From Monocercomonoides exilis PA203 (lineage: Eukaryota > Protista > Preaxostyla): a stretch of DNA of 64,000 nt. The stretch's first letter is position 1; the number at the start of each line of letters is the position of its first letter. The translations under genes were made by a program, and so were the position numbers. Location: contig LSRY02000003.1 in NCBI GenBank assembly GCA_001643675.2, positions 2,108,001-2,172,000 of the forward strand, given 5' to 3'. Below the pieces are notes generated by a model. That model did no database searches and was not told where the DNA came from. It saw nothing but the letters and a program-made list of their open reading frames with translations. Below, one piece after another: positions 1-64,000 of the stretch.

Positions 1-127
1 GATATGATTCAGAATTTTTATATTTTTTTCAAATTTTTTGATAATAAAGAATTTTCGATGTTGAATTAAAGTTTTTCGATGTTGTTTAAAACTTTTTCGA
101 TCTTGAATAATTTTTGGTGTATCAGTT

Positions 128-167
<40 letters not shown>

Positions 168-234
168 TTTTTTGTAATTGAAATGATCTGCTGATCCTGG
201 CATTTTTGTTTGATACGAAAAAAAAAAATCAATA

Positions 235-3200
235 TTTTTGCTTTTTTCATCCAAAACAATATTTCCATCAATGGAAAATATTGTCCACTCACTTTCTTTT
301 TCATCATTATTTCAGTAACTTTTTCGTTTGATATCGTATCCAAAGCTGTCACCTTTAAAAAATAAAACATATCGATCACAATTATTATTAAGGTGACTCT
401 GAGTGAAAAAAATGTTTCAAAACAATATTTCTCATCAGAGTCAACATTTTCCATCTCATCTCTAATCTTTTTGCATTCTTTCTGTTCATCAATAAATTCT
501 TTCTCTGATATATTTTTCTCAATGAAAGTTGAGCATGTGGGCTTTTCTTTAACATCTGCACTGAAGGAGCTTCAAAAAACTTTGCCAGACCCTAATACGA
601 TAGTCCAGACAACGCACAACGTTTTTCAAATGCATTATGTTTTTGAAAATGAACCAAGACAAATCGAAATGCTTGTGGAATGGAACTGACAGCTGCATTT
701 CATTTCAGTGGATGATTCTTTTTGAAATCATAACAGTGCTTTCTTTTAAAGGATTATCAGATGGTGTTTTTTCGTTGGCTTTTTTCACATTGTTGTGCTG
801 TGTCTGATGTCTACCAACAATCCGTTTAGCAATAGTTTGAAAATCTGGAAAGACAACGAACTGGGATTACAATTTTGAATTTGAAAAGTGCAAATTAAAA
901 ATCAAAAAAGTTGCAAAAGAATTCGAAAGTTTATAAAACATGAAAAATTCAAAAAAACACGAATTCGGCTTTATTTCAAAAAAATATTATGAGGTCATTA
1001 TTGTAAGATTGTGTTATTCTTTTTGAACAGTAATAAATGTTAAATTATCGTGCTGTTTGAAATTTGGTTTTTTTTCATGAATTCTTGCAATTTGTCTGTC
1101 AAATATAACTCTCAAACAAATTGGAACAATAAAAAAAATCCGACATCCTATAATTATCTTTCTGGTCAAATTCAACCGATTGGGAGTTGGAACACATTAG
1201 AAAACATTTCTCATTTCAATAAATTTGAATATTTAACACACGCGACTTTTCAAAAAGAATAACGCCTATTGGGGATTAAAATTGTAATCAAAACTTTAAA
1301 CGAAGTGAAGATTATTAAGAAAATTCATTGCCAAAGTGAATCAATGAATCATCGAAATGTGAAAACCTTTCCATAAGAGTCAAAAGCTCATATTTGATGG
1401 AAAAGAAAGACAGTGATGGTTTTAAGAGGTTTTGTCACTTTTCAACGTTCATTTATCTATATTCAAAGTGAATTGTCAAACAGAAATTATTGAAAAGAAA
1501 TTTATTCCATTTCAAAAAAGATCAATTGAATTTTGCAACAGAAAACTTTCTATTTGTGGAAGGAAATACTTGTGTTTTGTGCTTCAATAACTCGTTGAAC
1601 AAGTCTCATTAGAACACAAAGTTTTGCAATATTTTCAAAAGGATTATTTATTGTAATGAAATCCAATTATTTTGATATTTGAAAAAAGAGTATTTTTTCC
1701 AAAAACATAAGAAAAACAAATTTAATCATTAAATGATGTTTTTCGGATTTTCACAAAAGAAACAACAAATATTTTCAATTTGAAAAAACTGTGAACTTTT
1801 TTTATTTTTCATTCTGTTCATGAAATTGAATGAAAAGCATTTTCCATAATGTCATTCAAAAGAATGCCACACCATTTTTAAATTTGAAATCAGTGTGAAG
1901 ATTCCTGAAATTTGAAAAACCTTCAAAAAATTGATTTATTTTGAAATTCGATCAAAAAAACAATGTTTTTTTTTGGGATGATTAGCAGTAGGTTCAATTA
2001 CAACTTGAAATTTGCTGAATTCCATCATCATGAAATGTTTCGAATTTTCAATAAAGAAATGATTATTTTGTTAATTGAATATTGATTGGTGAAAGAAATG
2101 AGATAATTGAAAAACAGGGAAAAAGAGAGAGGACCAGTAATTAAATAAATAAATAGGTGACATATGAACAATCAATTCACTTTCATTTATTAGAAATCTC
2201 TTCAAAGAAACTTCAAAATCATATTTGACACTTTCTTCAATGAGGATTTTCAATCTTTAATTTGTAAATTCTTTTATTAAAAGTTTTTGATTTTTTTGGA
2301 TAGAAACTGTAATAATAAGAATAAATATGTTTCGTTCATAAAGATTAACATCATATTTGAAACAAAATGACGATTTTTATTTTCAAGATACTTGCGAAAA
2401 ACAATTTCATTCTTGAAATGAAGATTTTCTTTCTTTGAATGTTTTTGACATGGGAAAACAAGAAGAATGAAAAATATGATTTTGAAATATTCTCCATTTA
2501 CTGAAAAAAAACAAGTGTTTGTGTTATTTTCAGTTTCAAATTTCCAACAGACTTTTCTTTTTTGTTGCAAAGAACTCAAATGACTGATTTGAAAACTGAG
2601 AAGCAGTTTGAGATGATGATTATTTTTGACAAAACTCTTGAATTCAAATAAACTCATTTTATTCAAAAATGGTGGGCTTTTTTCAAATTCAGACTGAAAT
2701 TTGTCCTGAAAAACATGTGATGAAAATAAATCTCTGAAAAATATCCATCATTGAAGCTTTTGACTGGTTTTTTTAATGATTAAAAAAATATTAATTTTTA
2801 ACGGTTCTAATCTTTTTGAATTTTAAATAAAATTGCAACAAAACATCATCAAATTGAGCTTTAAAGACAAAAATCAAAAATTGAATTTGTGAGTTGAATG
2901 AATGTTTCGCAAATATTTTTGTGTCTATTTTGAAGAAGACGCAGATGGTGCGATTATTATTTGGTTAAATAACTCCACAAAGGGAAATTGAAAAGCTCTG
3001 AAAAATTTCATTGTCTAATATACAAATAGCTGCAAAAGTGCACTTTACGAAGCGCGGAAGATTATTATCTTGCATTCCTTTTCTTCTTCTTCTATATCCT
3101 TTTCTCCATCCTTTTTGCAACGTTCTCTCTCACCCTCCCAATGCTCTCACAACTCCATCGATGGAGCCATCCTTCCAAACCTCAACAGCCCTTCCACTTC

Positions 3201-4790
3201 TCTCTCTGCCTTCAACACCTCTTTCCTCCACCAAACACGCTCTTCATCAAATGATCCCGTTAAATATATTGGATCTGAGTCTCAAAGAAAGGAATTAAAA
3301 CGATTGCCATTTACTGCTACGAATAGCTATATATTTGAATGGTGCGAATGGAATAATTCAAATGGAGGAAGCGATTGGGGTGGATCACTGAAAGTTAGTT
3401 GCACAAATGCAAATCTCACAATCACTTCGTGCTCATTCAATAATTGTTCCTGTAATGGAAATGGTGGAGCATTGTTTTGTGAAAGTTTGTTGAAGATAAA
3501 CATCACCAAATCATATTTCTCAAACTGCTCTGCAGTTCATGGAGGTGCTGTCAACACATGGTATCCGCAAACGAATTCTATTTATCACATTTCGGAAAAC
3601 AGAGTGGAAAATTGTTCAATAACATACTGGTGTGGAACTGGTTGGTATTTCTGGATTGGCGATTTTCCATCAAATGGTCAATTCTTTTTCACCAAATGCA
3701 AGTGCATCTCAAATTCTGGTGGTGATTCAACAGGTTCACTCACGTTTCATTGGCCTCCGAATAACAAGCCCAACCTGTTTTCAATCGTTGAGTGTCAGTT
3801 CATCAATAATAAGTTAAGTTCTTCTTCCACATGGGGCGGAGCCGGAATATACTTTGATGGAACTTACTCTTGGATGAATGAAGTCAAATTCATCACATTT
3901 TGTTTCTTTGATGGCAACACTGCGACGAATGGCAGAGGGAATGATGTATTCTTCAATGGAAGCAGCATCACTCAATCTCCTTTCCAGCAATGCGGTTCAA
4001 CAACCACAACAAAAAGAGTGTGGAATGCAGGAACTGCAGATAGCAGTGTGTACAATGGATGGCTTCCAATCATCAGCCAGAACAAAATAGTCTCAAATGG
4101 TGGAACTGATGCTGATGCCTGTGGCAAAACACAGCAAAGCCCATGTGCCACAGTGGAGTATGCTCTCGGGTGCATTGCTCCCTTCAGCGATGCCTCCCTC
4201 TCTCTTCTCGTCTCCACTTTCACTCCCACAAACACTCTTACATTCAATGCAATTGACACAAAAATCACTGGAAATGATGAACTTTTTCTGATTTCTTTAT
4301 TATTCCTTCCATTTTCCATTTCATAGAAAAATTCACAAGCTTTCATTTTCTTTTCAACAAGAGAACGTATCATCACTTTTCTTTTGAGAAGTCTCACATC
4401 GGATCGCATTAAACATATTTCTTCGTCATTACCTCATCTAATTTTTCTTCTCCATCAAATGCAAATAAAGTTCTTTGCTTTTAAAAAACATCTATTTCCT
4501 TCTTCAAAAAGATATCTTTCGATAATATCAGCAATTTCTTCAAAACTTTCAATTTCTTTTGCCATTCCCATTTCTCCTTTTTCATCCGCTGCAGACGCAC
4601 TTATTTCATAGAATTATCCTTCGATTATTTGTTTTCTTATAAATTTCTATTCCTCTTCTCATTTAATCATCATCTCGTTCCATTGAAGGCACATGACGTT
4701 GTGAAATCAATCGAAGATCATCCTCATAATCATTCGCTCCAAATATCCTTTTCTGCCTTGTTCTTTCTGTTTTCTGTAATCTTTCAACTT
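235..4790 (+). repeat. Segmental duplication unit (AT-rich upstream region + beta-helix cassette A + downstream junction); inverted copies at ~26690-30617 and ~38220-42250
   Basis: Mirrored ORFs 2071..2253(-)/29235..29417(+), 3011..3298(+)/28195..28476(-)/39362..39643(-) and 122..454(-)/41891..42172(+); long reverse-complement matches read directly. Confidence 0.9.
3019..4326 (+). pseudogene. Cassette A: Pmp-like right-handed beta-helix surface-protein fragment, no ATG or signal peptide, 3' truncated at KITGN
   Basis: Frame is open from the TAA at 3016-3018 to 4326; repeated GGAL/GGAV and FxxC motifs; Cys framework shared with 7 paralogues; the ORF-track start is a TTG. Confidence 0.8.
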
Positions 4791-7700
4791 CCAAATGAAA
4801 AATGTCAGATTCGATCTTTATAGATTGTGCACCCAATGATCAACTTTTCTTGGTTTGATATTGAATCACTTCCATTGACATATAATTTATACAGATATTT
4901 CGTTATAGAATAAACAATCCTTTTCCGTTTCAGAAAAGAAAATAAAAGATGACACTTGGCCCTGAATTTGACGGGAGTTGAATGAAATGGAAATCACAAT
5001 ATATATTTTTCACTTATTGAAGATGGTGCTGAAGAAGAAGATACAATGAAATGAAATCAATTCGTCCAAAAAGCCTTTTTTCATCATGAGAATAATGAAT
5101 GAAAAATGAAATAAGATGAGCTCAACAATTGATCAATCGAGATGAAGTGAAGAAAATGAAGCAATTTTCTGTTAAATCTAGCATCTCTGCTGATTTAGAT
5201 GAATGGATGCATCAGAAGTTCGATTGCCGATAGAGAAGGAAGTGAGATGAATATTGCAAAAACAATGCAGAAGTTGAAGAACACCAAAAAGGAAGAAAAA
5301 AAGGCGGAAACAAAGGAGAAAAAGGTTAAGATCACAACGAAGAAGAATGAAAATAAAAAAACGAAGAAGACGAAGAAAAAGGCAAAGAAGAAGGCAAAGA
5401 AGAAGAAGTGAAATAGGTGTAATATAGCCCAAAGGCAGAAAAAGGCTGGATTGTTTGAGAGGATGAATTGGATGGGGATGAAGAAGAAAGTGAAGAAGAA
5501 TATGAAACAGAAGAAGAAGAAGAAAAAGAAAAATGAAGAAAAGAAGGCATTGAAGATAATCTTGCTTGTTTTGATGTTGAAGATTGTGATAAATTTGATG
5601 ATGAAGAAGAAAGAAAGAAGAAGGAAGAAGATTTCGGAGAAATAGAACCCATCGGAGAAATACAATCAATATTTCCGTTTCTGTTTTTCCCTTTCCTCTT
5701 TCACAGTCCAATCATCAATCATCAATCCAATTTTCTCCTTTTCCCTCCTCCTCTCTGAATATTCTTCTTCTTCTTCTTCTTCATATTTCTATTGTTCTTC
5801 TGCTATTTCTCTGCTTATTTCTTTCTCATCTCCATTTGATCCATTTTCTTCTTCATTTCTCAACTCTCCCAAAAAATTAACATTGCTCATCAGACAGCAA
5901 ACATTTGGGTGTGGCTGAGTCAAACGAAGATAATCATCCGAATGGAGACATGAAACAGACTGTGATTGAAGATGACGATGAGAAGGAAGATGATGATGTT
6001 GATGGAGGAGAAAATGAAGATATCCATGATGGTGATGAAAATGCTGAGGAAAATAAAAGCGAAGAAGATGAAGAGGAGGATGAGGAAGAGGAGGAAGAGG
6101 CAGCGTGCCTGAAGAGTGCGGAGGCGGAGAAGGCATCTGCACACAAGAGCAATCAGAGCCTTCACAAGTGCTCCAAAAGGGGGATCTTCGACAGCATCTG
6201 CGTGTGGTAGACACTCTCAAACTGTGTGTTCTGCCAGATAGAAACAATTGCAATCACAATCACAATCACAATCACTCGAATTCAGATTGACATATGATAT
6301 GTGAAGAGGAATATGAAGAAGAAGAAGAAGGCGACGATGATAGAGGAATCTGTTTGCATTCTTCCTGTTGCATCGTGACAGAAGCATTGCTGCTTGGAAG
6401 CTCAAAATGAGGGTGACTCCTAACATTCAATGAATTTGAAGCAGATGATTGTGTAGATGGTGAAGAAGGAGGAGAAGGAGGAGAAGGAGGAGAAGGATGA
6501 TGCTCATTCATCATATTCCCTCTTTTCATGCAATTCCGAATAAAATTGTTCCAACCAGAAGACGATTCTTTGTCGCTCCTCTCTTCCCTTCCCCTCCTTC
6601 TTCCCTCTGTTCTCCCAAAGGTGGCAGAAGAGGCAGCGCTTCTTCCCCACAAAATGATCCAGGCAACTTTTCAGTCTAACCAAATGCGTCACATAATTCA
6701 TCCCCAGTCATATTCTTTAACTGCTTTTGTATGTTCCTTTGGCTTTTGAGGGTATTGGAATGCTTTGTTGTGTATGTCTTTCCCCAAGCCCTTATCATCT
6801 CTTTCTTCTTTTATTTCCTCTTCTTCTTCTTTATCATCTTTTTCTTCTTCCTCGTTATCATTATGATCGTCTTCTTCGCATTCGTCGTTGTCAATTTTCA
6901 TTTCATCTGATATTTCCTCCCAATTTTTGGTTGATGTGAGAGAATTGAATGATAACGCTCTAAAAAATTGGAATGTGAAGAGACAACTGGCTCTTTCAAT
7001 TTCTGTGATTGTTAAGATGTCTCCTGCTGCTCGTCTTTGCTGCACATCCTGAAGCATTCAAATAAATCATCATGGATATCACATTGAAGGAGCGAACAGC
7101 TAAATGCAGATGAAGTTGCAGAAGCAGAAGCAGAAGCCGAAAATGAAGAAAAACAAGAGAGAGATGGAGAGTTCGCTCAGTCAGAGACATTCACAAGAAA
7201 TTCACTCACATGTTAGGAGAACACACGTTGCGATGGAGAAATCTCTCGAAGGTCATCTCTGTTGTCATTCGCCCTCCCCAAACAAGAATTGCTTCAATAT
7301 TATTATCTTTTCGTCTGTGTCTCCTTCATTCACTGAAAATGGAGGGAAAGGCATCCTCCTTTTCTTGTTGCATGTTTGTTTCCCTTCTTTTCTTGCCTCA
7401 TCATAACATCTCTTCCATTTTCATTTATTTCAGCTGCTATTCTGTGTTTGAATAAAGATTCCTTTCGTCTTTCTGAGGAGGAATGAAATTCAAAGTCTGG
7501 CGCTGAATTCGATGGGAGTTGAATGAAATGGAAATCACAAAATATATTTTTCAATTATTGAAGAAGGCATTGAAGAAGTTGATTTGAATGAAATGAATGA
7601 AGTTGTTCAAATTGCCTTTTTTTCATCACGAGAATCGCGAATGAAAAATGAAATGAAAGCATTATTGGTGAACGTTCGTTGAGAGGAAGAAAAGTGAATG

Positions 7701-8421
7701 AAATAATTGTTAGTTCAATTTGTCTGCGATTCCATTTGCACAGCTTAAATGCAACAGAAGGTCGATGATCTGATCCAATGCAAAGTTAGTGAATATGGCA
7801 TTGAAGATGTTGGAGATATGGTAAAGATTGCACAGTTTGTGGGAAATGACTAGACGCAGAAGAATTTGAAGAATTTGAAGAAGATGAAGAAGACGAGATG
7901 AATGAGAGATGAACAATCAGTCAAACAACATTTCCGAAGAAGATGATGAAAATGACTCGTGTGATGTTGTCAGTTGGTTTAATGTCACATTTGATAAGTT
8001 GACTTCGGAAGGAATATAAAACCCCAATAACAAATAAAATTGGCCAATTCGCATTAATTTGTCAATGAAGATGGATATCCTCAGTTCATTTGCAAACTTT
8101 GTGTGATTTCATTGCTTTCTCTCCAAAAACAAAAAATAATGATGTTTGTCTGTTGGATCTGAAAAAATGCAAAAGACATAAATATCTGATGAAGATAATT
8201 GCAAAGAAGAAGAAGAATACGAAGATGAAAAGGCAGCAGAAGAAAAAGAAGATTGAGAAAAAGAGGACGAAGGGTCAGAATATAATGCAGAAGAAGAGAC
8301 TGTTTTGCTTGTTTTGACGTTGATGGTGACGAATGAGATGATTAAGACGAAGAAAATGAAGAAAATGAAAAAGAAGGAGAAGGAGAAGGAGAAGGAATGT
8401 TGTGTGCGGAATATGTCTGTC
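4790..8421. pseudogene. Decayed, partly tandem-duplicated low-complexity (acidic/Ser-rich) coding remnants
   Basis: ~4960-5230 resembles ~7500-7790 (ctgaatt..gggagttgaatgaaatggaaatcacaa); only short, stop-riddled E/D/S-rich frames; ~7500-8420 has a diverged inverted counterpart at ~25545-26510. Confidence 0.5.
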
Positions 8422-10179
8422 GGAGAAACAGAAGCTTTTGGATTGCATATTTCCGAATGAGAACGTTCTCATTGGCTTATTTTGGAATCCATGGGAAGAC
8501 GATGATGGTTGAAGAAACTAAAAGGCAAGGAAAAGAGGCAGATAAAGAAGGAAGAAGATGAAGCTGCTAAAGGAGTTGAAAGAGTTGAAAAAGAAATAAA
8601 AGAAAAAGATGAGGAAGAAGAAGAAGAAGAAGAAGAAGAAGAAGATGATGATGATGATGATGAAGTTAATGCTGAATGATCAGAGTTCAACACAATGACT
8701 GCTTTCGCAAACAAAATTCTCGCAGCAGCAGATATGAAAAAAAAAAACGAAAGAAGAAAAAGAAGAAGGGGCATCTGAGAGAGAAATGGAATGAAATGAG
8801 CTCGATGATGCTCTTTGGACGAGCTGGGCGGCAAAGGCGAGCAAGACTCATTTGAAGAAAATACAGGCATAATGAACAGATTCAAATTTCATAACAGACA
8901 ACTGCAGCAAGAGAAGGAAGATTTATTTTATGTTGCAACATGAGAATTTTATGGTTATTTGAACAACAAATTCTCAAATACGAAGAAGGAGTTCTTTCCA
9001 TCAGTCAAACTTAAAAAATCTCGTCAATGAAGAGATTGGAGGAGAAGAAGAAGAAACCATATAATCCGCAAAAATGCAACTTGAAATGGATTGTCACCAG
9101 GAATGACGCTCAACATAAAAAATGCTGTTTGCTGGAATGGAAAAATGATTTAAAAAATACATAAAAATAATTAGTTTTCCATTGATTATCAAAATTCCTC
9201 AAAAGAACACATACACCCTCTCTATTGCAAAAGTAGAAGATTGCCCAATCACTGATGCTGCCATTCTCCTTTTCCATTGTTTCCCTGTGCTCCTTTCTCC
9301 ATCATCCTTTTTTCTCCTTAAATATCCTTCTTTCTATGTTTTCATCCATTTTTTTTCCTGAAAAAAATATCTCCGAATTTTATTCTTTCCAATAACTGTC
9401 CAATTGTTGTCATTCCATTTCGCTCTCATCAAAATGCTTTGAAATTGAATTTATTTTCATCCCCTCTCCCAACTGAATACAAAAAATCTGCAATTCACAT
9501 CTGCTGATTGTCTCTCGGCATAGCTCTCTTCTTATGATCTCCTCAGAAAAGCAAAGGAATGGCCATTTATATAATTTATCAGATTCTTGCACTCTGAGAA
9601 GGCCACAGATGGAAACATCTTTAAAATGAACAAGAATAATAAAAAATGCAAACATCAAACTTTTCATTCATTATTTTGGAAAATGAATTTCCTTCAAAGA
9701 TGCTTTTCATAAAAATCATCTCGCCCAATTCCATCATCAATTCCCCGCCGTCGCTGTCTCGTACCAACGCACAAAATAATATCGCCTATCCTGCAGAAAA
9801 TATTCGTTTGCCGATCTATCATCTTTCCAATGGTTAATTTTGCTCAAAGAAAACAACTCGATCAGAACATCCATAACAATAAACTTGAAAAGTTAAATCA
9901 TTGTTTTTTCTGTGAAATATCTTGCTAAAAATGTCATTATTCAGTTTGATGGTGTGAATGCTTATATTTTTATGACTATTTTGCGTTTTCTATTTTTTTG
10001 TTGTTTCCGCCTTTGAAGGATGTTCTTGTTGAATGTGAATGGGAAATTCGGGATGGTTTCTGTGTTTCTGTGGATTTGCAAAAATGCAGGAGAAGGGCGC
10101 ATTGAAAGCACTCACTGGTTTGAGAGCATTGTTTCCCTTGAATTTGTGATGATTGGGATGATTTCTCTCTATCTCTCTT

Positions 10180-10560
10180 TCTTTCTTGATAAATTTTGAA
10201 GAATAGATAAATGTGATGGCACACGACGAGAAAGAACAGAAACAGGAAATGGAAGAAATGCATGGGACAATAGGCAAAATGGAAGAAGAAGAACAATTTA
10301 TGTCTGCTCTGATGCCTGAAATGCTTGACAAAACGAAAATGAATAATAACGAATGAAGAAAAGAAAAACGACAATGGAAAATTCTATGTTGCTGTTAAAG
10401 CATATGAACTGTTGCAAAGAGCTGAATGGAGCAAGGATTGGTCGTTTTGTCAATCCTTCACTGAGTAGAAAAATTGGAAAGATGATTGTTGATGAAGAAG
10501 AGAAGGATGAAAAATCACTGATTGTCCTTTTCGAATGATGTTTTTCATCGCATGATTGAC
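10180..10560 (+). pseudogene. Fragment of an expanded oxymonad-type uncharacterised helical protein family (mirror copy at ~23406-23786, minus strand)
   Basis: Broken frames read EKEQKQEMEEMH..MEEEE and KKTTMENSMLLLKHMNCC..SLSRKIGKMIVDEEEKDEKSLIVLFE, resembling from memory a Monocercomonoides family (EEKKMSMENAILLLKHVGYC..SLNKRFEKMII). Confidence 0.55.
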
Positions 10561-11935
10561 TTTGCAATTTGTTGAAAAATAGCTTGAATAAACGTCAAAA
10601 AGCGGAAAGGACTGTTTTGAGGTTGTGTGACGCTGATAAATAGAATGTATTATTTCACTTGTTTCATAATTGATGATTGCAATATTTTTTTTTATTTTTT
10701 TGTGTTGATTAATTTAGGTTTCTTCAAAATGATGGCATTGAACGAGACGTCATCAGAAGCGCCTCGGCCACACTGAGCTTGGCATTGTTTGCTTAATTGA
10801 GGATATTTTTTGTGAACAGATGATTCAATGAAAAATATTTGGAAGAGACCGTTGCAGAGCGGCTGTGCTTGGCGAGAGAGGCGACCAGAGAATTGGAAAA
10901 GAAAGGGAAAAGAAGTGGCTTTGGAATAGGATTGTTGGAGGAAGAAAACAAAATGAGAAGAAGAACAAATGAGAAGTTGAGGAGATGAGAGGGGAAAAGA
11001 AGAAAGAGAACGATTGAGTTTTAATTGGAGTGGTAACAAGAAGATAAAGAAGAAGAATTTGAAAATATTGGGGTTTTCTTTTCAAAATGAAAAGTCGGAG
11101 CAACAATTCAAAGTCAGCCAATGACTTGTGGATATGCAGCTTAATTCATGAATTGCAGTTTATCCATCTCAAATTTTGTGTAACAATTTTCAATTCCTTC
11201 TGAAGTCAATTTATCAAATACGATATTTTTTGCCAGTCAACAACATCATACAAAGCATTCTTAACTTCTTCACAAGTATCATTGAAAAAAATGAATTTAT
11301 GCAGATGTCTTTTTTCATCTGAATTGTAAAAGGAAAATGAAAAGAAGGATTACTTAGCGATTGATAAGCCGAGAAGAAGAAATGCTAATGAAACAATTTT
11401 CAGTTGAATTTGTCAAAAATTGCTGATTGAACAGCTTGAATATTTGAATGCCAAAAGTATGATCCAATGCGAAGTGAGATGAATCATCAAAAAAGAAGAA
11501 GGAAAGATCAGCTGAAATTAAACAACAATAGATATGATTTCGAATCAAGAAAAGCGGAGCAGCAGGCTTGCAATCAAAAATGGTGGACGACTTTGCCTTT
11601 TTTGTTTGGTAGATGAAAGAGGCTCAGATGAAAAAAGCATATTATCGAAACAATTCTTGAACGGAATAAATGATTGAAATGATGTTCTTCTTCAGATCAC
11701 ACAATGCCAAATGCCTTCAACGAGAAATCAAAGATGAGACGATGAAGGAAAGTTATTTAGAGGAAAGACATGTTCAAAGAAAAATTCTATGAAACAACAG
11801 AATTTACAGAAGATATATGGTGATTAATCAATCAAATGCAAAAATGAGATGTTTTCTTCAATTTTGTGTGCCATCTCCCCAACTTTCTTCGATTTTACCG
11901 TCACTTGCACATAAATTCACAATTTGTCTGCTCAT

Positions 11936-14230
11936 TCAATAATATTTGCCAACGTTCTTCACCTTCTTCAGAAAACCCATCGCGTTGTGTGTCCTCTTGC
12001 AAGGCATCTTTGATAGCCGACAATACATTGCTTTGATGCCAAGAATGTTTTCCACGCATTCATTGTCAGCTGTGTGCCCGTTGAGAAATATGAATAAATC
12101 GACATTCCAATCACCGAATGCTTCTGTTCTGTCGTGCCCAACAACCGAGTTGTCTTTCTGAGCGATGCTTGTCATGAAAGTGAACAAGGGTTCCTTCACA
12201 GAAGCGACAAATGATTCACACACAAAATACATATCTCTTCCGACACTGGCCTTGTTGGCTGAAAACACGATATTGGTGATGGAAAAGGAGGATTCTGACA
12301 CTTGTGAGCCTTCATTGAACTCAACCATGAGAGCACCGCCTCTTCCTCCAGAACTTGTATCCTCGCTCACAGAGCAGGTGGAGAAATTTGTGTCACTCAC
12401 TGAAAAGGAGTTGGCAGGGGCAGATGAGGCGAATGAGATGCACCCGCCATTGGTGGCAGTCTGTTGGCTGAATTGTTCTGAGTTGATGTTGGTGATGGTG
12501 CAGTTGGCGAGGGAGAGGGAGAGGGCAGGGGAGGAAGCAGAGGAGAGGACACAGCTGGTAGGGGTGGCTGTGGAGGTGATGTGAGTGATGTTGGAGGAAT
12601 TGAGGGTGAGGGGATTTGTGAGGGAGGTGAGGTGGAAGATGCTTTGGCTGTTGAGGGTGAGACTGGTGATTGCTGTGTGGTTGAGGGAGAGGGAGCCAGC
12701 AGTGAGGAAGAAGAGGGGTGTTTTGATTGGTGTGGAGGTTGTTCCGGTGATGGTGGTTGTGTTGAGGTTGAGGGAAGGGGAGTTATCGGAGAGGTGGAAG
12801 AGGATGGGAGTGATTTGATTTGTGGAGTTGTGGGCGATGGCGAGGGCAGAGACTGTGAGGGAGCCCTGGGTCTGTTGGAAGAGGGCAGACGAGGCAGATG
12901 GATCTGGTGAAGAAGATGTTGATGATGATGACAAGGATGAAAATGATGATGCTGATTGTGATGACTGTGAATGTGAGTTTGATGGTTGAGGAATGCCACT
13001 GGAGGCGATGATGGTGGCAGTTGTGCCATTTCCAGTGATTTTAGTGTCAACTGCGCTGAAAGTGAGTGTTTGAAGAGGAACAAATATTGAGGTGAGGAGG
13101 GTGAGAGAGGCGTCTTGGAGGAGGGAAATGAAGCCGTTGAGGGCATACTCGATGGTGGCACATGGGGTCTGTTGGGGTCTGCCACAGACATCAGCATCAG
13201 TTCCACCATTTGCAACGATTTTGTTCTGGGCAATGAGGGGGAGCCAGCCATTGTACACTGCATTGTCAGCTGTTCCTGCGTTCCATACTCTTTTTGTTGG
13301 GGTTGTTGAACCACAATTTTCAAACGGAGATTGTGTGATGCTACTGCCATTGAAGAACACATCATTTCCCCTGCCATTTTTGGCAGTGTTGCCATCAAAG
13401 AAACAGAATGTGATGAATTTTACTCCATTCATCCACGTGAAAGTTGAATAGAAGAATATGGCAGCACCTCCATAATTGGTAGAGGCAGTCAGATTGTTAT
13501 TAATAAATTGGCAATCATTGATTGAAAACTGATTTGGCTTATTGGTTGGAGGATCATAAAATGTGAGAGAACCAGCAGAATCTCCACCAGAATTTGAGAT
13601 GCACTTGCATTTGGTGAACAAGAATTGACCGTTTGAGGTCATGTTATTGATCCTAAAATACCAACCAGTTCCACACCAGTTTGTTATTGAACAGCTTTCA
13701 ACTCTGTTTTCTGAGAATGAATAAACAGAATTTGATTGTGGCCAGCCAACATAAGCAGCTCCGCCATGCAATGCCAAACAACTTGTGAAATTGGATTTTA
13801 CGATGTTGACGTTTAATAAATATCTGCAAAACAACGCCCCGCCAACATCACCACTAGAACAATTGTCGAATGAACAAGAAGTGATTGTGAGATTTGCATC
13901 CACACAATTAACATAAAGTGCACCGCCATATTCATTTCCACTGTTTGAATTATTCCATTCGCACCATTCGAATCTGTGGTTGTTCTCATCAAATGAAGTC
14001 AGTCTTCCAGGTTTCACTCTTTGAGATTCAGTTCCTACATGAACAACAGCAGCATTTGGTGAAGAGCGAGTTTGGTGGAGAAAAGAGGTGTTGAAGGCAG
14101 AGAGAGAAGTGAATGGACTGTTGAGATTGGGGAGGATAGCACCATCGATGGGGTTGTGAGTTGTGTGAATGAGAAAATCAATATGAAAGGGGGGAAAGCT
14201 ATTCTGAAACAACAGAAATGATAATGACAT
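11936..14230 (-). CDS. Cassette B: 764-aa Pmp-like beta-helix protein with Ser/Thr-rich extension; ATG present but no clear signal peptide; probably 5' and 3' truncated
   Basis: Uninterrupted ORF; GGAL/FxxC repeats; continues past the KITGN breakpoint where five paralogues stop. Confidence 0.75.
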   Translation of the reverse strand: MSLSFLLFQNSFPPFHIDFLIHTTHNPIDGAILPNLNSPFTSLSAFNTSFLHQTRSSPNAAVVHVGTESQRVKPGRLTSFDENNHRFEWCEWNNSNSGNEYGGALYVNCVDANLTITSCSFDNCSSGDVGGALFCRYLLNVNIVKSNFTSCLALHGGAAYVGWPQSNSVYSFSENRVESCSITNWCGTGWYFRINNMTSNGQFLFTKCKCISNSGGDSAGSLTFYDPPTNKPNQFSINDCQFINNNLTASTNYGGAAIFFYSTFTWMNGVKFITFCFFDGNTAKNGRGNDVFFNGSSITQSPFENCGSTTPTKRVWNAGTADNAVYNGWLPLIAQNKIVANGGTDADVCGRPQQTPCATIEYALNGFISLLQDASLTLLTSIFVPLQTLTFSAVDTKITGNGTTATIIASSGIPQPSNSHSQSSQSASSFSSLSSSSTSSSPDPSASSALFQQTQGSLTVSALAIAHNSTNQITPILFHLSDNSPSLNLNTTTITGTTSTPIKTPLFFLTAGSLSLNHTAITSLTLNSQSIFHLTSLTNPLTLNSSNITHITSTATPTSCVLSSASSPALSLSLANCTITNINSEQFSQQTATNGGCISFASSAPANSFSVSDTNFSTCSVSEDTSSGGRGGALMVEFNEGSQVSESSFSITNIVFSANKASVGRDMYFVCESFVASVKEPLFTFMTSIAQKDNSVVGHDRTEAFGDWNVDLFIFLNGHTADNECVENILGIKAMYCRLSKMPCKRTHNAMGFLKKVKNVGKYY

Positions 14231-14952
14231 TGCTGATGTTCAATCCTGATTGGAAAAAACAATTTTTGTTTTGAATTAATATTTTCGTTTTTCGAGTTTT
14301 CTTTTTCGAGAGCAGTTTCTGAATGAATGAGTGATGCAATGGGAGAAAAAGAAAAGGATGCTTGTATGATGTTCTGTTTTGCTCGAAGTTCTTTTGCATT
14401 TGTTTGTGTTTGGAACGACGAAATTATTCATAGCCTGGAATGTGTCGTTTTTTGTTTTCTATCACTCAGAAAGTTATTTCGTCATTTGCGTTTATCACAA
14501 TGAAACCAATTGAAGATTGGCGAAGCATGCATTCTATTCTCAAATTTCTTTTTGATCTTTCTGTGTTTCACCGTTGTTTTGTGCTCATTTTTTCTTTTTT
14601 AAAAAAGCATATTCTTGTTGAAGATGAGCCGACTTCGCTTGAATGAAACCTGTTCATTTGAATAAAAAGCACCTATTCGCATTTCATCAAGCGTTGACTG
14701 AACGTCATTTTCTTATTTATTTATAATATTAATTTTTTTTTTTTTCAAAGAAAATTTCACTTTTGTTTCTCCAGTGAACTGCAGATCATCAAAAGATAAA
14801 ATTTTATAAACTATTTTTGAAGAAAGTCATTTCATAATCAAAAAGTTTCACAGTTCTTTTCACTTGATTTTTTTTCCCCGATTTTTATCGCATGACAAAG
14901 ATGTGAACAATAGTTATTTTGAATCACTTTGGTTGAATTGCTGATATACACC

Positions 14953-15058
14953 AAAAATAATTCTAATTCGAAAAAAAATAATTCAATTTCGAAAAAAAAT
15001 AATTCAAATTCGGAATTTATTAATTCAATTTCGAAAATGAATATTTCAATTTCGAAAT
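14953..15058. repeat. ~21-bp tandem minisatellite (~5 units, aaaataattcaatttcgaaa-like); mirror at ~18910-19015
   Basis: Adjacent degenerate units with TTCGAA cores and no unique spacers. Confidence 0.75.
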
Positions 15059-15498
15059 CCATCAAAAACTGAAATTTTTAATTTTTCTCGAGAATGGATT
15101 TCTGAAAAGTTCAAGTTATTTTTTAACCAATCAAATTATATTACTTATAGAAAACTGTTTTTTTATTGCAACAATCAATCAATCAATTTTTTAAAAATTT
15201 TTTTCATTTTCGAAAATCATCACTCAAATAACGATAATTTTATAAAAAATTCATTCTAATGAATAACCAAATAAAAATCATTAAATTTTCAATCACATTT
15301 ATTGAATTATTTCATCACAATAATGTGATTGTTTCATTGGCAAAATTTTGAATAATATCGGTTTTAAACATGAAAATGAATTTCTTTCCTTTTCAAATTA
15401 ACTTCAATCAATAAATCTTCATTCAAAATGAAAGAAAATTTTTTTATGAAAATGCATCATTTTTCAAATATTGATAAACAAAATTTGCTGATGAGATA

Positions 15499-18469
15499 TT
15501 CGCAATGGAGCGAATCTACAAACGCAAGGAGCAGGTTTGCTCCTCAATAATGAGAATTAATCACGATTTATGTGTGGTTTAAGATCTAACTTCGCCAATA
15601 CTCAAATTCAAAGTTGATCCTAATTGTCCGCAAAGAAAATGAAGCAACAACCTGTTATTATGAAACATAGAGACGGAGATGGAAAAGAATCAGATCTATA
15701 TTAGAAACTGGAAAGAGAGGAAAATATTATTGAAAAACTTACTAGGATCTGAGCATGAAATACATCATCAGGAATAGAAGAGAGTGCAAAGCTGATAAAG
15801 TCTAACAGCGAACCGCGCATTTTGAAGATTTAATATCAATAACAGAAGCTGAAAAACATAGTGAGATAATTATTAAAATTAGAAAAGCGTTGTGCCACAT
15901 TACAATTTCAGAAATTGAAACCACGAAAAATCGTGAGATATTTAAACAAAATGAAGATATGATATTTTTTAGACTTTTTTAAAGAATAAAACTACATAAT
16001 ATTTTTTATTTATTAGGATTAAGAACCGCGCTTCGCAGCGAGATGATAAAAGAGATAGAAATCTCTGAAAATCGATTGGCTTTGCAAAGGAAATATTGAC
16101 AAGCTGTATTACGAAACAATATTAAAACTGAATAAGTGAAATATCATCAATTTATAATTCGAAATGATACGTTTCATTATAAGAGAAATTATCACATAAG
16201 GGAAACCGCTAAATATTACTGGACTGAGAGAAAAAAGAAATTTGTGGATCGTCGCGAGATTATTGTGGAGTAACAAACCACTGAAGATCAAAAGAGTTAA
16301 TACAAAGAGAGAGCTGAGTTTGCTGATAGATAAGGATAGAGAAATAAATTGAGAGAAATTGTGATTTGATGATACGGTAAGAAACAAAACACTTTTGCGA
16401 GATATGTGCAGATATAGAGACTGCGAAATTTCGCGAGAAAATCGAAGAGGTGAAATTCGCGAAGAATCGCGAGGAGAAGACAGAGAATGAGACTGCTGAA
16501 GACCGCGAGAGGCGGATACAGAAATAAGCCGCATAGTATGGAGTGATGAAACTCGGAGAAGACTCCACCTACCTCAGCTAAAATTCTTATGGACATACTC
16601 AGCTGGACTTAGAAGAAACGGGACGATGCACTTAGAGTGAAGAAAGTCGCAGAGATATTTCAAACATTCGCACCGAGAAGACTTGATTCAATTTCAGACA
16701 CGATTACTCCGGTGCACTGCGGAACTATTTATAAACTATCCTCTCTGAGAAGGAAGAGAGAGAAAGAAATGCAAGAAGATGAGATAGTGCAAGTCCATCT
16801 GTTCCTGAGAAACATCGGATTGTCCTCTAAAGAGATGAGAAATGAGGACTTGAAGTAACCCCCAGGAGACGTTATGGGAGTTATAATGGAAGAGAAAATA
16901 TTCCATGAAAGTTCCTCTTTTAAGCATGGCGAGAATACGTCGGAGCGAAGGACATATCAGCAGTAATACTGAGAAATCAGAAGTGTGAAAGAGATTCGTG
17001 GAGGGCACTTCGAAGATTTTAACAATTCTTGGATAAAGAAAGAATAGATGAAACAGATCCCTCACAGAGAAAGATACCAAATGGATTGTGGCAGAATTTA
17101 CTGAAACGCTTTCAAATACTAACCTGTCTTGTGGAGTGATTTATCAGACAGTTCGAAAAGTACTAAATTCTATTAATCTATTCAGAGAGACTAAGATTGA
17201 TGTGAAAGACATAGAAATATTTCTTAAAACCTATGTTGGGGAGAAGCAAAGAAGAGGCAAACGATACAAATCGATGTGGGATTTGACAATCATCACGAAG
17301 TGGGCCGAAACCACCTACGACGCAAAGGACAAACGAACACTCCAGAGGAGAGCCCTCATCCTCACCATGATCTTTGGAGCGTTAAGGCCAGCTGAGCTGG
17401 AGAGATTGAGAAATGAGTGTTCCATATTGAAAGGGAATACAGCATTAATGGAAGTGCAGATAAAGATAACAAAAAGGAAACTATTACAATCGAAATTAAC
17501 GAACATTCAAACGCACTCATCGATTCAGAAGAAATGCTCCAACATTGGTTTAATTTCACCAGGATAACCTTTTAAGTTGAACATGTGTGGTTAATATAAG
17601 AGAAGGTCAGCCTGCAAATATGCAGAGAATAACAGAAGAGTTTGAAGCTATTCAAAAAGGGTATGAAATACACCATCCTTTGACCGTGTTCTCGATAAGA
17701 CATAAAGTTATAATACACATATCAAGATGAAAAGGTTTTGATTGGAAAGCGAGAAATACGCACGCAAGAGGGGAGCAAGGATTAAGAGTGGACCGAAAAC
17801 TTGAAACATTTAACGAGTTCAAGATATGTTATGGATCCTGTTGACAATCGACTTTCAAGAACCCCCTATTGGAGAAGAAGAAAAGTTGGATATAAGAAGA
17901 GGAAGGAAGGATATGTGAACCGAGAAAGCAAATTCAGAGATGAAAAATTGCACCAAATATATATACATATATTTATCAGAAGCTGGCGGAGAAGAAGATA
18001 TGAGAAAAGGAAAAAAGTTAAAGAGACTAGATTTACCGAGTTGAGAAGAGAGAAAGCAAAGATAAATAGCTCAGTCACAGAACTCCTCATCCCGACCACC
18101 CTAATGTCGGAGAACACCCCTCATAATTCCCAGCAGCGGAAGCGAGCGGACTGGAAGCAAACACACTGCCTAACAGAGAAAGAAGGGCACAGACAGGAGG
18201 AAGCATGGAGTAAGATATCTGGATTGGATGATAAAGAACTCAAGATAAACGAATTCCCGGTCGAGAACGCCTCGGAAACACCCCATGAAAAGGAGGGAGT
18301 AGAGACAGGAGCCGCACCTTCATCCGCAGACTCTCCAAACATCCGCCGCACGATGACGTGCTAGGCAGGAGGGTTTAAGATCAGAGGAGAAGAAAAAGAA
18401 AGGGATTTCGAGACTCATTATAAAGGAGCAAACCTGCTCCTTGCGTTTGTAGATTCGCTCCATTGCGAA
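15499..18469 (+). mobile_element. E1: decayed TIR-bounded tyrosine-recombinase element (DIRS-derived, no RT seen), forming the spacer of the large palindrome
   Basis: ~56-bp TIRs (15499-15554, 18414-18469) homologous to E2 TIRs; interior colinear with E2 apart from deletions; YR remnant. Confidence 0.9.
16900..17830 (+). pseudogene. Tyrosine recombinase pseudogene of E1
   Basis: RYKSMWDLTII..LQRRALILTMIFGALRPAEL matches the E2 YR; frameshifts and stops downstream; decayed FSIRH at ~17688-17702. Confidence 0.85.
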
Positions 18470-21400
18470 TATCTCATCAGCAAATTTTGTTTATCAATAT
18501 TTGAAAAATGATGCATTTTCATAAAAAAATTTTCTTTCATTTTGAATGAAGATTTATTGATTGAAGTTAATTTGAAAAGGAAAGAAATTCATTTTCATGT
18601 TTAAAACCGATATTATTCAAAATTTTGCCAATGAAACAATCACATTATTGTGATGAAATAATTCAATAAATGTGATTGAAAATTTAATGATTTTTATTTG
18701 GTTATTCATTAGAATGAATTTTTTATAAAATTATCGTTATTTGAGTGATGATTTTCGAAAATGAAAAAAATTTTTAAAAAATTGATTGATTGATTGTTGC
18801 AATAAAAAAACAGTTTTCTATAAGTAATATAATTTGATTGGTTAAAAAATAACTTGAACTTTTCAGAAATCCATTCTCGAGAAAAATTAAAAATTTCAGT
18901 TTTTGATGGATTTCGAAATTGAAATATTCATTTTCGAAATTGAATTAATAAATTCCGAATTTGAATTATTTTTTTTCGAAATTGAATTATTTTTTTTCGA
19001 ATTAGAATTATTTTTGGTGTATATCAGCAATTCAACCAAAGTGATTCAAAATAACTATTGTTCACATCTTTGTCATGCGATAAAAATCGGGGAAAAAAAA
19101 TCAAGTGAAAAGAACTGTGAAACTTTTTGATTATGAAATGACTTTCTTCAAAAATAGTTTATAAAATTTTATCTTTTGATGATCTGCAGTTCACTGGAGA
19201 AACAAAAGTGAAATTTTCTTTGAAAAAAAAAAAAATTAATATTATAAATAAATAAGAAAATGACGTTCAGTCAACGCTTGATGAAATGCGAATAGGTGCT
19301 TTTTATTCAAATGAACAGGTTTCATTCAAGCGAAGTCGGCTCATCTTCAACAAGAATATGCTTTTTTAAAAAAGAAAAAATGAGCACAAAACAACGGTGA
19401 AACACAGAAAGATCAAAAAGAAATTTGAGAATAGAATGCATGCTTCGCCAATCTTCAATTGGTTTCATTGTGATAAACGCAAATGACGAAATAACTTTCT
19501 GAGTGATAGAAAACAAAAAACGACACATTCCAGGCTATGAATAATTTCGTCGTTCCAAACACAAACAAATGCAAAAGAACTTCGAGCAAAACAGAACATC
19601 ATACAAGCATCCTTTTCTTTTTCTCCCATTGCATCACTCATTCATTCAGAAACTGCTCTCGAAAAAGAAAACTCGAAAAACGAAAATATTAATTCAAAAC
19701 AAAAATTGTTTTTTCCAATCAGGATTGAACATCAGCAATGTCATTATCATTTCTGTTGTTTCAGAATAGCTTTCCCCCTTTCATATTGATTTTCTCATTC
19801 ACACAACTCACAACCCCATCGATGGTGCTATCCTCCCCAATCTCAACAGTCCATTCACTTCTCTCTCTGCCTTCAACACCTCTTTTCTCCACCAAACTCG
19901 CTCTTCACCAAATGCTGCTGTTGTTCATGTAGGAACTGAATCTCAAAGAGTGAAACCTGGAAGACTGACTTCATTTGATGAGAACAACCACAGATTCGAA
20001 TGGTGCGAATGGAATAATTCAAACAGTGGAAATGAATATGGCGGTGCACTTTATGTTAATTGTGTGGATGCAAATCTCACAATCACTTCTTGTTCATTCG
20101 ACAATTGTTCTAGTGGTGATGTTGGCGGGGCGTTGTTTTGCAGATATTTATTAAACGTCAACATCGTAAAATCCAATTTCACAAGTTGTTTGGCATTGCA
20201 TGGCGGAGCTGCTTATGTTGGCTGGCCACAATCAAATTCTGTTTATTCATTCTCAGAAAACAGAGTTGAAAGCTGTTCAATAACAAACTGGTGTGGAACT
20301 GGTTGGTATTTTAGGATCAATAACATGACCTCAAACGGTCAATTCTTGTTCACCAAATGCAAGTGCATCTCAAATTCTGGTGGAGATTCTGCTGGTTCTC
20401 TCACATTTTATGATCCTCCAACCAATAAGCCAAATCAGTTTTCAATCAATGATTGCCAATTTATTAATAACAATCTGACTGCCTCTACCAATTATGGAGG
20501 TGCTGCCATATTCTTCTATTCAACTTTCACGTGGATGAATGGAGTAAAATTCATCACATTCTGTTTCTTTGATGGCAACACTGCCAAAAATGGCAGGGGA
20601 AATGATGTGTTCTTCAATGGCAGTAGCATCACACAATCTCCGTTTGAAAATTGTGGTTCAACAACCCCAACAAAAAGAGTATGGAACGCAGGAACAGCTG
20701 ACAATGCAGTGTACAATGGCTGGCTCCCCCTCATTGCCCAGAACAAAATCGTTGCAAATGGTGGAACTGATGCTGATGTCTGTGGCAGACCCCAACAGAC
20801 CCCATGTGCCACCATCGAGTATGCCCTCAACGGCTTCATTTCCCTCCTCCAAGACGCCTCTCTCACCCTCCTCACCTCAATATTTGTTCCTCTTCAAACA
20901 CTCACTTTCAGCGCAGTTGACACTAAAATCACTGGAAATGGCACAACTGCCACCATCATCGCCTCCAGTGGCATTCCCCAACCACCAAACTCACATTCAC
21001 AGTCATCACAATCAGCATCATCATTTTCATCCTTGTCATCATCATCAACATCTTCTTCACCAGATCCATCTGCCTCGTCTGCCCTCTTCCAACAGACCCA
21101 GGGCTCCCTCACAGTCTCTGCCCTCGCCATCGCCCACAACTCCACAAATCAAATCACTCCCATCCTCTTCCACCTCTCCGATAACTCCCCTTCCCTCAAC
21201 CTCAACACAACCACCATCACCGGAACAACCTCCACACCAATCAAAACACCCCTCTTCTTCCTCACTGCTGGCTCCCTCTCCCTCAACCACACAGCAATCA
21301 CCAGTCTCACCCTCAACAGCCAAAGCATCTTCCACCTCACCTCCCTCACAAATCCCCTCACCCTCAACTCCTCCAACATCACCCACATCACCTCCACAGC

Positions 21401-24400
21401 CACCCCCACCAGCTGTGTCCTCTCCTCTGCTTCCTCCCCTGCCCTCTCCCTCTCCCTCGCCAACTGCACCATCACCAACATCAACTCAGAACAATTCAGC
21501 CAACAGACTGCCACCAATGGCGGGTGCATCTCATTCGCCTCATCTGCCCCTGCCAACTCCTTTTCAGTGAGTGACACAAATTTCTCCACCTGCTCTGTGA
21601 GCGAGGATACAAGTTCTGGAGGAAGAGGCGGTGCTCTCATGGTTGAGTTCAATGAAGGCTCACAAGTGTCAGAATCCTCCTTTTCCATCACCAATATCGT
21701 GTTTTCAGCCAACAAGGCCAGTGTCGGAAGAGATATGTATTTTGTGTGTGAATCATTTGTCGCTTCTGTGAAGGAACCCTTGTTCACTTTCATGACAAGC
21801 ATCGCTCAGAAAGACAACTCGGTTGTTGGGCACGACAGAACAGAAGCATTCGGTGATTGGAATGTCGATTTATTCATATTTCTCAACGGGCACACAGCTG
21901 ACAATGAATGCGTGGAAAACATTCTTGGCATCAAAGCAATGTATTGTCGGCTATCAAAGATGCCTTGCAAGAGGACACACAACGCGATGGGTTTTCTGAA
22001 GAAGGTGAAGAACGTTGGCAAATATTATTGAATGAGCAGACAAATTGTGAATTTATGTGCAAGTGACGGTAAAATCGAAGAAAGTTGGGGAGATGGCACA
22101 CAAAATTGAAGAAAACATCTCATTTTTGCATTTGATTGATTAATCACCATATATCTTCTGTAAATTCTGTTGTTTCATAGAATTTTTCTTTGAACATGTC
22201 TTTCCTCTAAATAACTTTCCTTCATCGTCTCATCTTTGATTTCTCGTTGAAGGCATTTGGCATTGTGTGATCTGAAGAAGAACATCATTTCAATCATTTA
22301 TTCCGTTCAAGAATTGTTTCGATAATATGCTTTTTTTCATCTGAGCCTCTTTCATCTACCAAACAAAAAAGGCAAAGTCGTCCACCATTTTTGATTGCAA
22401 GCCTGCTGCTCCGCTTTTCTTGATTCGAAATCATATCTATTGTTGTTTAATTTCAGCTGATCTTTCCTTCTTCTTTTTGATGATTCATCTCACTTCGCAT
22501 TGGATCATACTTTTGGCATTCAAATATTCAAGCTGTTCAATCAGCAATTTTTGACAAATTCAACTGAAAATTGTTTCATTAGCATTTCTTCTTCTCGGCT
22601 TATCAATCGCTAAGTAATCCTTCTTTTCATTTTCCTTTTACAATTCAGATGAAAAAAGACATCTGCATAAATTCATTTTTTTCAATGATACTTGTGAAGA
22701 AGTTAAGAATGCTTTGTATGATGTTGTTGACTGGCAAAAAATATCGTATTTGATAAATTGACTTCAGAAGGAATTGAAAATTGTTACACAAAATTTGAGA
22801 TGGATAAACTGCAATTCATGAATTAAGCTGCATATCCACAAGTCATTGGCTGACTTTGAATTGTTGCTCCGACTTTTCATTTTGAAAAGAAAACCCCAAT
22901 ATTTTCAAATTCTTCTTCTTTATCTTCTTGTTACCACTCCAATTAAAACTCAATCGTTCTCTTTCTTCTTTTCCCCTCTCATCTCCTCAACTTCTCATTT
23001 GTTCTTCTTCTCATTTTGTTTTCTTCCTCCAACAATCCTATTCCAAAGCCACTTCTTTTCCCTTTCTTTTCCAATTCTCTGGTCGCCTCTCTCGCCAAGC
23101 ACAGCCGCTCTGCAACGGTCTCTTCCAAATATTTTTCATTGAATCATCTGTTCACAAAAAATATCCTCAATTAAGCAAACAATGCCAAGCTCAGTGTGGC
23201 CGAGGCGCTTCTGATGACGTCTCGTTCAATGCCATCATTTTGAAGAAACCTAAATTAATCAACACAAAAAATAAAAAAAAATATTGCAATCATCAATTAT
23301 GAAACAAGTGAAATAATACATTCTATTTATCAGCGTCACACAACCTCAAAACAGTCCTTTCCGCTTTTTGACGTTTATTCAAGCTATTTTTCAACAAATT
23401 GCAAAGTCAATCATGCGATGAAAAACATCATTCGAAAAGGACAATCAGTGATTTTTCATCCTTCTCTTCTTCATCAACAATCATCTTTCCAATTTTTCTA
23501 CTCAGTGAAGGATTGACAAAACGACCAATCCTTGCTCCATTCAGCTCTTTGCAACAGTTCATATGCTTTAACAGCAACATAGAATTTTCCATTGTCGTTT
23601 TTCTTTTCTTCATTCGTTATTATTCATTTTCGTTTTGTCAAGCATTTCAGGCATCAGAGCAGACATAAATTGTTCTTCTTCTTCCATTTTGCCTATTGTC
23701 CCATGCATTTCTTCCATTTCCTGTTTCTGTTCTTTCTCGTCGTGTGCCATCACATTTATCTATTCTTCAAAATTTATCAAGAAAGAAAGAGAGATAGAGA
23801 GAAATCATCCCAATCATCACAAATTCAAGGGAAACAATGCTCTCAAACCAGTGAGTGCTTTCAATGCGCCCTTCTCCTGCATTTTTGCAAATCCACAGAA
23901 ACACAGAAACCATCCCGAATTTCCCATTCACATTCAACAAGAACATCCTTCAAAGGCGGAAACAACAAAAAAATAGAAAACGCAAAATAGTCATAAAAAT
24001 ATAAGCATTCACACCATCAAACTGAATAATGACATTTTTAGCAAGATATTTCACAGAAAAAACAATGATTTAACTTTTCAAGTTTATTGTTATGGATGTT
24101 CTGATCGAGTTGTTTTCTTTGAGCAAAATTAACCATTGGAAAGATGATAGATCGGCAAACGAATATTTTCTGCAGGATAGGCGATATTATTTTGTGCGTT
24201 GGTACGAGACAGCGACGGCGGGGAATTGATGATGGAATTGGGCGAGATGATTTTTATGAAAAGCATCTTTGAAGGAAATTCATTTTCCAAAATAATGAAT
24301 GAAAAGTTTGATGTTTGCATTTTTTATTATTCTTGTTCATTTTAAAGATGTTTCCATCTGTGGCCTTCTCAGAGTGCAAGAATCTGATAAATTATATAAA

Positions 24401-25544
24401 TGGCCATTCCTTTGCTTTTCTGAGGAGATCATAAGAAGAGAGCTATGCCGAGAGACAATCAGCAGATGTGAATTGCAGATTTTTTGTATTCAGTTGGGAG
24501 AGGGGATGAAAATAAATTCAATTTCAAAGCATTTTGATGAGAGCGAAATGGAATGACAACAATTGGACAGTTATTGGAAAGAATAAAATTCGGAGATATT
24601 TTTTTCAGGAAAAAAAATGGATGAAAACATAGAAAGAAGGATATTTAAGGAGAAAAAAGGATGATGGAGAAAGGAGCACAGGGAAACAATGGAAAAGGAG
24701 AATGGCAGCATCAGTGATTGGGCAATCTTCTACTTTTGCAATAGAGAGGGTGTATGTGTTCTTTTGAGGAATTTTGATAATCAATGGAAAACTAATTATT
24801 TTTATGTATTTTTTAAATCATTTTTCCATTCCAGCAAACAGCATTTTTTATGTTGAGCGTCATTCCTGGTGACAATCCATTTCAAGTTGCATTTTTGCGG
24901 ATTATATGGTTTCTTCTTCTTCTCCTCCAATCTCTTCATTGACGAGATTTTTTAAGTTTGACTGATGGAAAGAACTCCTTCTTCGTATTTGAGAATTTGT
25001 TGTTCAAATAACCATAAAATTCTCATGTTGCAACATAAAATAAATCTTCCTTCTCTTGCTGCAGTTGTCTGTTATGAAATTTGAATCTGTTCATTATGCC
25101 TGTATTTTCTTCAAATGAGTCTTGCTCGCCTTTGCCGCCCAGCTCGTCCAAAGAGCATCATCGAGCTCATTTCATTCCATTTCTCTCTCAGATGCCCCTT
25201 CTTCTTTTTCTTCTTTCGTTTTTTTTTTTCATATCTGCTGCTGCGAGAATTTTGTTTGCGAAAGCAGTCATTGTGTTGAACTCTGATCATTCAGCATTAA
25301 CTTCATCATCATCATCATCATCTTCTTCTTCTTCTTCTTCTTCTTCTTCTTCCTCATCTTTTTCTTTTATTTCTTTTTCAACTCTTTCAACTCCTTTAGC
25401 AGCTTCATCTTCTTCCTTCTTTATCTGCCTCTTTTCCTTGCCTTTTAGTTTCTTCAACCATCATCGTCTTCCCATGGATTCCAAAATAAGCCAATGAGAA
25501 CGTTCTCATTCGGAAATATGCAATCCAAAAGCTTCTGTTTCTCC
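18424..25544 (-). repeat. Right arm of the 7.1 kb near-perfect inverted repeat
   Basis: Reverse complement of 8422-15544. Confidence 0.97.
19738..22031 (+). pseudogene. Cassette C: mirror copy of cassette B with a 1-bp homopolymer frameshift near the 5' end
   Basis: C5 at 19774-19778 versus G6 in B; remaining protein identical except IPQPP versus IPQPS; the indel may be a sequencing error. Confidence 0.75.
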
Positions 25545-26977
25545 AGAAGACACATTCAACGCACAACACACCTTCTCCTTTGCATTCTTCTCCTCCTCTT
25601 TCTTCTTCATCTTCTTCGACACTTTTATATTCTTCCTCTTCTTCTTCGTCTTCGTTGTCTTCTTCTTCGTCAACATTTTCTCCTTCTTCTTCTTCTTCAC
25701 CTTCTTCACCTTCTTCAGCCTCTTCCTCCAATTTTTTCTCCATCTTTTATTCTCCTGCTGCTTCTTCTTCATCTTCGCATTCATCTTCACTTGCATCTTC
25801 ATTTGATGCTTTTTGTATTTTCAGAGCCAATGGACAAACATCATTATTTTTTGTTTTTGAAGAGAAAGCAATGAAACCACTCAAAGTTGGAAAATGAACT
25901 GAGGATATCAGTTTTCATTGACAAATAAATGCGAATTGGCCAATATTTTTTATGATCGAAGTTTTTATATTTCTTCTGAATTCAACTTATCAAGGATGAT
26001 ATTTTTGCCAACTGACAACATCATACAAGTCATTTTCATCATCTTCTTCAGAAATGTTATTTGACTAATTGTTCGTCTCTCAATCTTCTCGTCTTCTTCA
26101 TCTTCTTCAAATTCTGTTATTTCTTCTGCGTTTTGTCCTTTCCCCCAAACTCCCCCAACTTCAATTTTGTCATTTTGTTCTTCTTCAGCTCCTTCAATGC
26201 CATTTTCACTCACTGTACATTGGATCAGATCATCGACCTTCTATTGTGTTCATACGCCCCAATATACAGCTCCACAAAATTGAACTGAAAATTATTTCAT
26301 TCACTTTTCTTCAACTCAGCAGATCGATCGTCAAATGTTTCTTCATTTCATTTTTCATTCAAGATTCTCGTGATGAAAAGCCATTTGTTCAAATTCGTTT
26401 CGTTTCGTTTCTTCTTCTTCTTCTTCAACGTCTTTTTCAACGAGCAATAAAAATTGTGATATTATTTTTGTTTCAATAAACAACCCTCGAATTCAGCGCC
26501 AGGCCTCATCATCGATGTCAATTTGGAAACACAAAAAGAAATATCTATTTTATCACAGAATATCAGCTGAAATTATATGATAATAGAAGAGATCCTTAAT
26601 TTTACACGAAAAGCCGATCAGATGAAGCGAAACCAAAAAAGGAAGATGCTTTTCATTCATTTTTCAGTGAATGAAGGAGGCACAGATGAAAAGATAACAA
26701 CATTGAAACAATTTTTGTTTGGAACAAATGATTGAGGTGATGTCTTTCTTCAGATTTCACAATGCCAGGTGCCATAAAGGGAACGAGAGGATGATTAAAT
26801 GAGGAGAACATAATTTTACAGAAAACAAATGATCGAAGGATAATTCTATGAAATGAGAGCCTCTGCAGCTGACAAAAAAGGTGAAGTGAAAATAGCAACA
26901 GTTATTGAAAGTTTTGAAGAGATTGTTGCTATGCTTGGAGAAATGCATTTTGAAGAAAGGAAAACGGATGATTCCAT

Positions 26978-28468
26978 TTAGCAACGAGCTTTATTTTTAT
27001 TCGATGAAGAAGAAAAATTAGATGAAGAAATTTTGAAGAAATATTTATATTTGAGCCAATAACAGACTTCTCGAAACACAAGTGATGATATGTTCTCGTG
27101 TTGAAAAGAAGATGAAACCTCAAGGAGTTTTCGATAACATGGATTATATTCAAAATTAGTAAATGGAAGAAATAATAAAGAAATTACAAAAAGTCCATCA
27201 TTTCCAGTGATTTTTGTGTCAACCGCGCTGAAGGTTAGTGTTTGAACGGGAACAAATGTTGAGGAGAGGAGGGTGAGGGAGGCGTCTTGGAGGAGAGAAA
27301 TGAAGCCAGTGAAGGCATACTCGATGGTGGCACATGGGGTCTGTTGGGGTCTGCCACAGACATCAGCATCAGTTCCATTGCTGGCAACGATTTTATTCTG
27401 GGCGATGAGGGGGAGCCAGCCATTATACACAGCGTTATCATCTTGTCCATTATTCCACACTCTATTCGTTAAGGTTGTTGATCCACAATTCTCAAATGGA
27501 GATTGGGTGATGGCATTACCACTGAAGAACACATCATTTCCTCTTCCATTGGTTGCTGTATTTCCATCGAAAAAACAAAAAGTGATGAATTTATTTCCGC
27601 TCATCCAGGAATAAGTTGCTGTGCAACACAGCGCAGCACCTCCCCATGATGTTGAATTTGATGTCAATTTGTTGTTTATGAACTGGCAATCATTAACCAA
27701 AAATTTCTCTGGTTTGTTGCTTGGAGGGTAATGAAATGTGAGAGAACCAGCTGCATCACCACCAGAATTTGCGATACACTTGCATTTGGTGAACAGGAAT
27801 TGGCTTGCTGAGGTCATGTTGTTGAGCACGAAATACCAACCAGTTCCAACAGTACCATTTATTTTACAACCTTCAACTCTATTATCTGAGAATGAATACA
27901 CAGAAGATGATTTTTGACCATCAATACAAATTGCACCTCCGCGAGTGGCAGAACAGTTTGAAAAATTGGACTTAACGATGTTCACATTTGACAAATATTT
28001 GCTGTATAATGCACCACCAGCATAATCGCCTGTGATCGAACATTTGCTGAATGAACAAGAAGTGATTGTGAGGTTGGCATTTTCGCAAACAACTTTAAGA
28101 GCACCACCATAATCATTTTGTCCATTTGAATTATTCCACTCACACCATTCAAAAAGATAGCTATTCAATTCAGGAAAAGCCAATCTTCCAGGTTTCAATT
28201 TATGAGTTTCAGTTCCAATATGCTCAACAGGTTCATTTGGTGAAGAGCGTATTTGGTGGAGAAAGGAAGTGTTGAAGGCAGAGAGAGAAGTGGAAGGGCT
28301 GTTGAGGTTTGGAAGGATGGCTCCATCGATGGAGTTGTGAGAGCATTGGAGGAGAGAGAGAAAACGTTGCAAAAAGGATGGAGAAAAGAATAAAGAGGAA
28401 GAAGAAAAGGAATGCAAGATAATAATCTTCCGCGCTTCGTAAAGTGCACTTTTGCAGCTATTTGTATA
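26978..28468 (-). pseudogene. Cassette D: ATG-less Pmp-like beta-helix fragment; family homology ends at KITGN (~27200)
   Basis: Same upstream junction as A and F; open frame; CGRPQQTPC-type C-terminal block. Confidence 0.8.
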
Positions 28469-31008
28469 TTAGACAATGAAATTTTTCAGAGCTTTTCAAT
28501 TTCCCTTTGTGGAGTTATTTAACCAAATAATAATCGCACCATCTGCGTCTTCTTCAAAATAGACACAAAAATATTTGCGAAACATTCATTCAACTCACAA
28601 ATTCAATTTTTGATTTTTGTCTTTAAAGCTCAATTTGATGATGTTTTGTTGCAATTTTATTTAAAATTCAAAAAGATTAGAACCGTTAAAAATTAATATT
28701 TTTTTAATCATTAAAAAAACCAGTCAAAAGCTTCAATGATGGATATTTTTCAGAGATTTATTTTCATCACATGTTTTTCAGGACAAATTTCAGTCTGAAT
28801 TTGAAAAAAGCCCACCATTTTTGAATAAAATGTGTTTTTTTGAATTCAAGAGTTTTGTCAAAAATAATCATCATCTCAAACTGCTTCTCAGTTTTCAAAT
28901 CAGTCATTTGAGTTCTTTGCAACAAAAAAAGAAAAGTCTGTTGGAAATTTAAAACTGAAAATAACACAAACACTTGTTTTTTTTCAGTAAATGGAGAATA
29001 TTTCAAAATCATATTTTTCATTCTTCTTGTTTTCCCATGTCAAAAACATTCAAAGAAAGAAAATCTTCATTTCAAGAATGAAATTGTTTTTCGCAAGTAT
29101 CTTGAAAATAAAAATCGTCATTTTGTTTCAAATATGATGTAAATCTTTATGAACGAAACATATTTATATTTATAATTACAGTTTCTATCCAAAAAAATCA
29201 AAAACTTTTAATAAAAGAATTTACAAATTAAAGATTGAAAATCCTCATTGAAGAAAGTGTCAAATATGATTTTGAAGTTTCTTTGAAGAGATTTCTAATA
29301 AATGAAAGTGAATTGATTGTTCGTATGTCACCTATTTTTTTATTTAATTACTGGTTCTCTCTCTTTTTTCCTGTTTTTCAATTGTCTCATTTCTTTCACC
29401 AATCAATATTCAATTAACAAAATAATCATTTCTTTATTGAAAATTCGAAACATTTCATGATTATGGAATAAAGAAAATTTCAAGTTGTAATTGAACCTAC
29501 TGCTAATCATCCCAAAAAAAACATTGTTTTTTTGATCGAATTTCAAAATAAATCAATTTTTTGAAGGTTTTTCAAATTTCAGGAATCTTCACACTGATTT
29601 CAAATTTAAAAATGGTGTGGCATTCTTTTGAATGACATTATGGAAAATGCTTTTCATTCAATTTCATGAACAGAATAAAAAATGAAAAAAGTTCACAGTT
29701 TTTTCAAATTGAAAATATTTGTTGTTTCTTTTGTGAAAATCCGAAAAACATCATTTTATGATTAAATTTGTTTTTCTTATGTTTTTGGAAAAAATACTCT
29801 TTTTTCAAATATCAAAATAATTGGATTTTATTTCAATAAATAATCCTTTTGAAAATATTGCAAAACTTTGTGTTCTAATGAGACTTGTTCAATGAGTTAT
29901 TGAAGCACAAAACACAAGTATTTCCTTCCACAAATAGAAAGTTTTCTGTTGCAAAATCCAATTGTTCTTTTTTGAAATTGAATTATAATTTCTTCAATAG
30001 AGTTTTTATCCGAAATAGAGGGTTTTTGGTGATCAAGTAACATCAAAATGGAAAAATCATAATTAGAAATATGTGGGTGATTATTTTTGAATTCATATGT
30101 TCTCTATCTAAAATTTTCTGTTTGAAAATTCACATTGAATATAGATAAATGAACATTGAAAAGTGACACAACCTCTTAAAACCATCACTGTCTTTCTTTT
30201 TTATCAAATATTGGCTTTTAACACAATTGAAAAAATTTTCACATTTCAATGATTCATTGATTCACTTTGGTAATGAATTTTCTTAATAATCATCACCCCC
30301 GAAAAAAGTTTTGATTTTCAAATTAATTATCCATATGAGTTATTCTTTTTGAAAAGATGCGTGTGTTTGTTTTTCAGATTCATTGAAATGAAAAATGTAT
30401 TCTAATGTGTTCCAACAATCAATCTGTTGAATTTGACCAGAAAGATAATTATAGGATGTCAGATCTTTTTTATTGTTCCAATATGTTTGTGTGTTATATT
30501 TGACAGACAAATTGCAAGAATTCATGAAAAAAACCAAATTTCAAACAGTACAATAATTTAACATTTATCACTGTTCAAAAAGAATAACACAATCTAATAA
30601 TAATGACCTCATAATATTGGTGATTATTCAAGAAATCATATTTTCCCATACAAAAAATTCGTTTCAAAATTTTCTCTTGAATATGAATCAATGAACTTTG
30701 AAAAGTGAAAATACAAATTAAAAATATTTTCATCTTCATTTCAGTTCAAACATTTGCTTTTGAAATGGTTTTCATGAAATTTATCAATAAAATACTAAAT
30801 CTCTATTCAATGACAAACAACCTTTGAAAAATCAACACCCCGAAAAAAGTTATGATTTCAAAAATAATCACCCATATTTCAGTTCAAACTCACAAAACTT
30901 CGTTAAGAAAAAAATTGAAACTCATAATAGCTGTTGCATTTATTCTGGTGAAGTTTAGCGAGTAAAAACAGAAATCTGATAAAAAAATGTTATTTTTATG
31001 TGGTGTGG

Positions 31009-31209
31009 CTGATCCTTTTTGAAATCACACTTTCGTTCGAGTTTTGTCAAAAATTTAATCTCAATGGTATTTTGAAAAAATGAACTTAAACTGTTAATAC
31101 ATGTTGTTCATGATGTTGTTATCGAGGAAACAATTTTTTTTCAAAAATCCCGTTGAGATGAAAATTTTGATCAAAATTCGAACGAAAGTGTGATTTCAAA
31201 AAGGATCAG
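31009..31209. repeat. ~200-bp foldback (MITE-like) element
   Basis: ctgatcctttttgaaatcacactttcgttcga (31009-31040) is a perfect complement of tcgaacgaaagtgtgatttcaaaaaggatcag (31178-31209); imperfect pairing continues inward to ~75 bp. Confidence 0.8.
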
Positions 31210-31711
31210 TCATGTTCTATTTTGTTTGAAATATGAATTTTTGAAAAATAAAATTATTCAATCAAATGAAAAGCGAATCAGATTTATTATATTTTTAAAA
31301 AGAAAATTCTGAGAATAGACAATATTTTTATTCACAAAAAATTGAAATCTTTTAAGGAAGTTTCTTTCTCAAAAAATAAAAAATAAAAAAAATTCACAAA
31401 AAAATAAAATGCTTTGTTTTTAAAAGACAAGCGTTTCAAAAGCATATTTTTCAAAAAAAGAAACATGGTCTTGTTGTTTTTCAAATGCATAAATGGAAAA
31501 TAAAAAAAACAATGTGTTGAAACAACATTATAATATTGAAATGAGAATTGATAGATTATTTGGCATTATTTTTTATGCTTTTATTGAATAAAATACAACC
31601 AGATAAAATGTGAAAGTTATTAAAAAAACGCTTTTTCCATGTTCCTAAAAATCTTCATTGTTCCAAGCATAAACATAAAAGTTGTTTCAATGAAACGCAT
31701 CACATTCCTAA

Positions 31712-33085
31712 CTTCTTTTCATTTATTCGACTTCTTTCTCGATCCATCCAACCCTTCCATCCATTCCCTCACACTCACTTTATCCATTCACATCAACCAC
31801 CTCTTCCTCTTCTTCAACTTCCACCAACACAAACATCAATACAATCCCCTCCTTCTCTCTTCACTCATCCCTCTCCATCCACTCATCCATCTTCCTCCAC
31901 ACCCACAACCCCATCGATGGTGCCATCCTCCCCGACCTCAATAGCCCCTCCACTTCTCTCTCTGCATTCAACGCCTCTTTTCTTCACCAAACACGCTCTT
32001 CTCCAAATGCTGCTGTTGTACATGTTGGAACCGAATCTCAAAGAGCGAAACCTGGAAGACTGGATTCCTTTGATGCTAACAGCCATAAATTTGAATGGTG
32101 CGAATGGGAAAATTCAAATGGTGGAAGTTCCTGGGGAGGTGCACTTTATGTCAACTGCACAAACGCAAATCTCTCAATCGCTTCTTGCTCATTTTTCAAA
32201 TGTTCTACAAATGGAACAAATGGTGGAGCGTTATACAGCATATATTTATCAAATGTGAATATTGCAAAATCCAATTTTACAAACTGTTCTGCTCCTCGTG
32301 GAGGAGCAATTTGTATAGATGGACAACATTCATCTTCCGTTTATTCATTTTCTGATAACATAGTGGAAAATTGTTCAATAACAGATTGGTGCGGTGCTGG
32401 ATGGTATTTCTTTATTGGTGATTTTTCTTCAAACGGTCAATTCTTGTTCACCAAATGCAAGTGCATCTCAAATTCGGGTGGTGATTCTGCTGGTTCTCTC
32501 ACATTCAATTGGCCTCCACAAAATAAACCAGAGAAATTTTTGGTTAATGATTGCCAGTTCATAAATAATAAATTGACAGCTTCTGCAAATTATGGAGGAG
32601 CTGGGTTGTGTTGCACAAACACCTTCACTTGGATGAGTGGAGTAAAATTCATCACGTTCTGCTTCTTTGATGGCAACACTGTAACTAATGGCAGAGGAAA
32701 TGATGTGTTCTTCAGTGGCGATGCAATCACTCAATCTCCATTCCAGCAATGTGGTTCAACAACCACAACAAAAAGAGTGTGGAATGCAGGAACTGCAGAT
32801 AGCAGTGTGTACAATGGCTGGCTTCCAATCATCAACCAGAACAAAATAGTCTCAAATGGTGGAACTGATGCAGATGCCTGTGGCAAAACACAGCAAAGCC
32901 CATGTGCCACAGTGGAATATGCTCTCGGATGCGTTGCTCCATTCAGCGATGCCTCCCTCTCTCTTCTCGTCTCCACTTTCACTCCCACAAACACTCTCAC
33001 ATTCCGTTCTCCAAATACAAAAATTAATGGAAAAGATGTATTTTTTCTGTTTTCATCAGAATTTCTTCCATTTTACATTTCATAG
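31712..33085 (+). pseudogene. Cassette E: ATG-less Pmp-like beta-helix fragment
   Basis: Frame open from 31712; starts in the Ser-rich linker seen in copy H; CGKTQQSPC-type C-terminal block; same 3' junction as A, D, F, G. Confidence 0.8.
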
Positions 33086-35590
33086 AAAACTCCTATAGCT
33101 ATCATCTTCTTTTCACCAGAAGTTTAATTTTTTCAAAAAGCATAACGTCAGCTCAGATAAAAGCATTTCTTTGTCATTTCTTCATCTAATTTTTTCTTTT
33201 CATCAAATGCAAATTCCGCTTGTTGCTTTTAGGAATGCTTTCTATTATTCTTCTCTTCAAAATGCATTTCTCCAAGCATAGCAACAATCTCTTCAAAACG
33301 TTCAATTTCTTTTGCCATTTTCACTTCACCTTTTTCATCCGCTGCAGACGCACTTATTTCATAGAATTATCCTTCGATTATTTGTTTTCAAATAAATTAT
33401 GTTCTCCTCGTTTAATCATCCTCTCATTCCATTGAAGGCACATGACGTTGTGAAATTCGTCGAAGGTCATCCATATAAAAATTTACTCCAAATAACGTCT
33501 TCTGCCCTGCTCCTTCTGTTTTCGGTGAATTCTTTCATCTTCCAAATGAAAAAAGTCAGAGGCAATCTCCTTCTTTTAATGAATGTCTTCTGATCTGCTA
33601 TTCTGTATCAAAATATCCCATTTCATTGCCATGTTATGTCCGGCTGAAATTCTATGTCAGAATGAACATTTCTTTTGCGTTTCCTATTTGAGCAGATTTT
33701 AATGCTTCTTGATGAATTTGATGAAGTTGAATAAAATGAAAATAGGAATATTTTTAATTCGTTCATCGAAGAAGGCGTTGAAGAAGAAAAGGAGGATCAC
33801 AATTGTTGAAATAAAGATAGATGCTGTTTCAATGAGCGAATGAATGAGGAAGAACGAAGTCAAAGAAGAAGGAGAAGGAGAAGAAGAGAAAGAATCAATA
33901 TTTGACTGAAGAAGATTTTGTGTGTTTTTGGCCATGCGGTTCATAACAGGCGTGCTTGTCGCTGAATAAGCAAGTGAATTGTGAGAAGGCGAATTTTGTG
34001 TTTGCAAACCGAGAAATGAGGAAGATGGTTGATTGAATGAAGAAGGTTTGTCAGAAGACGACGAAGAAGAAGAAGACGAAGAAGAAGATGCAGTTGAGAA
34101 ATGCGAAATCATTCGACGATATTTATGATGTTGAGAATAATTTGTATGAAGTTGTTGGTTGGACAAAACGTCTCGCTTGCCGAATAAATTTCAGATTGGC
34201 TTGAAAAATTCAATCGCAAAATGTGTGACGAACAGATTGTGGAAATCAATCTTGATGTATTTCTTCAAAGTCATTTTCCCTCTTTTTGCAATTTCCTCTC
34301 CATTCCTCTCAAAAACAGAAAATGATAATATTTCTCAATTTCCTTTCCTTTCCATTCCAATCTTCCATTCAGCTCACAAAATTCTCTGAAAAATATCAAT
34401 CACTTCCTTTTCTTCATCTTTCCCCGTCTCTTCCAAAATATCTTCTCACCTCCTTTCTCCTCTCATAAAAGCGCTCCTCTTTCAAGCCTTTCAACATTTC
34501 TCATTTTCCCTCTTCTCATCGGCTTTCACCCTCTTTTCCTTTTTTTCAAATTCCATATCTCCAATTTGTCTCAAATATCTTCCTCATCATCCCCAGCCAC
34601 TTCCTTATATATTTTCTCCATTTTCCTCTACAAATTTCCATCTGCTCTTCTCCACCTTTTTGTCTCAGAATTTCTTTCATTCAAAAACCCCTCTCGAAAT
34701 ATTAACATTCCAAAAACCACTCAACTCCCACCCCCTGCCACAAAAAATATTCTTCCATCACTTGTATACCCCATATATCTCCTGTTTCAGGCGTTGATGA
34801 GATAAACGAGATATATTTCTTTGGATGGTTGAGAATATTATTAAAGGAGATGATCATGCCAAAAACAGAAAAACCACCACTGAACATCCACCACGATGTG
34901 TACGGGCTGAAAAGGCCCTCCAGTGAGATACACGATGTATTTTGTGGAGATGCATTCTTTGTTGCATTTTGACCATTCTGGTGCTGAAATGAAGAGATTG
35001 CTTTTTGAATGATGATGGCTGTCGAGATATGCATTCTGGCAAAAAACAGTCGAAGTTCAGTTTGACATTTATTTATTTTTCTATATATGAATATTTATCT
35101 GTTGAATGTTTTTTGTGTTTCTTTCATGATAGGAGGTGGAAATGAATGAAAATGAATGAAAGCGGGATATCTCGTTGTGCAGGGTGGCTATCGAGTTGAG
35201 CCAGCAAATTCATATGGAAAGTGCCCAGGATGAAGGGATTGGGGAGGGAATTGGAGATGATATTTTCAGACGAAAAACAATGATGTTTTTCAATGATGAA
35301 AATGGAATTTGAGCAGAATACATAAATTTCACATTTTTCAGAAGAGCTAGAAATCGATTCATTTGATGAAGAAATGACTTCTGGAAAGGATGATTTGCGA
35401 ATCAGATGATGGAACACTTGAAAACGGAAGGAATTATGAATTTTTATTGGAGGGAAACAGTTGCCAATAGGATAACATAGAGTTATTGACTTTAAAATAT
35501 GTTTAGAAGGTTTGTTGTTGTTATTTATTTGAAGTAATTATTATTATTATTTTTAAGAATGCTGAAAGAACGAAGGATTAGATGGCTTTG
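31740..35590 (+). repeat. ~3.85 kb direct segmental duplication with ~43050-46905 (cassette + downstream remnants)
   Basis: Paired ORFs 33699..34166/45074..45544, 34702..35034/46095..46286, 35124..35417/46439..46732. Confidence 0.85.
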
Positions 35591-38414
35591 AATAAGGAAA
35601 GCAGGGAAGAAATAAAAATTTTCACAACAGCAACAAATATGCACCGATTCTTAGAACTTCAATTCGGATGGCGAACGACAACTTTTTTGAGAGGGCCTTT
35701 CATTTTTTGTTTGTGAACCCAGATCAACTCGGATGAGAAGTCGAAGGGATGAAAAAAGCGAATTAAAATTGCATGTTCAGCTGAATCGACAGGAAAACGT
35801 TGTGAAAATTCATCAGTCGAAAATTTCACCTTCATCAATGCCATTCCATCTGATAGAGCGCCAATTGCAACAGAAACATTTCAATGGTCAATGACTGTTT
35901 CATTCAACACACAAAATGTTTTATATGCAGCACTTTTAATTTTGGTGATTCTCGTTTTGCTGAATATTCTGCTGGAAATACTGCAGACTTCTTCTCATAT
36001 GGCTCAACTTTTCAAAAGCCACTCCAACAGAGAGAGGAATTTTATTCACAATATCTGCTCATCTTCTTCTTCATATTTTATTGCTGACAGCCGTATTTGA
36101 CAATCTTCTTCTGCATCGTCTTCGTCTTCTTCCTTCTTTGGGATACGAAATGAGTGTAAATTGAGTGAATTTGCACAAAATCCATTCCTTTTGAGCATTG
36201 CTCGAAAAGATATTGCTTTTGGAGATTCTTTTTTGGAAAATGTTAATAGCCTTTTACTCAACGTCGATGAATGAAACAAGGAGAAGATGGCTTAAGAATA
36301 AAAAAGTTACACAGAGAAGACAAGGAAATCAGCCCAACAGAAAAGAGAGACAAGTCACTTTTCACAGAAATGGATTTGGCACTTTCTTTTCACTGAGTGT
36401 TTTTTTGGAGAATTATTATCATGTTCTGACAGAACAACTATTTTATTCACAATTCAATTTGTGGGACATTTGAAGCAGAAGGCAGACATTGAATATCAAA
36501 TGGCATTTGTTTCTTCAAAATCTTCTTCTTCATCTTCATTGGCAATTCAATCAACTCTCCCACTTACTGATTTATTCTTCAACATTTCATCCTTCTGTCA
36601 ATTCAGCTGCTGGTTTCTCGTTCATTGTTCATCTCTCTTGAAGCTCATCTCTTTCGAACAAAATCATCATTGTTCATCTTCTTCGTTACCGTTTTCCAAA
36701 AACACATTTTGTTTCAAATTCTTCTCGACAAACCGTCAACAAACATTAAACACTCCACAACTGATATTTCTTCGTTCTTCTTGTTATTCTATCATCTCCA
36801 TCAAAAAAAGCATGATAGTTTCAAACAGAATTTCTTCATTTTCGTCTTCATTTAGAATGTCTTTTAAAACAGAAAAATTGGAGAACAAATGGGAAATGGC
36901 AAAGGAAGACTATTCAATTGAACATATCGATCATTTGCATCAAAGCTGTGAATACATTCGCAACGTCTTTTCAATTCATTCTCAGCAAGCCAAAATGAAA
37001 AGTTTAATATTTGAATGAATGCATTGTTTTTGTATTGGGCTTGAGAAAAAAGGGGGTTTGGAAGAATAGATTTTAAGAACATTTCATGAGTTGAAGAAAA
37101 ATGGAGAGAAAAAAAACAATTTTGAGCGAAGATTAAGGGATATCAGTTAAGGAAAGAGAATACGGATAGAAAATGATTGATGAATGAAGAAATATTTATT
37201 TATGTGATAACAAAGCAGGTGAAGAGGAAATTCAATTGAAGAATAACTTTTGGATGATATTGTGAGAAAAGAATGTGAGTGAGATATCTTCTCTTTCTCC
37301 ATCAATTGGAAAAAGCAGAAGAAAACAGAATGATGAAAGAAAAAGGAAGAGAAAGAGAAAGAAATGGAATTTGAGTGAAATTATGAAGAATTGTATTTTG
37401 AGATGAAATGAATGAGACAAGTGTCCTTATTCAAGAAGAAGAGATAAAAGGAATGAAGAGAAGAGCGAAGGAAGACAATGGAGAAGAAAAGAATAAAGAG
37501 ATATGAAAAACTGAACAAAAATGAGAAGAATTTGAAGAGCAAAAAAATCTGATTGACTTGTTCAGCCATTCCCATTCTGAATTGGAGCATTGGATTGTCT
37601 TCTTTTCCGCCGTGCTTGCTGTTGCGTATGGTACTCGTAAAGTTGACATCTGCATCCTCCATTAAGGCTATCGTCATCATTGCTGCTTAATCTTTTTCAA
37701 GAAAATTCATTTCGTTCTTCATCTTCATCATTGTCTTCTTCTTCTCATTTATTGGTGCCAAATAAATATTAGGGAAAAAAAAGCAGACAGAATTTGTGAA
37801 TGATGAAGCTAACAAACAAACAAAGGCAGAAATGGACCTATGATGAATGGAAAGTGTGAAAAATGTCATTAGATTGAATATTGTGGAGGAAAAATCAGTT
37901 GTTTCTTCTGCATTTTGAATCACTCGAAATACATGAAATGACTCTGTCAAAGCACCGAAGTACAAAAAAAACAGTTTTTTGAAACAGAAAATTTCTTGTT
38001 GACAATTAATCATTGAAATTGCATTTATTGGAAGAATTTCTATGAAATAAGAAGAGAAATGATAAAAATGAGCAAAAGAGAGCAGGTGAAAAAGAGAAAA
38101 TGGTTATTGTTGAAAATGAAGATGATTCAAACGAAGAAATACATTTTGAGAGACGAATAATAGAAAGCATTCCCAAAAGCAACAAGTGGAATTTGCACTT
38201 GATGAAAAGGAGAAAATAGATGAAGAAATTTTGAAGAAATATTTTTTTCTGGTCTTTCGTTAAGGATTTTGAAAAAATATTTAACTTCTTATGAAAAGAA
38301 AATGAAAGCTTGTGAATTTTTCTATGAAATGGAAAATGGAAGGAATAATAAAGAAATCAGAAAAAATACATCTTTTCAAGTGATATTTATATTTGGAGAA
38401 CGGAATGTGAGAGT

Positions 38415-39635
38415 CTATGTGGGAGTGAAAGTGGAGACGAGAAGAGAGAGGGAGGCATCGCTGAAGGGAGCAATGCACCCGAGAGCATACTCCACAGTGG
38501 CACATGGGCTTTGCTGTGTTTTGCCACAGGCATCGACATCAGTTCCACCATTTGCAACGATTTTGTTCTGGTTGATGATTGGAATCCAGCTGTTGAATTC
38601 AGCGTTTTCAGCTGTATTGTTATTCCACACTCTTTTAGTTGGGGTTGTTGAGCCACAATTCTCGAATGGGGATTGAGTGATGTTGCTTCCGTAAAAGAAC
38701 ACATCGTTTCCCCTTCCATTTATTGCTGTATTGCCATCGAAGAAGCAGAATGTGATGAATTTTACTCCATTCATCCACGTGAAAGTTGAATAGAAGAATA
38801 TGGCAGCACCTCCATAATTGGTAGAGGCAGTCAGATTGTTATTAATAAATTGGCAATCATTAACCAAAAATTGATTTGGTTTATTTTGTGGAGGCCAATT
38901 GAATGTGAGAGAACCTGTTGAATCACCACCAGTATTTGCGATACAGGAACAATTTTTGAACAAGAATTTTGCATCAAATGGCATATTATCGAGAGCAAAA
39001 TACCATCCAGTTCCAATATTGCCTTTTATTGAGCAACTTTCAACTCTGTTTTCTGAGAATGTCCAAACAGAATTTGACTGAGGACCAGCAATACAATTCG
39101 CTCCTCCACGGTCAGCAAAGCAACTTGTGAAATTGGATTTTGTGATATCAATTTTTAACAAATTTCCACAATATAACGCTCCACCAGCAGCATTACTTGA
39201 AGAACAATTGTGAAATGAACAAGATGTAATTGTGAGGTTGGCATTTGTGCAATAAACATCAAGAGCACCACCATTATTATTTCCTCCGCTGATTGAATTA
39301 TTCCACTCACACCATTCAAAAAGATAGCTATTCAATTCAGGAAAAGCCAATCTTCCAGGTTTCAATTTATGAGTTTCAGTTCCAATATGCTCAACAGGTT
39401 CATTTGGTGAAGAGCGTATTTGGTGGAGAAAGGAAGTGTTGAAGGCAGAGAGAGAAGTGGATGGGTTGTTGAGGTTGGGAAGGATGGAACCATCGATGGG
39501 GTTGTGAGAGCATTGGGAGAGTGAGAGTGAACGTTGCAAAAAGGATGGAGAAAAGAATAAAGAGGAAGAAGAAAAGGAATGCAAGATAATAATCTTCCGC
39601 GCTTCGTAAAGTGCACTTTTGCAGCTATTTGTATA
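38415..39635 (-). pseudogene. Cassette F: ATG-less mosaic Pmp-like beta-helix fragment, stop just before the common 3' junction
   Basis: Open frame to TFTPT*; blocks shared with D, with B/C and with A/E. Confidence 0.8.
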
Positions 39636-42600
39636 TTAGACAATGAAATTTTTCAGAGCTTTTCAATTTCCCTTTGTGGAGTTATTTCATTAAAAAAACC
39701 AGTCAAAAGCTTCAATGATGGATATTTTTCAGAGATTTATTTTCATCACATGTTTATCAGGACAAATTTCAGTCTGAATTTGAAAAAAGCCCACCATTTT
39801 TGAATAAAATGTGTTTTTTTGAATTCAAGAGTTTTGTCAAAAATAATCATCATCTCAAACTGCTTCTCAGTTTTCAAATCAGTCATTTGAGTTCTTTGCA
39901 ACAAAAAAAGAAAAGTCTGTTGGAAATTTAAAACTGAAAATAACACAAACACTTGTTTTTTTTCAGAAAATGGAGAATATTTCAAAATCATATTTTTTAT
40001 CCTTCTTGTGTTCCCATGTCAAAAACATTCAAAGAAAGAAAATCTTCATTTCAAGAATGAAATTGTTTTTCGCAAGTATCTTGAAAATAAAAATCGTCAT
40101 TTTGTTTCAAATATGATGTAAATCTTTATGAACGAAACATATTTATATTTATAATTACAGTTTCTATCCAAAAAAATCAAAACCTTTCTATTTAAGAACC
40201 CACAACTATAAGATTGAAAATCATCTATCAAAAAAGTTACAAATAATGATTTTGAAGTTATTTTGAAGATATTTCTAATAAATGAAAGTGAATTGATTGT
40301 TCGTATGTCACCTATTTTTTTATTTAATTACTGGTTCTCTCTCTTTTTTCCTGTTTTTCAATTGTCTCATTTCTTTCACCAATCAATATTCAATTAACAA
40401 AATAATCATTTCTTTATTGAAAATTCGAAACATTTCATGATTATGGAATAAAGAAAATTTCAAGTTGTAATTGAACCTACTGCTAATCATCCCAAAAAAA
40501 ACATTGTTTTTTTGATCGAATTTCAAAATAAATCAATTTTTTGAAGGTTTTTCAAATTTCAGGAATCTTCGCACTGATATCAAATCTAAAAATGATGCAT
40601 CATTCTTTTGAATGACATTATGGAAAATGCTTTTCATTCATTTTCATGAACAGAATTAAAAATGAAAAAAGTTCACAATTTTTTCAAATAAAATATTTTT
40701 GTTGTTTCTTTTGTGAAAATCCGAAAAACATCATTTTATGATTAAATTTGTTTTTCTTTTGTTTTTGGAAAAAATACTCTTTTTTCAAATATCAAAATAA
40801 TTGGATTTCATTACAATAAATAATCCTTTTGAAAATATTGCAAAACTTTGTGTTCTAATGAGACTTGTTCAATGAGTTATTGAAGTGCAAAACACAAGCA
40901 TTTCCTTCCACAAATAAAAAGTTTTCTGTTGCAAAATTCAATTGATCTTTTTTGAAATGGAATAAATTTCTTTTCAATAATTTCTGTTTGACAATTCACT
41001 TTGAATATAGATAAATGAACGTTGAAAAGTGACAAAACCTATGAAAGCCATCTTTGTCTATCTTTTCCATCAAATATGAGCTTTTGACTCTTATGGAAAG
41101 GTTTTCACATTTCAATGATTCATTGATTCTTTTTGACAATGAATTTTCTTAATAATCATCACCCCCGAAAAAAGTTTTGATTTTCAAAATAATTTTGAAC
41201 ATGAGTTATTCTTTTTGAAAAGATGCGAGTGTTTGTTTTTCAGATTCATTGAAATGAGAAATGTATTCTAATGTGTTCCAACAATCAATCGGTTGAATTT
41301 GACCAGAAAGAAAATTATTGGATGTCAGATTTTTTTAATTGTTCCAATTTATGTGAGTGTTATATTTGACAGACAAATTGCAAGAATTCATGAAAAAAAA
41401 CCAAATTTCAAACAGCACGATAATTCAACATTTATTACTGTTCAAAAAGAATAACACAACCTAATAATAATGAACTCATAATATTGTTTTGAAATAAAGC
41501 CGAATTCGTGTTTTCTTTTTTTTTTTTTTTTTTGAATTTTTTAATGTTTTACAACCTTTCGAATTCGAATGCAACTTTTTTGATTTTTAATTTGCACTTT
41601 TCAAATTCAAAATTGTAATCCCAGTTCATTGTCTTTCCAGATTTTCAAAAAATTACTATGCAGATTGCTGGAAGACATCGGACACAGAACAAAAATGTGA
41701 TTTAATCCAGGGGCAAAACACCATCTGATAATTCTTAAAAAGAAAACACTGTTATGATTTCAAAAAGAATCATCCACTGAAATGAAATGCAGTTGTCAGT
41801 TCCATTCCACAAGCATTTCGATTTGTCTTGGTTCATTTTCAAAAACATTATGCATTTGAAAAACGTTGTGTGTTGTCTGGACAGTAGTATTTGGGGCTGA
41901 CAAAGTTTTTTGAAGCTTTTTCAGTGCAGATGTTTAAGAAAAGCCCACATGCTCAACTTTCATCGAAAAAAATATATCAGAGAAAAAATTTATTGATGAA
42001 CAGAAAAAATTCTAAAAGATTAGAGATGAGATGGAAAATGTTGATTCTGATGAGAATAATTGTTTTGAAATATTTTTTTTCTCAGAGGAACCTTAATAAT
42101 AATTGTTATCAAAATGTTTTATTTTTGAAAGTTGACAGCTTTGGATACGATATCAAACGAAAAAGTTACTGAAATAATAATGAAAAAGAAAGTGAGTGGA
42201 CAATATTTTCCATTGATAGAAATATTGTTTTGGATGAAAAAAGCAAAACATATTGATTTATTTATTTATTTATTTTTGTATTGGTGATAATTTTTGTAAT
42301 CATAACTTTTTTTCGAGTGCTGTTTTTTCAAAGGTTGTTAGTCTTTGGAAAGGAATATTATTTTCAGATGCTAAATACAGTACAACTGTTTTAAAAACAA
42401 AAATTTTTGCACAAATAAAGATGATGATGCCTTTTATTAGTCTTTTCACTTTTCCATGTTCTTTTGCTAATATTTAAGGAAAATTTTCGTACCGAAATTT
42501 TTGAATGAAAAAATATGATTTCAAAAATAATCACACATATATATCTAACAAGAATGAAAGCATTAACAGTTTATTTCAATAACAATTTCCTTTATTTTTT

Positions 42601-43020
42601 TCTTTTCATATTTTAATTTATTTTTTTATTTATTTTTTTCTTTTTTTGAACTGATAGAAATCAATTAGAAAGAAAAAGTCATTTAAAGCTGTTGTTAAAA
42701 TTTCGCATGAAGATGTTTGTTTTCGTTTTCAAAATTCAAGAGTTTAATATACAGATTTTTTAAAAAAATTTGGTCTTTTTGTTTTCATCTTCATAAATGA
42801 AAATATAATCATGAAAATGAAGCAAAATAAATAATTTGAAACGAGAAATGAACAATAATTCAATTGAATTTTTGAGCTTCTATCACAGAAAACAAAATAG
42901 ATTTGTATGAAAATTGAATAAAAACACTTCAAATATTACTTTTATATCATTAACAATTACTTAGCTTCAAACATAAACAAACACAAAAGCTCTTTTAATA
43001 TGGCTTTTTTTCATTCATAA

Positions 43021-44400
43021 AACACCATCTTCTCCAACATCTCCTCTCCTCAATCCCATCCATCTCTTCCATCCCTTCCCTCCCACTCACTCAATCCATT
43101 CATCTCAACCACTTCTTCCACTTCCATCTCCATTTCCACCTCCACCAACATCAATACAATCCCCTCCTTCTCCCTTTATTCGTCCCTCTTCATCCACTCA
43201 ACCATCTTCATCCACACCCACAACCCCATCGATGGTGCCATTCTCCCTTCCCTCAACAACCCCTCCACTTCTCTCTCTGCCTTCAATGCATCTTTTCTTC
43301 ACCAAACACGTTCTTCATCAAATGCTGCTGTTGTATTTGAAGGAAATGAAACTCACAGAAAATCACCTGGAAGACTGGATTCCTTTGATGTGAACAGTCA
43401 TCGCTTTGAATGGTGCGAATGGAATGATTCTAATGGTGGATCAAGTGTTGGCGGTGCACTTTATGTTGCTTGCACGAATGCCAATCTCACAATCACTTCT
43501 TGCTCGTTCAACAATTGTTCAAATACAAATCATGGAGGAGCGTTATATTGTGATTATTTGTTAAAAGTTGATATCGCAAAATCCAATTTCACAAGCTGTT
43601 CAGCTGCATATGGTGGAGCAAATTGCATCAGGTATCCGCAAACAAATTCCGTTTGGACATTCTCAGAAAACACAGTGGAAAATTGTTCAATATCTGGCTG
43701 GTGTGGAACTGGCTGGTATTTTGGGGTTGGTGGAATGCCATCAAATGCTCAATTCCTGTTTTCCAAATGCAAGTGCATCTCAAATTCTGGCGGTGATTCT
43801 GCTGGCTCTCTCACATTCAATAATCCTCCAGGAAACAAACCAAGTCAATTTTCAATCAATGATTGCCAGTTTATAAACAACAAAGTCGAAAATCCAACCA
43901 CATATGGTGGAGCTGGGCTGTGCTGTACAAATACCTTCACTTGGATGAGTGGAGTAAAATTCATCACATTTTGTTTTTTCAATGGCAACACTGCCACAAA
44001 TGGCAGAGGAAACGATGTATTCTTCAGTGGAAGCAGTATCACTCAATCCCCATTTGAGAATTGTGGCTCAACAACTCCAACAAAAAGAGTGTATAATAAT
44101 GGACAAGCAGACAATGCAGTGTATAATGGCTGGCTTCCGATCATCAACCAGAATAAAATCGTTGCCAGCAATGGAACTGATGTCGATGTCTGTGGCAGAC
44201 CCCAACAGACCCCATGCGCCACCATCGAGTATGCCCTCACTGGCTTCATTTCCCTCCTCCAAGACGCCTCTCTCACCCTCCTCAGCTCAACATTTGTTCC
44301 TCTTCAAACACTCACTTTCAGCGCAGTTGACACAAAAATCACTGGAAATGATAAACTTTTTCTGATTTCATTTAAATTTCTTCCATTTTCCATTTCGTAG
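43021..44400 (+). pseudogene. Cassette G: ATG-less Pmp-like beta-helix fragment
   Basis: Frame open from 43021 (NTIFSNISSPQS, cf. NTLFSNISSPQS in H) to the KITGN junction. Confidence 0.8.
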
Positions 44401-47400
44401 AAAAATTCTATACCTATCATCTTCTTTTCAACAGGAGTACATATCATCGCTTATCTTTCATCGAGCCCCAAATTAACCCAGATGAAAACACTTCTTCTTC
44501 ATTTCTTCATTTATTTTCTCTTCTTAATCAAATGCGAATTACGTTCGTTGCTTTTAGGAATCATATGTTTTCCTTTGTTTAATATCCATTTCTTCAATTA
44601 TATCAACAAGCTTTTCAAAAATATCTGTTTCTCTTACAATTCTAATTCCAACTTCCTGAACCGATCAGTGCAAGAATCTTTTGCAACTTCCCTTCAAGCA
44701 TGGGTTTTCCAAAAAATCGCTTTTCATCATCGTTTCATTTTCCTCTCGTTCCGATGAACAAAAAGCATTGCGAAATCTGAAGAAGTCCATCCCCGCAATC
44801 ATTCGTTCCAAATATCCTTTTCTGCCCTGCTTTTTCTGTTTTCTGTGAATTCTTTCAGATTCAAAATAAATAATTCAGATTCTATTTCTATTTTTTATTG
44901 CGCACTTTGTGGTCGGCTTTTCTCGATAGGATTTAAAATCATTTCCGTTGCTGTGTTAGGTTGGTTGAAATTCTATGTCAGAATAAATATTTCTTTCGTC
45001 TTTCTGAGTAGGAATGAAAGACAAGGCTTTGCACTGAATTCGATGGGAGTTGAACGAACTGAAAAAAACAGTATCATTTTTGATGTTCATCGAAGAATGC
45101 ATTGAAGAAGAAAAGAAGGATCACAATTGTTGAAATGAAGATAGATGCCGTACAAATGTGTGCATGAATGAGGAAGAATGAAGTTGAAGTTGAAGAAGGG
45201 GACGAAAGAGACGAAGAAGAGGAAGCAATATGTGACTGAAGAAGATTTTGTGTGTTTTTGGCTATGCGATTCATAACAGGCGTGCTTGTCGCTGAATAAG
45301 CAAGTGAATTGTGAGAAGGCGAATTTTGTGTTTGCAAACCGAGAAATGAGGAAGATGGTTGATTGAATGAAGGAGGATTATCGGAAGACGACGACGAAGA
45401 AGAAGACGAAGAAGAAGATGCAGTTGAGAAATGCGAAAACAGTTGAACGACATTTATGATGTTGAGAATAATTTGTATGAAGTTGTTGATTGGCCAAAAC
45501 GGCTCGCTTGCTGTATAAATTTCAGATTGGTTAGAAAAATTCAATCACAAAATTTGTGACAAACAGATTGTGGAAATCAATCTTGCCGTATTTTTCCAAA
45601 GGCAATTGAATTTCATTTTGCGATTTCCTCTCCATTCCCCTTAGAAACAAAAAATGGAGATATTTCTCAATTTCCATTCCTTTCCATTCCCTTCTTCCAT
45701 TCAGCTCACAAAATCATCAAAAAATATCAATCACTTCCTTTTCTTCATCTTTCCCTGTCTCTTCCATAAAACATTCTCCTCTCATAAAAGTTACCCCCTT
45801 TTCATATGAACATTTCTCAATTTCCCTCTTCTTTCCAGCTTTTGCCCTCTTTTCTTTCTTTTCAAAATCCATTTCTCCAATCACCAATCAGTCCTCTTTC
45901 ATCATCTCCAACCACTTCTCTATATATTTACTACATCATCTTCTCCAAATCTCGCATGTTCCTTCCCCACCCCTTTGTCTCAGAATTTCTTTCATTCAAA
46001 AACCCCTCTTGAAATATTAACATTCAAAAATATACTCAACCCCTACTCCCTGCCACAAAAATTAAACTTCCATCTCTTCTCTGCCCCATATCCCTCATGT
46101 GCCTGGTGTTGATGAGATAGACATCAAATACTGTTTTGGGTGGTTGAGAATATTATTAAAGGAGAGGATCATGAGAAAAACAAAAAAAACACATCCTGAC
46201 AGCCACCACGATGTGTACGGGCTGAAAAGACCCACCAGTGAGATATATGAAATGTTATGTGGAGAAGGATGAAACGTTGCATTCAACCATTCTGAGACTG
46301 AAATGAAGAGATTGATTTTTTGAATGATGTTGGCTGTGGAAATGAGGCTGTTTGAAAAAAAACAGTCGAAGCGCAGTTTGGTCTTTATTTATTTTTCTTT
46401 ATATGAATATTAACCTATTGACTGTTTTTGTGTTTCTTTCAGGGCAGGAGATGGAAAAGAATGAAAATGAATGAAATGTTTATATTTCGTTGTGCAGGGT
46501 GACCACCGAGTTGGGAGAGCGAATTCATATGGAAAGTGCCCAGGATGAAGGGATTGGGAAGGAAATTGGAGATGATATTTTCAGACGAAAAACAATGATG
46601 TTTTTCAATGATGAAAATGGAATTTGAGCAGAATACATGAATTTCACATTTTTCAGAAGAGCTAGAAATCGATGCATTTGATGGAGAAACAACTGATGGA
46701 AAGGATGATTTGCGAATCAGATGATGGAACACTTGAAAACGGAAGGAATTATGAATTTTTATTGGAGGGAAACAGTTGCCAATAGGATAACATAGAGTTA
46801 TTGACTTTAAAATATGTTTAGAAGGTTTGTTGTTGTTATTTATTTGAAGTAATTATTATTATTATTTTTAAGAATGCTGAAAGGATGAGGGATTAGATCG
46901 CTTTGAAGAAGAAAAAGAAGAAAAGTTGGGAAGGAAGAATAAAGAAGGACAGATGAAATGCGAGATATTTCGAAGATGCTTGGCATTGGGCTTTGACAAA
47001 GAATTATGTTTGAGGAAAGATGATTTTTTGTGAAAGAAGGGAAGTGAAAGAAGAAGAGATGGGATGAAAAAGGGATCGCTCAATATTTCATATTTTTAGA
47101 TGGAAAGAGAGAAAGAATCAAATTGAAATTGTTACGAATTCAAAGGATATTATTTGCCAGAAGAAGACAAAATCCTGAAGAAGAGAATTTCAATGAATTT
47201 CTCCGTTGATATTTATTGGTTCTCATCTTCTCGATTTTCAACAATTAAACATTTCATGTCATTTATTCATTATCATCATCTTCTTCTTCTTCAAATATAT
47301 CATCGACATTTCACACAGCATCTCCTTCTTTATCATCATTCACATCATCTGATTGGATTTCTTCACATTTGATATCTGCATCAGAGATTAAGAGAGAAAT

Positions 47401-47679
47401 GAAAAGGAAACAGAGAAATTGTACAACCGAAGGAAAAAAATAAAAAATAAAAAATAGAAGAGGAAAGAGAAAGAAATTGTTAATCTCGGATTCATTCAAG
47501 ATGGAAATGAGATTGAGAGGGTTGAAGATATTTTTGGGTTTAAGAGAGAAGATGTTTCGAAGAGGAGATTCGAGTTGAATGTTGGATTTTGGAAGAAAAG
47601 AATTTGGATGAACGGAGGGTAATTTTGAGAAGTGATATAACAAACAAGGGTGAATGACAAGATTCAGGAAAAAAAACTA

Positions 47680-49662
47680 TCAAATTTGAGAGAAAAGAAA
47701 GAATGCAAGGAGAGGAGAAAATAGAGAAAGCAAAAATAAGAGACGAAAGTTAGAAAGACATTTCATTGGAGAATTTTGAAGGAAAAGCAAGAACCTGCCA
47801 ACATACTCAGCGTTTTCAACTGTTCCTGCATCCCATACTCTATTTGATTCTGTTGTTGAGCCACAATTTTCAAACGGAGATTGTGTGATGGCATTACCAC
47901 TGAAGAACACGTCATTTCCTCTTCCATTTGTGGCAGTGTTTCCATCGAAGAAACAGAATGTGATGAATTTTACTCCACTCATCCAAGTGAAGGTGTTTGT
48001 GCAACACAGCGCAGCTCCTCCGCGTGAAGATGATGCACTTGTCAATTTATTATTTATGAATTGGCAATCATTAACAAAAAATTGACTTGGTTTATTTTGT
48101 GGAGGATTATTGAATGTGAGAGAGCCAGTTGAATCGTTGCCAGAATTTGCGATGCACTTGCAGTTTGTGAACAAGAATTGAGCATTTGATGGCATTCCAC
48201 CAACCCCAAAATACCAGCCAGTTCCACACCAGCCAGATATTGAACAACTTTCCACTGTGTTTTCTGAGAATGAATAAACAGAATTTGATTGTGACCCACC
48301 AATACAATTTGCTCCTCCATGAGCAGCTGAACAATTTGTGAAATTGGATTTTGTGATATCAATTTTTAACAAATTTCCGCAGAACAATGCTCCAGCATGA
48401 TCACCGGTTGAACAGTTATTGAATGAACAAGAAGTGATTGTGAGATTTGCGTTTGTGCAAACAACATAAAGTGCACCTCCATAGTTATTTCCACCAGTTG
48501 AATCTTTCCATTCGCACCACTCGAAGCGATGGCTACTTGCATCGAATGAAGTCAATCTACCAGGTTTCGCTCTTTGAGATTCTGATCCAATATATTCAAC
48601 AGGAGCATTTGGTGAAGATCGAGTTTGATGAAGAAAAGAAGCATTGAAGGCAGAGAGAGAAGTGGATGGGCTGTTGAAGTTGGGGAGAATGGCACCATCG
48701 ATGGGGTTGTGGGTGTGGATGAAGATGGTTGAGTGGATGGAGAGAGATGAGTGAAGAGAGAATGAGGGAATTGAATTGGTGTTGGTGTTGGTGGAAGAGG
48801 AAGAAGAGGAAGAGGTGGTTGAGATGAATGAATTGAGTGAGTGTGAAGGAAGGAATGGAAGTGGTGGAGGGGATTGGGGAGAGGAGATGTTGGAGAAGAG
48901 GGTGTTTGAGAGATGGAGATTGAGATGGATTTGGAGGTGGGGATGGGATTGGTGATAGATATGGAAAGGGGAAGGGGAAGAGGAAATGGAAGGGGAAAGG
49001 GAAGGGGAAGGAGAAGAAAAAGAATATGATGAGGATGAGGATGAGGAAGATGAAGGAGAAGGGGAAAGGGATGGAGAAGGAGAAGGGGAAGGGGAAGAGA
49101 GGGAAGAAGGAGAAAAAAGGAAGGGCTGGATGAGGGGGATGAAGGAGGAGAAAGAGGAGTGGGAGACGGAGAAGGAGGCAGGAATTGGAGAGTGGGCATT
49201 ATGGAGGAGATTGTTTGGGGTGGAGAAGAGGGGGAAGGAGAAGATGGCAGGTTGGCGGGTGGTGAGGGAGAAGTTTGTGAGGGCGAGGGAGGCATGGGCA
49301 GAGAGGAAGAGGGGGCATTGGTGGTGGTGGTGGTGGTGGTTGTTGAGTGAAGGCGGGTGGATGGTGCAAGTGGAGGAGGAGATGGATGCAGCGGAGTGGT
49401 GTTGGGCAGTGAGGAGTGGACAGCCACTGAGAGGGATGAGGTTGAGATGGGTCACACACAAGGAGGTGTTGATGAGGGCGAGGCTTGTCTGAGCACCACA
49501 GATGTGATTTCCCGATGCATGTTCCACCTTGTCTGGGCGAGCGCCTCTGATGATGCTGTTTGCGATGTCTTCTCCATGAACGAGATTTATGGTGAGGAAT
49601 GCGACGAGTATTTGAGCTGATACTGTGATCCTAATCATTTTCAAACTGCAGTGCAATTTCAT
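47680..49662 (-). CDS. Copy H: the only member with the full N-terminus (predicted signal peptide, His- and Ser/Pro-rich linker, beta-helix domain); 3' truncated or spliced
   Basis: ATG at 49662 (or 49638): MKLHCSLKMIRITVSAQILVAFLTINLVHG-EDIA; family homology stops at ~47800 (RVWDAGTVENAEY). Confidence 0.75.
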   Translation of the reverse strand: MKLHCSLKMIRITVSAQILVAFLTINLVHGEDIANSIIRGARPDKVEHASGNHICGAQTSLALINTSLCVTHLNLIPLSGCPLLTAQHHSAASISSSTCTIHPPSLNNHHHHHHQCPLFLSAHASLALTNFSLTTRQPAIFSFPLFSTPNNLLHNAHSPIPASFSVSHSSFSSFIPLIQPFLFSPSSLSSPSPSPSPSLSPSPSSSSSSSSSYSFSSPSPSLSPSISSSPSPFHIYHQSHPHLQIHLNLHLSNTLFSNISSPQSPPPLPFLPSHSLNSFISTTSSSSSSSTNTNTNSIPSFSLHSSLSIHSTIFIHTHNPIDGAILPNFNSPSTSLSAFNASFLHQTRSSPNAPVEYIGSESQRAKPGRLTSFDASSHRFEWCEWKDSTGGNNYGGALYVVCTNANLTITSCSFNNCSTGDHAGALFCGNLLKIDITKSNFTNCSAAHGGANCIGGSQSNSVYSFSENTVESCSISGWCGTGWYFGVGGMPSNAQFLFTNCKCIANSGNDSTGSLTFNNPPQNKPSQFFVNDCQFINNKLTSASSSRGGAALCCTNTFTWMSGVKFITFCFFDGNTATNGRGNDVFFSGNAITQSPFENCGSTTESNRVWDAGTVENAEYVGRFLLFLQNSPMKCLSNFRLLFLLSLFSPLLAFFLFSQI

Positions 49663-50068
49663 ATCTCCTCGCAAATAACCATAATTCTTTATGGTTTTAT
49701 TTCTTTTGAAGCATTTTGAATGTTTTCAAGCAACAATTTAATTCACAATAATTTCAATAAGCAGAATTAGATGGATGATAAAATCATGATTTTTCATTTT
49801 AATTAAATAATTTTTTTGAGAAGTGAGGTGTTAATTCATTGTTCAAAAACAGCTTGAAAATCGATATTCTTCATTTTCGCATTTCAAACATTTTTGAAGT
49901 CGAAGAAGCAGTTATTTCAACAGAGTTAATTGGATCTGAAAAAGTCAGAAAGATAATGTTTCAGTTAAAAATGTCTGTAATATCATCTTAGACTATTTTA
50001 TTTGACATTTGCCACACAGCCATTATTGTGATCGTTACGAGATAAAACTTCACAGTGACAAACGAGTT

Positions 50069-50784
50069 TATCAATAAAAGTTGATAGAACGCAGTGAGAC
50101 AGGATTTGCTCCGAAATAATGAGTATTGGTCACGAATTATTGGCGGTTTAAGTGAGAACTTCGCCCTCCCAAATATGACGTGGAAAAAAGGGAGAGATGA
50201 AAATATTGACAATACCATGTTAAATAATAAAAAGAATATAATGAATTGTCCGAATCACTTCACCGCCAACTTCGCCTTATCGCTTTGGTCACGAAGACCA
50301 GAGGGCAGGGGACATAGCCCCTCGGAGCTGTCTCCTGCAGTCCGTGCAGGGATCTGGAGAGGCGAGTGTTCCAAAACGGAGCAGAAAGAAAAACCATACT
50401 CGCTTTCGCGAGGCGTGGAAAAGAAAACTGCGTGCCCTTTGCTCTGCCTCCCGCTCTTCTGCTGCAGTAACAGAGCAAGTTCGCTCGCCACACTCTGTAT
50501 GGACCAGTCTGACTCTTTTCTTTGCACTTTCTTACCATGAATAAAAGAAGTAAGGTTCTTCTTAACGGTCTCACTAGCTTTCCTGTTTGTAAATACAGGT
50601 TCTGGGTGCGCTTAATATCCCTGGACGGTTTCTCTTTTCCTATCTCCTCTGCTATCTCGCCACTTTTTCCTCGTCCTATACTTCACCATATGTTTCTCTC
50701 TCATCTCGCACCCAGCCGCTCTGAGTCTCTCCATCCGCGTTAGTATTATTTCGGAGCAAATCCTGTCTCACTGCGTTCTATCAA
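50069..50784. mobile_element. M: ~0.7 kb non-autonomous TIR element related to E1/E2, abutting E2
   Basis: Perfect 40-bp inverted repeats at 50081-50120 and 50745-50784; left end continues aataatgagtattggtcacgaattat.ggcggtttaag as in the E2 5' end. Confidence 0.85.
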
Positions 50785-51038
50785 TTCGCAATAGAGCGAA
50801 TATCCGAACGCAAGGAGCAGGTTTGCTCCTCAATAATGAGTTTTGAAATCCCTCATTCTCTTCTCTCCTCTGATCTTAAACCCTCATAACTAGCACCTTG
50901 TCGTGCGGCAAATGAACAGAGGGACTGCGGATGAAGGTGCGACCCCTGTCTCTGCTTCCTCCCTTTCTTGGGGTGTTTTCGGGGTTTCATTGATCGGTTA
51001 CCGGATGTTTCTGTGATATTAACCATTTATCCTGCACT

Positions 51039-52640
51039 TTACTCTCCGCGTTTTTTCCGATCAGTTTCCAGCTTCTTCTGCAAAGCAGTTTGTCTGCCCT
51101 CCGTCTTCTCCATAATGCTGTGGGGAATTATGGGGGATATCTCTTCACCTTTTAGAAGTTGTGCTAAATGGCTCTCATGCTGCGACCTCTTCTCTCGAAT
51201 TGACCCTCGTCTCTTCGATCTCTTTCTCTTGCTCATATCCACTTCTCCCTCAGCTTGTGATGTTTCTTCTGTGTTCTCCTTTGTTCCTGATTCTGTATTC
51301 TCATTTGAGATCTCTTTTCCTTTGCTGTCCTTCTCCGACTTTTCGCCCTTTTCAGCAAGGGGTACTGGGCCTCCGATTGTCTCCAGGATCCATCTCGTGT
51401 CCTGAACTGGTAGCACGGTGTAATACTCCTGGGCTACTCTAGAGCCTGGCGCCCATCTCGCGTTCGCATTAGTTGCTTTCCAATCTGCCGCTTGTTGTCT
51501 TGCCAAATGTGTTATCACAGCGTGTCTTATCGAGTACGCGGTAAATGTGTAGGGCATTCCGTTCTCTCTCAAGACAGCCACTAATTCTTCTTTAATCCTC
51601 TGCAAGTTTGCAGGTTGCCTCTCCCTGATATCGAACCACACATGTTCGTCTCAAAAGGTTATCTTTGTATAACCCATCCAACGTTGGAGCGCTACCACAG
51701 CATCGATGCGTGGATTTGGATGCTTATTTATAATAACCTTTACCGTCTCTCCCCCTGATGTATTTGTTTGTACTTGCATCTGGACTAACTCGTCTTTAAA
51801 TATCGTTGAAACACTTCTCATCCTCTCCAGCTCTGCTGGTCTTAACGCACCAAATATCATAGTTAAAATGAGAGCCCTCCTTTGGAGGGTCTGCGGGTCT
51901 TTCATATCGTGAGTGGCTTCAGCCCATTTCGTGATGATTGTCAAGTCCCACATCGATTTGTATCGATTGCCTCTTCTTGGTTTCTCCCCAACATAGGTTT
52001 TTAGAAATATTTCAATGTCTTTCACATCAATCTTAGTCTCTCTGAATAGATTAATAGAATCTAGTACTTTTCGAACTGTCTGATTAATCACTCCACTGGA
52101 CAGGTCAGTATTCGAGAGTGTTTCGATGAACTCTGCCATAATCCATTTTACATCTTTTGTTGTGAGAGGGTCAGTGTCATCCATACTCTCTCTATCTAGA
52201 AATTGCTTGAATCTTCGCAGCGCTCTCCACGTATCTCTTTCGCTCTTTTGATTTCTAAGTATTGCTGCTGCTATCTCTTTTGCTCCAACGTGTTCTCCCC
52301 ATGTTAAGAAGAGGTCTCTCCCCTGAATATTCTCTTCTCCAGTATAACGCTTATAACCTCTCCTGGGGGTAATTTCCAGCCTTCCTTCCTTATCTTCGCT
52401 CCCGGTATCATGCACTCCTGAAAAGTCCCCAGGGTCTTTATCGAATGCCCAGGCTGCAGTAGCGGGGTCCAGGTCTGCCCCCGCCAGGCTGGTAGAATCA
52501 GAATCGTCAGATCCCTCTGAGCTTCGTTCATCTTCTCTTTCATCACTCGTCCAATGTTTCTCAGGAACGTGTGGACTAGCGCTATGTCGTCTTCTGGTGT
52601 TCCTCTCTCTTTCTTCCTTCTCACGGAGGATAGTCTCCAA
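51039..52640 (-). CDS. Tyrosine recombinase (phage-integrase family, DIRS type) split by one in-frame TGA at 51651-51653
   Basis: ORFs 51651..52640 and 51039..51641 are in the same frame (ITF*DEHVW); catalytic motifs LRPAEL (R), YSIRHA (HxxR-like), ARW, QEYY (Y); helical core-binding-like N-domain; true start uncertain. Confidence 0.85.
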
Positions 52641-52815
52641 GTACTTCCGCAGAGCACCGGCACAATCTGTTCTAAAATTGTATCTAGTATTCTCGGTGCG
52701 ATTGTCTGAAATATCTCTGCGACTTTCTCCCCCCTCAGTGCATAGTCCGGTTTTTTCTAAGTCCGGCTGAGTGCGTCTATCAGCATTTTAGCTGAGAAAT
52801 GCAGAATCTTCTTCA
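52304..52815 (-). pseudogene. DIRS-type RNase H C-terminal tail + adenine-methyltransferase-like domain remnant
   Basis: LHFSAKMLIDALSRT*KKPDYAL (cf. HIPG..N..ADALSR...DY.L), then ILILPAWRGQTW..MIPG..KLPPG; the [DNSH]PP motif appears degenerate (VHTF); overlaps the YR frame as in DIRS elements. Confidence 0.7.
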
Positions 52816-55800
52816 ATTTTCATTACGCTGCACTATGCGGCTTCCTTATGTATCCTCCTCTCGCGGTCTACCGTGATCTCCTGCTCAATATTCTCCTCGC
52901 GATTCTTTGCGGATTTCACTTCTTCAGTCTTCTCGAAAAGTTTCGCGGTTACAATGTCTGCACCTATTTCGCAAAAGTGCACGATTTTTTATCGTATTAT
53001 CGATTTACAACTTCTCTCAATCTCTTTCTCCATCATTTTCTCGTAGTAAACTCAGCTTTCTCTTCATTCAAATTCTTTCTATTAAAAACAATTTGTCACT
53101 CCTCGATTATCTCGCGACAATCCACAAATTTCTTTTTTCTCTCAGTCCAGTAATATTTAGCGGTTTCCCTTATGTGATAATTTCTCTTATAATGAAACGT
53201 ATCATTTCGAATTATAAATTGATGATATTTCACTTATTCAGTTTTAATATTGTGTCGTGACACAGCTTGTCTATATTTCCTTAGCAAAAGTCAATCTATT
53301 TACTGAGTATTCTATCTCTATCGTCTTCTCGCTGCGAAACGCTGTTCTCTGCTCTATCTCTTCTCATAGTCTCGGTATTGAACGCGGTTACTCACTCGTC
53401 TCTTAGTCTCGCGGAAAAGCATGTCTTTCTATTCTCTCTCTTTTCTCATGATCTCGAGCTCGAACTCGGTTTGATTCTTTGTAACTCTCTCCCGAATATG
53501 CACAGCTTCATTTCAAATAATTATCTTGTAACTGCAATGAAATTATCCTTTTATTAAAACATTGCTGTAATATATGTATCGATTATTACAAATATCCTTG
53601 CATAATATAAATATAAATATTTCGTCACTGTATTTATATGTATCTCGCGTAACTGCTCAGCTCTTTTCACAATAAATCTTCTTTTCATATCAAGCAGATT
53701 CTCTATTTATCCCTCTCTCGCTTCAATTCTCTGCACCTCTTTTATTTAATCAAATCATGATCTCGCGGTAAAGTGCGGCTCTCTCTTCTCTTTCTGTCTC
53801 GCGGCAAAGCGCGGCTCTCTTTTTTTTCTATTCAATTTTAGTCTTACGATTAATCACGATTATGTTCATTGTATTTATTTCGATACAATGATTTGTCTCA
53901 TTTTAATTATATATATTCAAACTGTAATCAAATTATTATTGCTATATAATCACTTCTGAATTAATTCACATCTCGCGGCTATGCGCGGATCTTCTTCCTT
54001 ACAAATTCCATCAATATTCTGTTGTTTCTCGTTGGTTTTGTTTAAATTTGAATTCCACAGCATTATATGAATATATCTCTTCAATATTGTATATATTTAT
54101 TATATTGTTTCGAAATTTCATTAGACAGGAAATTCTTTCTCCAAAATAATCTCTCTGCAATTTGTGGATCTATCCTTTTTAATTCTTGCGATATCAAGCA
54201 CTTTCTTAATATATCGATATCTTGCTTCAATACGTTGTTCTTATTCCAAATAAATAAACAAAATAATGTGTAGTTGTATTCTTTTTTAAAGCCTATAGAA
54301 TATCATATCTTCATTTTGTTTAAACATCTCTCGATTTTTTATAGTTTCTGTTTGGACAATTGTCTCGCTGCACAATGTGGCTCTAATTCCAATAATTATC
54401 TCACAGAATTTTATAGCTTCTGTTCTTGATAAAATCTCTTCACAATGTGCAGCTTGCCGTTCGACATCTTCGGCTGTGCACTTTCTTCCATTCCGGATGA
54501 TAAATTTCATGCTTAAATCCTGGTAAATTTTTCACTAAAATATTCAACTTTGACCAGTGTTAAATTTTGATCTAATTCACTTCCATCGCCGTCTCTGTGT
54601 TCTATTGTAACAGGTTGTTGCTTCATTTTCATTGCGGACAATTTGGATCAACTTTGAATTTGAGTATTGGCGAAGTTAGATCTTAAACCGCCCATAATTC
54701 GTGACCAATACTCATTATTGAGGAGCAAACCTGCTCCATGCGTTCGGATATTCGCTCTATTGCGAATTGTTATTTTTCCAGTGTACTACAATTACCTTGC
54801 AAGAAAAATGATTTGTTGTTTTTTTGAATAGATTTTGTATTTGATTAAAGAATGTCTCTTCATTTTGTGCAAATGACAAATATGATAACTTTTGTTCAAC
54901 TTTCTTTTCTTATACGTGTGATTATCGTTAAAATCACATCTTGATTCTGTTCTAAGATTATAAAAACTTTTTTTGCCATTTGTCAAATTAATTTCTTTCA
55001 TATATTTGATGTTTGACAATCGCTTCAAAAGCCAATGGTCGAGATGAATGTGTGAAAAAATTCTTAAAATTCTATATTATCATTTTTCAGCGTTCAGCAA
55101 TATATATTTAACGAAAATTCAAGAATCAGAATTTTTCATTGTCAAATAAAATTTCAAAAAATTTTTCCCATATGTTTATTTTTTCATTAAAATTATTAAA
55201 CTGTTTAAATATTGATTCCATGGAGTTGATGAAATGAACATTCTGTTGCAATCTCTATTTTTCAAATACAACCTAAATGGGATGTTATCACATCGTGTTG
55301 TTCACACATTTTTGTGACTATACCTGGTTGTGATTGTATGTTATGTGACTTTTCACAAAAAAAAAAAAAAATAATAAAAAATTCTTTTTTGAAATAATAA
55401 ATCTAATGAGGATTTTTTTTTTCATTTTGATAATCATTCAAAAATGGCAAATTTCTTTTGAAAAATTCTATTTGTTTGCTTTTGAAATAAAATAAAACAA
55501 TCATGTTCTGATCAAGTTTGTGTTCTTCTTCTAAAAACTGCATTTGCAAGTCTTGCACAGTATTGACAAGTTTCAACTTTCATTTTTGTCTTGTTTCGTG
55601 AGTGGGAACAGAAATTTGATTCAACTGTGACATTTTCAATTTTGTTTGTTAATATGATAAAGTGCATTTGTGACGATATTTTTTCACTTTATGAATTTTG
55701 TTTCATTCAGATTCTTCGAACAAATGTGTGATTTTTTTTTTTTGAAATCAAATTTTTTCTTTCTAAAATTTTGAACAGAAAATTTCCCTTTGAAATCAAC

Positions 55801-56605
55801 AAAAGAACATTGAAAAATGAAAAGGTTTATAAAAAATATCTTCATCCTTGTTGAAGTGAAAAGATTGATTTTTAAAATAGGTGTGAAGAATTTCGCATTT
55901 GAATACAAAATCTCTTTCCAATGATAATCTGCCTTTAAAAAAACAAACACACAGAAAAGAGTTGTGATTTTTTTAATGATCACCCAAATTTCTCATTTTT
56001 TTAATTTTTCGAAACATTTTTGCTTGAGAATGCTTGACTTATTTTGAAATGAAAAGAATAAAAAGTTTGGAACAAAGTGTTGTTTTTTCAAAAAAGAGAG
56101 GATTTTGTCCCAGAAGACAAAAAAGAAAATAGAAAGTTTAAATAAAATAGGTCAAAAATTATAACATTTGTTGTTTTAAAAAATTTTATTTGTAAAGACA
56201 AAAACTCTGTGTTTGATAATAAATGAAGTTCCCATTTTTTTCAATCTCACAAGAAAGGAAATAAATGATTTCAGATAAAGAAATTTCTATTTTCGTGAAA
56301 TTCGAAAAGTTGGATTGAGAATATTTCATTATAAATGTCATTCTTATTTTGACATAGTCAATAAAAGAATAATTTATCATTAAACATTTGATTTTTTTTA
56401 CGAATGGTAATATTTATTTTGAGTTCTTCTTTAATGCGAAAACATTTTATTATAATTTTCATTTAAAAAAAAAAAAATAAATAAATAAAATAAAAAAACA
56501 CAAGTATTTCATTATCCTCTTTGCATTTCGCGTTTCAACATCATTTGCATTGAAATCTCATGTTTGCTTCCAATCCATTTTTTCATTGCCTAACCTTTCA
56601 CTTTA

Positions 56606-58855
56606 TTATGTTTTTTTCCGTTTCAGCTCATAGCCAGCCATTTGCAGTTCACAGCAAGAAGAAGGCAAAGACGAAAAAAGGTTAATTTGTTTCTTCGTGA
56701 AATGGCACGGCTGCTGCACCCGTTTGCACAAATAAGAGAATTGAGGAAGTTCATATGCCCCACATTCCCCTGAGAATGTATACAAGGAACAACTCTTTTC
56801 CCATTGCTCTTTTCCCCATTCGCTTATCAACATTTCTGCTTTTGAAATCCATCCATCTTTTATTCTCATCGTTTCATATTCCAAATCGTTTCTCAGATAA
56901 AACAAAAGAAATGAAGTTGTCTTTGCCTCTTTCTTTGATTTTTCTTCGCCTTCGGCTGCATTTGATCTCTCATCGCTTCGAGCTGCTTCAAGCTCTTCCT
57001 TTTTCTGTTCTCTTGTTTTGCAACATCCAGCATCCTCTCTACAAATCGCTTCATCAAACTCTTCCTTCATTTCCACCTCATCTGAACTGCCTCCGTAACA
57101 AAGCATCTGGATTTCCTCGCTTCCAAACTCAACTTTTTCCACTGCTTCGTCATTGCACATCAGCCACTCATCTTTCTTCTTTTTCCCATTTTTATAAAAA
57201 GTGGGTATTCGAACAAGCGAAATGTAGTGTCCGTCTTCGTTTGTGCCTGAGTGTAGGATAATTGCACTCAGGTGATACAAACGGTTGCAAGAAGAAGAAG
57301 AAGAAGAAGAAGAAGAAGAAGAAGAAGAAGAAGAAGAAGAAGAAGAAGAAGAAGAAGAAGAAGAAGAAGAAGAAGAAGAAGGAGAATGAGAATGGGATGG
57401 AGGAGGAGGAGTAGAAATTGGCGTTGTTGAAGACAAAGATGGGGAAGTTGTTGCAATTGGCTCCGATAACTTTGTTGAAGCTTCTTCTTTTCTGCTCGCA
57501 CGCTCAATCAATTGCTCAATCTGGCTGCTGTACGAATAGTCAGATAAAACCAACGAATGCAAATAGAGAAACAGCGGCGTAGCTTCAAAATTGTTCTTTT
57601 GCATCCGTGGGGAAATCAACTTCTTTTGTTTGTTTATCTCTTTGGCGCCTTCTTTTCCCTCTTCTTGTCGCTTAACTTGCAGCTTCAAGTTCTTTCTTCT
57701 TTTTCTCTCTTCTTTCAGCCGCTTTCCTGCTTCACAGTCCAAATCCGAAGGAAGCTCACAAAATGCGTTCATGTCAATTTCCTGCGGGTAATAGAACTTC
57801 GAAGTGTCTTTCGTCATCTTATGTGTCTTCGCATCAAATGTCCATCTGTTCAGATGGAAAGCGAGAACGGGAGGAAGACAAGCAATAAATGAATGCTAAA
57901 AGGGAAATGGAGTAGAAACAGATGTTGTTTTCAGTTCAAATATTTATTATGACAAAAAAAAAATAATTTAAAAAAACGATCATTGCATTTGTTAAGCAGA
58001 TTCTTTTCATTGAAAAAAAAATCAACACTTTAACAAACTCTTTTGGCGTCCTGCTTCTTTCCCTTGATTACAATTCCCGATTCTCCGACAAAATCAACAT
58101 CTCTAAACGTCCAGAAAAGCGCTTCTTCAAGTGTGCGATGATTGCTGACAGTAACTCTTTGGAATAATTTTTTATAAAATTCATATAAAATATACAATAA
58201 TATGCCAATATCTCACACGAGATGCTGTAAAACTTTTCCCAAACGCAGGTGGAAATGGATTCTCCCTTCGACAGAGGCTGCACTCGCGTAATCGTCGTGC
58301 CTCTCATCAGCTTCTTCAGCCCTCCATTCAAATTTGTGCTCTTTTGAAAAAAATGTGGGGGAAAAAACTTATAAATGAAAGCAATCGTTAACAAAAATTC
58401 ATATACTTTCAAGTCCCTTTGGAGAAGTTTCAAAACATTCAGAAAAAAAATATTTGCATCTTGTTGTCTCAAGGCATCATCATCTTGAAAACCCATTGCT
58501 TTCGTAATGCGATTTGTTGAGCATCTGAAAAAAATTTTCATCACTGATCATAAATTGAGATACGTATGCTGCGAAATTCAGCAAACAATTTCTTTGAACT
58601 CATTTTTCGAAAAAGATCTCGAAGCTCATTAGCAAGAGTCCCTCGTTTCGAATAACTTTGCAAAATAATCTTTCGTTTGTTTAAGAATTGCACAATGAAA
58701 TAATTATTTCAGATCTCATTTAATTAAGCACGTACCTCTCTGAACAACATGTTGTGATACAAACATTGAAGAACAGCATTCATGTAGCAGGTGCAACCTT
58801 GGTTTTCCAGTCCACAATACCTTTCTTCATTTTTGTGCGATTTTCTTTTGAGCAT
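56606..58855 (-). CDS. Ubiquitin-specific protease (peptidase C19), multi-exon
   Basis: Exon 1 58855-58736 encodes Cys box GLENQGCTCYMNAVLQ followed by a GTACGT donor; QQDA box at ~58455-58467; His box LHSGTNEDGHY, WLMCNDEAV, LLFY; internal exon borders not fully resolved. Confidence 0.9.
57287..57380. repeat. (GAA)n/(TCT)n microsatellite encoding a poly-Ser tract in the USP
   Basis: About 31 uninterrupted triplets. Confidence 0.95.
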
Positions 58856-59389
58856 TTTTCACGCTCGACAGTTTTATAAATTCAAATGAAAAACGAGAAT
58901 TATGTTCAAATCACTAATAAAGCCGTATAATTCCACAAACAAGAACCACAACAAACAGGAAAAATCGAACAGATATCGTGCAAGACAATGAGCCGATGCA
59001 ACAGTGGTATTTTTCAAATATCTCTGACAGATGGCTCTTAAACAAGCATTGACTCATCCCTTAATGAAACAAATCTGCATTTACAATTTTTTTCACATTT
59101 TTCGAGGAGCAAAATTTTATGTTCAAAATTAAAATATCAAAAAACATCTTAACAAAGCCATATTTTTAGAAAAAAAAATCGAACAAATAAAACTTTTGTG
59201 AAATAAACCCAATTCGATCAAAAGTATATTCGTATTTTAACAAATTAATATTTATCGTTTAACGCCCGAATATTGTGTTACGCACGATTTATCGCTCATT
59301 TTGGCATATAATATACTAGTGTATTGCAAAATCTGGGATTGCAAAGGTGATTAAAATTATCAGAGAAGTGAAATCCTGTTTTTATTGTT
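58856..59389. promoter_or_regulatory. Probable bidirectional promoter region between the USP and SWR1-like genes
   Basis: 534 bp between divergent ATGs; positional inference only. Confidence 0.45.
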
Positions 59390-62300
59390 ATGGAGCAGTT
59401 AAACAGTGCTTATGAAAGTAATTTGCCTCCAATAAAAAGTCCAATAACATCAGAGAAAAGTGTTATAAACTCTAAAAAAGGTGACTTTTCTATAGACCAA
59501 ACTGCAAATTGTGAAAGTTGTGATAGTCAAGAAGATGATGGCTTGTCAAAATCGAAACAAAATTCCAGTGGAAGTGAACTGTTTGTGTGAGTAATTGTGC
59601 TTTTTCTATTTTGCATTGATTTTTTCAATCTTTTTTTCTTTTTTTATTCATTGCAGAACAGAAGAACCAGAATATTTGAAAAGGTCAAGGTGGCAAAAAA
59701 GCAGAAGTGCATTGGTCTTCGACGATGACTCCCCCAAAAGATATCATGAGAATACATTCGAAGCCAATGCAGAAGCTTCTGAAAGGCAATGCGCAGCATC
59801 AGAGATTTTTTCGCTGTGCTCAAATTCGTCACTCAAACAGACGCCTCAATTGATGGACGAAGTGCAAGTGAGCCATTCAATCTCAAAATTTGATGGATGC
59901 GAACAAGATAATGTGGAAAAAGCAAAGTCTCTGCCAAATCACAGCAGAACAAAAACCAGCACTCAAAGCGTTCAGACAACGCTTTTGCGATATTTTAAGC
60001 CGTTGAACATAAAAATTGAAGCGGGAGTTAATGCCGTGTTAGAAGCGAAAAAGAAAGTGAAAGAAACTTTGACAACTCGGAAAAGTGATTCGAAGGGGGA
60101 ATTGGAAGAAGAAGAAGAAGAAGATAATTGCACACAACTGACATATCTTGATGATTCTGAAGAAACGAGCAAGAATTTATCGACATGCAATCAAACACAA
60201 ACGAAACCTGGTCACACTTTGCTTTCACGAGGACTCCGAGACATCAGCAGCGCAATGACTGAAGAGACACCAGGTTTCTCTTCTAATTCAGGGCGCCCTT
60301 CGAAGAAAAGAAGAACGGCTGATCAGTTGGGCATGCTGGAGGCAAGCTATTCTGATGCTGTGGTGTCTTCAGTCAGAAAAGCCAAGCTGAAAATAGGAGC
60401 TTTCGATAAAAAACAGAAGCAATCGGCAAAACCAGTGCAAAAGATTATGAGGCCGAAACCGAAAAAACTTGTCTTACAGGAGCTTTCGATGCTTGAACTG
60501 GTACAAAATTGTGATGCGTCTTCATTTGCTTCGATTCCTCCAATTAATACCAATTATTCATCTGCTTCTCTTCTCTCTTCTTCTTCTTTTCCATTTTCTC
60601 CTTCTTTTCCTTCTTCTTCTTCATCTTTTTCTTCTCCTTCTTCTCCTTCTTCACCATTAACTCCTTCCACTCCCTCCACCCCTCCCTCTCCAATCTTCCC
60701 TCCTTCTTCTCCTCTGCCAATTTCGCCCATCCGCCGCACCGTTTCGCTGGGCGAGCGCATCGAAATAGCTCTTTCGCAGCAGCTGCCGTTGCAAAACAGC
60801 CAAAGCGATCACAAGGAAGGAGAAGAGGAAGAAAAAGATGAAGAAAAAGATGAAGGAGAAGACACAAAAGGACAGAAGATAAAGAAGATAAAGAAAAAGA
60901 AGAAAAAGAAACAAACAATCAAAGAAACGACTCCTCATAAATCAATGCCTTTTTCACAGAAATCATCAAATGTTGAAAAATCGGCTTCTTCTTTGAAAAA
61001 AGCGAAAGAGAAGAAAAATGGCAAATTATTGGAAAACATTCAGAAAAATGAGAAAAAGAAAATGTTATTGATGAAGAAAAAAAGCAGTTTGAATGAAGAT
61101 TCAGAAGATTCAGAGACAGAACACAAAAGAAAGAGAATGAAACTCGAAAAAGGAAAAGAGGAAAACAATGAAGAGAAAAAAGCTGTTGATGATGATATTT
61201 CTTCGAAAGCATCAGCTTTCAAAAGAAATATGGCCAAACGGAATTCTGATGTTAAAAAAAGAGAATTTGAAGATGTGGAAGAAGAAACAATGGATAATTT
61301 AGTATTTAACAATGATGAACAACAGGGAAATGAAGAAGAAGCAGAAAGATCAGGAATTGAAAATCATAAGAAACAAGGGAGAAAACCGAAGAAGAAGAAG
61401 AAGAAGAAGAAGATTGCATTGATGAAGAAAAGCATTCATATTAAAAACGAAAGCATTGAAGACACAAAGAAAGGAAATTTCGATGAGACTCATAACTCAG
61501 AAAATTCCAATGATTTTCCACATCTTTTGCCTTTGGATGAAGGAAAAGAGAATTTTAACAGAGAAAAGAAAAAAAGAGAGAGAAAGACATCTCTGTTTCA
61601 TTCAGCAAAGTTGATGAAGGCGAAGAAAAAGAAAGAGGTGTTAAGTTCGAATGATATGCACAAAAATGAAGAAGATGAAGAAGAAGATGATGAAGATGAA
61701 AAAGAAGAAAACAAAGAAAAAGATGAAGAAAAAGGAGAAAAAGGAGAAAAAGGAGAAAAAGAAGAAAAAGACAAAGAAAAAGAAAAAGAAAAAGATGAAT
61801 CTTCAATGAAAAAGAAGCGGAAATGGGAAAGGAAGCAATTTGAGAAGATTAACATTGCAACTCGTTCAGCAAAAAGTGGAACAGAAACAGAAACAGAAAA
61901 AAAGAAGGGAATTCAATCAAAAAAGAAAAATTTGATCAAAAAGGAGAAGAAGAAAGAAGATGAAATAAAAAATATATTGGAGAAAGAAGAAGTTGAAGAA
62001 ACGCAGGAAAAACCAGAGAAAGAAGAAGAGAAAGAAGAAGAAGAGAAGAAGAAGAAGAATAAAACAGAAGAAAATTCTGTTATCATTTTTGATGCAGAAA
62101 AAGCAGCGAAGCTCAAACGAATCGCCACGAAAATGCTTGTTTATCAAACAAAAATGCGACTCATGAAAGATGTTCTTGAGGCAGATGAGGTTGTCAAAGA
62201 AGCTGAGCTGAAAGCGAAAAAGGGGAATAAATCGCGTTTGCCATTGAAAGAGAAGATATTTTTCTTTGAAGACGCAAAAGAACAGTTTCCTTTGAGTGTG

Positions 62301-64000
62301 AAATCGGAAGGAAATTCTTTGATACAGCTGCATTTGAATGATATTTCTCAATCAACTTCTTCCTCTTCCTCTTCTTCTTCTTCTTCCATCGGTTCACCAG
62401 ATATTTCAACCCACCAGCTCACATTATCCAAACTATCCAAAAGACACACGATTTGGCAGCATCTTTCGTCAGAAGTGTCAAAAGAAGCAGAAAATGTGAT
62501 GTCTGAACGGCGCTATCGGCGCATTCAGTTGCAGAAGCTTCACAAATCACTCGGTCAGTTCTTTGAGCAGAAAGAGCATTCGTTTGAGGAGCAGAGGAAG
62601 GAGATATGCGGTGCGATTGCGTCGATGGTGAGGGAGTTCTGGAGAGAAGCAGAAGAATACGTGGCTTTGAAACACGCTGTGCGCAAAGAGGAGGCGCTGT
62701 CGCAGGTGAAGACGCAGTCGTTTGAGTCGTTTGTGAGGCAGATGGAGTCGTGGAGCAGCAACATCGCCGCTCATATGGAGGGGGAAGAGGAGGAAGGAGA
62801 AGAAGGAGAAGGAGGAAGAGAAGGGCATTTGATGGGAGATGAAGAGGGAAAAAGAGGAAAAGACAGAAATGAGCTTGATGCACTGCAAAAGGATGCAGAA
62901 TTGCCACTCGAAGAATTGTTAAAGAAAATGTATAATTCTGCATATTTGGATTATGACAGAGGAAATGAAGAAAATGAAATGGAAATTGGAGACAGATTTG
63001 TTGAAGAAACAGAAAAACAAAGCGAATTAACTTCAACTTTGGAAGAAAAAGAGGAAAGTTTGATGAAAAAGAATGAAACTTCTATGATGAGCATGGAAGA
63101 TGGAAATGAATCTCAAATGCAAAGAGAGGAAAAACAAATAGAAGAAGATGATTCTGATGAAAACAAAGCAGAGACTGAGAAAGTTGCAACTCAATTAACT
63201 GAAAATTCATTCACCACAAATCCTTCAGAAGCAAATGAATGTGTGAAAGAAAGTGGAACATCGCAAACATCCTCATCTCCATCCAAAACAACATCTGAAT
63301 CCAACTCCAGCAACCAATTCCAACTTTCCTCATCATCCTCATCCTCTTCCTCCTCCCCCTCCTCATCTTCCCCCACTCCCACCATCTCTATTTCTCCGAA
63401 CAATTTCTCCGAAGAAGATTCCGATCTCCCCCCAACCGCCCCTTCCTCCCCTCACTCAATGATCCTCCGTGTGAGTGCCACTGCAACAGATGCAGCGCCC
63501 ACCGGGTGCACACTCGCCTCTTCCAATGTGCACACACCCGTTCCCTTTCTGCTGAGAGGCCCAGGGCCACTGCGCGAGTACCAGCAGATTGGGCTCGACT
63601 GGCTGGCGACGATGTACGAGAAAGGGCTGAATGTCATCCTGGCTGACGAGATGGGGCTGGGGAAGACGGTGATGGCGATTGCGCTGCTGGCACATTTGGC
63701 GTGTGAGAAGGGGATTTGGGGGCCGCACTTGATTGTCGTCCCTTCGTCGGTCTTGCTGAACTGGGAGGTGGAGCTGAAGAGATGGTGCCCGGCGTTTAAG
63801 ATCCTGTCTTACTACGGCACAGCGGCAGAGCGGAAAGCAAAGAGAGAAGGCTGGTCGCGGCCTAACTCCTTCCACGTGTGTGTAACGTCGTACAAGCTGG
63901 TGACACAAGATTACCGTGTGTTTCGGTCAAAGCAGTGGTGCTACCTCATCCTGGATGAGGCGCACAACATCAAAAATTTCAAGACGCAGCGCTGGCAGAT
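59390..64000 (+). CDS. SWR1: SWR1/SRCAP-family Snf2 chromatin-remodelling ATPase, 5' part; predicted join(59390..59580,59657..>64000)
   Basis: HSA-like region (IASMVREFWREAE), ELDALQKDAELPLEELL, PTGCTL..VPFLLRG..LREYQ..GLDWL..ILADEMGLGKT, WGPHLIVVP, LILDEAHNIKNFK; phase-2 GTTTGT..TTGCAG intron restores the frame. Confidence 0.92.

Follow-up and report, generated by a model that had tools for sequence, protein, structure and literature searches.

We analysed a 64,000-nucleotide window of the Monocercomonoides exilis genome (contig C25:2,108,001-2,172,000) and found eight paralogous open frames of 406-767 codons, in both orientations, that are truncated copies of the outer beta-helix 'head' of giant surface receptor genes. 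The reading that we favor, and consider moderately probable, is that these frames are truncated, non-autonomous head modules derived from a large family of ~2,900-aa type I membrane proteins, and that they lie in a recombining array of ~1 Mb on C25 in which gene conversion maintains them.

Truncated copies of a receptor head domain

Complete members of the family are single-exon genes encoding ~2,900 aa in one continuous ORF. The encoded proteins combine a signal peptide and a Ser/Pro-rich stretch with Pmp-like beta-helix modules, and they also have a transmembrane helix and a tail that is a kinase C-lobe. In the complete gene L003:582-9275, of 2,897 aa, the signal peptide and transmembrane helix are present and the kinase C-lobe matches PF07714 (3.5e-9). 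The closest proteins to the window copies in a protein similarity search were from M. exilis only. All eight window copies are pieces of the first quarter to third of the full-length protein and lack the membrane anchor, and as no copy carries the transmembrane or kinase part they are fragments of receptor-kinase-like (TKL) members and not members themselves.

Frame limits were defined as stop-to-stop open frames, and the resulting coordinates bore out the first-pass annotation in its description of eight paralogous frames in both orientations. Judged by full-length coverage and by frame starts, the copies are partial and mostly start-less, as had been proposed. Copy A (3019-4326, forward strand, 435 codons) covers aa 305-688 of the full-length protein and has no start, signal peptide or membrane anchor. 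The same residues are covered by copy D (28468-26978, reverse strand, 496 codons), the tail of which is lengthened by a 17-nt insertion past the 3' junction, while copy F (39635-38415, reverse strand, 406 codons) covers aa 305 to about 662-688, copy E (31712-33085, forward strand, 457 codons) aa ~240-255 to 681-688 and copy G (43021-44400, forward strand, 459 codons) aa 237-688. The first in-frame Met in these five copies lies 217-307 codons into the frame, which agrees with their description as start-less. They had also been called free of stops; this is correct in that they are open for 406-496 codons, but the last ~25 codons of copy F are interrupted, in comparison with A, E and G, by a premature TAG and then by a TGA, so that this copy shows some decay.

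Copies B (14239-11936, reverse strand, 767 codons; no signal peptide or membrane anchor) and C (19770-22031, forward strand, 753 codons) are mirror twins that are identical across the cassette and run from aa 297 to about aa 1,044-1,085. The long C-terminal part ascribed to these two copies alone is present as an extra 355 aa, but it stops at ~aa 1,085 of ~2,900. B was rejected as a start-less frame as it has an in-frame ATG at 14230, three codons inside the open frame. C has no in-frame start near its 5' end, as is also the case for A, D, E, F and G, and it lacks the ATG of B solely because its C-run is one base shorter, a difference that could be a base-calling error of the nanopore assembly.

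Copy H (49725-47680, reverse strand, 681 codons) covers aa 1-617 followed by non-homologous sequence, and it alone has the N-terminus with a signal-peptide-like start (MIRITVSAQILVAFLTINLVHG), as originally noted. It contains a start codon, signal peptide, N-terminal domain, Ser/Pro-rich stretch and the head up to aa 617. For ~1 kb from the start codon (49700-48640) H is ~94% identical to L027 (C25:1,790,925), a complete near-twin 317 kb distant. The following ~0.5 kb patch (48630-48090) is just 66-90% identical to L027, and a 191-nt stretch (47885-48075, reverse strand) between this diverged patch and the truncation point at about 47836 is again identical. In the replaced patch the nearest neighbor of H is G (0.91) and the nearest neighbor of L027 is the complete gene L026 (0.92). 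H was considered and rejected as an expression or recipient site, as it is a 3'-truncated duplicate of a complete gene and is without a membrane anchor. No further family piece beyond A-H was found in the window, and the 'neighbouring remnants' described as full of stops are merely non-homologous flanks.

The proposed beta-helix nature of the frames held up in structure prediction. The AlphaFold model had a pLDDT of ~90 over residues 70-320, and VIA-align against pectate-lyase-type beta-helices gave Z scores of 15-17.7 with ~220-260 residues aligned at an rmsd of 3-4 A; the matches included beta-helix enzymes, tailspikes and adhesins. Foldseek alone gave no significant structural match. The family profile reached PF02415- and PF13229-carrying proteins at E values of 1e-30 to 1e-52, and no Pfam match above the gathering score was obtained for B, D, H or the ectodomain of full-length L003. 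These models predict a right-handed parallel beta-helix for the window frames. The conserved blocks singled out in the first reading (FEWCEW, NANLTITSCSF, GWYF, GSLTF, CQFINN and NGRGNDVFF) are invariant or near-invariant columns in a 48-sequence alignment, and they do alternate with variable loops of the predicted helix.

Constraint and exchange in a megabase array

Genome context was counted among 109 scored matches, of which 35 fell within open frames of at least 2,000 aa. Truncated copies were concentrated in C25:1.52-2.51 Mb, where 53 were counted and only two contained stops, as compared to 8 of the 19 truncated copies elsewhere; dispersed fragments on other contigs had 2-4 stops. Within the window, B and C are held in a palindrome (7834-26151) with arms at 7834-15554 and 26151-18414. 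Identity between the arms is 98.0% over their full length and rises to 100% in the inner ~4.9 kb. A tyrosine-recombinase element forms the spacer (15555-18413), and such elements were found both inside and beside the array.

The copies are open beyond what chance would give. Pairwise comparison of the copies gave dS of 0.6-1.3 and dN/dS of 0.17-0.31, and in neutral simulations with random substitution a frame stayed open in ~10% of trials at 5% divergence and in ~1-2% at 10%. The claim that the copies are kept open under coding-type constraint therefore stands. Truncated and complete copies had nearly the same pN/pS (0.35 and 0.36, respectively) with the same block-by-block profile, and the constraint ended exactly where homology to the complete genes ended. 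In the block-wise check that had been suggested, no block had a pN/pS above 1. In tracts of at least 90% identity pN/pS was 0.27 for truncated-truncated pairs (at pS 0.14) and 0.18 for complete-complete pairs.

The copies are also recombinational mosaics, as first proposed. The upstream flank of A (1486-3065, forward strand) recurs with 97-100% identity beside D (29999-28420) and F (40979-39590), but the cassette bodies of the three copies are just 55-80% identical. The best partner along the copies switched every ~100-250 nt, and none of 5,000 permutations matched the observed runs of concordant polymorphic sites. In the tree, truncated copies were interspersed among complete ones, and copies sharing flanks were polyphyletic; the AU test rejected both an A+D+F clade (p 0.002) and an E+G clade (p 1e-11). 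B and F, which are 78% identical overall, share an exact tract of 116 nt (13404-13519, reverse strand; 38746-38861 on the F side). In a sample of 46 loci, taken from more than 500-2,000 candidates and biased toward high scorers, long tracts were shared by 14% of complete-complete pairs, 13% of truncated-truncated pairs and 3% of mixed pairs on the same contig, and by about 1% of pairs between contigs.

Together these data suggest how the array may have formed. It would have been built on C25 by palindromic and tandem segmental duplication with breakpoints inside cassettes. New modules would arise, as in the case of H, as truncated copies of complete genes, while the old modules (A, D, E, F and G), all joined to a dispersed repeat at the same 3' junction, would have multiplied to dozens of copies. 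Modules would be overwritten, by frequent segmental conversion and by unequal recombination among family members, with sequence already filtered by selection; this exchange would run mostly between neighbors of the same class, and it would leave the modules mosaic, open and with the constraint profile of the complete genes. The array would thus be a recombining pool of head-domain variants, and any exchange of patches with complete genes would be confined to an evolutionary time scale. Conversion, and not direct selection on the fragments, probably maintains the modules in this model.

Alternative readings

The constraint in the truncated tracts (pN/pS 0.27) could equally arise if selection acted on the fragments themselves, whether as donors or as proteins, and the low breakage in the array (2/53 compared to 8/19) would also be predicted if the array had a selected function. 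One such function is that of a distributed donor library, a megabase array kept by selection in which the head-domain cassettes would patch, by segmental gene conversion, dozens of giant Pmp-like receptor-kinase genes in place of a single expression site. We regard this as possible but rather unlikely.

In another reading, which we judge unlikely, the frames would be expressed, either as internal exons joined to unseen upstream exons or as short head proteins, soluble or secreted, that begin at non-canonical or internal starts. The constraint equals that of complete genes, B and H have an in-frame ATG, H has a signal peptide, and the open frames of A, D and F contain a branch-point-like CTAAT and an AG directly at their 5' end. 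However, the complete genes are intron-less in this region, no GT occurs in copy A from the 3' junction to the stop, and no upstream exon with an ATG, a hydrophobic (signal-peptide) stretch and a donor was found; the internal exons of an ordinary spliced gene raised in the first-pass annotation therefore gained no support. The frames also have no conserved start, and their constraint does not continue past the homology to complete genes. Four RNA runs contained 20-25% of the 31-mers of 27001-33000, so that D, E or their surroundings may be transcribed to some extent. However, 31% of these words are found again in other parts of the window and at least 6.5% in the 46 other loci, and this recurrence can explain the share without transcription of D or E; no RNA-derived protein identical to D was found. 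Public annotation names some such fragments as genes (for example MONOS_18537 and MONOS_9953 on a 2,548,433-bp contig). We infer that the modules are non-autonomous and not translated.

The recombinational surface-variation system originally suggested would be a programmed silent-cassette archive, in which segments of a donor array are copied one-way into expressed receptor genes and so vary the cell surface, as in vlsE, pilE/pilS, VSG and msp2. The copies do recombine, they are start-less and partial, they correspond exactly to the membrane-distal head and are open under constraint, and they form a dense array with few broken copies. Significant tracts common to old truncated-lineage copies and complete genes were also found (for example G-L024, 77 nt exact, and L008-L045, 96 nt), which favors this reading, but in the same contig mixed-class tracts were 4 times rarer than within-class tracts. 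In place of a single expression site there are at least 35 intact family genes of 2,000-3,100 aa on many contigs, and H is a truncated duplicate and not a recipient site. With no block above a pN/pS of 1 and the 3' end of F decaying, a programmed archive is quite unlikely. Host pressure would be a putative rationale for such an archive in M. exilis, a gut commensal.

In a further reading the cassettes would be passengers: a piece of a gene would have been taken up by a mobile or dispersed repeat, or have become fused to one, and have multiplied along with it (Pack-type transduplication). The 3' junction and adjoining repeat (4276-4900, forward strand, with the junction after ...ACTGGAAATG) are shared by A, D, E, F and G, and the same junction was found in 25 other places among 42 scored matches, on at least 9 contigs; the repeat itself has at least 210 candidate sites on many contigs. 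A-type 5' leaders are likewise dispersed (C30, C5, C10, C13 and others), adjoining short broken fragments, tyrosine-recombinase elements are present in and beside the array, and in one public protein model the domain is joined to a HARBI1-type nuclease. However, no transposase, terminal repeats or target-site duplications were tied to the cassette unit, and the 1.6-kb upstream flank of A, D and F has only 4-5 genome copies, all local on C25. Such capture would account for dispersal and not for openness or mosaicism, and as the explanation of the frames we consider it improbable, although it is compatible with, and not opposed to, the head-module array that we favor.

Neutral debris, meaning recent duplicates or dead pseudogenes that are open by chance and exchange nothing, could draw on the late stops in F, the broken fragments on other contigs and the identity of B and C, but it is contradicted by the dN/dS at these dS values, by a ~1-2% chance of staying open at 10% neutral divergence for seven independent copies, and by the tract and AU tests with their polyphyletic shared-flank groups, and is extremely improbable.

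Relation to known systems and meaning for M. exilis

In silent-cassette donor archives the copies are transcriptionally silent and without a start or promoter, segments pass one-way to one or a few dedicated expression sites while the donor stays unchanged, and switching is frequent within clonal populations. The M. exilis array resembles such archives (Borrelia vls, Neisseria pilS, Anaplasma msp2, Trypanosoma VSG pseudogenes, Babesia ves and chicken psi-V) in having arrays of partial, start-less copies of the exposed variable part of a surface protein, in its conserved blocks and variable stretches, and in the openness and short-patch mosaicism of the copies. In contrast to these systems, M. 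exilis has dozens of intact full-length genes and no single expression site, its exchange is mostly within class and depends on proximity, and its blocks show no diversifying selection by pN/pS.

The fold is like that of chlamydial Pmp repeat and right-handed beta-helix proteins (PF02415, PF13229) in that a right-handed parallel beta-helix with repeated GGA-type and FxxN-type motifs is predicted. The window proteins and the full-length member differ from these in falling below Pfam thresholds, the link being seen through the family profile only, and whereas the Pmp helix is an autotransporter passenger, that of M. exilis forms the ectodomain of a type I membrane protein that is eukaryotic and has a kinase-like tail.

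Large near-identical inverted repeats carrying family members are also known from the ampliconic palindromes of primate and mouse sex chromosomes, where arm-to-arm gene conversion keeps palindrome-housed multigene families alike (PMC8327919). The M. exilis palindrome differs in that it carries truncated gene pieces and has a tyrosine-recombinase element as its spacer, and from one palindrome to another the cassettes are strongly divergent.

In the searched text of PMC6759080 and PMC8767320, kinase genes are the largest M. exilis gene family and overlap unclassified repeats. The full-length relatives described here likewise end in a PF07714 kinase C-lobe match, whereas the window copies are without any kinase part, and no description of arrays of truncated head-only copies, palindromes or mosaicism was found in the searched text of these two papers. 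Unclassified repeats are given there as 35% of the genome (PMC8767320), and even on a cautious reading the array accounts for part of them. On the same reading, it illustrates the shaping of the largest gene family of M. exilis by palindromes, unequal recombination and short-patch conversion, and it cautions annotators that hundreds of open frames in this genome are gene fragments.

Should complete genes really receive patches from the array, this would amount to cassette-based diversification of a new, many-recipient kind. It would be found in a eukaryotic lineage that has been little studied, and its target would be receptor-like proteins and not a single coat antigen. Were the donor-library reading true, the array would generate diversity in many recipients for the ligand-binding tips of receptors in a mitochondrion-less gut flagellate, as a eukaryotic counterpart of the psi-V and VSG archives acting on a receptor repertoire.

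Truncated copies and the complete genes of the family

Eight paralogous open frames in both orientations were found where the first-pass annotation had placed them, on the plus strand (A, 3019-4326; C, 19770-22031; E, 31712-33085; G, 43021-44400) and on the minus strand (B, 14239-11936; D, 28468-26978; F, 39635-38415; H, 49725-47680), with stop-to-stop frames of 406-767 codons. As annotated, A, D, E, F and G have no early start, their first in-frame Met coming only at codon 217-307, H is the sole copy with an N-terminus (a start codon and a signal-peptide-like segment at its beginning) and the long C-terminal part, a further 355 aa, is limited to B and C. The motifs quoted as conserved blocks, FEWCEW and GWYF among them, are invariant or near-invariant columns in a 48-sequence alignment. 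The stop-riddled remnants described beside the frames were not recovered, as the window contains no further family remnant besides the eight frames. Late stop codons are present in copy F. In a protein search the nearest proteins to copy B were from M. exilis only, at 66-82% identity. A contig search, from which the M. exilis genome's own records were possibly left out, returned no contig encoding B.

The assembly searched comprised 82.3 Mb in 101 contigs, of which C25, the contig that carries the window, accounts for 2,548,433 bp. Among 109 scored genome matches 35 were complete members, single continuous ORFs of 2,000-3,100 aa. One of these, L003 (582-9275), encodes 2,897 aa laid out as a signal peptide, a conserved N-terminal part, a Ser/Pro-rich stretch, several beta-helix modules, a transmembrane helix and a tail that matches the C-lobe alone of a protein kinase model (PF07714, E 3.5e-9). 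This tail fits a published remark that the tyrosine-kinase-like genes of M. exilis are its largest family and overlap "unclassified repeats" (PMC6759080, PMC8767320). On the L003 protein, A and D cover aa 305-688, F aa 305-662, E aa 255-681, G aa 237-688, B and C aa 297-1044 and about 40 further residues that are degenerate, and H aa 1-617. By this coverage all eight window copies are only pieces of the complete protein, taken from its first quarter to third on the membrane-distal side, and comparison with L003 found a membrane anchor or kinase tail in none of the eight. No description of these truncated-copy arrays in M. exilis was found in the literature searched.

Pfam gave no match to the head above threshold in the window proteins. 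The AlphaFold model of G, built with the family alignment, was confident over residues 70-320 (pLDDT about 90). Foldseek matches in the PDB were all beta-helix proteins but were without significance. VIA-align of the G model settled the predicted head fold as a right-handed beta-helix, aligning about 220-260 residues (Z 15-17.7, rmsd 3-4 A) with right-handed beta-helices of the pectate-lyase type, tailspikes, IgA1 protease and the PfbA adhesin. A family profile search found 3,040 cluster representatives at E <=0.001; seven of these were scanned, and Chlam_PMP repeats were present in five, three of which also had Beta_helix, and a pectate-lyase-like adhesive domain was present in one of the seven.

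A, D, E, F and G end at one common 3' junction directly after ...ACTGGAAATG, through which B and the complete genes continue. A junction-spanning query had 42 scored matches; 25 of these, at other places spread over C25 and at least eight further contigs, ran end to end, and its matches to complete genes end exactly at the junction. The sequence 3' of the junction (4283-4900, 33090-33570, 44410-45110 and 26980-26500) belongs to a dispersed repeat, for which at least 210 candidate sites were counted on many contigs, several of them 20-60 kb or less from a contig end; the repeat may be a transposon or a subtelomeric repeat. The 5' junction is common to A, D and F, and so is a 1.6-kb upstream flank, which has only 4-5 genome copies, all on C25; the last ~350 nt of the flank recur at 70-82% identity beside short, mostly broken fragments on other contigs. 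The common junctions together with the copies of flank and repeat thus mark the short modules as an old truncated lineage that was amplified and dispersed. That the A/D/F flank is itself a transposon was ruled out by its few and local copies. In P0008, a public M. exilis protein of 764 aa, the gene model joins a HARBI1-type nuclease (PF01609, PF13359) to the head domain, which reflects either a wrong join in the model or a cassette beside a Harbinger-type transposon.

The palindrome, neighbouring elements and copy H

Copies B and C lie in an 18-kb palindrome (7834-26151) with arms at 7834-15554 and 26151-18414. The arms are 98.0% identical (92 mismatches, 43 gaps), not 100%, which speaks for a genuine palindrome rather than an assembly error, and their inner ~4.9 kb is 100% identical. 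Copy B carries an in-frame ATG at 14230, and C, its mirror twin, loses this ATG from the frame solely through one base in a run of C (CCCCCC at 14187-14196 versus CCCCC at 19771-19781), the sole difference between the inner arms and one that could be a nanopore homopolymer error. The 2,859-nt spacer (15555-18413) is a degenerate version of a tyrosine-recombinase element at 50785-54766, to which it is 78-81% identical and inverted, and the inner limits of the arms are also the limits of this element copy. The element at 50785-54766 has two adjacent minus-strand open frames, 51042-51650 and 51654-52787, with a tyrosine-recombinase-like ...YSIRHAVITHLA... motif, no Pfam match in either frame, and 40-nt inverted repeats nearby (50081-50120 and 50745-50784).

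In the genome search many truncated copies of the array were inverted pairs with the same scores and frame lengths, such as C25 2050350(-)/2065103(+), 1547322(-)/1553195(+), 2500296(+)/2505474(-) and 1690160(-)/1697932(+), and because of these pairs palindromes of the B/C kind seem to be the norm throughout the megabase array. Ordinary-looking genes break up the array at 56609-57895 (-), which has a ubiquitin C-terminal hydrolase match (PF00443, E 3.9e-9) and a long Ser run, and at 59595-63998 (+), where an open frame continues past the window end after at least 1,468 codons.

Copy H was compared with L027, a complete gene at C25:1,790,925. The two are about 94% identical over ~1 kb from the start codon to ~48640, followed by a ~0.5-kb patch at 66-90% identity and then 191 identical bases, after which homology ends. 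H is a complete gene's recent duplicate, truncated on the 3' side, and is not an expression site. We had considered the 191-nt identity as conversion between cassette and complete gene; this was withdrawn given the ~94% likeness of H and L027 over 1 kb, and the tract was probably inherited by both from a common ancestor, the patch next to it having been replaced. Within the patch the copy closest to H is G (0.91), which lies next to it, and the one closest to L027 is L026 (0.92), also a complete gene; because each partner has its own closer relative the direction of replacement is not polarised.

Sequence exchange among copies

Exchange was assessed against 46 loci outside the window, a sample biased to high-scoring copies and drawn from 512 to about 2,000 candidates genome-wide. 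The A, D and F flanks are 97-100% identical until ~150 nt inside the cassette, where identity drops abruptly to 55-80% and remains low onward, which places the breakpoints of recent duplications within cassettes. When 48 cassettes were placed in a tree, truncated copies were interspersed with complete ones, with 9 changes for 11 labels, equal to shuffles. For the cassette body, monophyly was rejected both for A+D+F (p-AU 0.002) and for the tandem pair E+G (p-AU 1e-11), groups defined by their flanks and named after the first tree had been seen. The closest relative of each copy, truncated or complete, switches every ~100-250 nt, and pairs that are ~80% identical overall contain exact common runs of up to 116-205 nt. 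None of 5,000 permutations equalled the concordant polymorphic-site runs in tract-sharing pairs.

Long tracts were found in 14.4% of complete-complete pairs on the same contig versus 0.9% on other contigs, in 13.3% versus 0% (0/10) of truncated-truncated pairs, and in 3.3% versus 0.8% of mixed pairs. Because of these shares by pair class and contig, the tract pattern is that of proximity-dependent ectopic conversion across the whole family, not that of a preferred route leading from the array into complete genes.

Expression, coding constraint and the nature of the array

One "synthetic metagenome" study supplied four RNA runs, which contain between 20 and 25% of the 31-mers sampled from 27001-33000. 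These metatranscriptome runs (2024) are small, about 60-65 million letters each, and so large a share of a repeat region from an 82-Mb protist genome is odd. Of the 31-mers in this region 31% also occur at other places in the window and at least 6.5% are found again in a set of just 46 other loci, so the RNA word share says nothing on D or E. A protein search for RNA-derived products with a D-specific piece returned nothing but annotated paralogues from M. exilis, at <=78% identity. A CTAAT...AG at the 5' end of the A, D and F frames would suit internal exons of spliced genes, a reading that otherwise appears to find no support in the sequence; the complete genes have no intron in the head region, copy A has no GT from its 3' junction to its stop, and no upstream start-plus-hydrophobic (signal-peptide) exon with a donor was found.

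Window-copy pairs gave dN of 0.15-0.24, dS of 0.58-1.30 and dN/dS of 0.17-0.31. Pooled pN/pS was 0.35 in 11 truncated versus 0.36 in 35 complete copies with an unchanged block-by-block profile, and in these copies no block had pN/pS >1, giving no positive selection by block. In the most recent tracts (>=90% identical) pN/pS rose from 0.18 in complete-complete to 0.22 in mixed and 0.27 in truncated-truncated pairs, at most a slight relaxation of constraint in the last. In a simulation of random substitution, frames stayed open in ~40% of trials at 2% divergence, ~10% at 5% and ~1-2% at 10%. Recent neutral duplication was ruled out by the dS and dN/dS values together with this simulation, and the open frames are not due to chance either. 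A stop inside the 378-aa match was found in 2 of 53 truncated copies in C25:1.52-2.51 Mb versus 8 of 19 elsewhere, in a list biased to high scorers.

We consider it fairly probable that the window belongs to an array of about 1 Mb, made up of non-autonomous head modules, built by duplication and overwritten by short-patch conversion. Such an array would have been built through palindromic and tandem duplication with breakpoints within cassettes, and its modules would be overwritten continuously through conversion with neighbours and more rarely with complete genes, which would keep them open and family-like. The modules may be either just passively maintained or selected as donors. The first-pass annotation had proposed a silent-cassette archive driving recombinational surface variation; this reading lacks the parts that would define a programmed archive (an expression site, one-way transfer and switching), but it may hold in the form of a slow reservoir with many recipients.

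Follow-up and report, generated by a model that had tools for sequence, protein, structure and literature searches.

Termini and internal complementary region

The window that we analyzed is a 64,000-nucleotide stretch of Monocercomonoides exilis DNA, and its positions 50081–54766 hold a 4686 bp element, E2, which is an RT-less, DIRS1-like derivative with its coding sequence on the minus strand. The bounds of E2 are marked by ends that are shared with other copies and by unrelated flanks beyond them. The left end, TTCGCAATAGAG..., is common to the copies, and the right end of all 26 copies examined is ...GCGTTCTATCAA. Just outside position 50081, conservation across the 26 copies drops from 0.94 to 0.43. 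The right end lies ~700 bp beyond the feature that the initial annotation had taken as a terminal inverted repeat (TIR), and the bounds given there (50785–54766) leave out 704 bp of the element, down to 50081.

The initial annotation described 60 bp TIRs and no internal complementary region (ICR). An inverted repeat is indeed present: positions 50779–50845 and 54706–54772 are 96% complementary over 67 nt, where none is expected by chance. However, its two arms are the left terminus and the left part of an ICR, and not the two ends of the element. The left terminus (54663–54766, minus strand) contains the left ITR (54669–54745, minus strand), which is complementary to 50087–50165 (79 nt, 86%), and a left extension (54746–54766, minus strand), which pairs with the left ICR only; it forms two small hairpins (z = −2.65). 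The right terminus (50081–50165, minus strand) comprises the right ITR (50087–50165) and a 6 nt extension (50081–50086). The ITRs are also present in other copies of the family. The ICR, which had been mis-parsed as a terminal repeat, occupies positions 50745–50845. Its left part (left ICR, 50785–50845, minus strand) is the supposed right TIR and is complementary to 54706–54766 of the left terminus, and its right part (right ICR, 50745–50784, minus strand) is complementary at 40 of 40 positions to 50081–50120 of the right terminus. Together, the two parts correspond to the right and left ends of the element, joined and read on the opposite strand, and the junction between them is identical across all copies listed. 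Taken as a whole, the ICR folds into one extended hairpin (−26.6 kcal/mol, z = −7.4). A search of Rfam over 49900–54900 gave nothing meaningful, the best match being mir-2300 (E 0.63) over this hairpin. The order of left terminus, left ICR, right ICR, and right terminus is the layout described for DIRS elements (PMC3266345).

A conserved non-coding 3′ spacer (50166–50744, minus strand) connects the ICR to the right ITR in 26 of 26 copies, with conservation of 0.78–0.99 overall and of 0.97–0.99 in a 40 nt block at 50389–50428. In described DIRS elements the ICR adjoins the right ITR. E2 is unlike those described elements in this respect, as ~580 nt of conserved spacer separates the two. The segment 50081–50784, which has perfect 40 nt inverted ends, was considered as a separate 704 bp MITE lying beside E2. 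We rejected this reading because the segment follows the left ICR in all 26 copies and because every cross-checked match adjoins a DIRS body. For annotation, the proper unit is 50081–54766, and the pair formed by the left terminus and the left ICR is unsuitable as element bounds.

We found no target-site duplication in 10 complete copies, E2 among them, in agreement with what had been noted for this element. The terminus of the element is CAA, and CAA directly precedes the left end in three of the 10 complete copies, E2 included. The 3 bp junction rule, which expects the trinucleotide beside the insertion to match the junction of the circle, is loose in this family.

Coding frames and RT-less-specific DNA

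The tyrosine recombinase (YR) frame of E2 (51042–52787, minus strand) is free of frameshifts and contains one in-frame TGA, at 51651–51653, where six other copies have AGA. This nonsense codon is private to E2 and breaks its own YR. The second piece of the split frame alone matched Phage_integrase (Pfam) only at E 0.037. The pieces of E2 score too weakly, and the Pfam identification rests on the intact orthologue of the RT-less copy L002, whose 611-codon frame matched at E 2.7e-10 (40.7 bits, with a cut-off of 27.1). Against PDB sequences, the YR core gave chance matches only (E at least 0.13), and a word-indexed protein search with the YR returned almost only M. exilis proteins.

The YR frame overlaps a 150-codon frame for an MT-like C-terminal domain of pol (52307–52756, minus strand), which is directly preceded by a TAG at 52757–52759 and, before that, by the residues DALSR (52763–52777). 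The orthologous MT-like segment of the sister copy L011 matched the C-terminal domain, downstream of RT-RNase H, of ~150 representative pol proteins, with E values down to 2.5e-18. This match came from an exhaustive search of representative proteins; a word-indexed search gave only M. exilis proteins, and no Pfam family, methyltransferase included, matched the segment. The YR, the DALSR tail of RNase H, and the overlapping MT-like frame that the initial annotation had recognized are all present, with one TGA in the YR and with domain matches obtained through the L002 and L011 orthologues.

The 5′ half of E2 has a different composition. A 5′ leader (54586–54766, minus strand) is shared with autonomous copies and is 79% identical to the full-length C47 copy over query positions 6–187 (~180 nt). 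It is followed on the minus strand by AT-rich non-coding block 1 (53830–54585, GC 26–37%), which is specific to RT-less copies and stands in place of gag; by two units of the family's 36 bp tandem repeat (53761–53829), which are 86–88% identical to the array that separates gag from pol in the autonomous copies; and by AT-rich non-coding block 2 (52779–53760), which is also RT-less-specific, stands in place of RT-RNase H, and contains no RT remnant. Homology resumes at 52778 (query position 1995), at the junction with pol-derived sequence (52763–52778, minus strand), where the last RNase H residues remain. When E2 was compared with an autonomous copy, similarity was confined to query positions 1–187, the 36 bp repeats, and query positions 1995–4692 (87%), and a tblastn search of E2 with pol matched only residues 521–542 (~22 residues) before the MT-like domain. 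Gag, RT, and RNase H are replaced in E2 by ~1.7 kb of AT-rich non-coding DNA. E2 keeps all the cis-acting parts of the family, namely the left and right termini, the ~180 nt leader, the bipartite ICR, and the 3′ spacer.

The initial annotation had recognized neither RT nor gag in ~2 kb of 5′ sequence, and it had named a decayed RT there as a possible refutation of its reading. Searches of the 5′ 2 kb by tblastx and tblastn, with the family's own proteins included, found no remnant of gag or RT, and block 1 had no match to the family gag by blastn, tblastx, or tblastn; for a gag or RT of its own, E2 has no similarity at any level. We rejected the interpretation of the AT-rich blocks as decayed gag and RT because the adjoining segments are 87–90% identical to autonomous copies, whereas the blocks have no similarity at all. 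A 74-codon ORF in block 1 (54286–54510) was considered as a small gag; we rejected this because older copies have stops within the ORF.

Autonomous relatives and spread of RT-less copies

Autonomous copies of 6215, 6288, and 8224 bp (full range 6.2–8.2 kb) share the ends of E2, and the full-length copies encode gag-like, RT, RNase H, MT-like, and YR products. RVT_1 (E 2.8e-27) and RT_RNaseH (E 5.6e-9) were detected in the C47 copy (G000:C47:1733525-1739739), and RT and RNase H domains were likewise found in copy L011. A Pfam search of pol from these two copies detected no integrase domain, and a YR is present instead. The genome contains at least 83 RT loci, 14 of which are stop-free. The initial annotation had offered two alternatives, a non-autonomous DIRS derivative or a retroelement converted into a YR DNA transposon, and had named full-length copies with the same termini and an RT as evidence against its proposal. 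The C47 copy is one such copy, and the existence of these RT-bearing relatives supports the first alternative.

A probe comprising block 2 and the junction (52700–53750) matched at least 35 genomic locations, with identities of 69–92%, and the same junction is crossed in all 14 RT-less copies aligned. Seven complete RT-less copies (4339–5114 bp) have exact family termini, have unrelated flanks on both sides, and lie on different contigs. The earlier suggestion that the RT-less form itself spread is upheld by these results. The nearest sampled relative of E2 is only ~91% identical, and recent movement of E2 itself therefore lacks support. Another way to account for the copies is that the RT-less form never transposed, and that they are relics of one deleted DIRS insertion that was multiplied by segmental duplication. 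Some DIRS copies are indeed segmental duplicates of each other (L013 and L015 have common flanks), and the window is full of large duplications, but this explanation is very improbable in view of the seven complete insertions with unrelated flanks and the number of places that contain RT-less-specific DNA.

At least seven older RT-less copies at different loci share a 144 nt deletion and 1 nt deletions in the YR, which also contains many stops. The RT-less lineage spread with a dead recombinase, which argues against YR-driven DNA transposition and leaves the second alternative of the initial annotation unsupported. In that alternative, E2 would be a DIRS-descended, Crypton-like, YR-only DNA transposon with TIRs of 61–67 nt at 50785 and 54766, and it would move by recombinase-mediated excision and integration. 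The inverted repeat between the left terminus and the left ICR is real, the YR frame of L002 is intact, and a second copy in the window, E1, has precisely this pair as its bounds. However, all copies except E1, whether RT-less or not, run on through the right ICR, the spacer, and the right terminus, and the YRs of E2, L002, and L004, which are intact or nearly so, group within those of autonomous copies and look borrowed. E1 (15498–18470, plus strand) is an older RT-less copy, 81% identical to E2, that forms the spacer of a 17 kb palindrome in the assembly, and its odd ends coincide with the inner boundaries of that palindrome. The initial annotation was correct that this second copy exists, but its layout is not the same as that of E2: it ends at the boundary between the left and right ICR, ~890 bp are missing from its 5′ region, and in its shattered YR there are several frameshifts in addition to at least 11 stops. 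E2 resembles Cryptons (PMC3212892) in encoding a tyrosine recombinase and no RT. Unlike Cryptons, it carries its YR within a DIRS architecture (RNase H tail, MT-like domain, ICR, and ITRs), it has RT-bearing siblings that are 87–90% identical, and the YR has been left to decay in its lineage. The DNA transposon alternative is largely refuted, and we regard it as scarcely credible.

In a tree of the YR region, E2 and the autonomous C47 copy are sisters (support 99). The RT-less copies require at least four state changes on this tree, a single RT-less clade is rejected (p-AU 0.012), and the YR halves of E2, L002, L004, and L036 nest among autonomous copies. E2 is 96% identical to L003 over the 5′ 1 kb and 77–86% identical downstream. 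E2 is a mosaic, with the 5′ half of the RT-less lineage and an MT/YR half that most resembles that of an autonomous copy and was apparently gained from one by recombination. One reading of this history is that the RT-less elements are only partly dependent, obtaining gag and RT in trans, using their own YR in cis, and repeatedly regaining a working YR half by recombination. The nesting of the four YR halves, the intact YR of L002, and the single private stop in the YR of E2 are consistent with such partial dependence. It is nevertheless unlikely, as the older-lineage copies at different loci share their deletion, frameshifts, and stops, and the YR of E2 is itself broken. Selection might just as well favor recombination for the fresh cis signals (the ICR and termini) that it supplies, or might play no part in it.

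Proposed mobilization in trans and comparison with known elements

We propose that E2 belongs, as a non-autonomous copy, to a DIRS1-like YR retrotransposon family of M. exilis and would be mobilized in trans as a retroelement, a reading to which we assign a probability of about 0.86. The architecture, the autonomous partners, the independent RT-less insertions, and the decay of the YR in the RT-less lineage are observed, and the pathway of mobilization in trans is inferred. E2 would be transcribed from its left end and reverse transcribed by the RT and gag of the many full-length copies. The ICR would serve as the template by which both ends are restored and joined into a circle, and a family recombinase would integrate this circle with no target-site duplication. 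The ICR is indispensable, and a truncated DIRS-1 is reverse transcribed by RT supplied in trans (PMC7192593). Reverse transcription of the truncated element was seen in Dictyostelium, but complete trans-retrotransposition could not be demonstrated (PMC7192593).

The M. exilis family resembles DIRS-1 of Dictyostelium discoideum and DIRS1-like elements (PMC3266345) in having gag, a pol with RT, RNase H, and a putative MT-like domain, a YR frame that overlaps pol, ITRs with left and right extensions, a bipartite ICR complementary to both termini, and, in the 10 complete copies examined, no target-site duplication. E2 itself is unlike DIRS-1 in that it has no gag, RT, or RNase H.

Non-autonomous YR retroelements have already been published, namely TOC1 and SIRE. 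TOC1 belongs to the PAT-like, split-direct-repeat branch and not to the branch with ITRs and an ICR. In Chlamydomonas reinhardtii, TOC1 is termed a non-autonomous DIRS retrotransposon (PMC9940879), and a coding-capable DIRS, TOC3, is found in the same genome (cited in PMC9940879). Like E2, TOC1 is an element of DIRS order that has no RT of its own and is variable in copy number, a likeness at the level of description; unlike TOC1, E2 still has a YR pseudogene. SIRE of Trypanosoma cruzi, a truncated non-autonomous derivative of the YR retrotransposon VIPER, is similar to E2 in that the 5′ and 3′ ends of the parent surround an exclusive internal region (PMC6681497). It differs from E2 in being ~0.4 kb long and having no coding remnant, and VIPER differs from the family of E2 in using split direct repeats as its terminal-repeat system (PMC6681497). 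As judged from its sequence, E2 is an element of the TOC1 and SIRE kind, with the termini and cis signals of its parent, no RT, an autonomous partner in the genome, and several independent insertions.

The main value of these results is a correction: a candidate for a retroelement turned DNA transposon is most probably a normal non-autonomous DIRS copy, the ICR of which had been misread as a TIR. M. exilis has a large DIRS1-like family with its structure intact, in a supergroup where such elements have been considered uncertain (PMC3266345). The spread of the RT-less lineage with a dead recombinase is also relevant to the question of trans action by DIRS proteins, and the lineage is visibly a mosaic with its helper. 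We suggest, tentatively and with less than even confidence, that the RT-less lineage has long parasitized autonomous DIRS elements and persists by repeated recombination with its helper, probably through template switching between co-packaged RNAs, which would refresh the 3′ half (YR, ICR, and termini). If this is true, the older copies with dead YRs would be natural evidence that trans action extends to every DIRS protein, even the recombinase, which goes beyond what the Dictyostelium assay could show.

Termini and internal complementary region of E2

The inverted repeat reported in the initial annotation is present, as 67 nt at 50779-50845 that are 96% complementary to 54706-54772. The window contains a third related repeat (50081-50165), and the 40 nt that abut the annotated "right TIR" (50745-50784) are complementary to 50081-50120 at 40 of 40 positions. 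The window is G000:C25:2108001-2172000 of the M. exilis assembly (82 Mb, 101 contigs), which we searched for copies, and we mapped the 3' end by comparing the DNA downstream of the repeat in 26 genomic copies. Homology continued for ~700 bp past the repeat in every copy and then ended at a common stop, ...CACTGCGTTCTATCAA, with unrelated DNA beyond; column conservation was 0.91-0.98 over the last 80 nt and 0.43 just outside 50081. The left end of E2 at 54766 (TTCGCAATAGAG...) is common to every copy from which a left end was retrieved. Because the copies share both ends, we assign E2 to 50081-54766 on the minus strand (4686 bp), and the boundary previously placed at 50785 is wrong.

On the plus strand of the window, 50745-50845 reads [...GCGTTCTATCAA][TTCGCAATAGAG...], a fusion of the right and left termini, in that order, written on the strand opposite the coding strand: the first 61 nt of E2 are complementary to 50785-50845, and the last 40 nt are complementary to 50745-50784. 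The inner parts of the two termini (54669-54745 and 50087-50165) show 86% complementarity, and so extensions of 21 nt on the left and 6 nt on the right remain beyond them. E2 thus has the arrangement of left terminus, left and right halves of an internal complementary region (lICR and rICR), and right terminus that defines DIRS1-like elements (PMC3266345). What had been called TIRs are the left terminus and lICR, and the claim that E2 has no internal complementary region (ICR) is therefore incorrect. In DIRS-1, retrotransposition was shown to require the ICR (PMC7192593). Inverted repeats that meet at a junction should pair with each other, and the ICR of E2 accordingly folds into a single long hairpin (-26.6 kcal/mol, z = -7.4). 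In many copies the 40-mers of the right terminus and rICR match those of E2 at 100% although the spacer reaches only 78-83% identity, which points to constraint on these signals. Within the 3' spacer, a 40-nt block (50389-50428) is conserved at 97-99% among 26 copies; it contains a 5-bp GAAA-capped hairpin between U-rich runs, a fold that alone is not significant (z = -0.6).

Autonomous relatives and the coding capacity of E2

Genomic matches to E2 are for the most part confined to its 3' half. When three of these were extended, they proved to belong to complete elements (6215, 6288, and 8224 bp) that share the termini of E2. An autonomous full-length relative on contig G000:C47 (the C47 copy) encodes, in order, a gag-like frame, a 36-bp tandem array, an RT with YLDD, an RNase H ending in ADALSR, a methyltransferase-like (MT-like) domain, and an overlapping tyrosine recombinase (YR), and it matches the Pfam families RVT_1 (E 2.8e-27) and RT_RNaseH (5.6e-9). 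At least 83 RT loci are present in the genome (72-100% identity), and 14 lack internal stops. Relatives of full length that share these termini thus encode an intact RT, the finding that, according to the initial annotation, would refute its reading and identify an ordinary deleted DIRS.

The array between gag and pol has two units in E2 (53761-53829), ~6 in the C47 copy (L031:1904-2137), and ~62 in L032 on G000:C7 (L032:1904-4153), where it brings the element to 8224 bp and runs in frame with pol, so that 1050 codons stay open. In four copies (L010:1-3324 (+), L011:1-3387 (+), L008:1677-5000 (-), and L013:1-3324 (+)), the YR frame is open for 1108-1129 codons, in another phase, across the entire RT-RNase H-MT frame. 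DIRS1-like elements are known to have long ORF overlaps (PMC3266345), and the T-poor coding strand may account for this one. The autonomous copies L013 and L015 (G000:C1:238664-243663 and 258145-263142) have identical flanks in opposite orientation and are a segmental inverted duplication that includes the DIRS copy.

Alignment of E2 to the C47 copy gave only three stretches, all on the minus strand: query positions 1-187 (54586-54766), the two 36-bp units, and query positions 1995-4692 (52778-50081; 87% identity). Two AT-rich blocks on the same strand (53830-54585 and 52779-53760; GC 26-40%) had no match. In blastn, tblastx, and tblastn comparisons with the family gag and pol, the blocks showed no similarity except to pol residues 521-542, at the junction. 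A decayed RT in the 5' region is thereby ruled out, and the earlier description of this region as lacking a recognizable RT or gag holds. A 74-codon ORF in the first block is whole in none but the youngest copies; in older copies it is interrupted by stops.

The minus-strand YR frame, also described earlier, is open from 52787 to 51042 except for one TGA (51651-51653), which is AGA in six other copies, and contains the motifs ALRPAEL, YSIRHAV, ARWAPGS, and EYY. The two YR pieces of E2 alone match Pfam weakly (E 0.037); the intact orthologous frame of the sister copy L002 matches Phage_integrase above the curated cut-off (E 2.7e-10). DALSR (52763-52777, minus strand) is followed by the annotated MT-like frame of 150 codons (52307-52756, minus strand), which overlaps the YR. 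The orthologous segment of L011 is homologous to the domain after RT-RNase H in pol proteins, with matches to ~150 representatives and E values as low as 2.5e-18; among eight checked, RVT_1 lay upstream in all eight and an RNase H domain in seven. The segment matched no Pfam family, neither a methyltransferase nor any other.

Spread and probable origin of the RT-less form

A probe spanning the second block and the junction (52700-53750) matched at least 35 genomic places at 69-92% identity. Alignments crossed the junction at 52778 uninterrupted in all 14 RT-less copies fetched, including E1, the second, older copy in the window. Seven complete RT-less copies (4339-5114 bp) have the family termini as their ends; their flanks are unrelated and carry no duplication. 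The proposal that the RT-less form itself spread is therefore borne out. In L042 (G000:C26:334800-342300) and L043 (G000:C56:191400-198400), an AT-rich 5' region of the RT-less type is joined to autonomous sequence from about RT residue 91 onward; these copies are intermediate derivatives. The E2 type probably formed in two stages, and the order suggested is loss of gag followed by a second deletion that removed RT-RNase H.

At G000:C48:68688-72795, five tandem copies of a 340-nt piece of the second block, ~0.9-1 kb apart, adjoin another RT-less copy as a small, satellite-like, element-derived array. E1 (15498-18470) is the spacer of a 17-kb palindrome (8316-25650) whose arms are 100% identical and extend 57 nt into E1 on each side, into the left terminus and lICR. 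E1 ends exactly at the lICR/rICR boundary and lacks the 3' spacer and right terminus. This structure fits fold-back priming, or a break followed by exchange at the inverted repeat of left terminus and lICR; alternatively, an error of assembly may have produced it.

When a tree was built from the MT/YR region of RT-less and autonomous copies, six RT-less copies including E1 formed a deep, fully supported clade; E2, L002, L004, and L036 nested among autonomous copies, with the C47 copy as sister of E2 (support 99). The RT-less label requires at least four changes (starred branches), and forcing the RT-less copies into one clade was rejected (p-AU 0.012). YRs of the deep clade are heavily broken: each matching segment holds 3-14 stops, and there are several frameshifts. 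Seven RT-less copies (four from the deep clade) share a 144-nt YR deletion, and four deep-clade copies share a 1-nt deletion; as these lesions recur in copies at different loci, they date from a time when the lineage had not yet ceased to multiply. E2 is 96% identical to L003, L005, and L006 over the first kilobase and only 73-86% identical downstream. Judged by these comparisons, E2 is a mosaic: its 5' half comes from the RT-less lineage, and its 3' half most closely resembles that of an autonomous element. The most likely reason that its YR is nearly intact is a recent transfer, not selective maintenance.

Proposed mobilization in trans

E2 is best read as a retroelement that would be mobilized in trans. 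Transcription would start from the left end, the RT and gag of full-length copies would carry out reverse transcription, the ICR would serve as template for restoring and joining the ends, and a family YR would integrate the product. We infer these steps from the DIRS-1 model and experiments, in which a truncated element was acted on by RT in trans but complete trans-retrotransposition could not be shown (PMC7192593). The element terminates in CAA; the same trinucleotide stands before the left end of 3 of 10 complete copies, E2 among them, which is only a loose fit to the 3-bp junction rule.

Non-autonomous derivatives have been described before for YR retrotransposons: TOC1 of Chlamydomonas (PMC9940879) and SIRE/VIPER of Trypanosoma cruzi (PMC6681497). 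DIRS1-like elements in excavates have been regarded as uncertain (PMC3266345), and the literature searched contained no mention of DIRS in M. exilis. We conclude that E2 is an ordinary, mis-bounded, non-autonomous DIRS copy, of specialist interest only for its mosaic relation with its helper and for the spread of the form with a dead YR.
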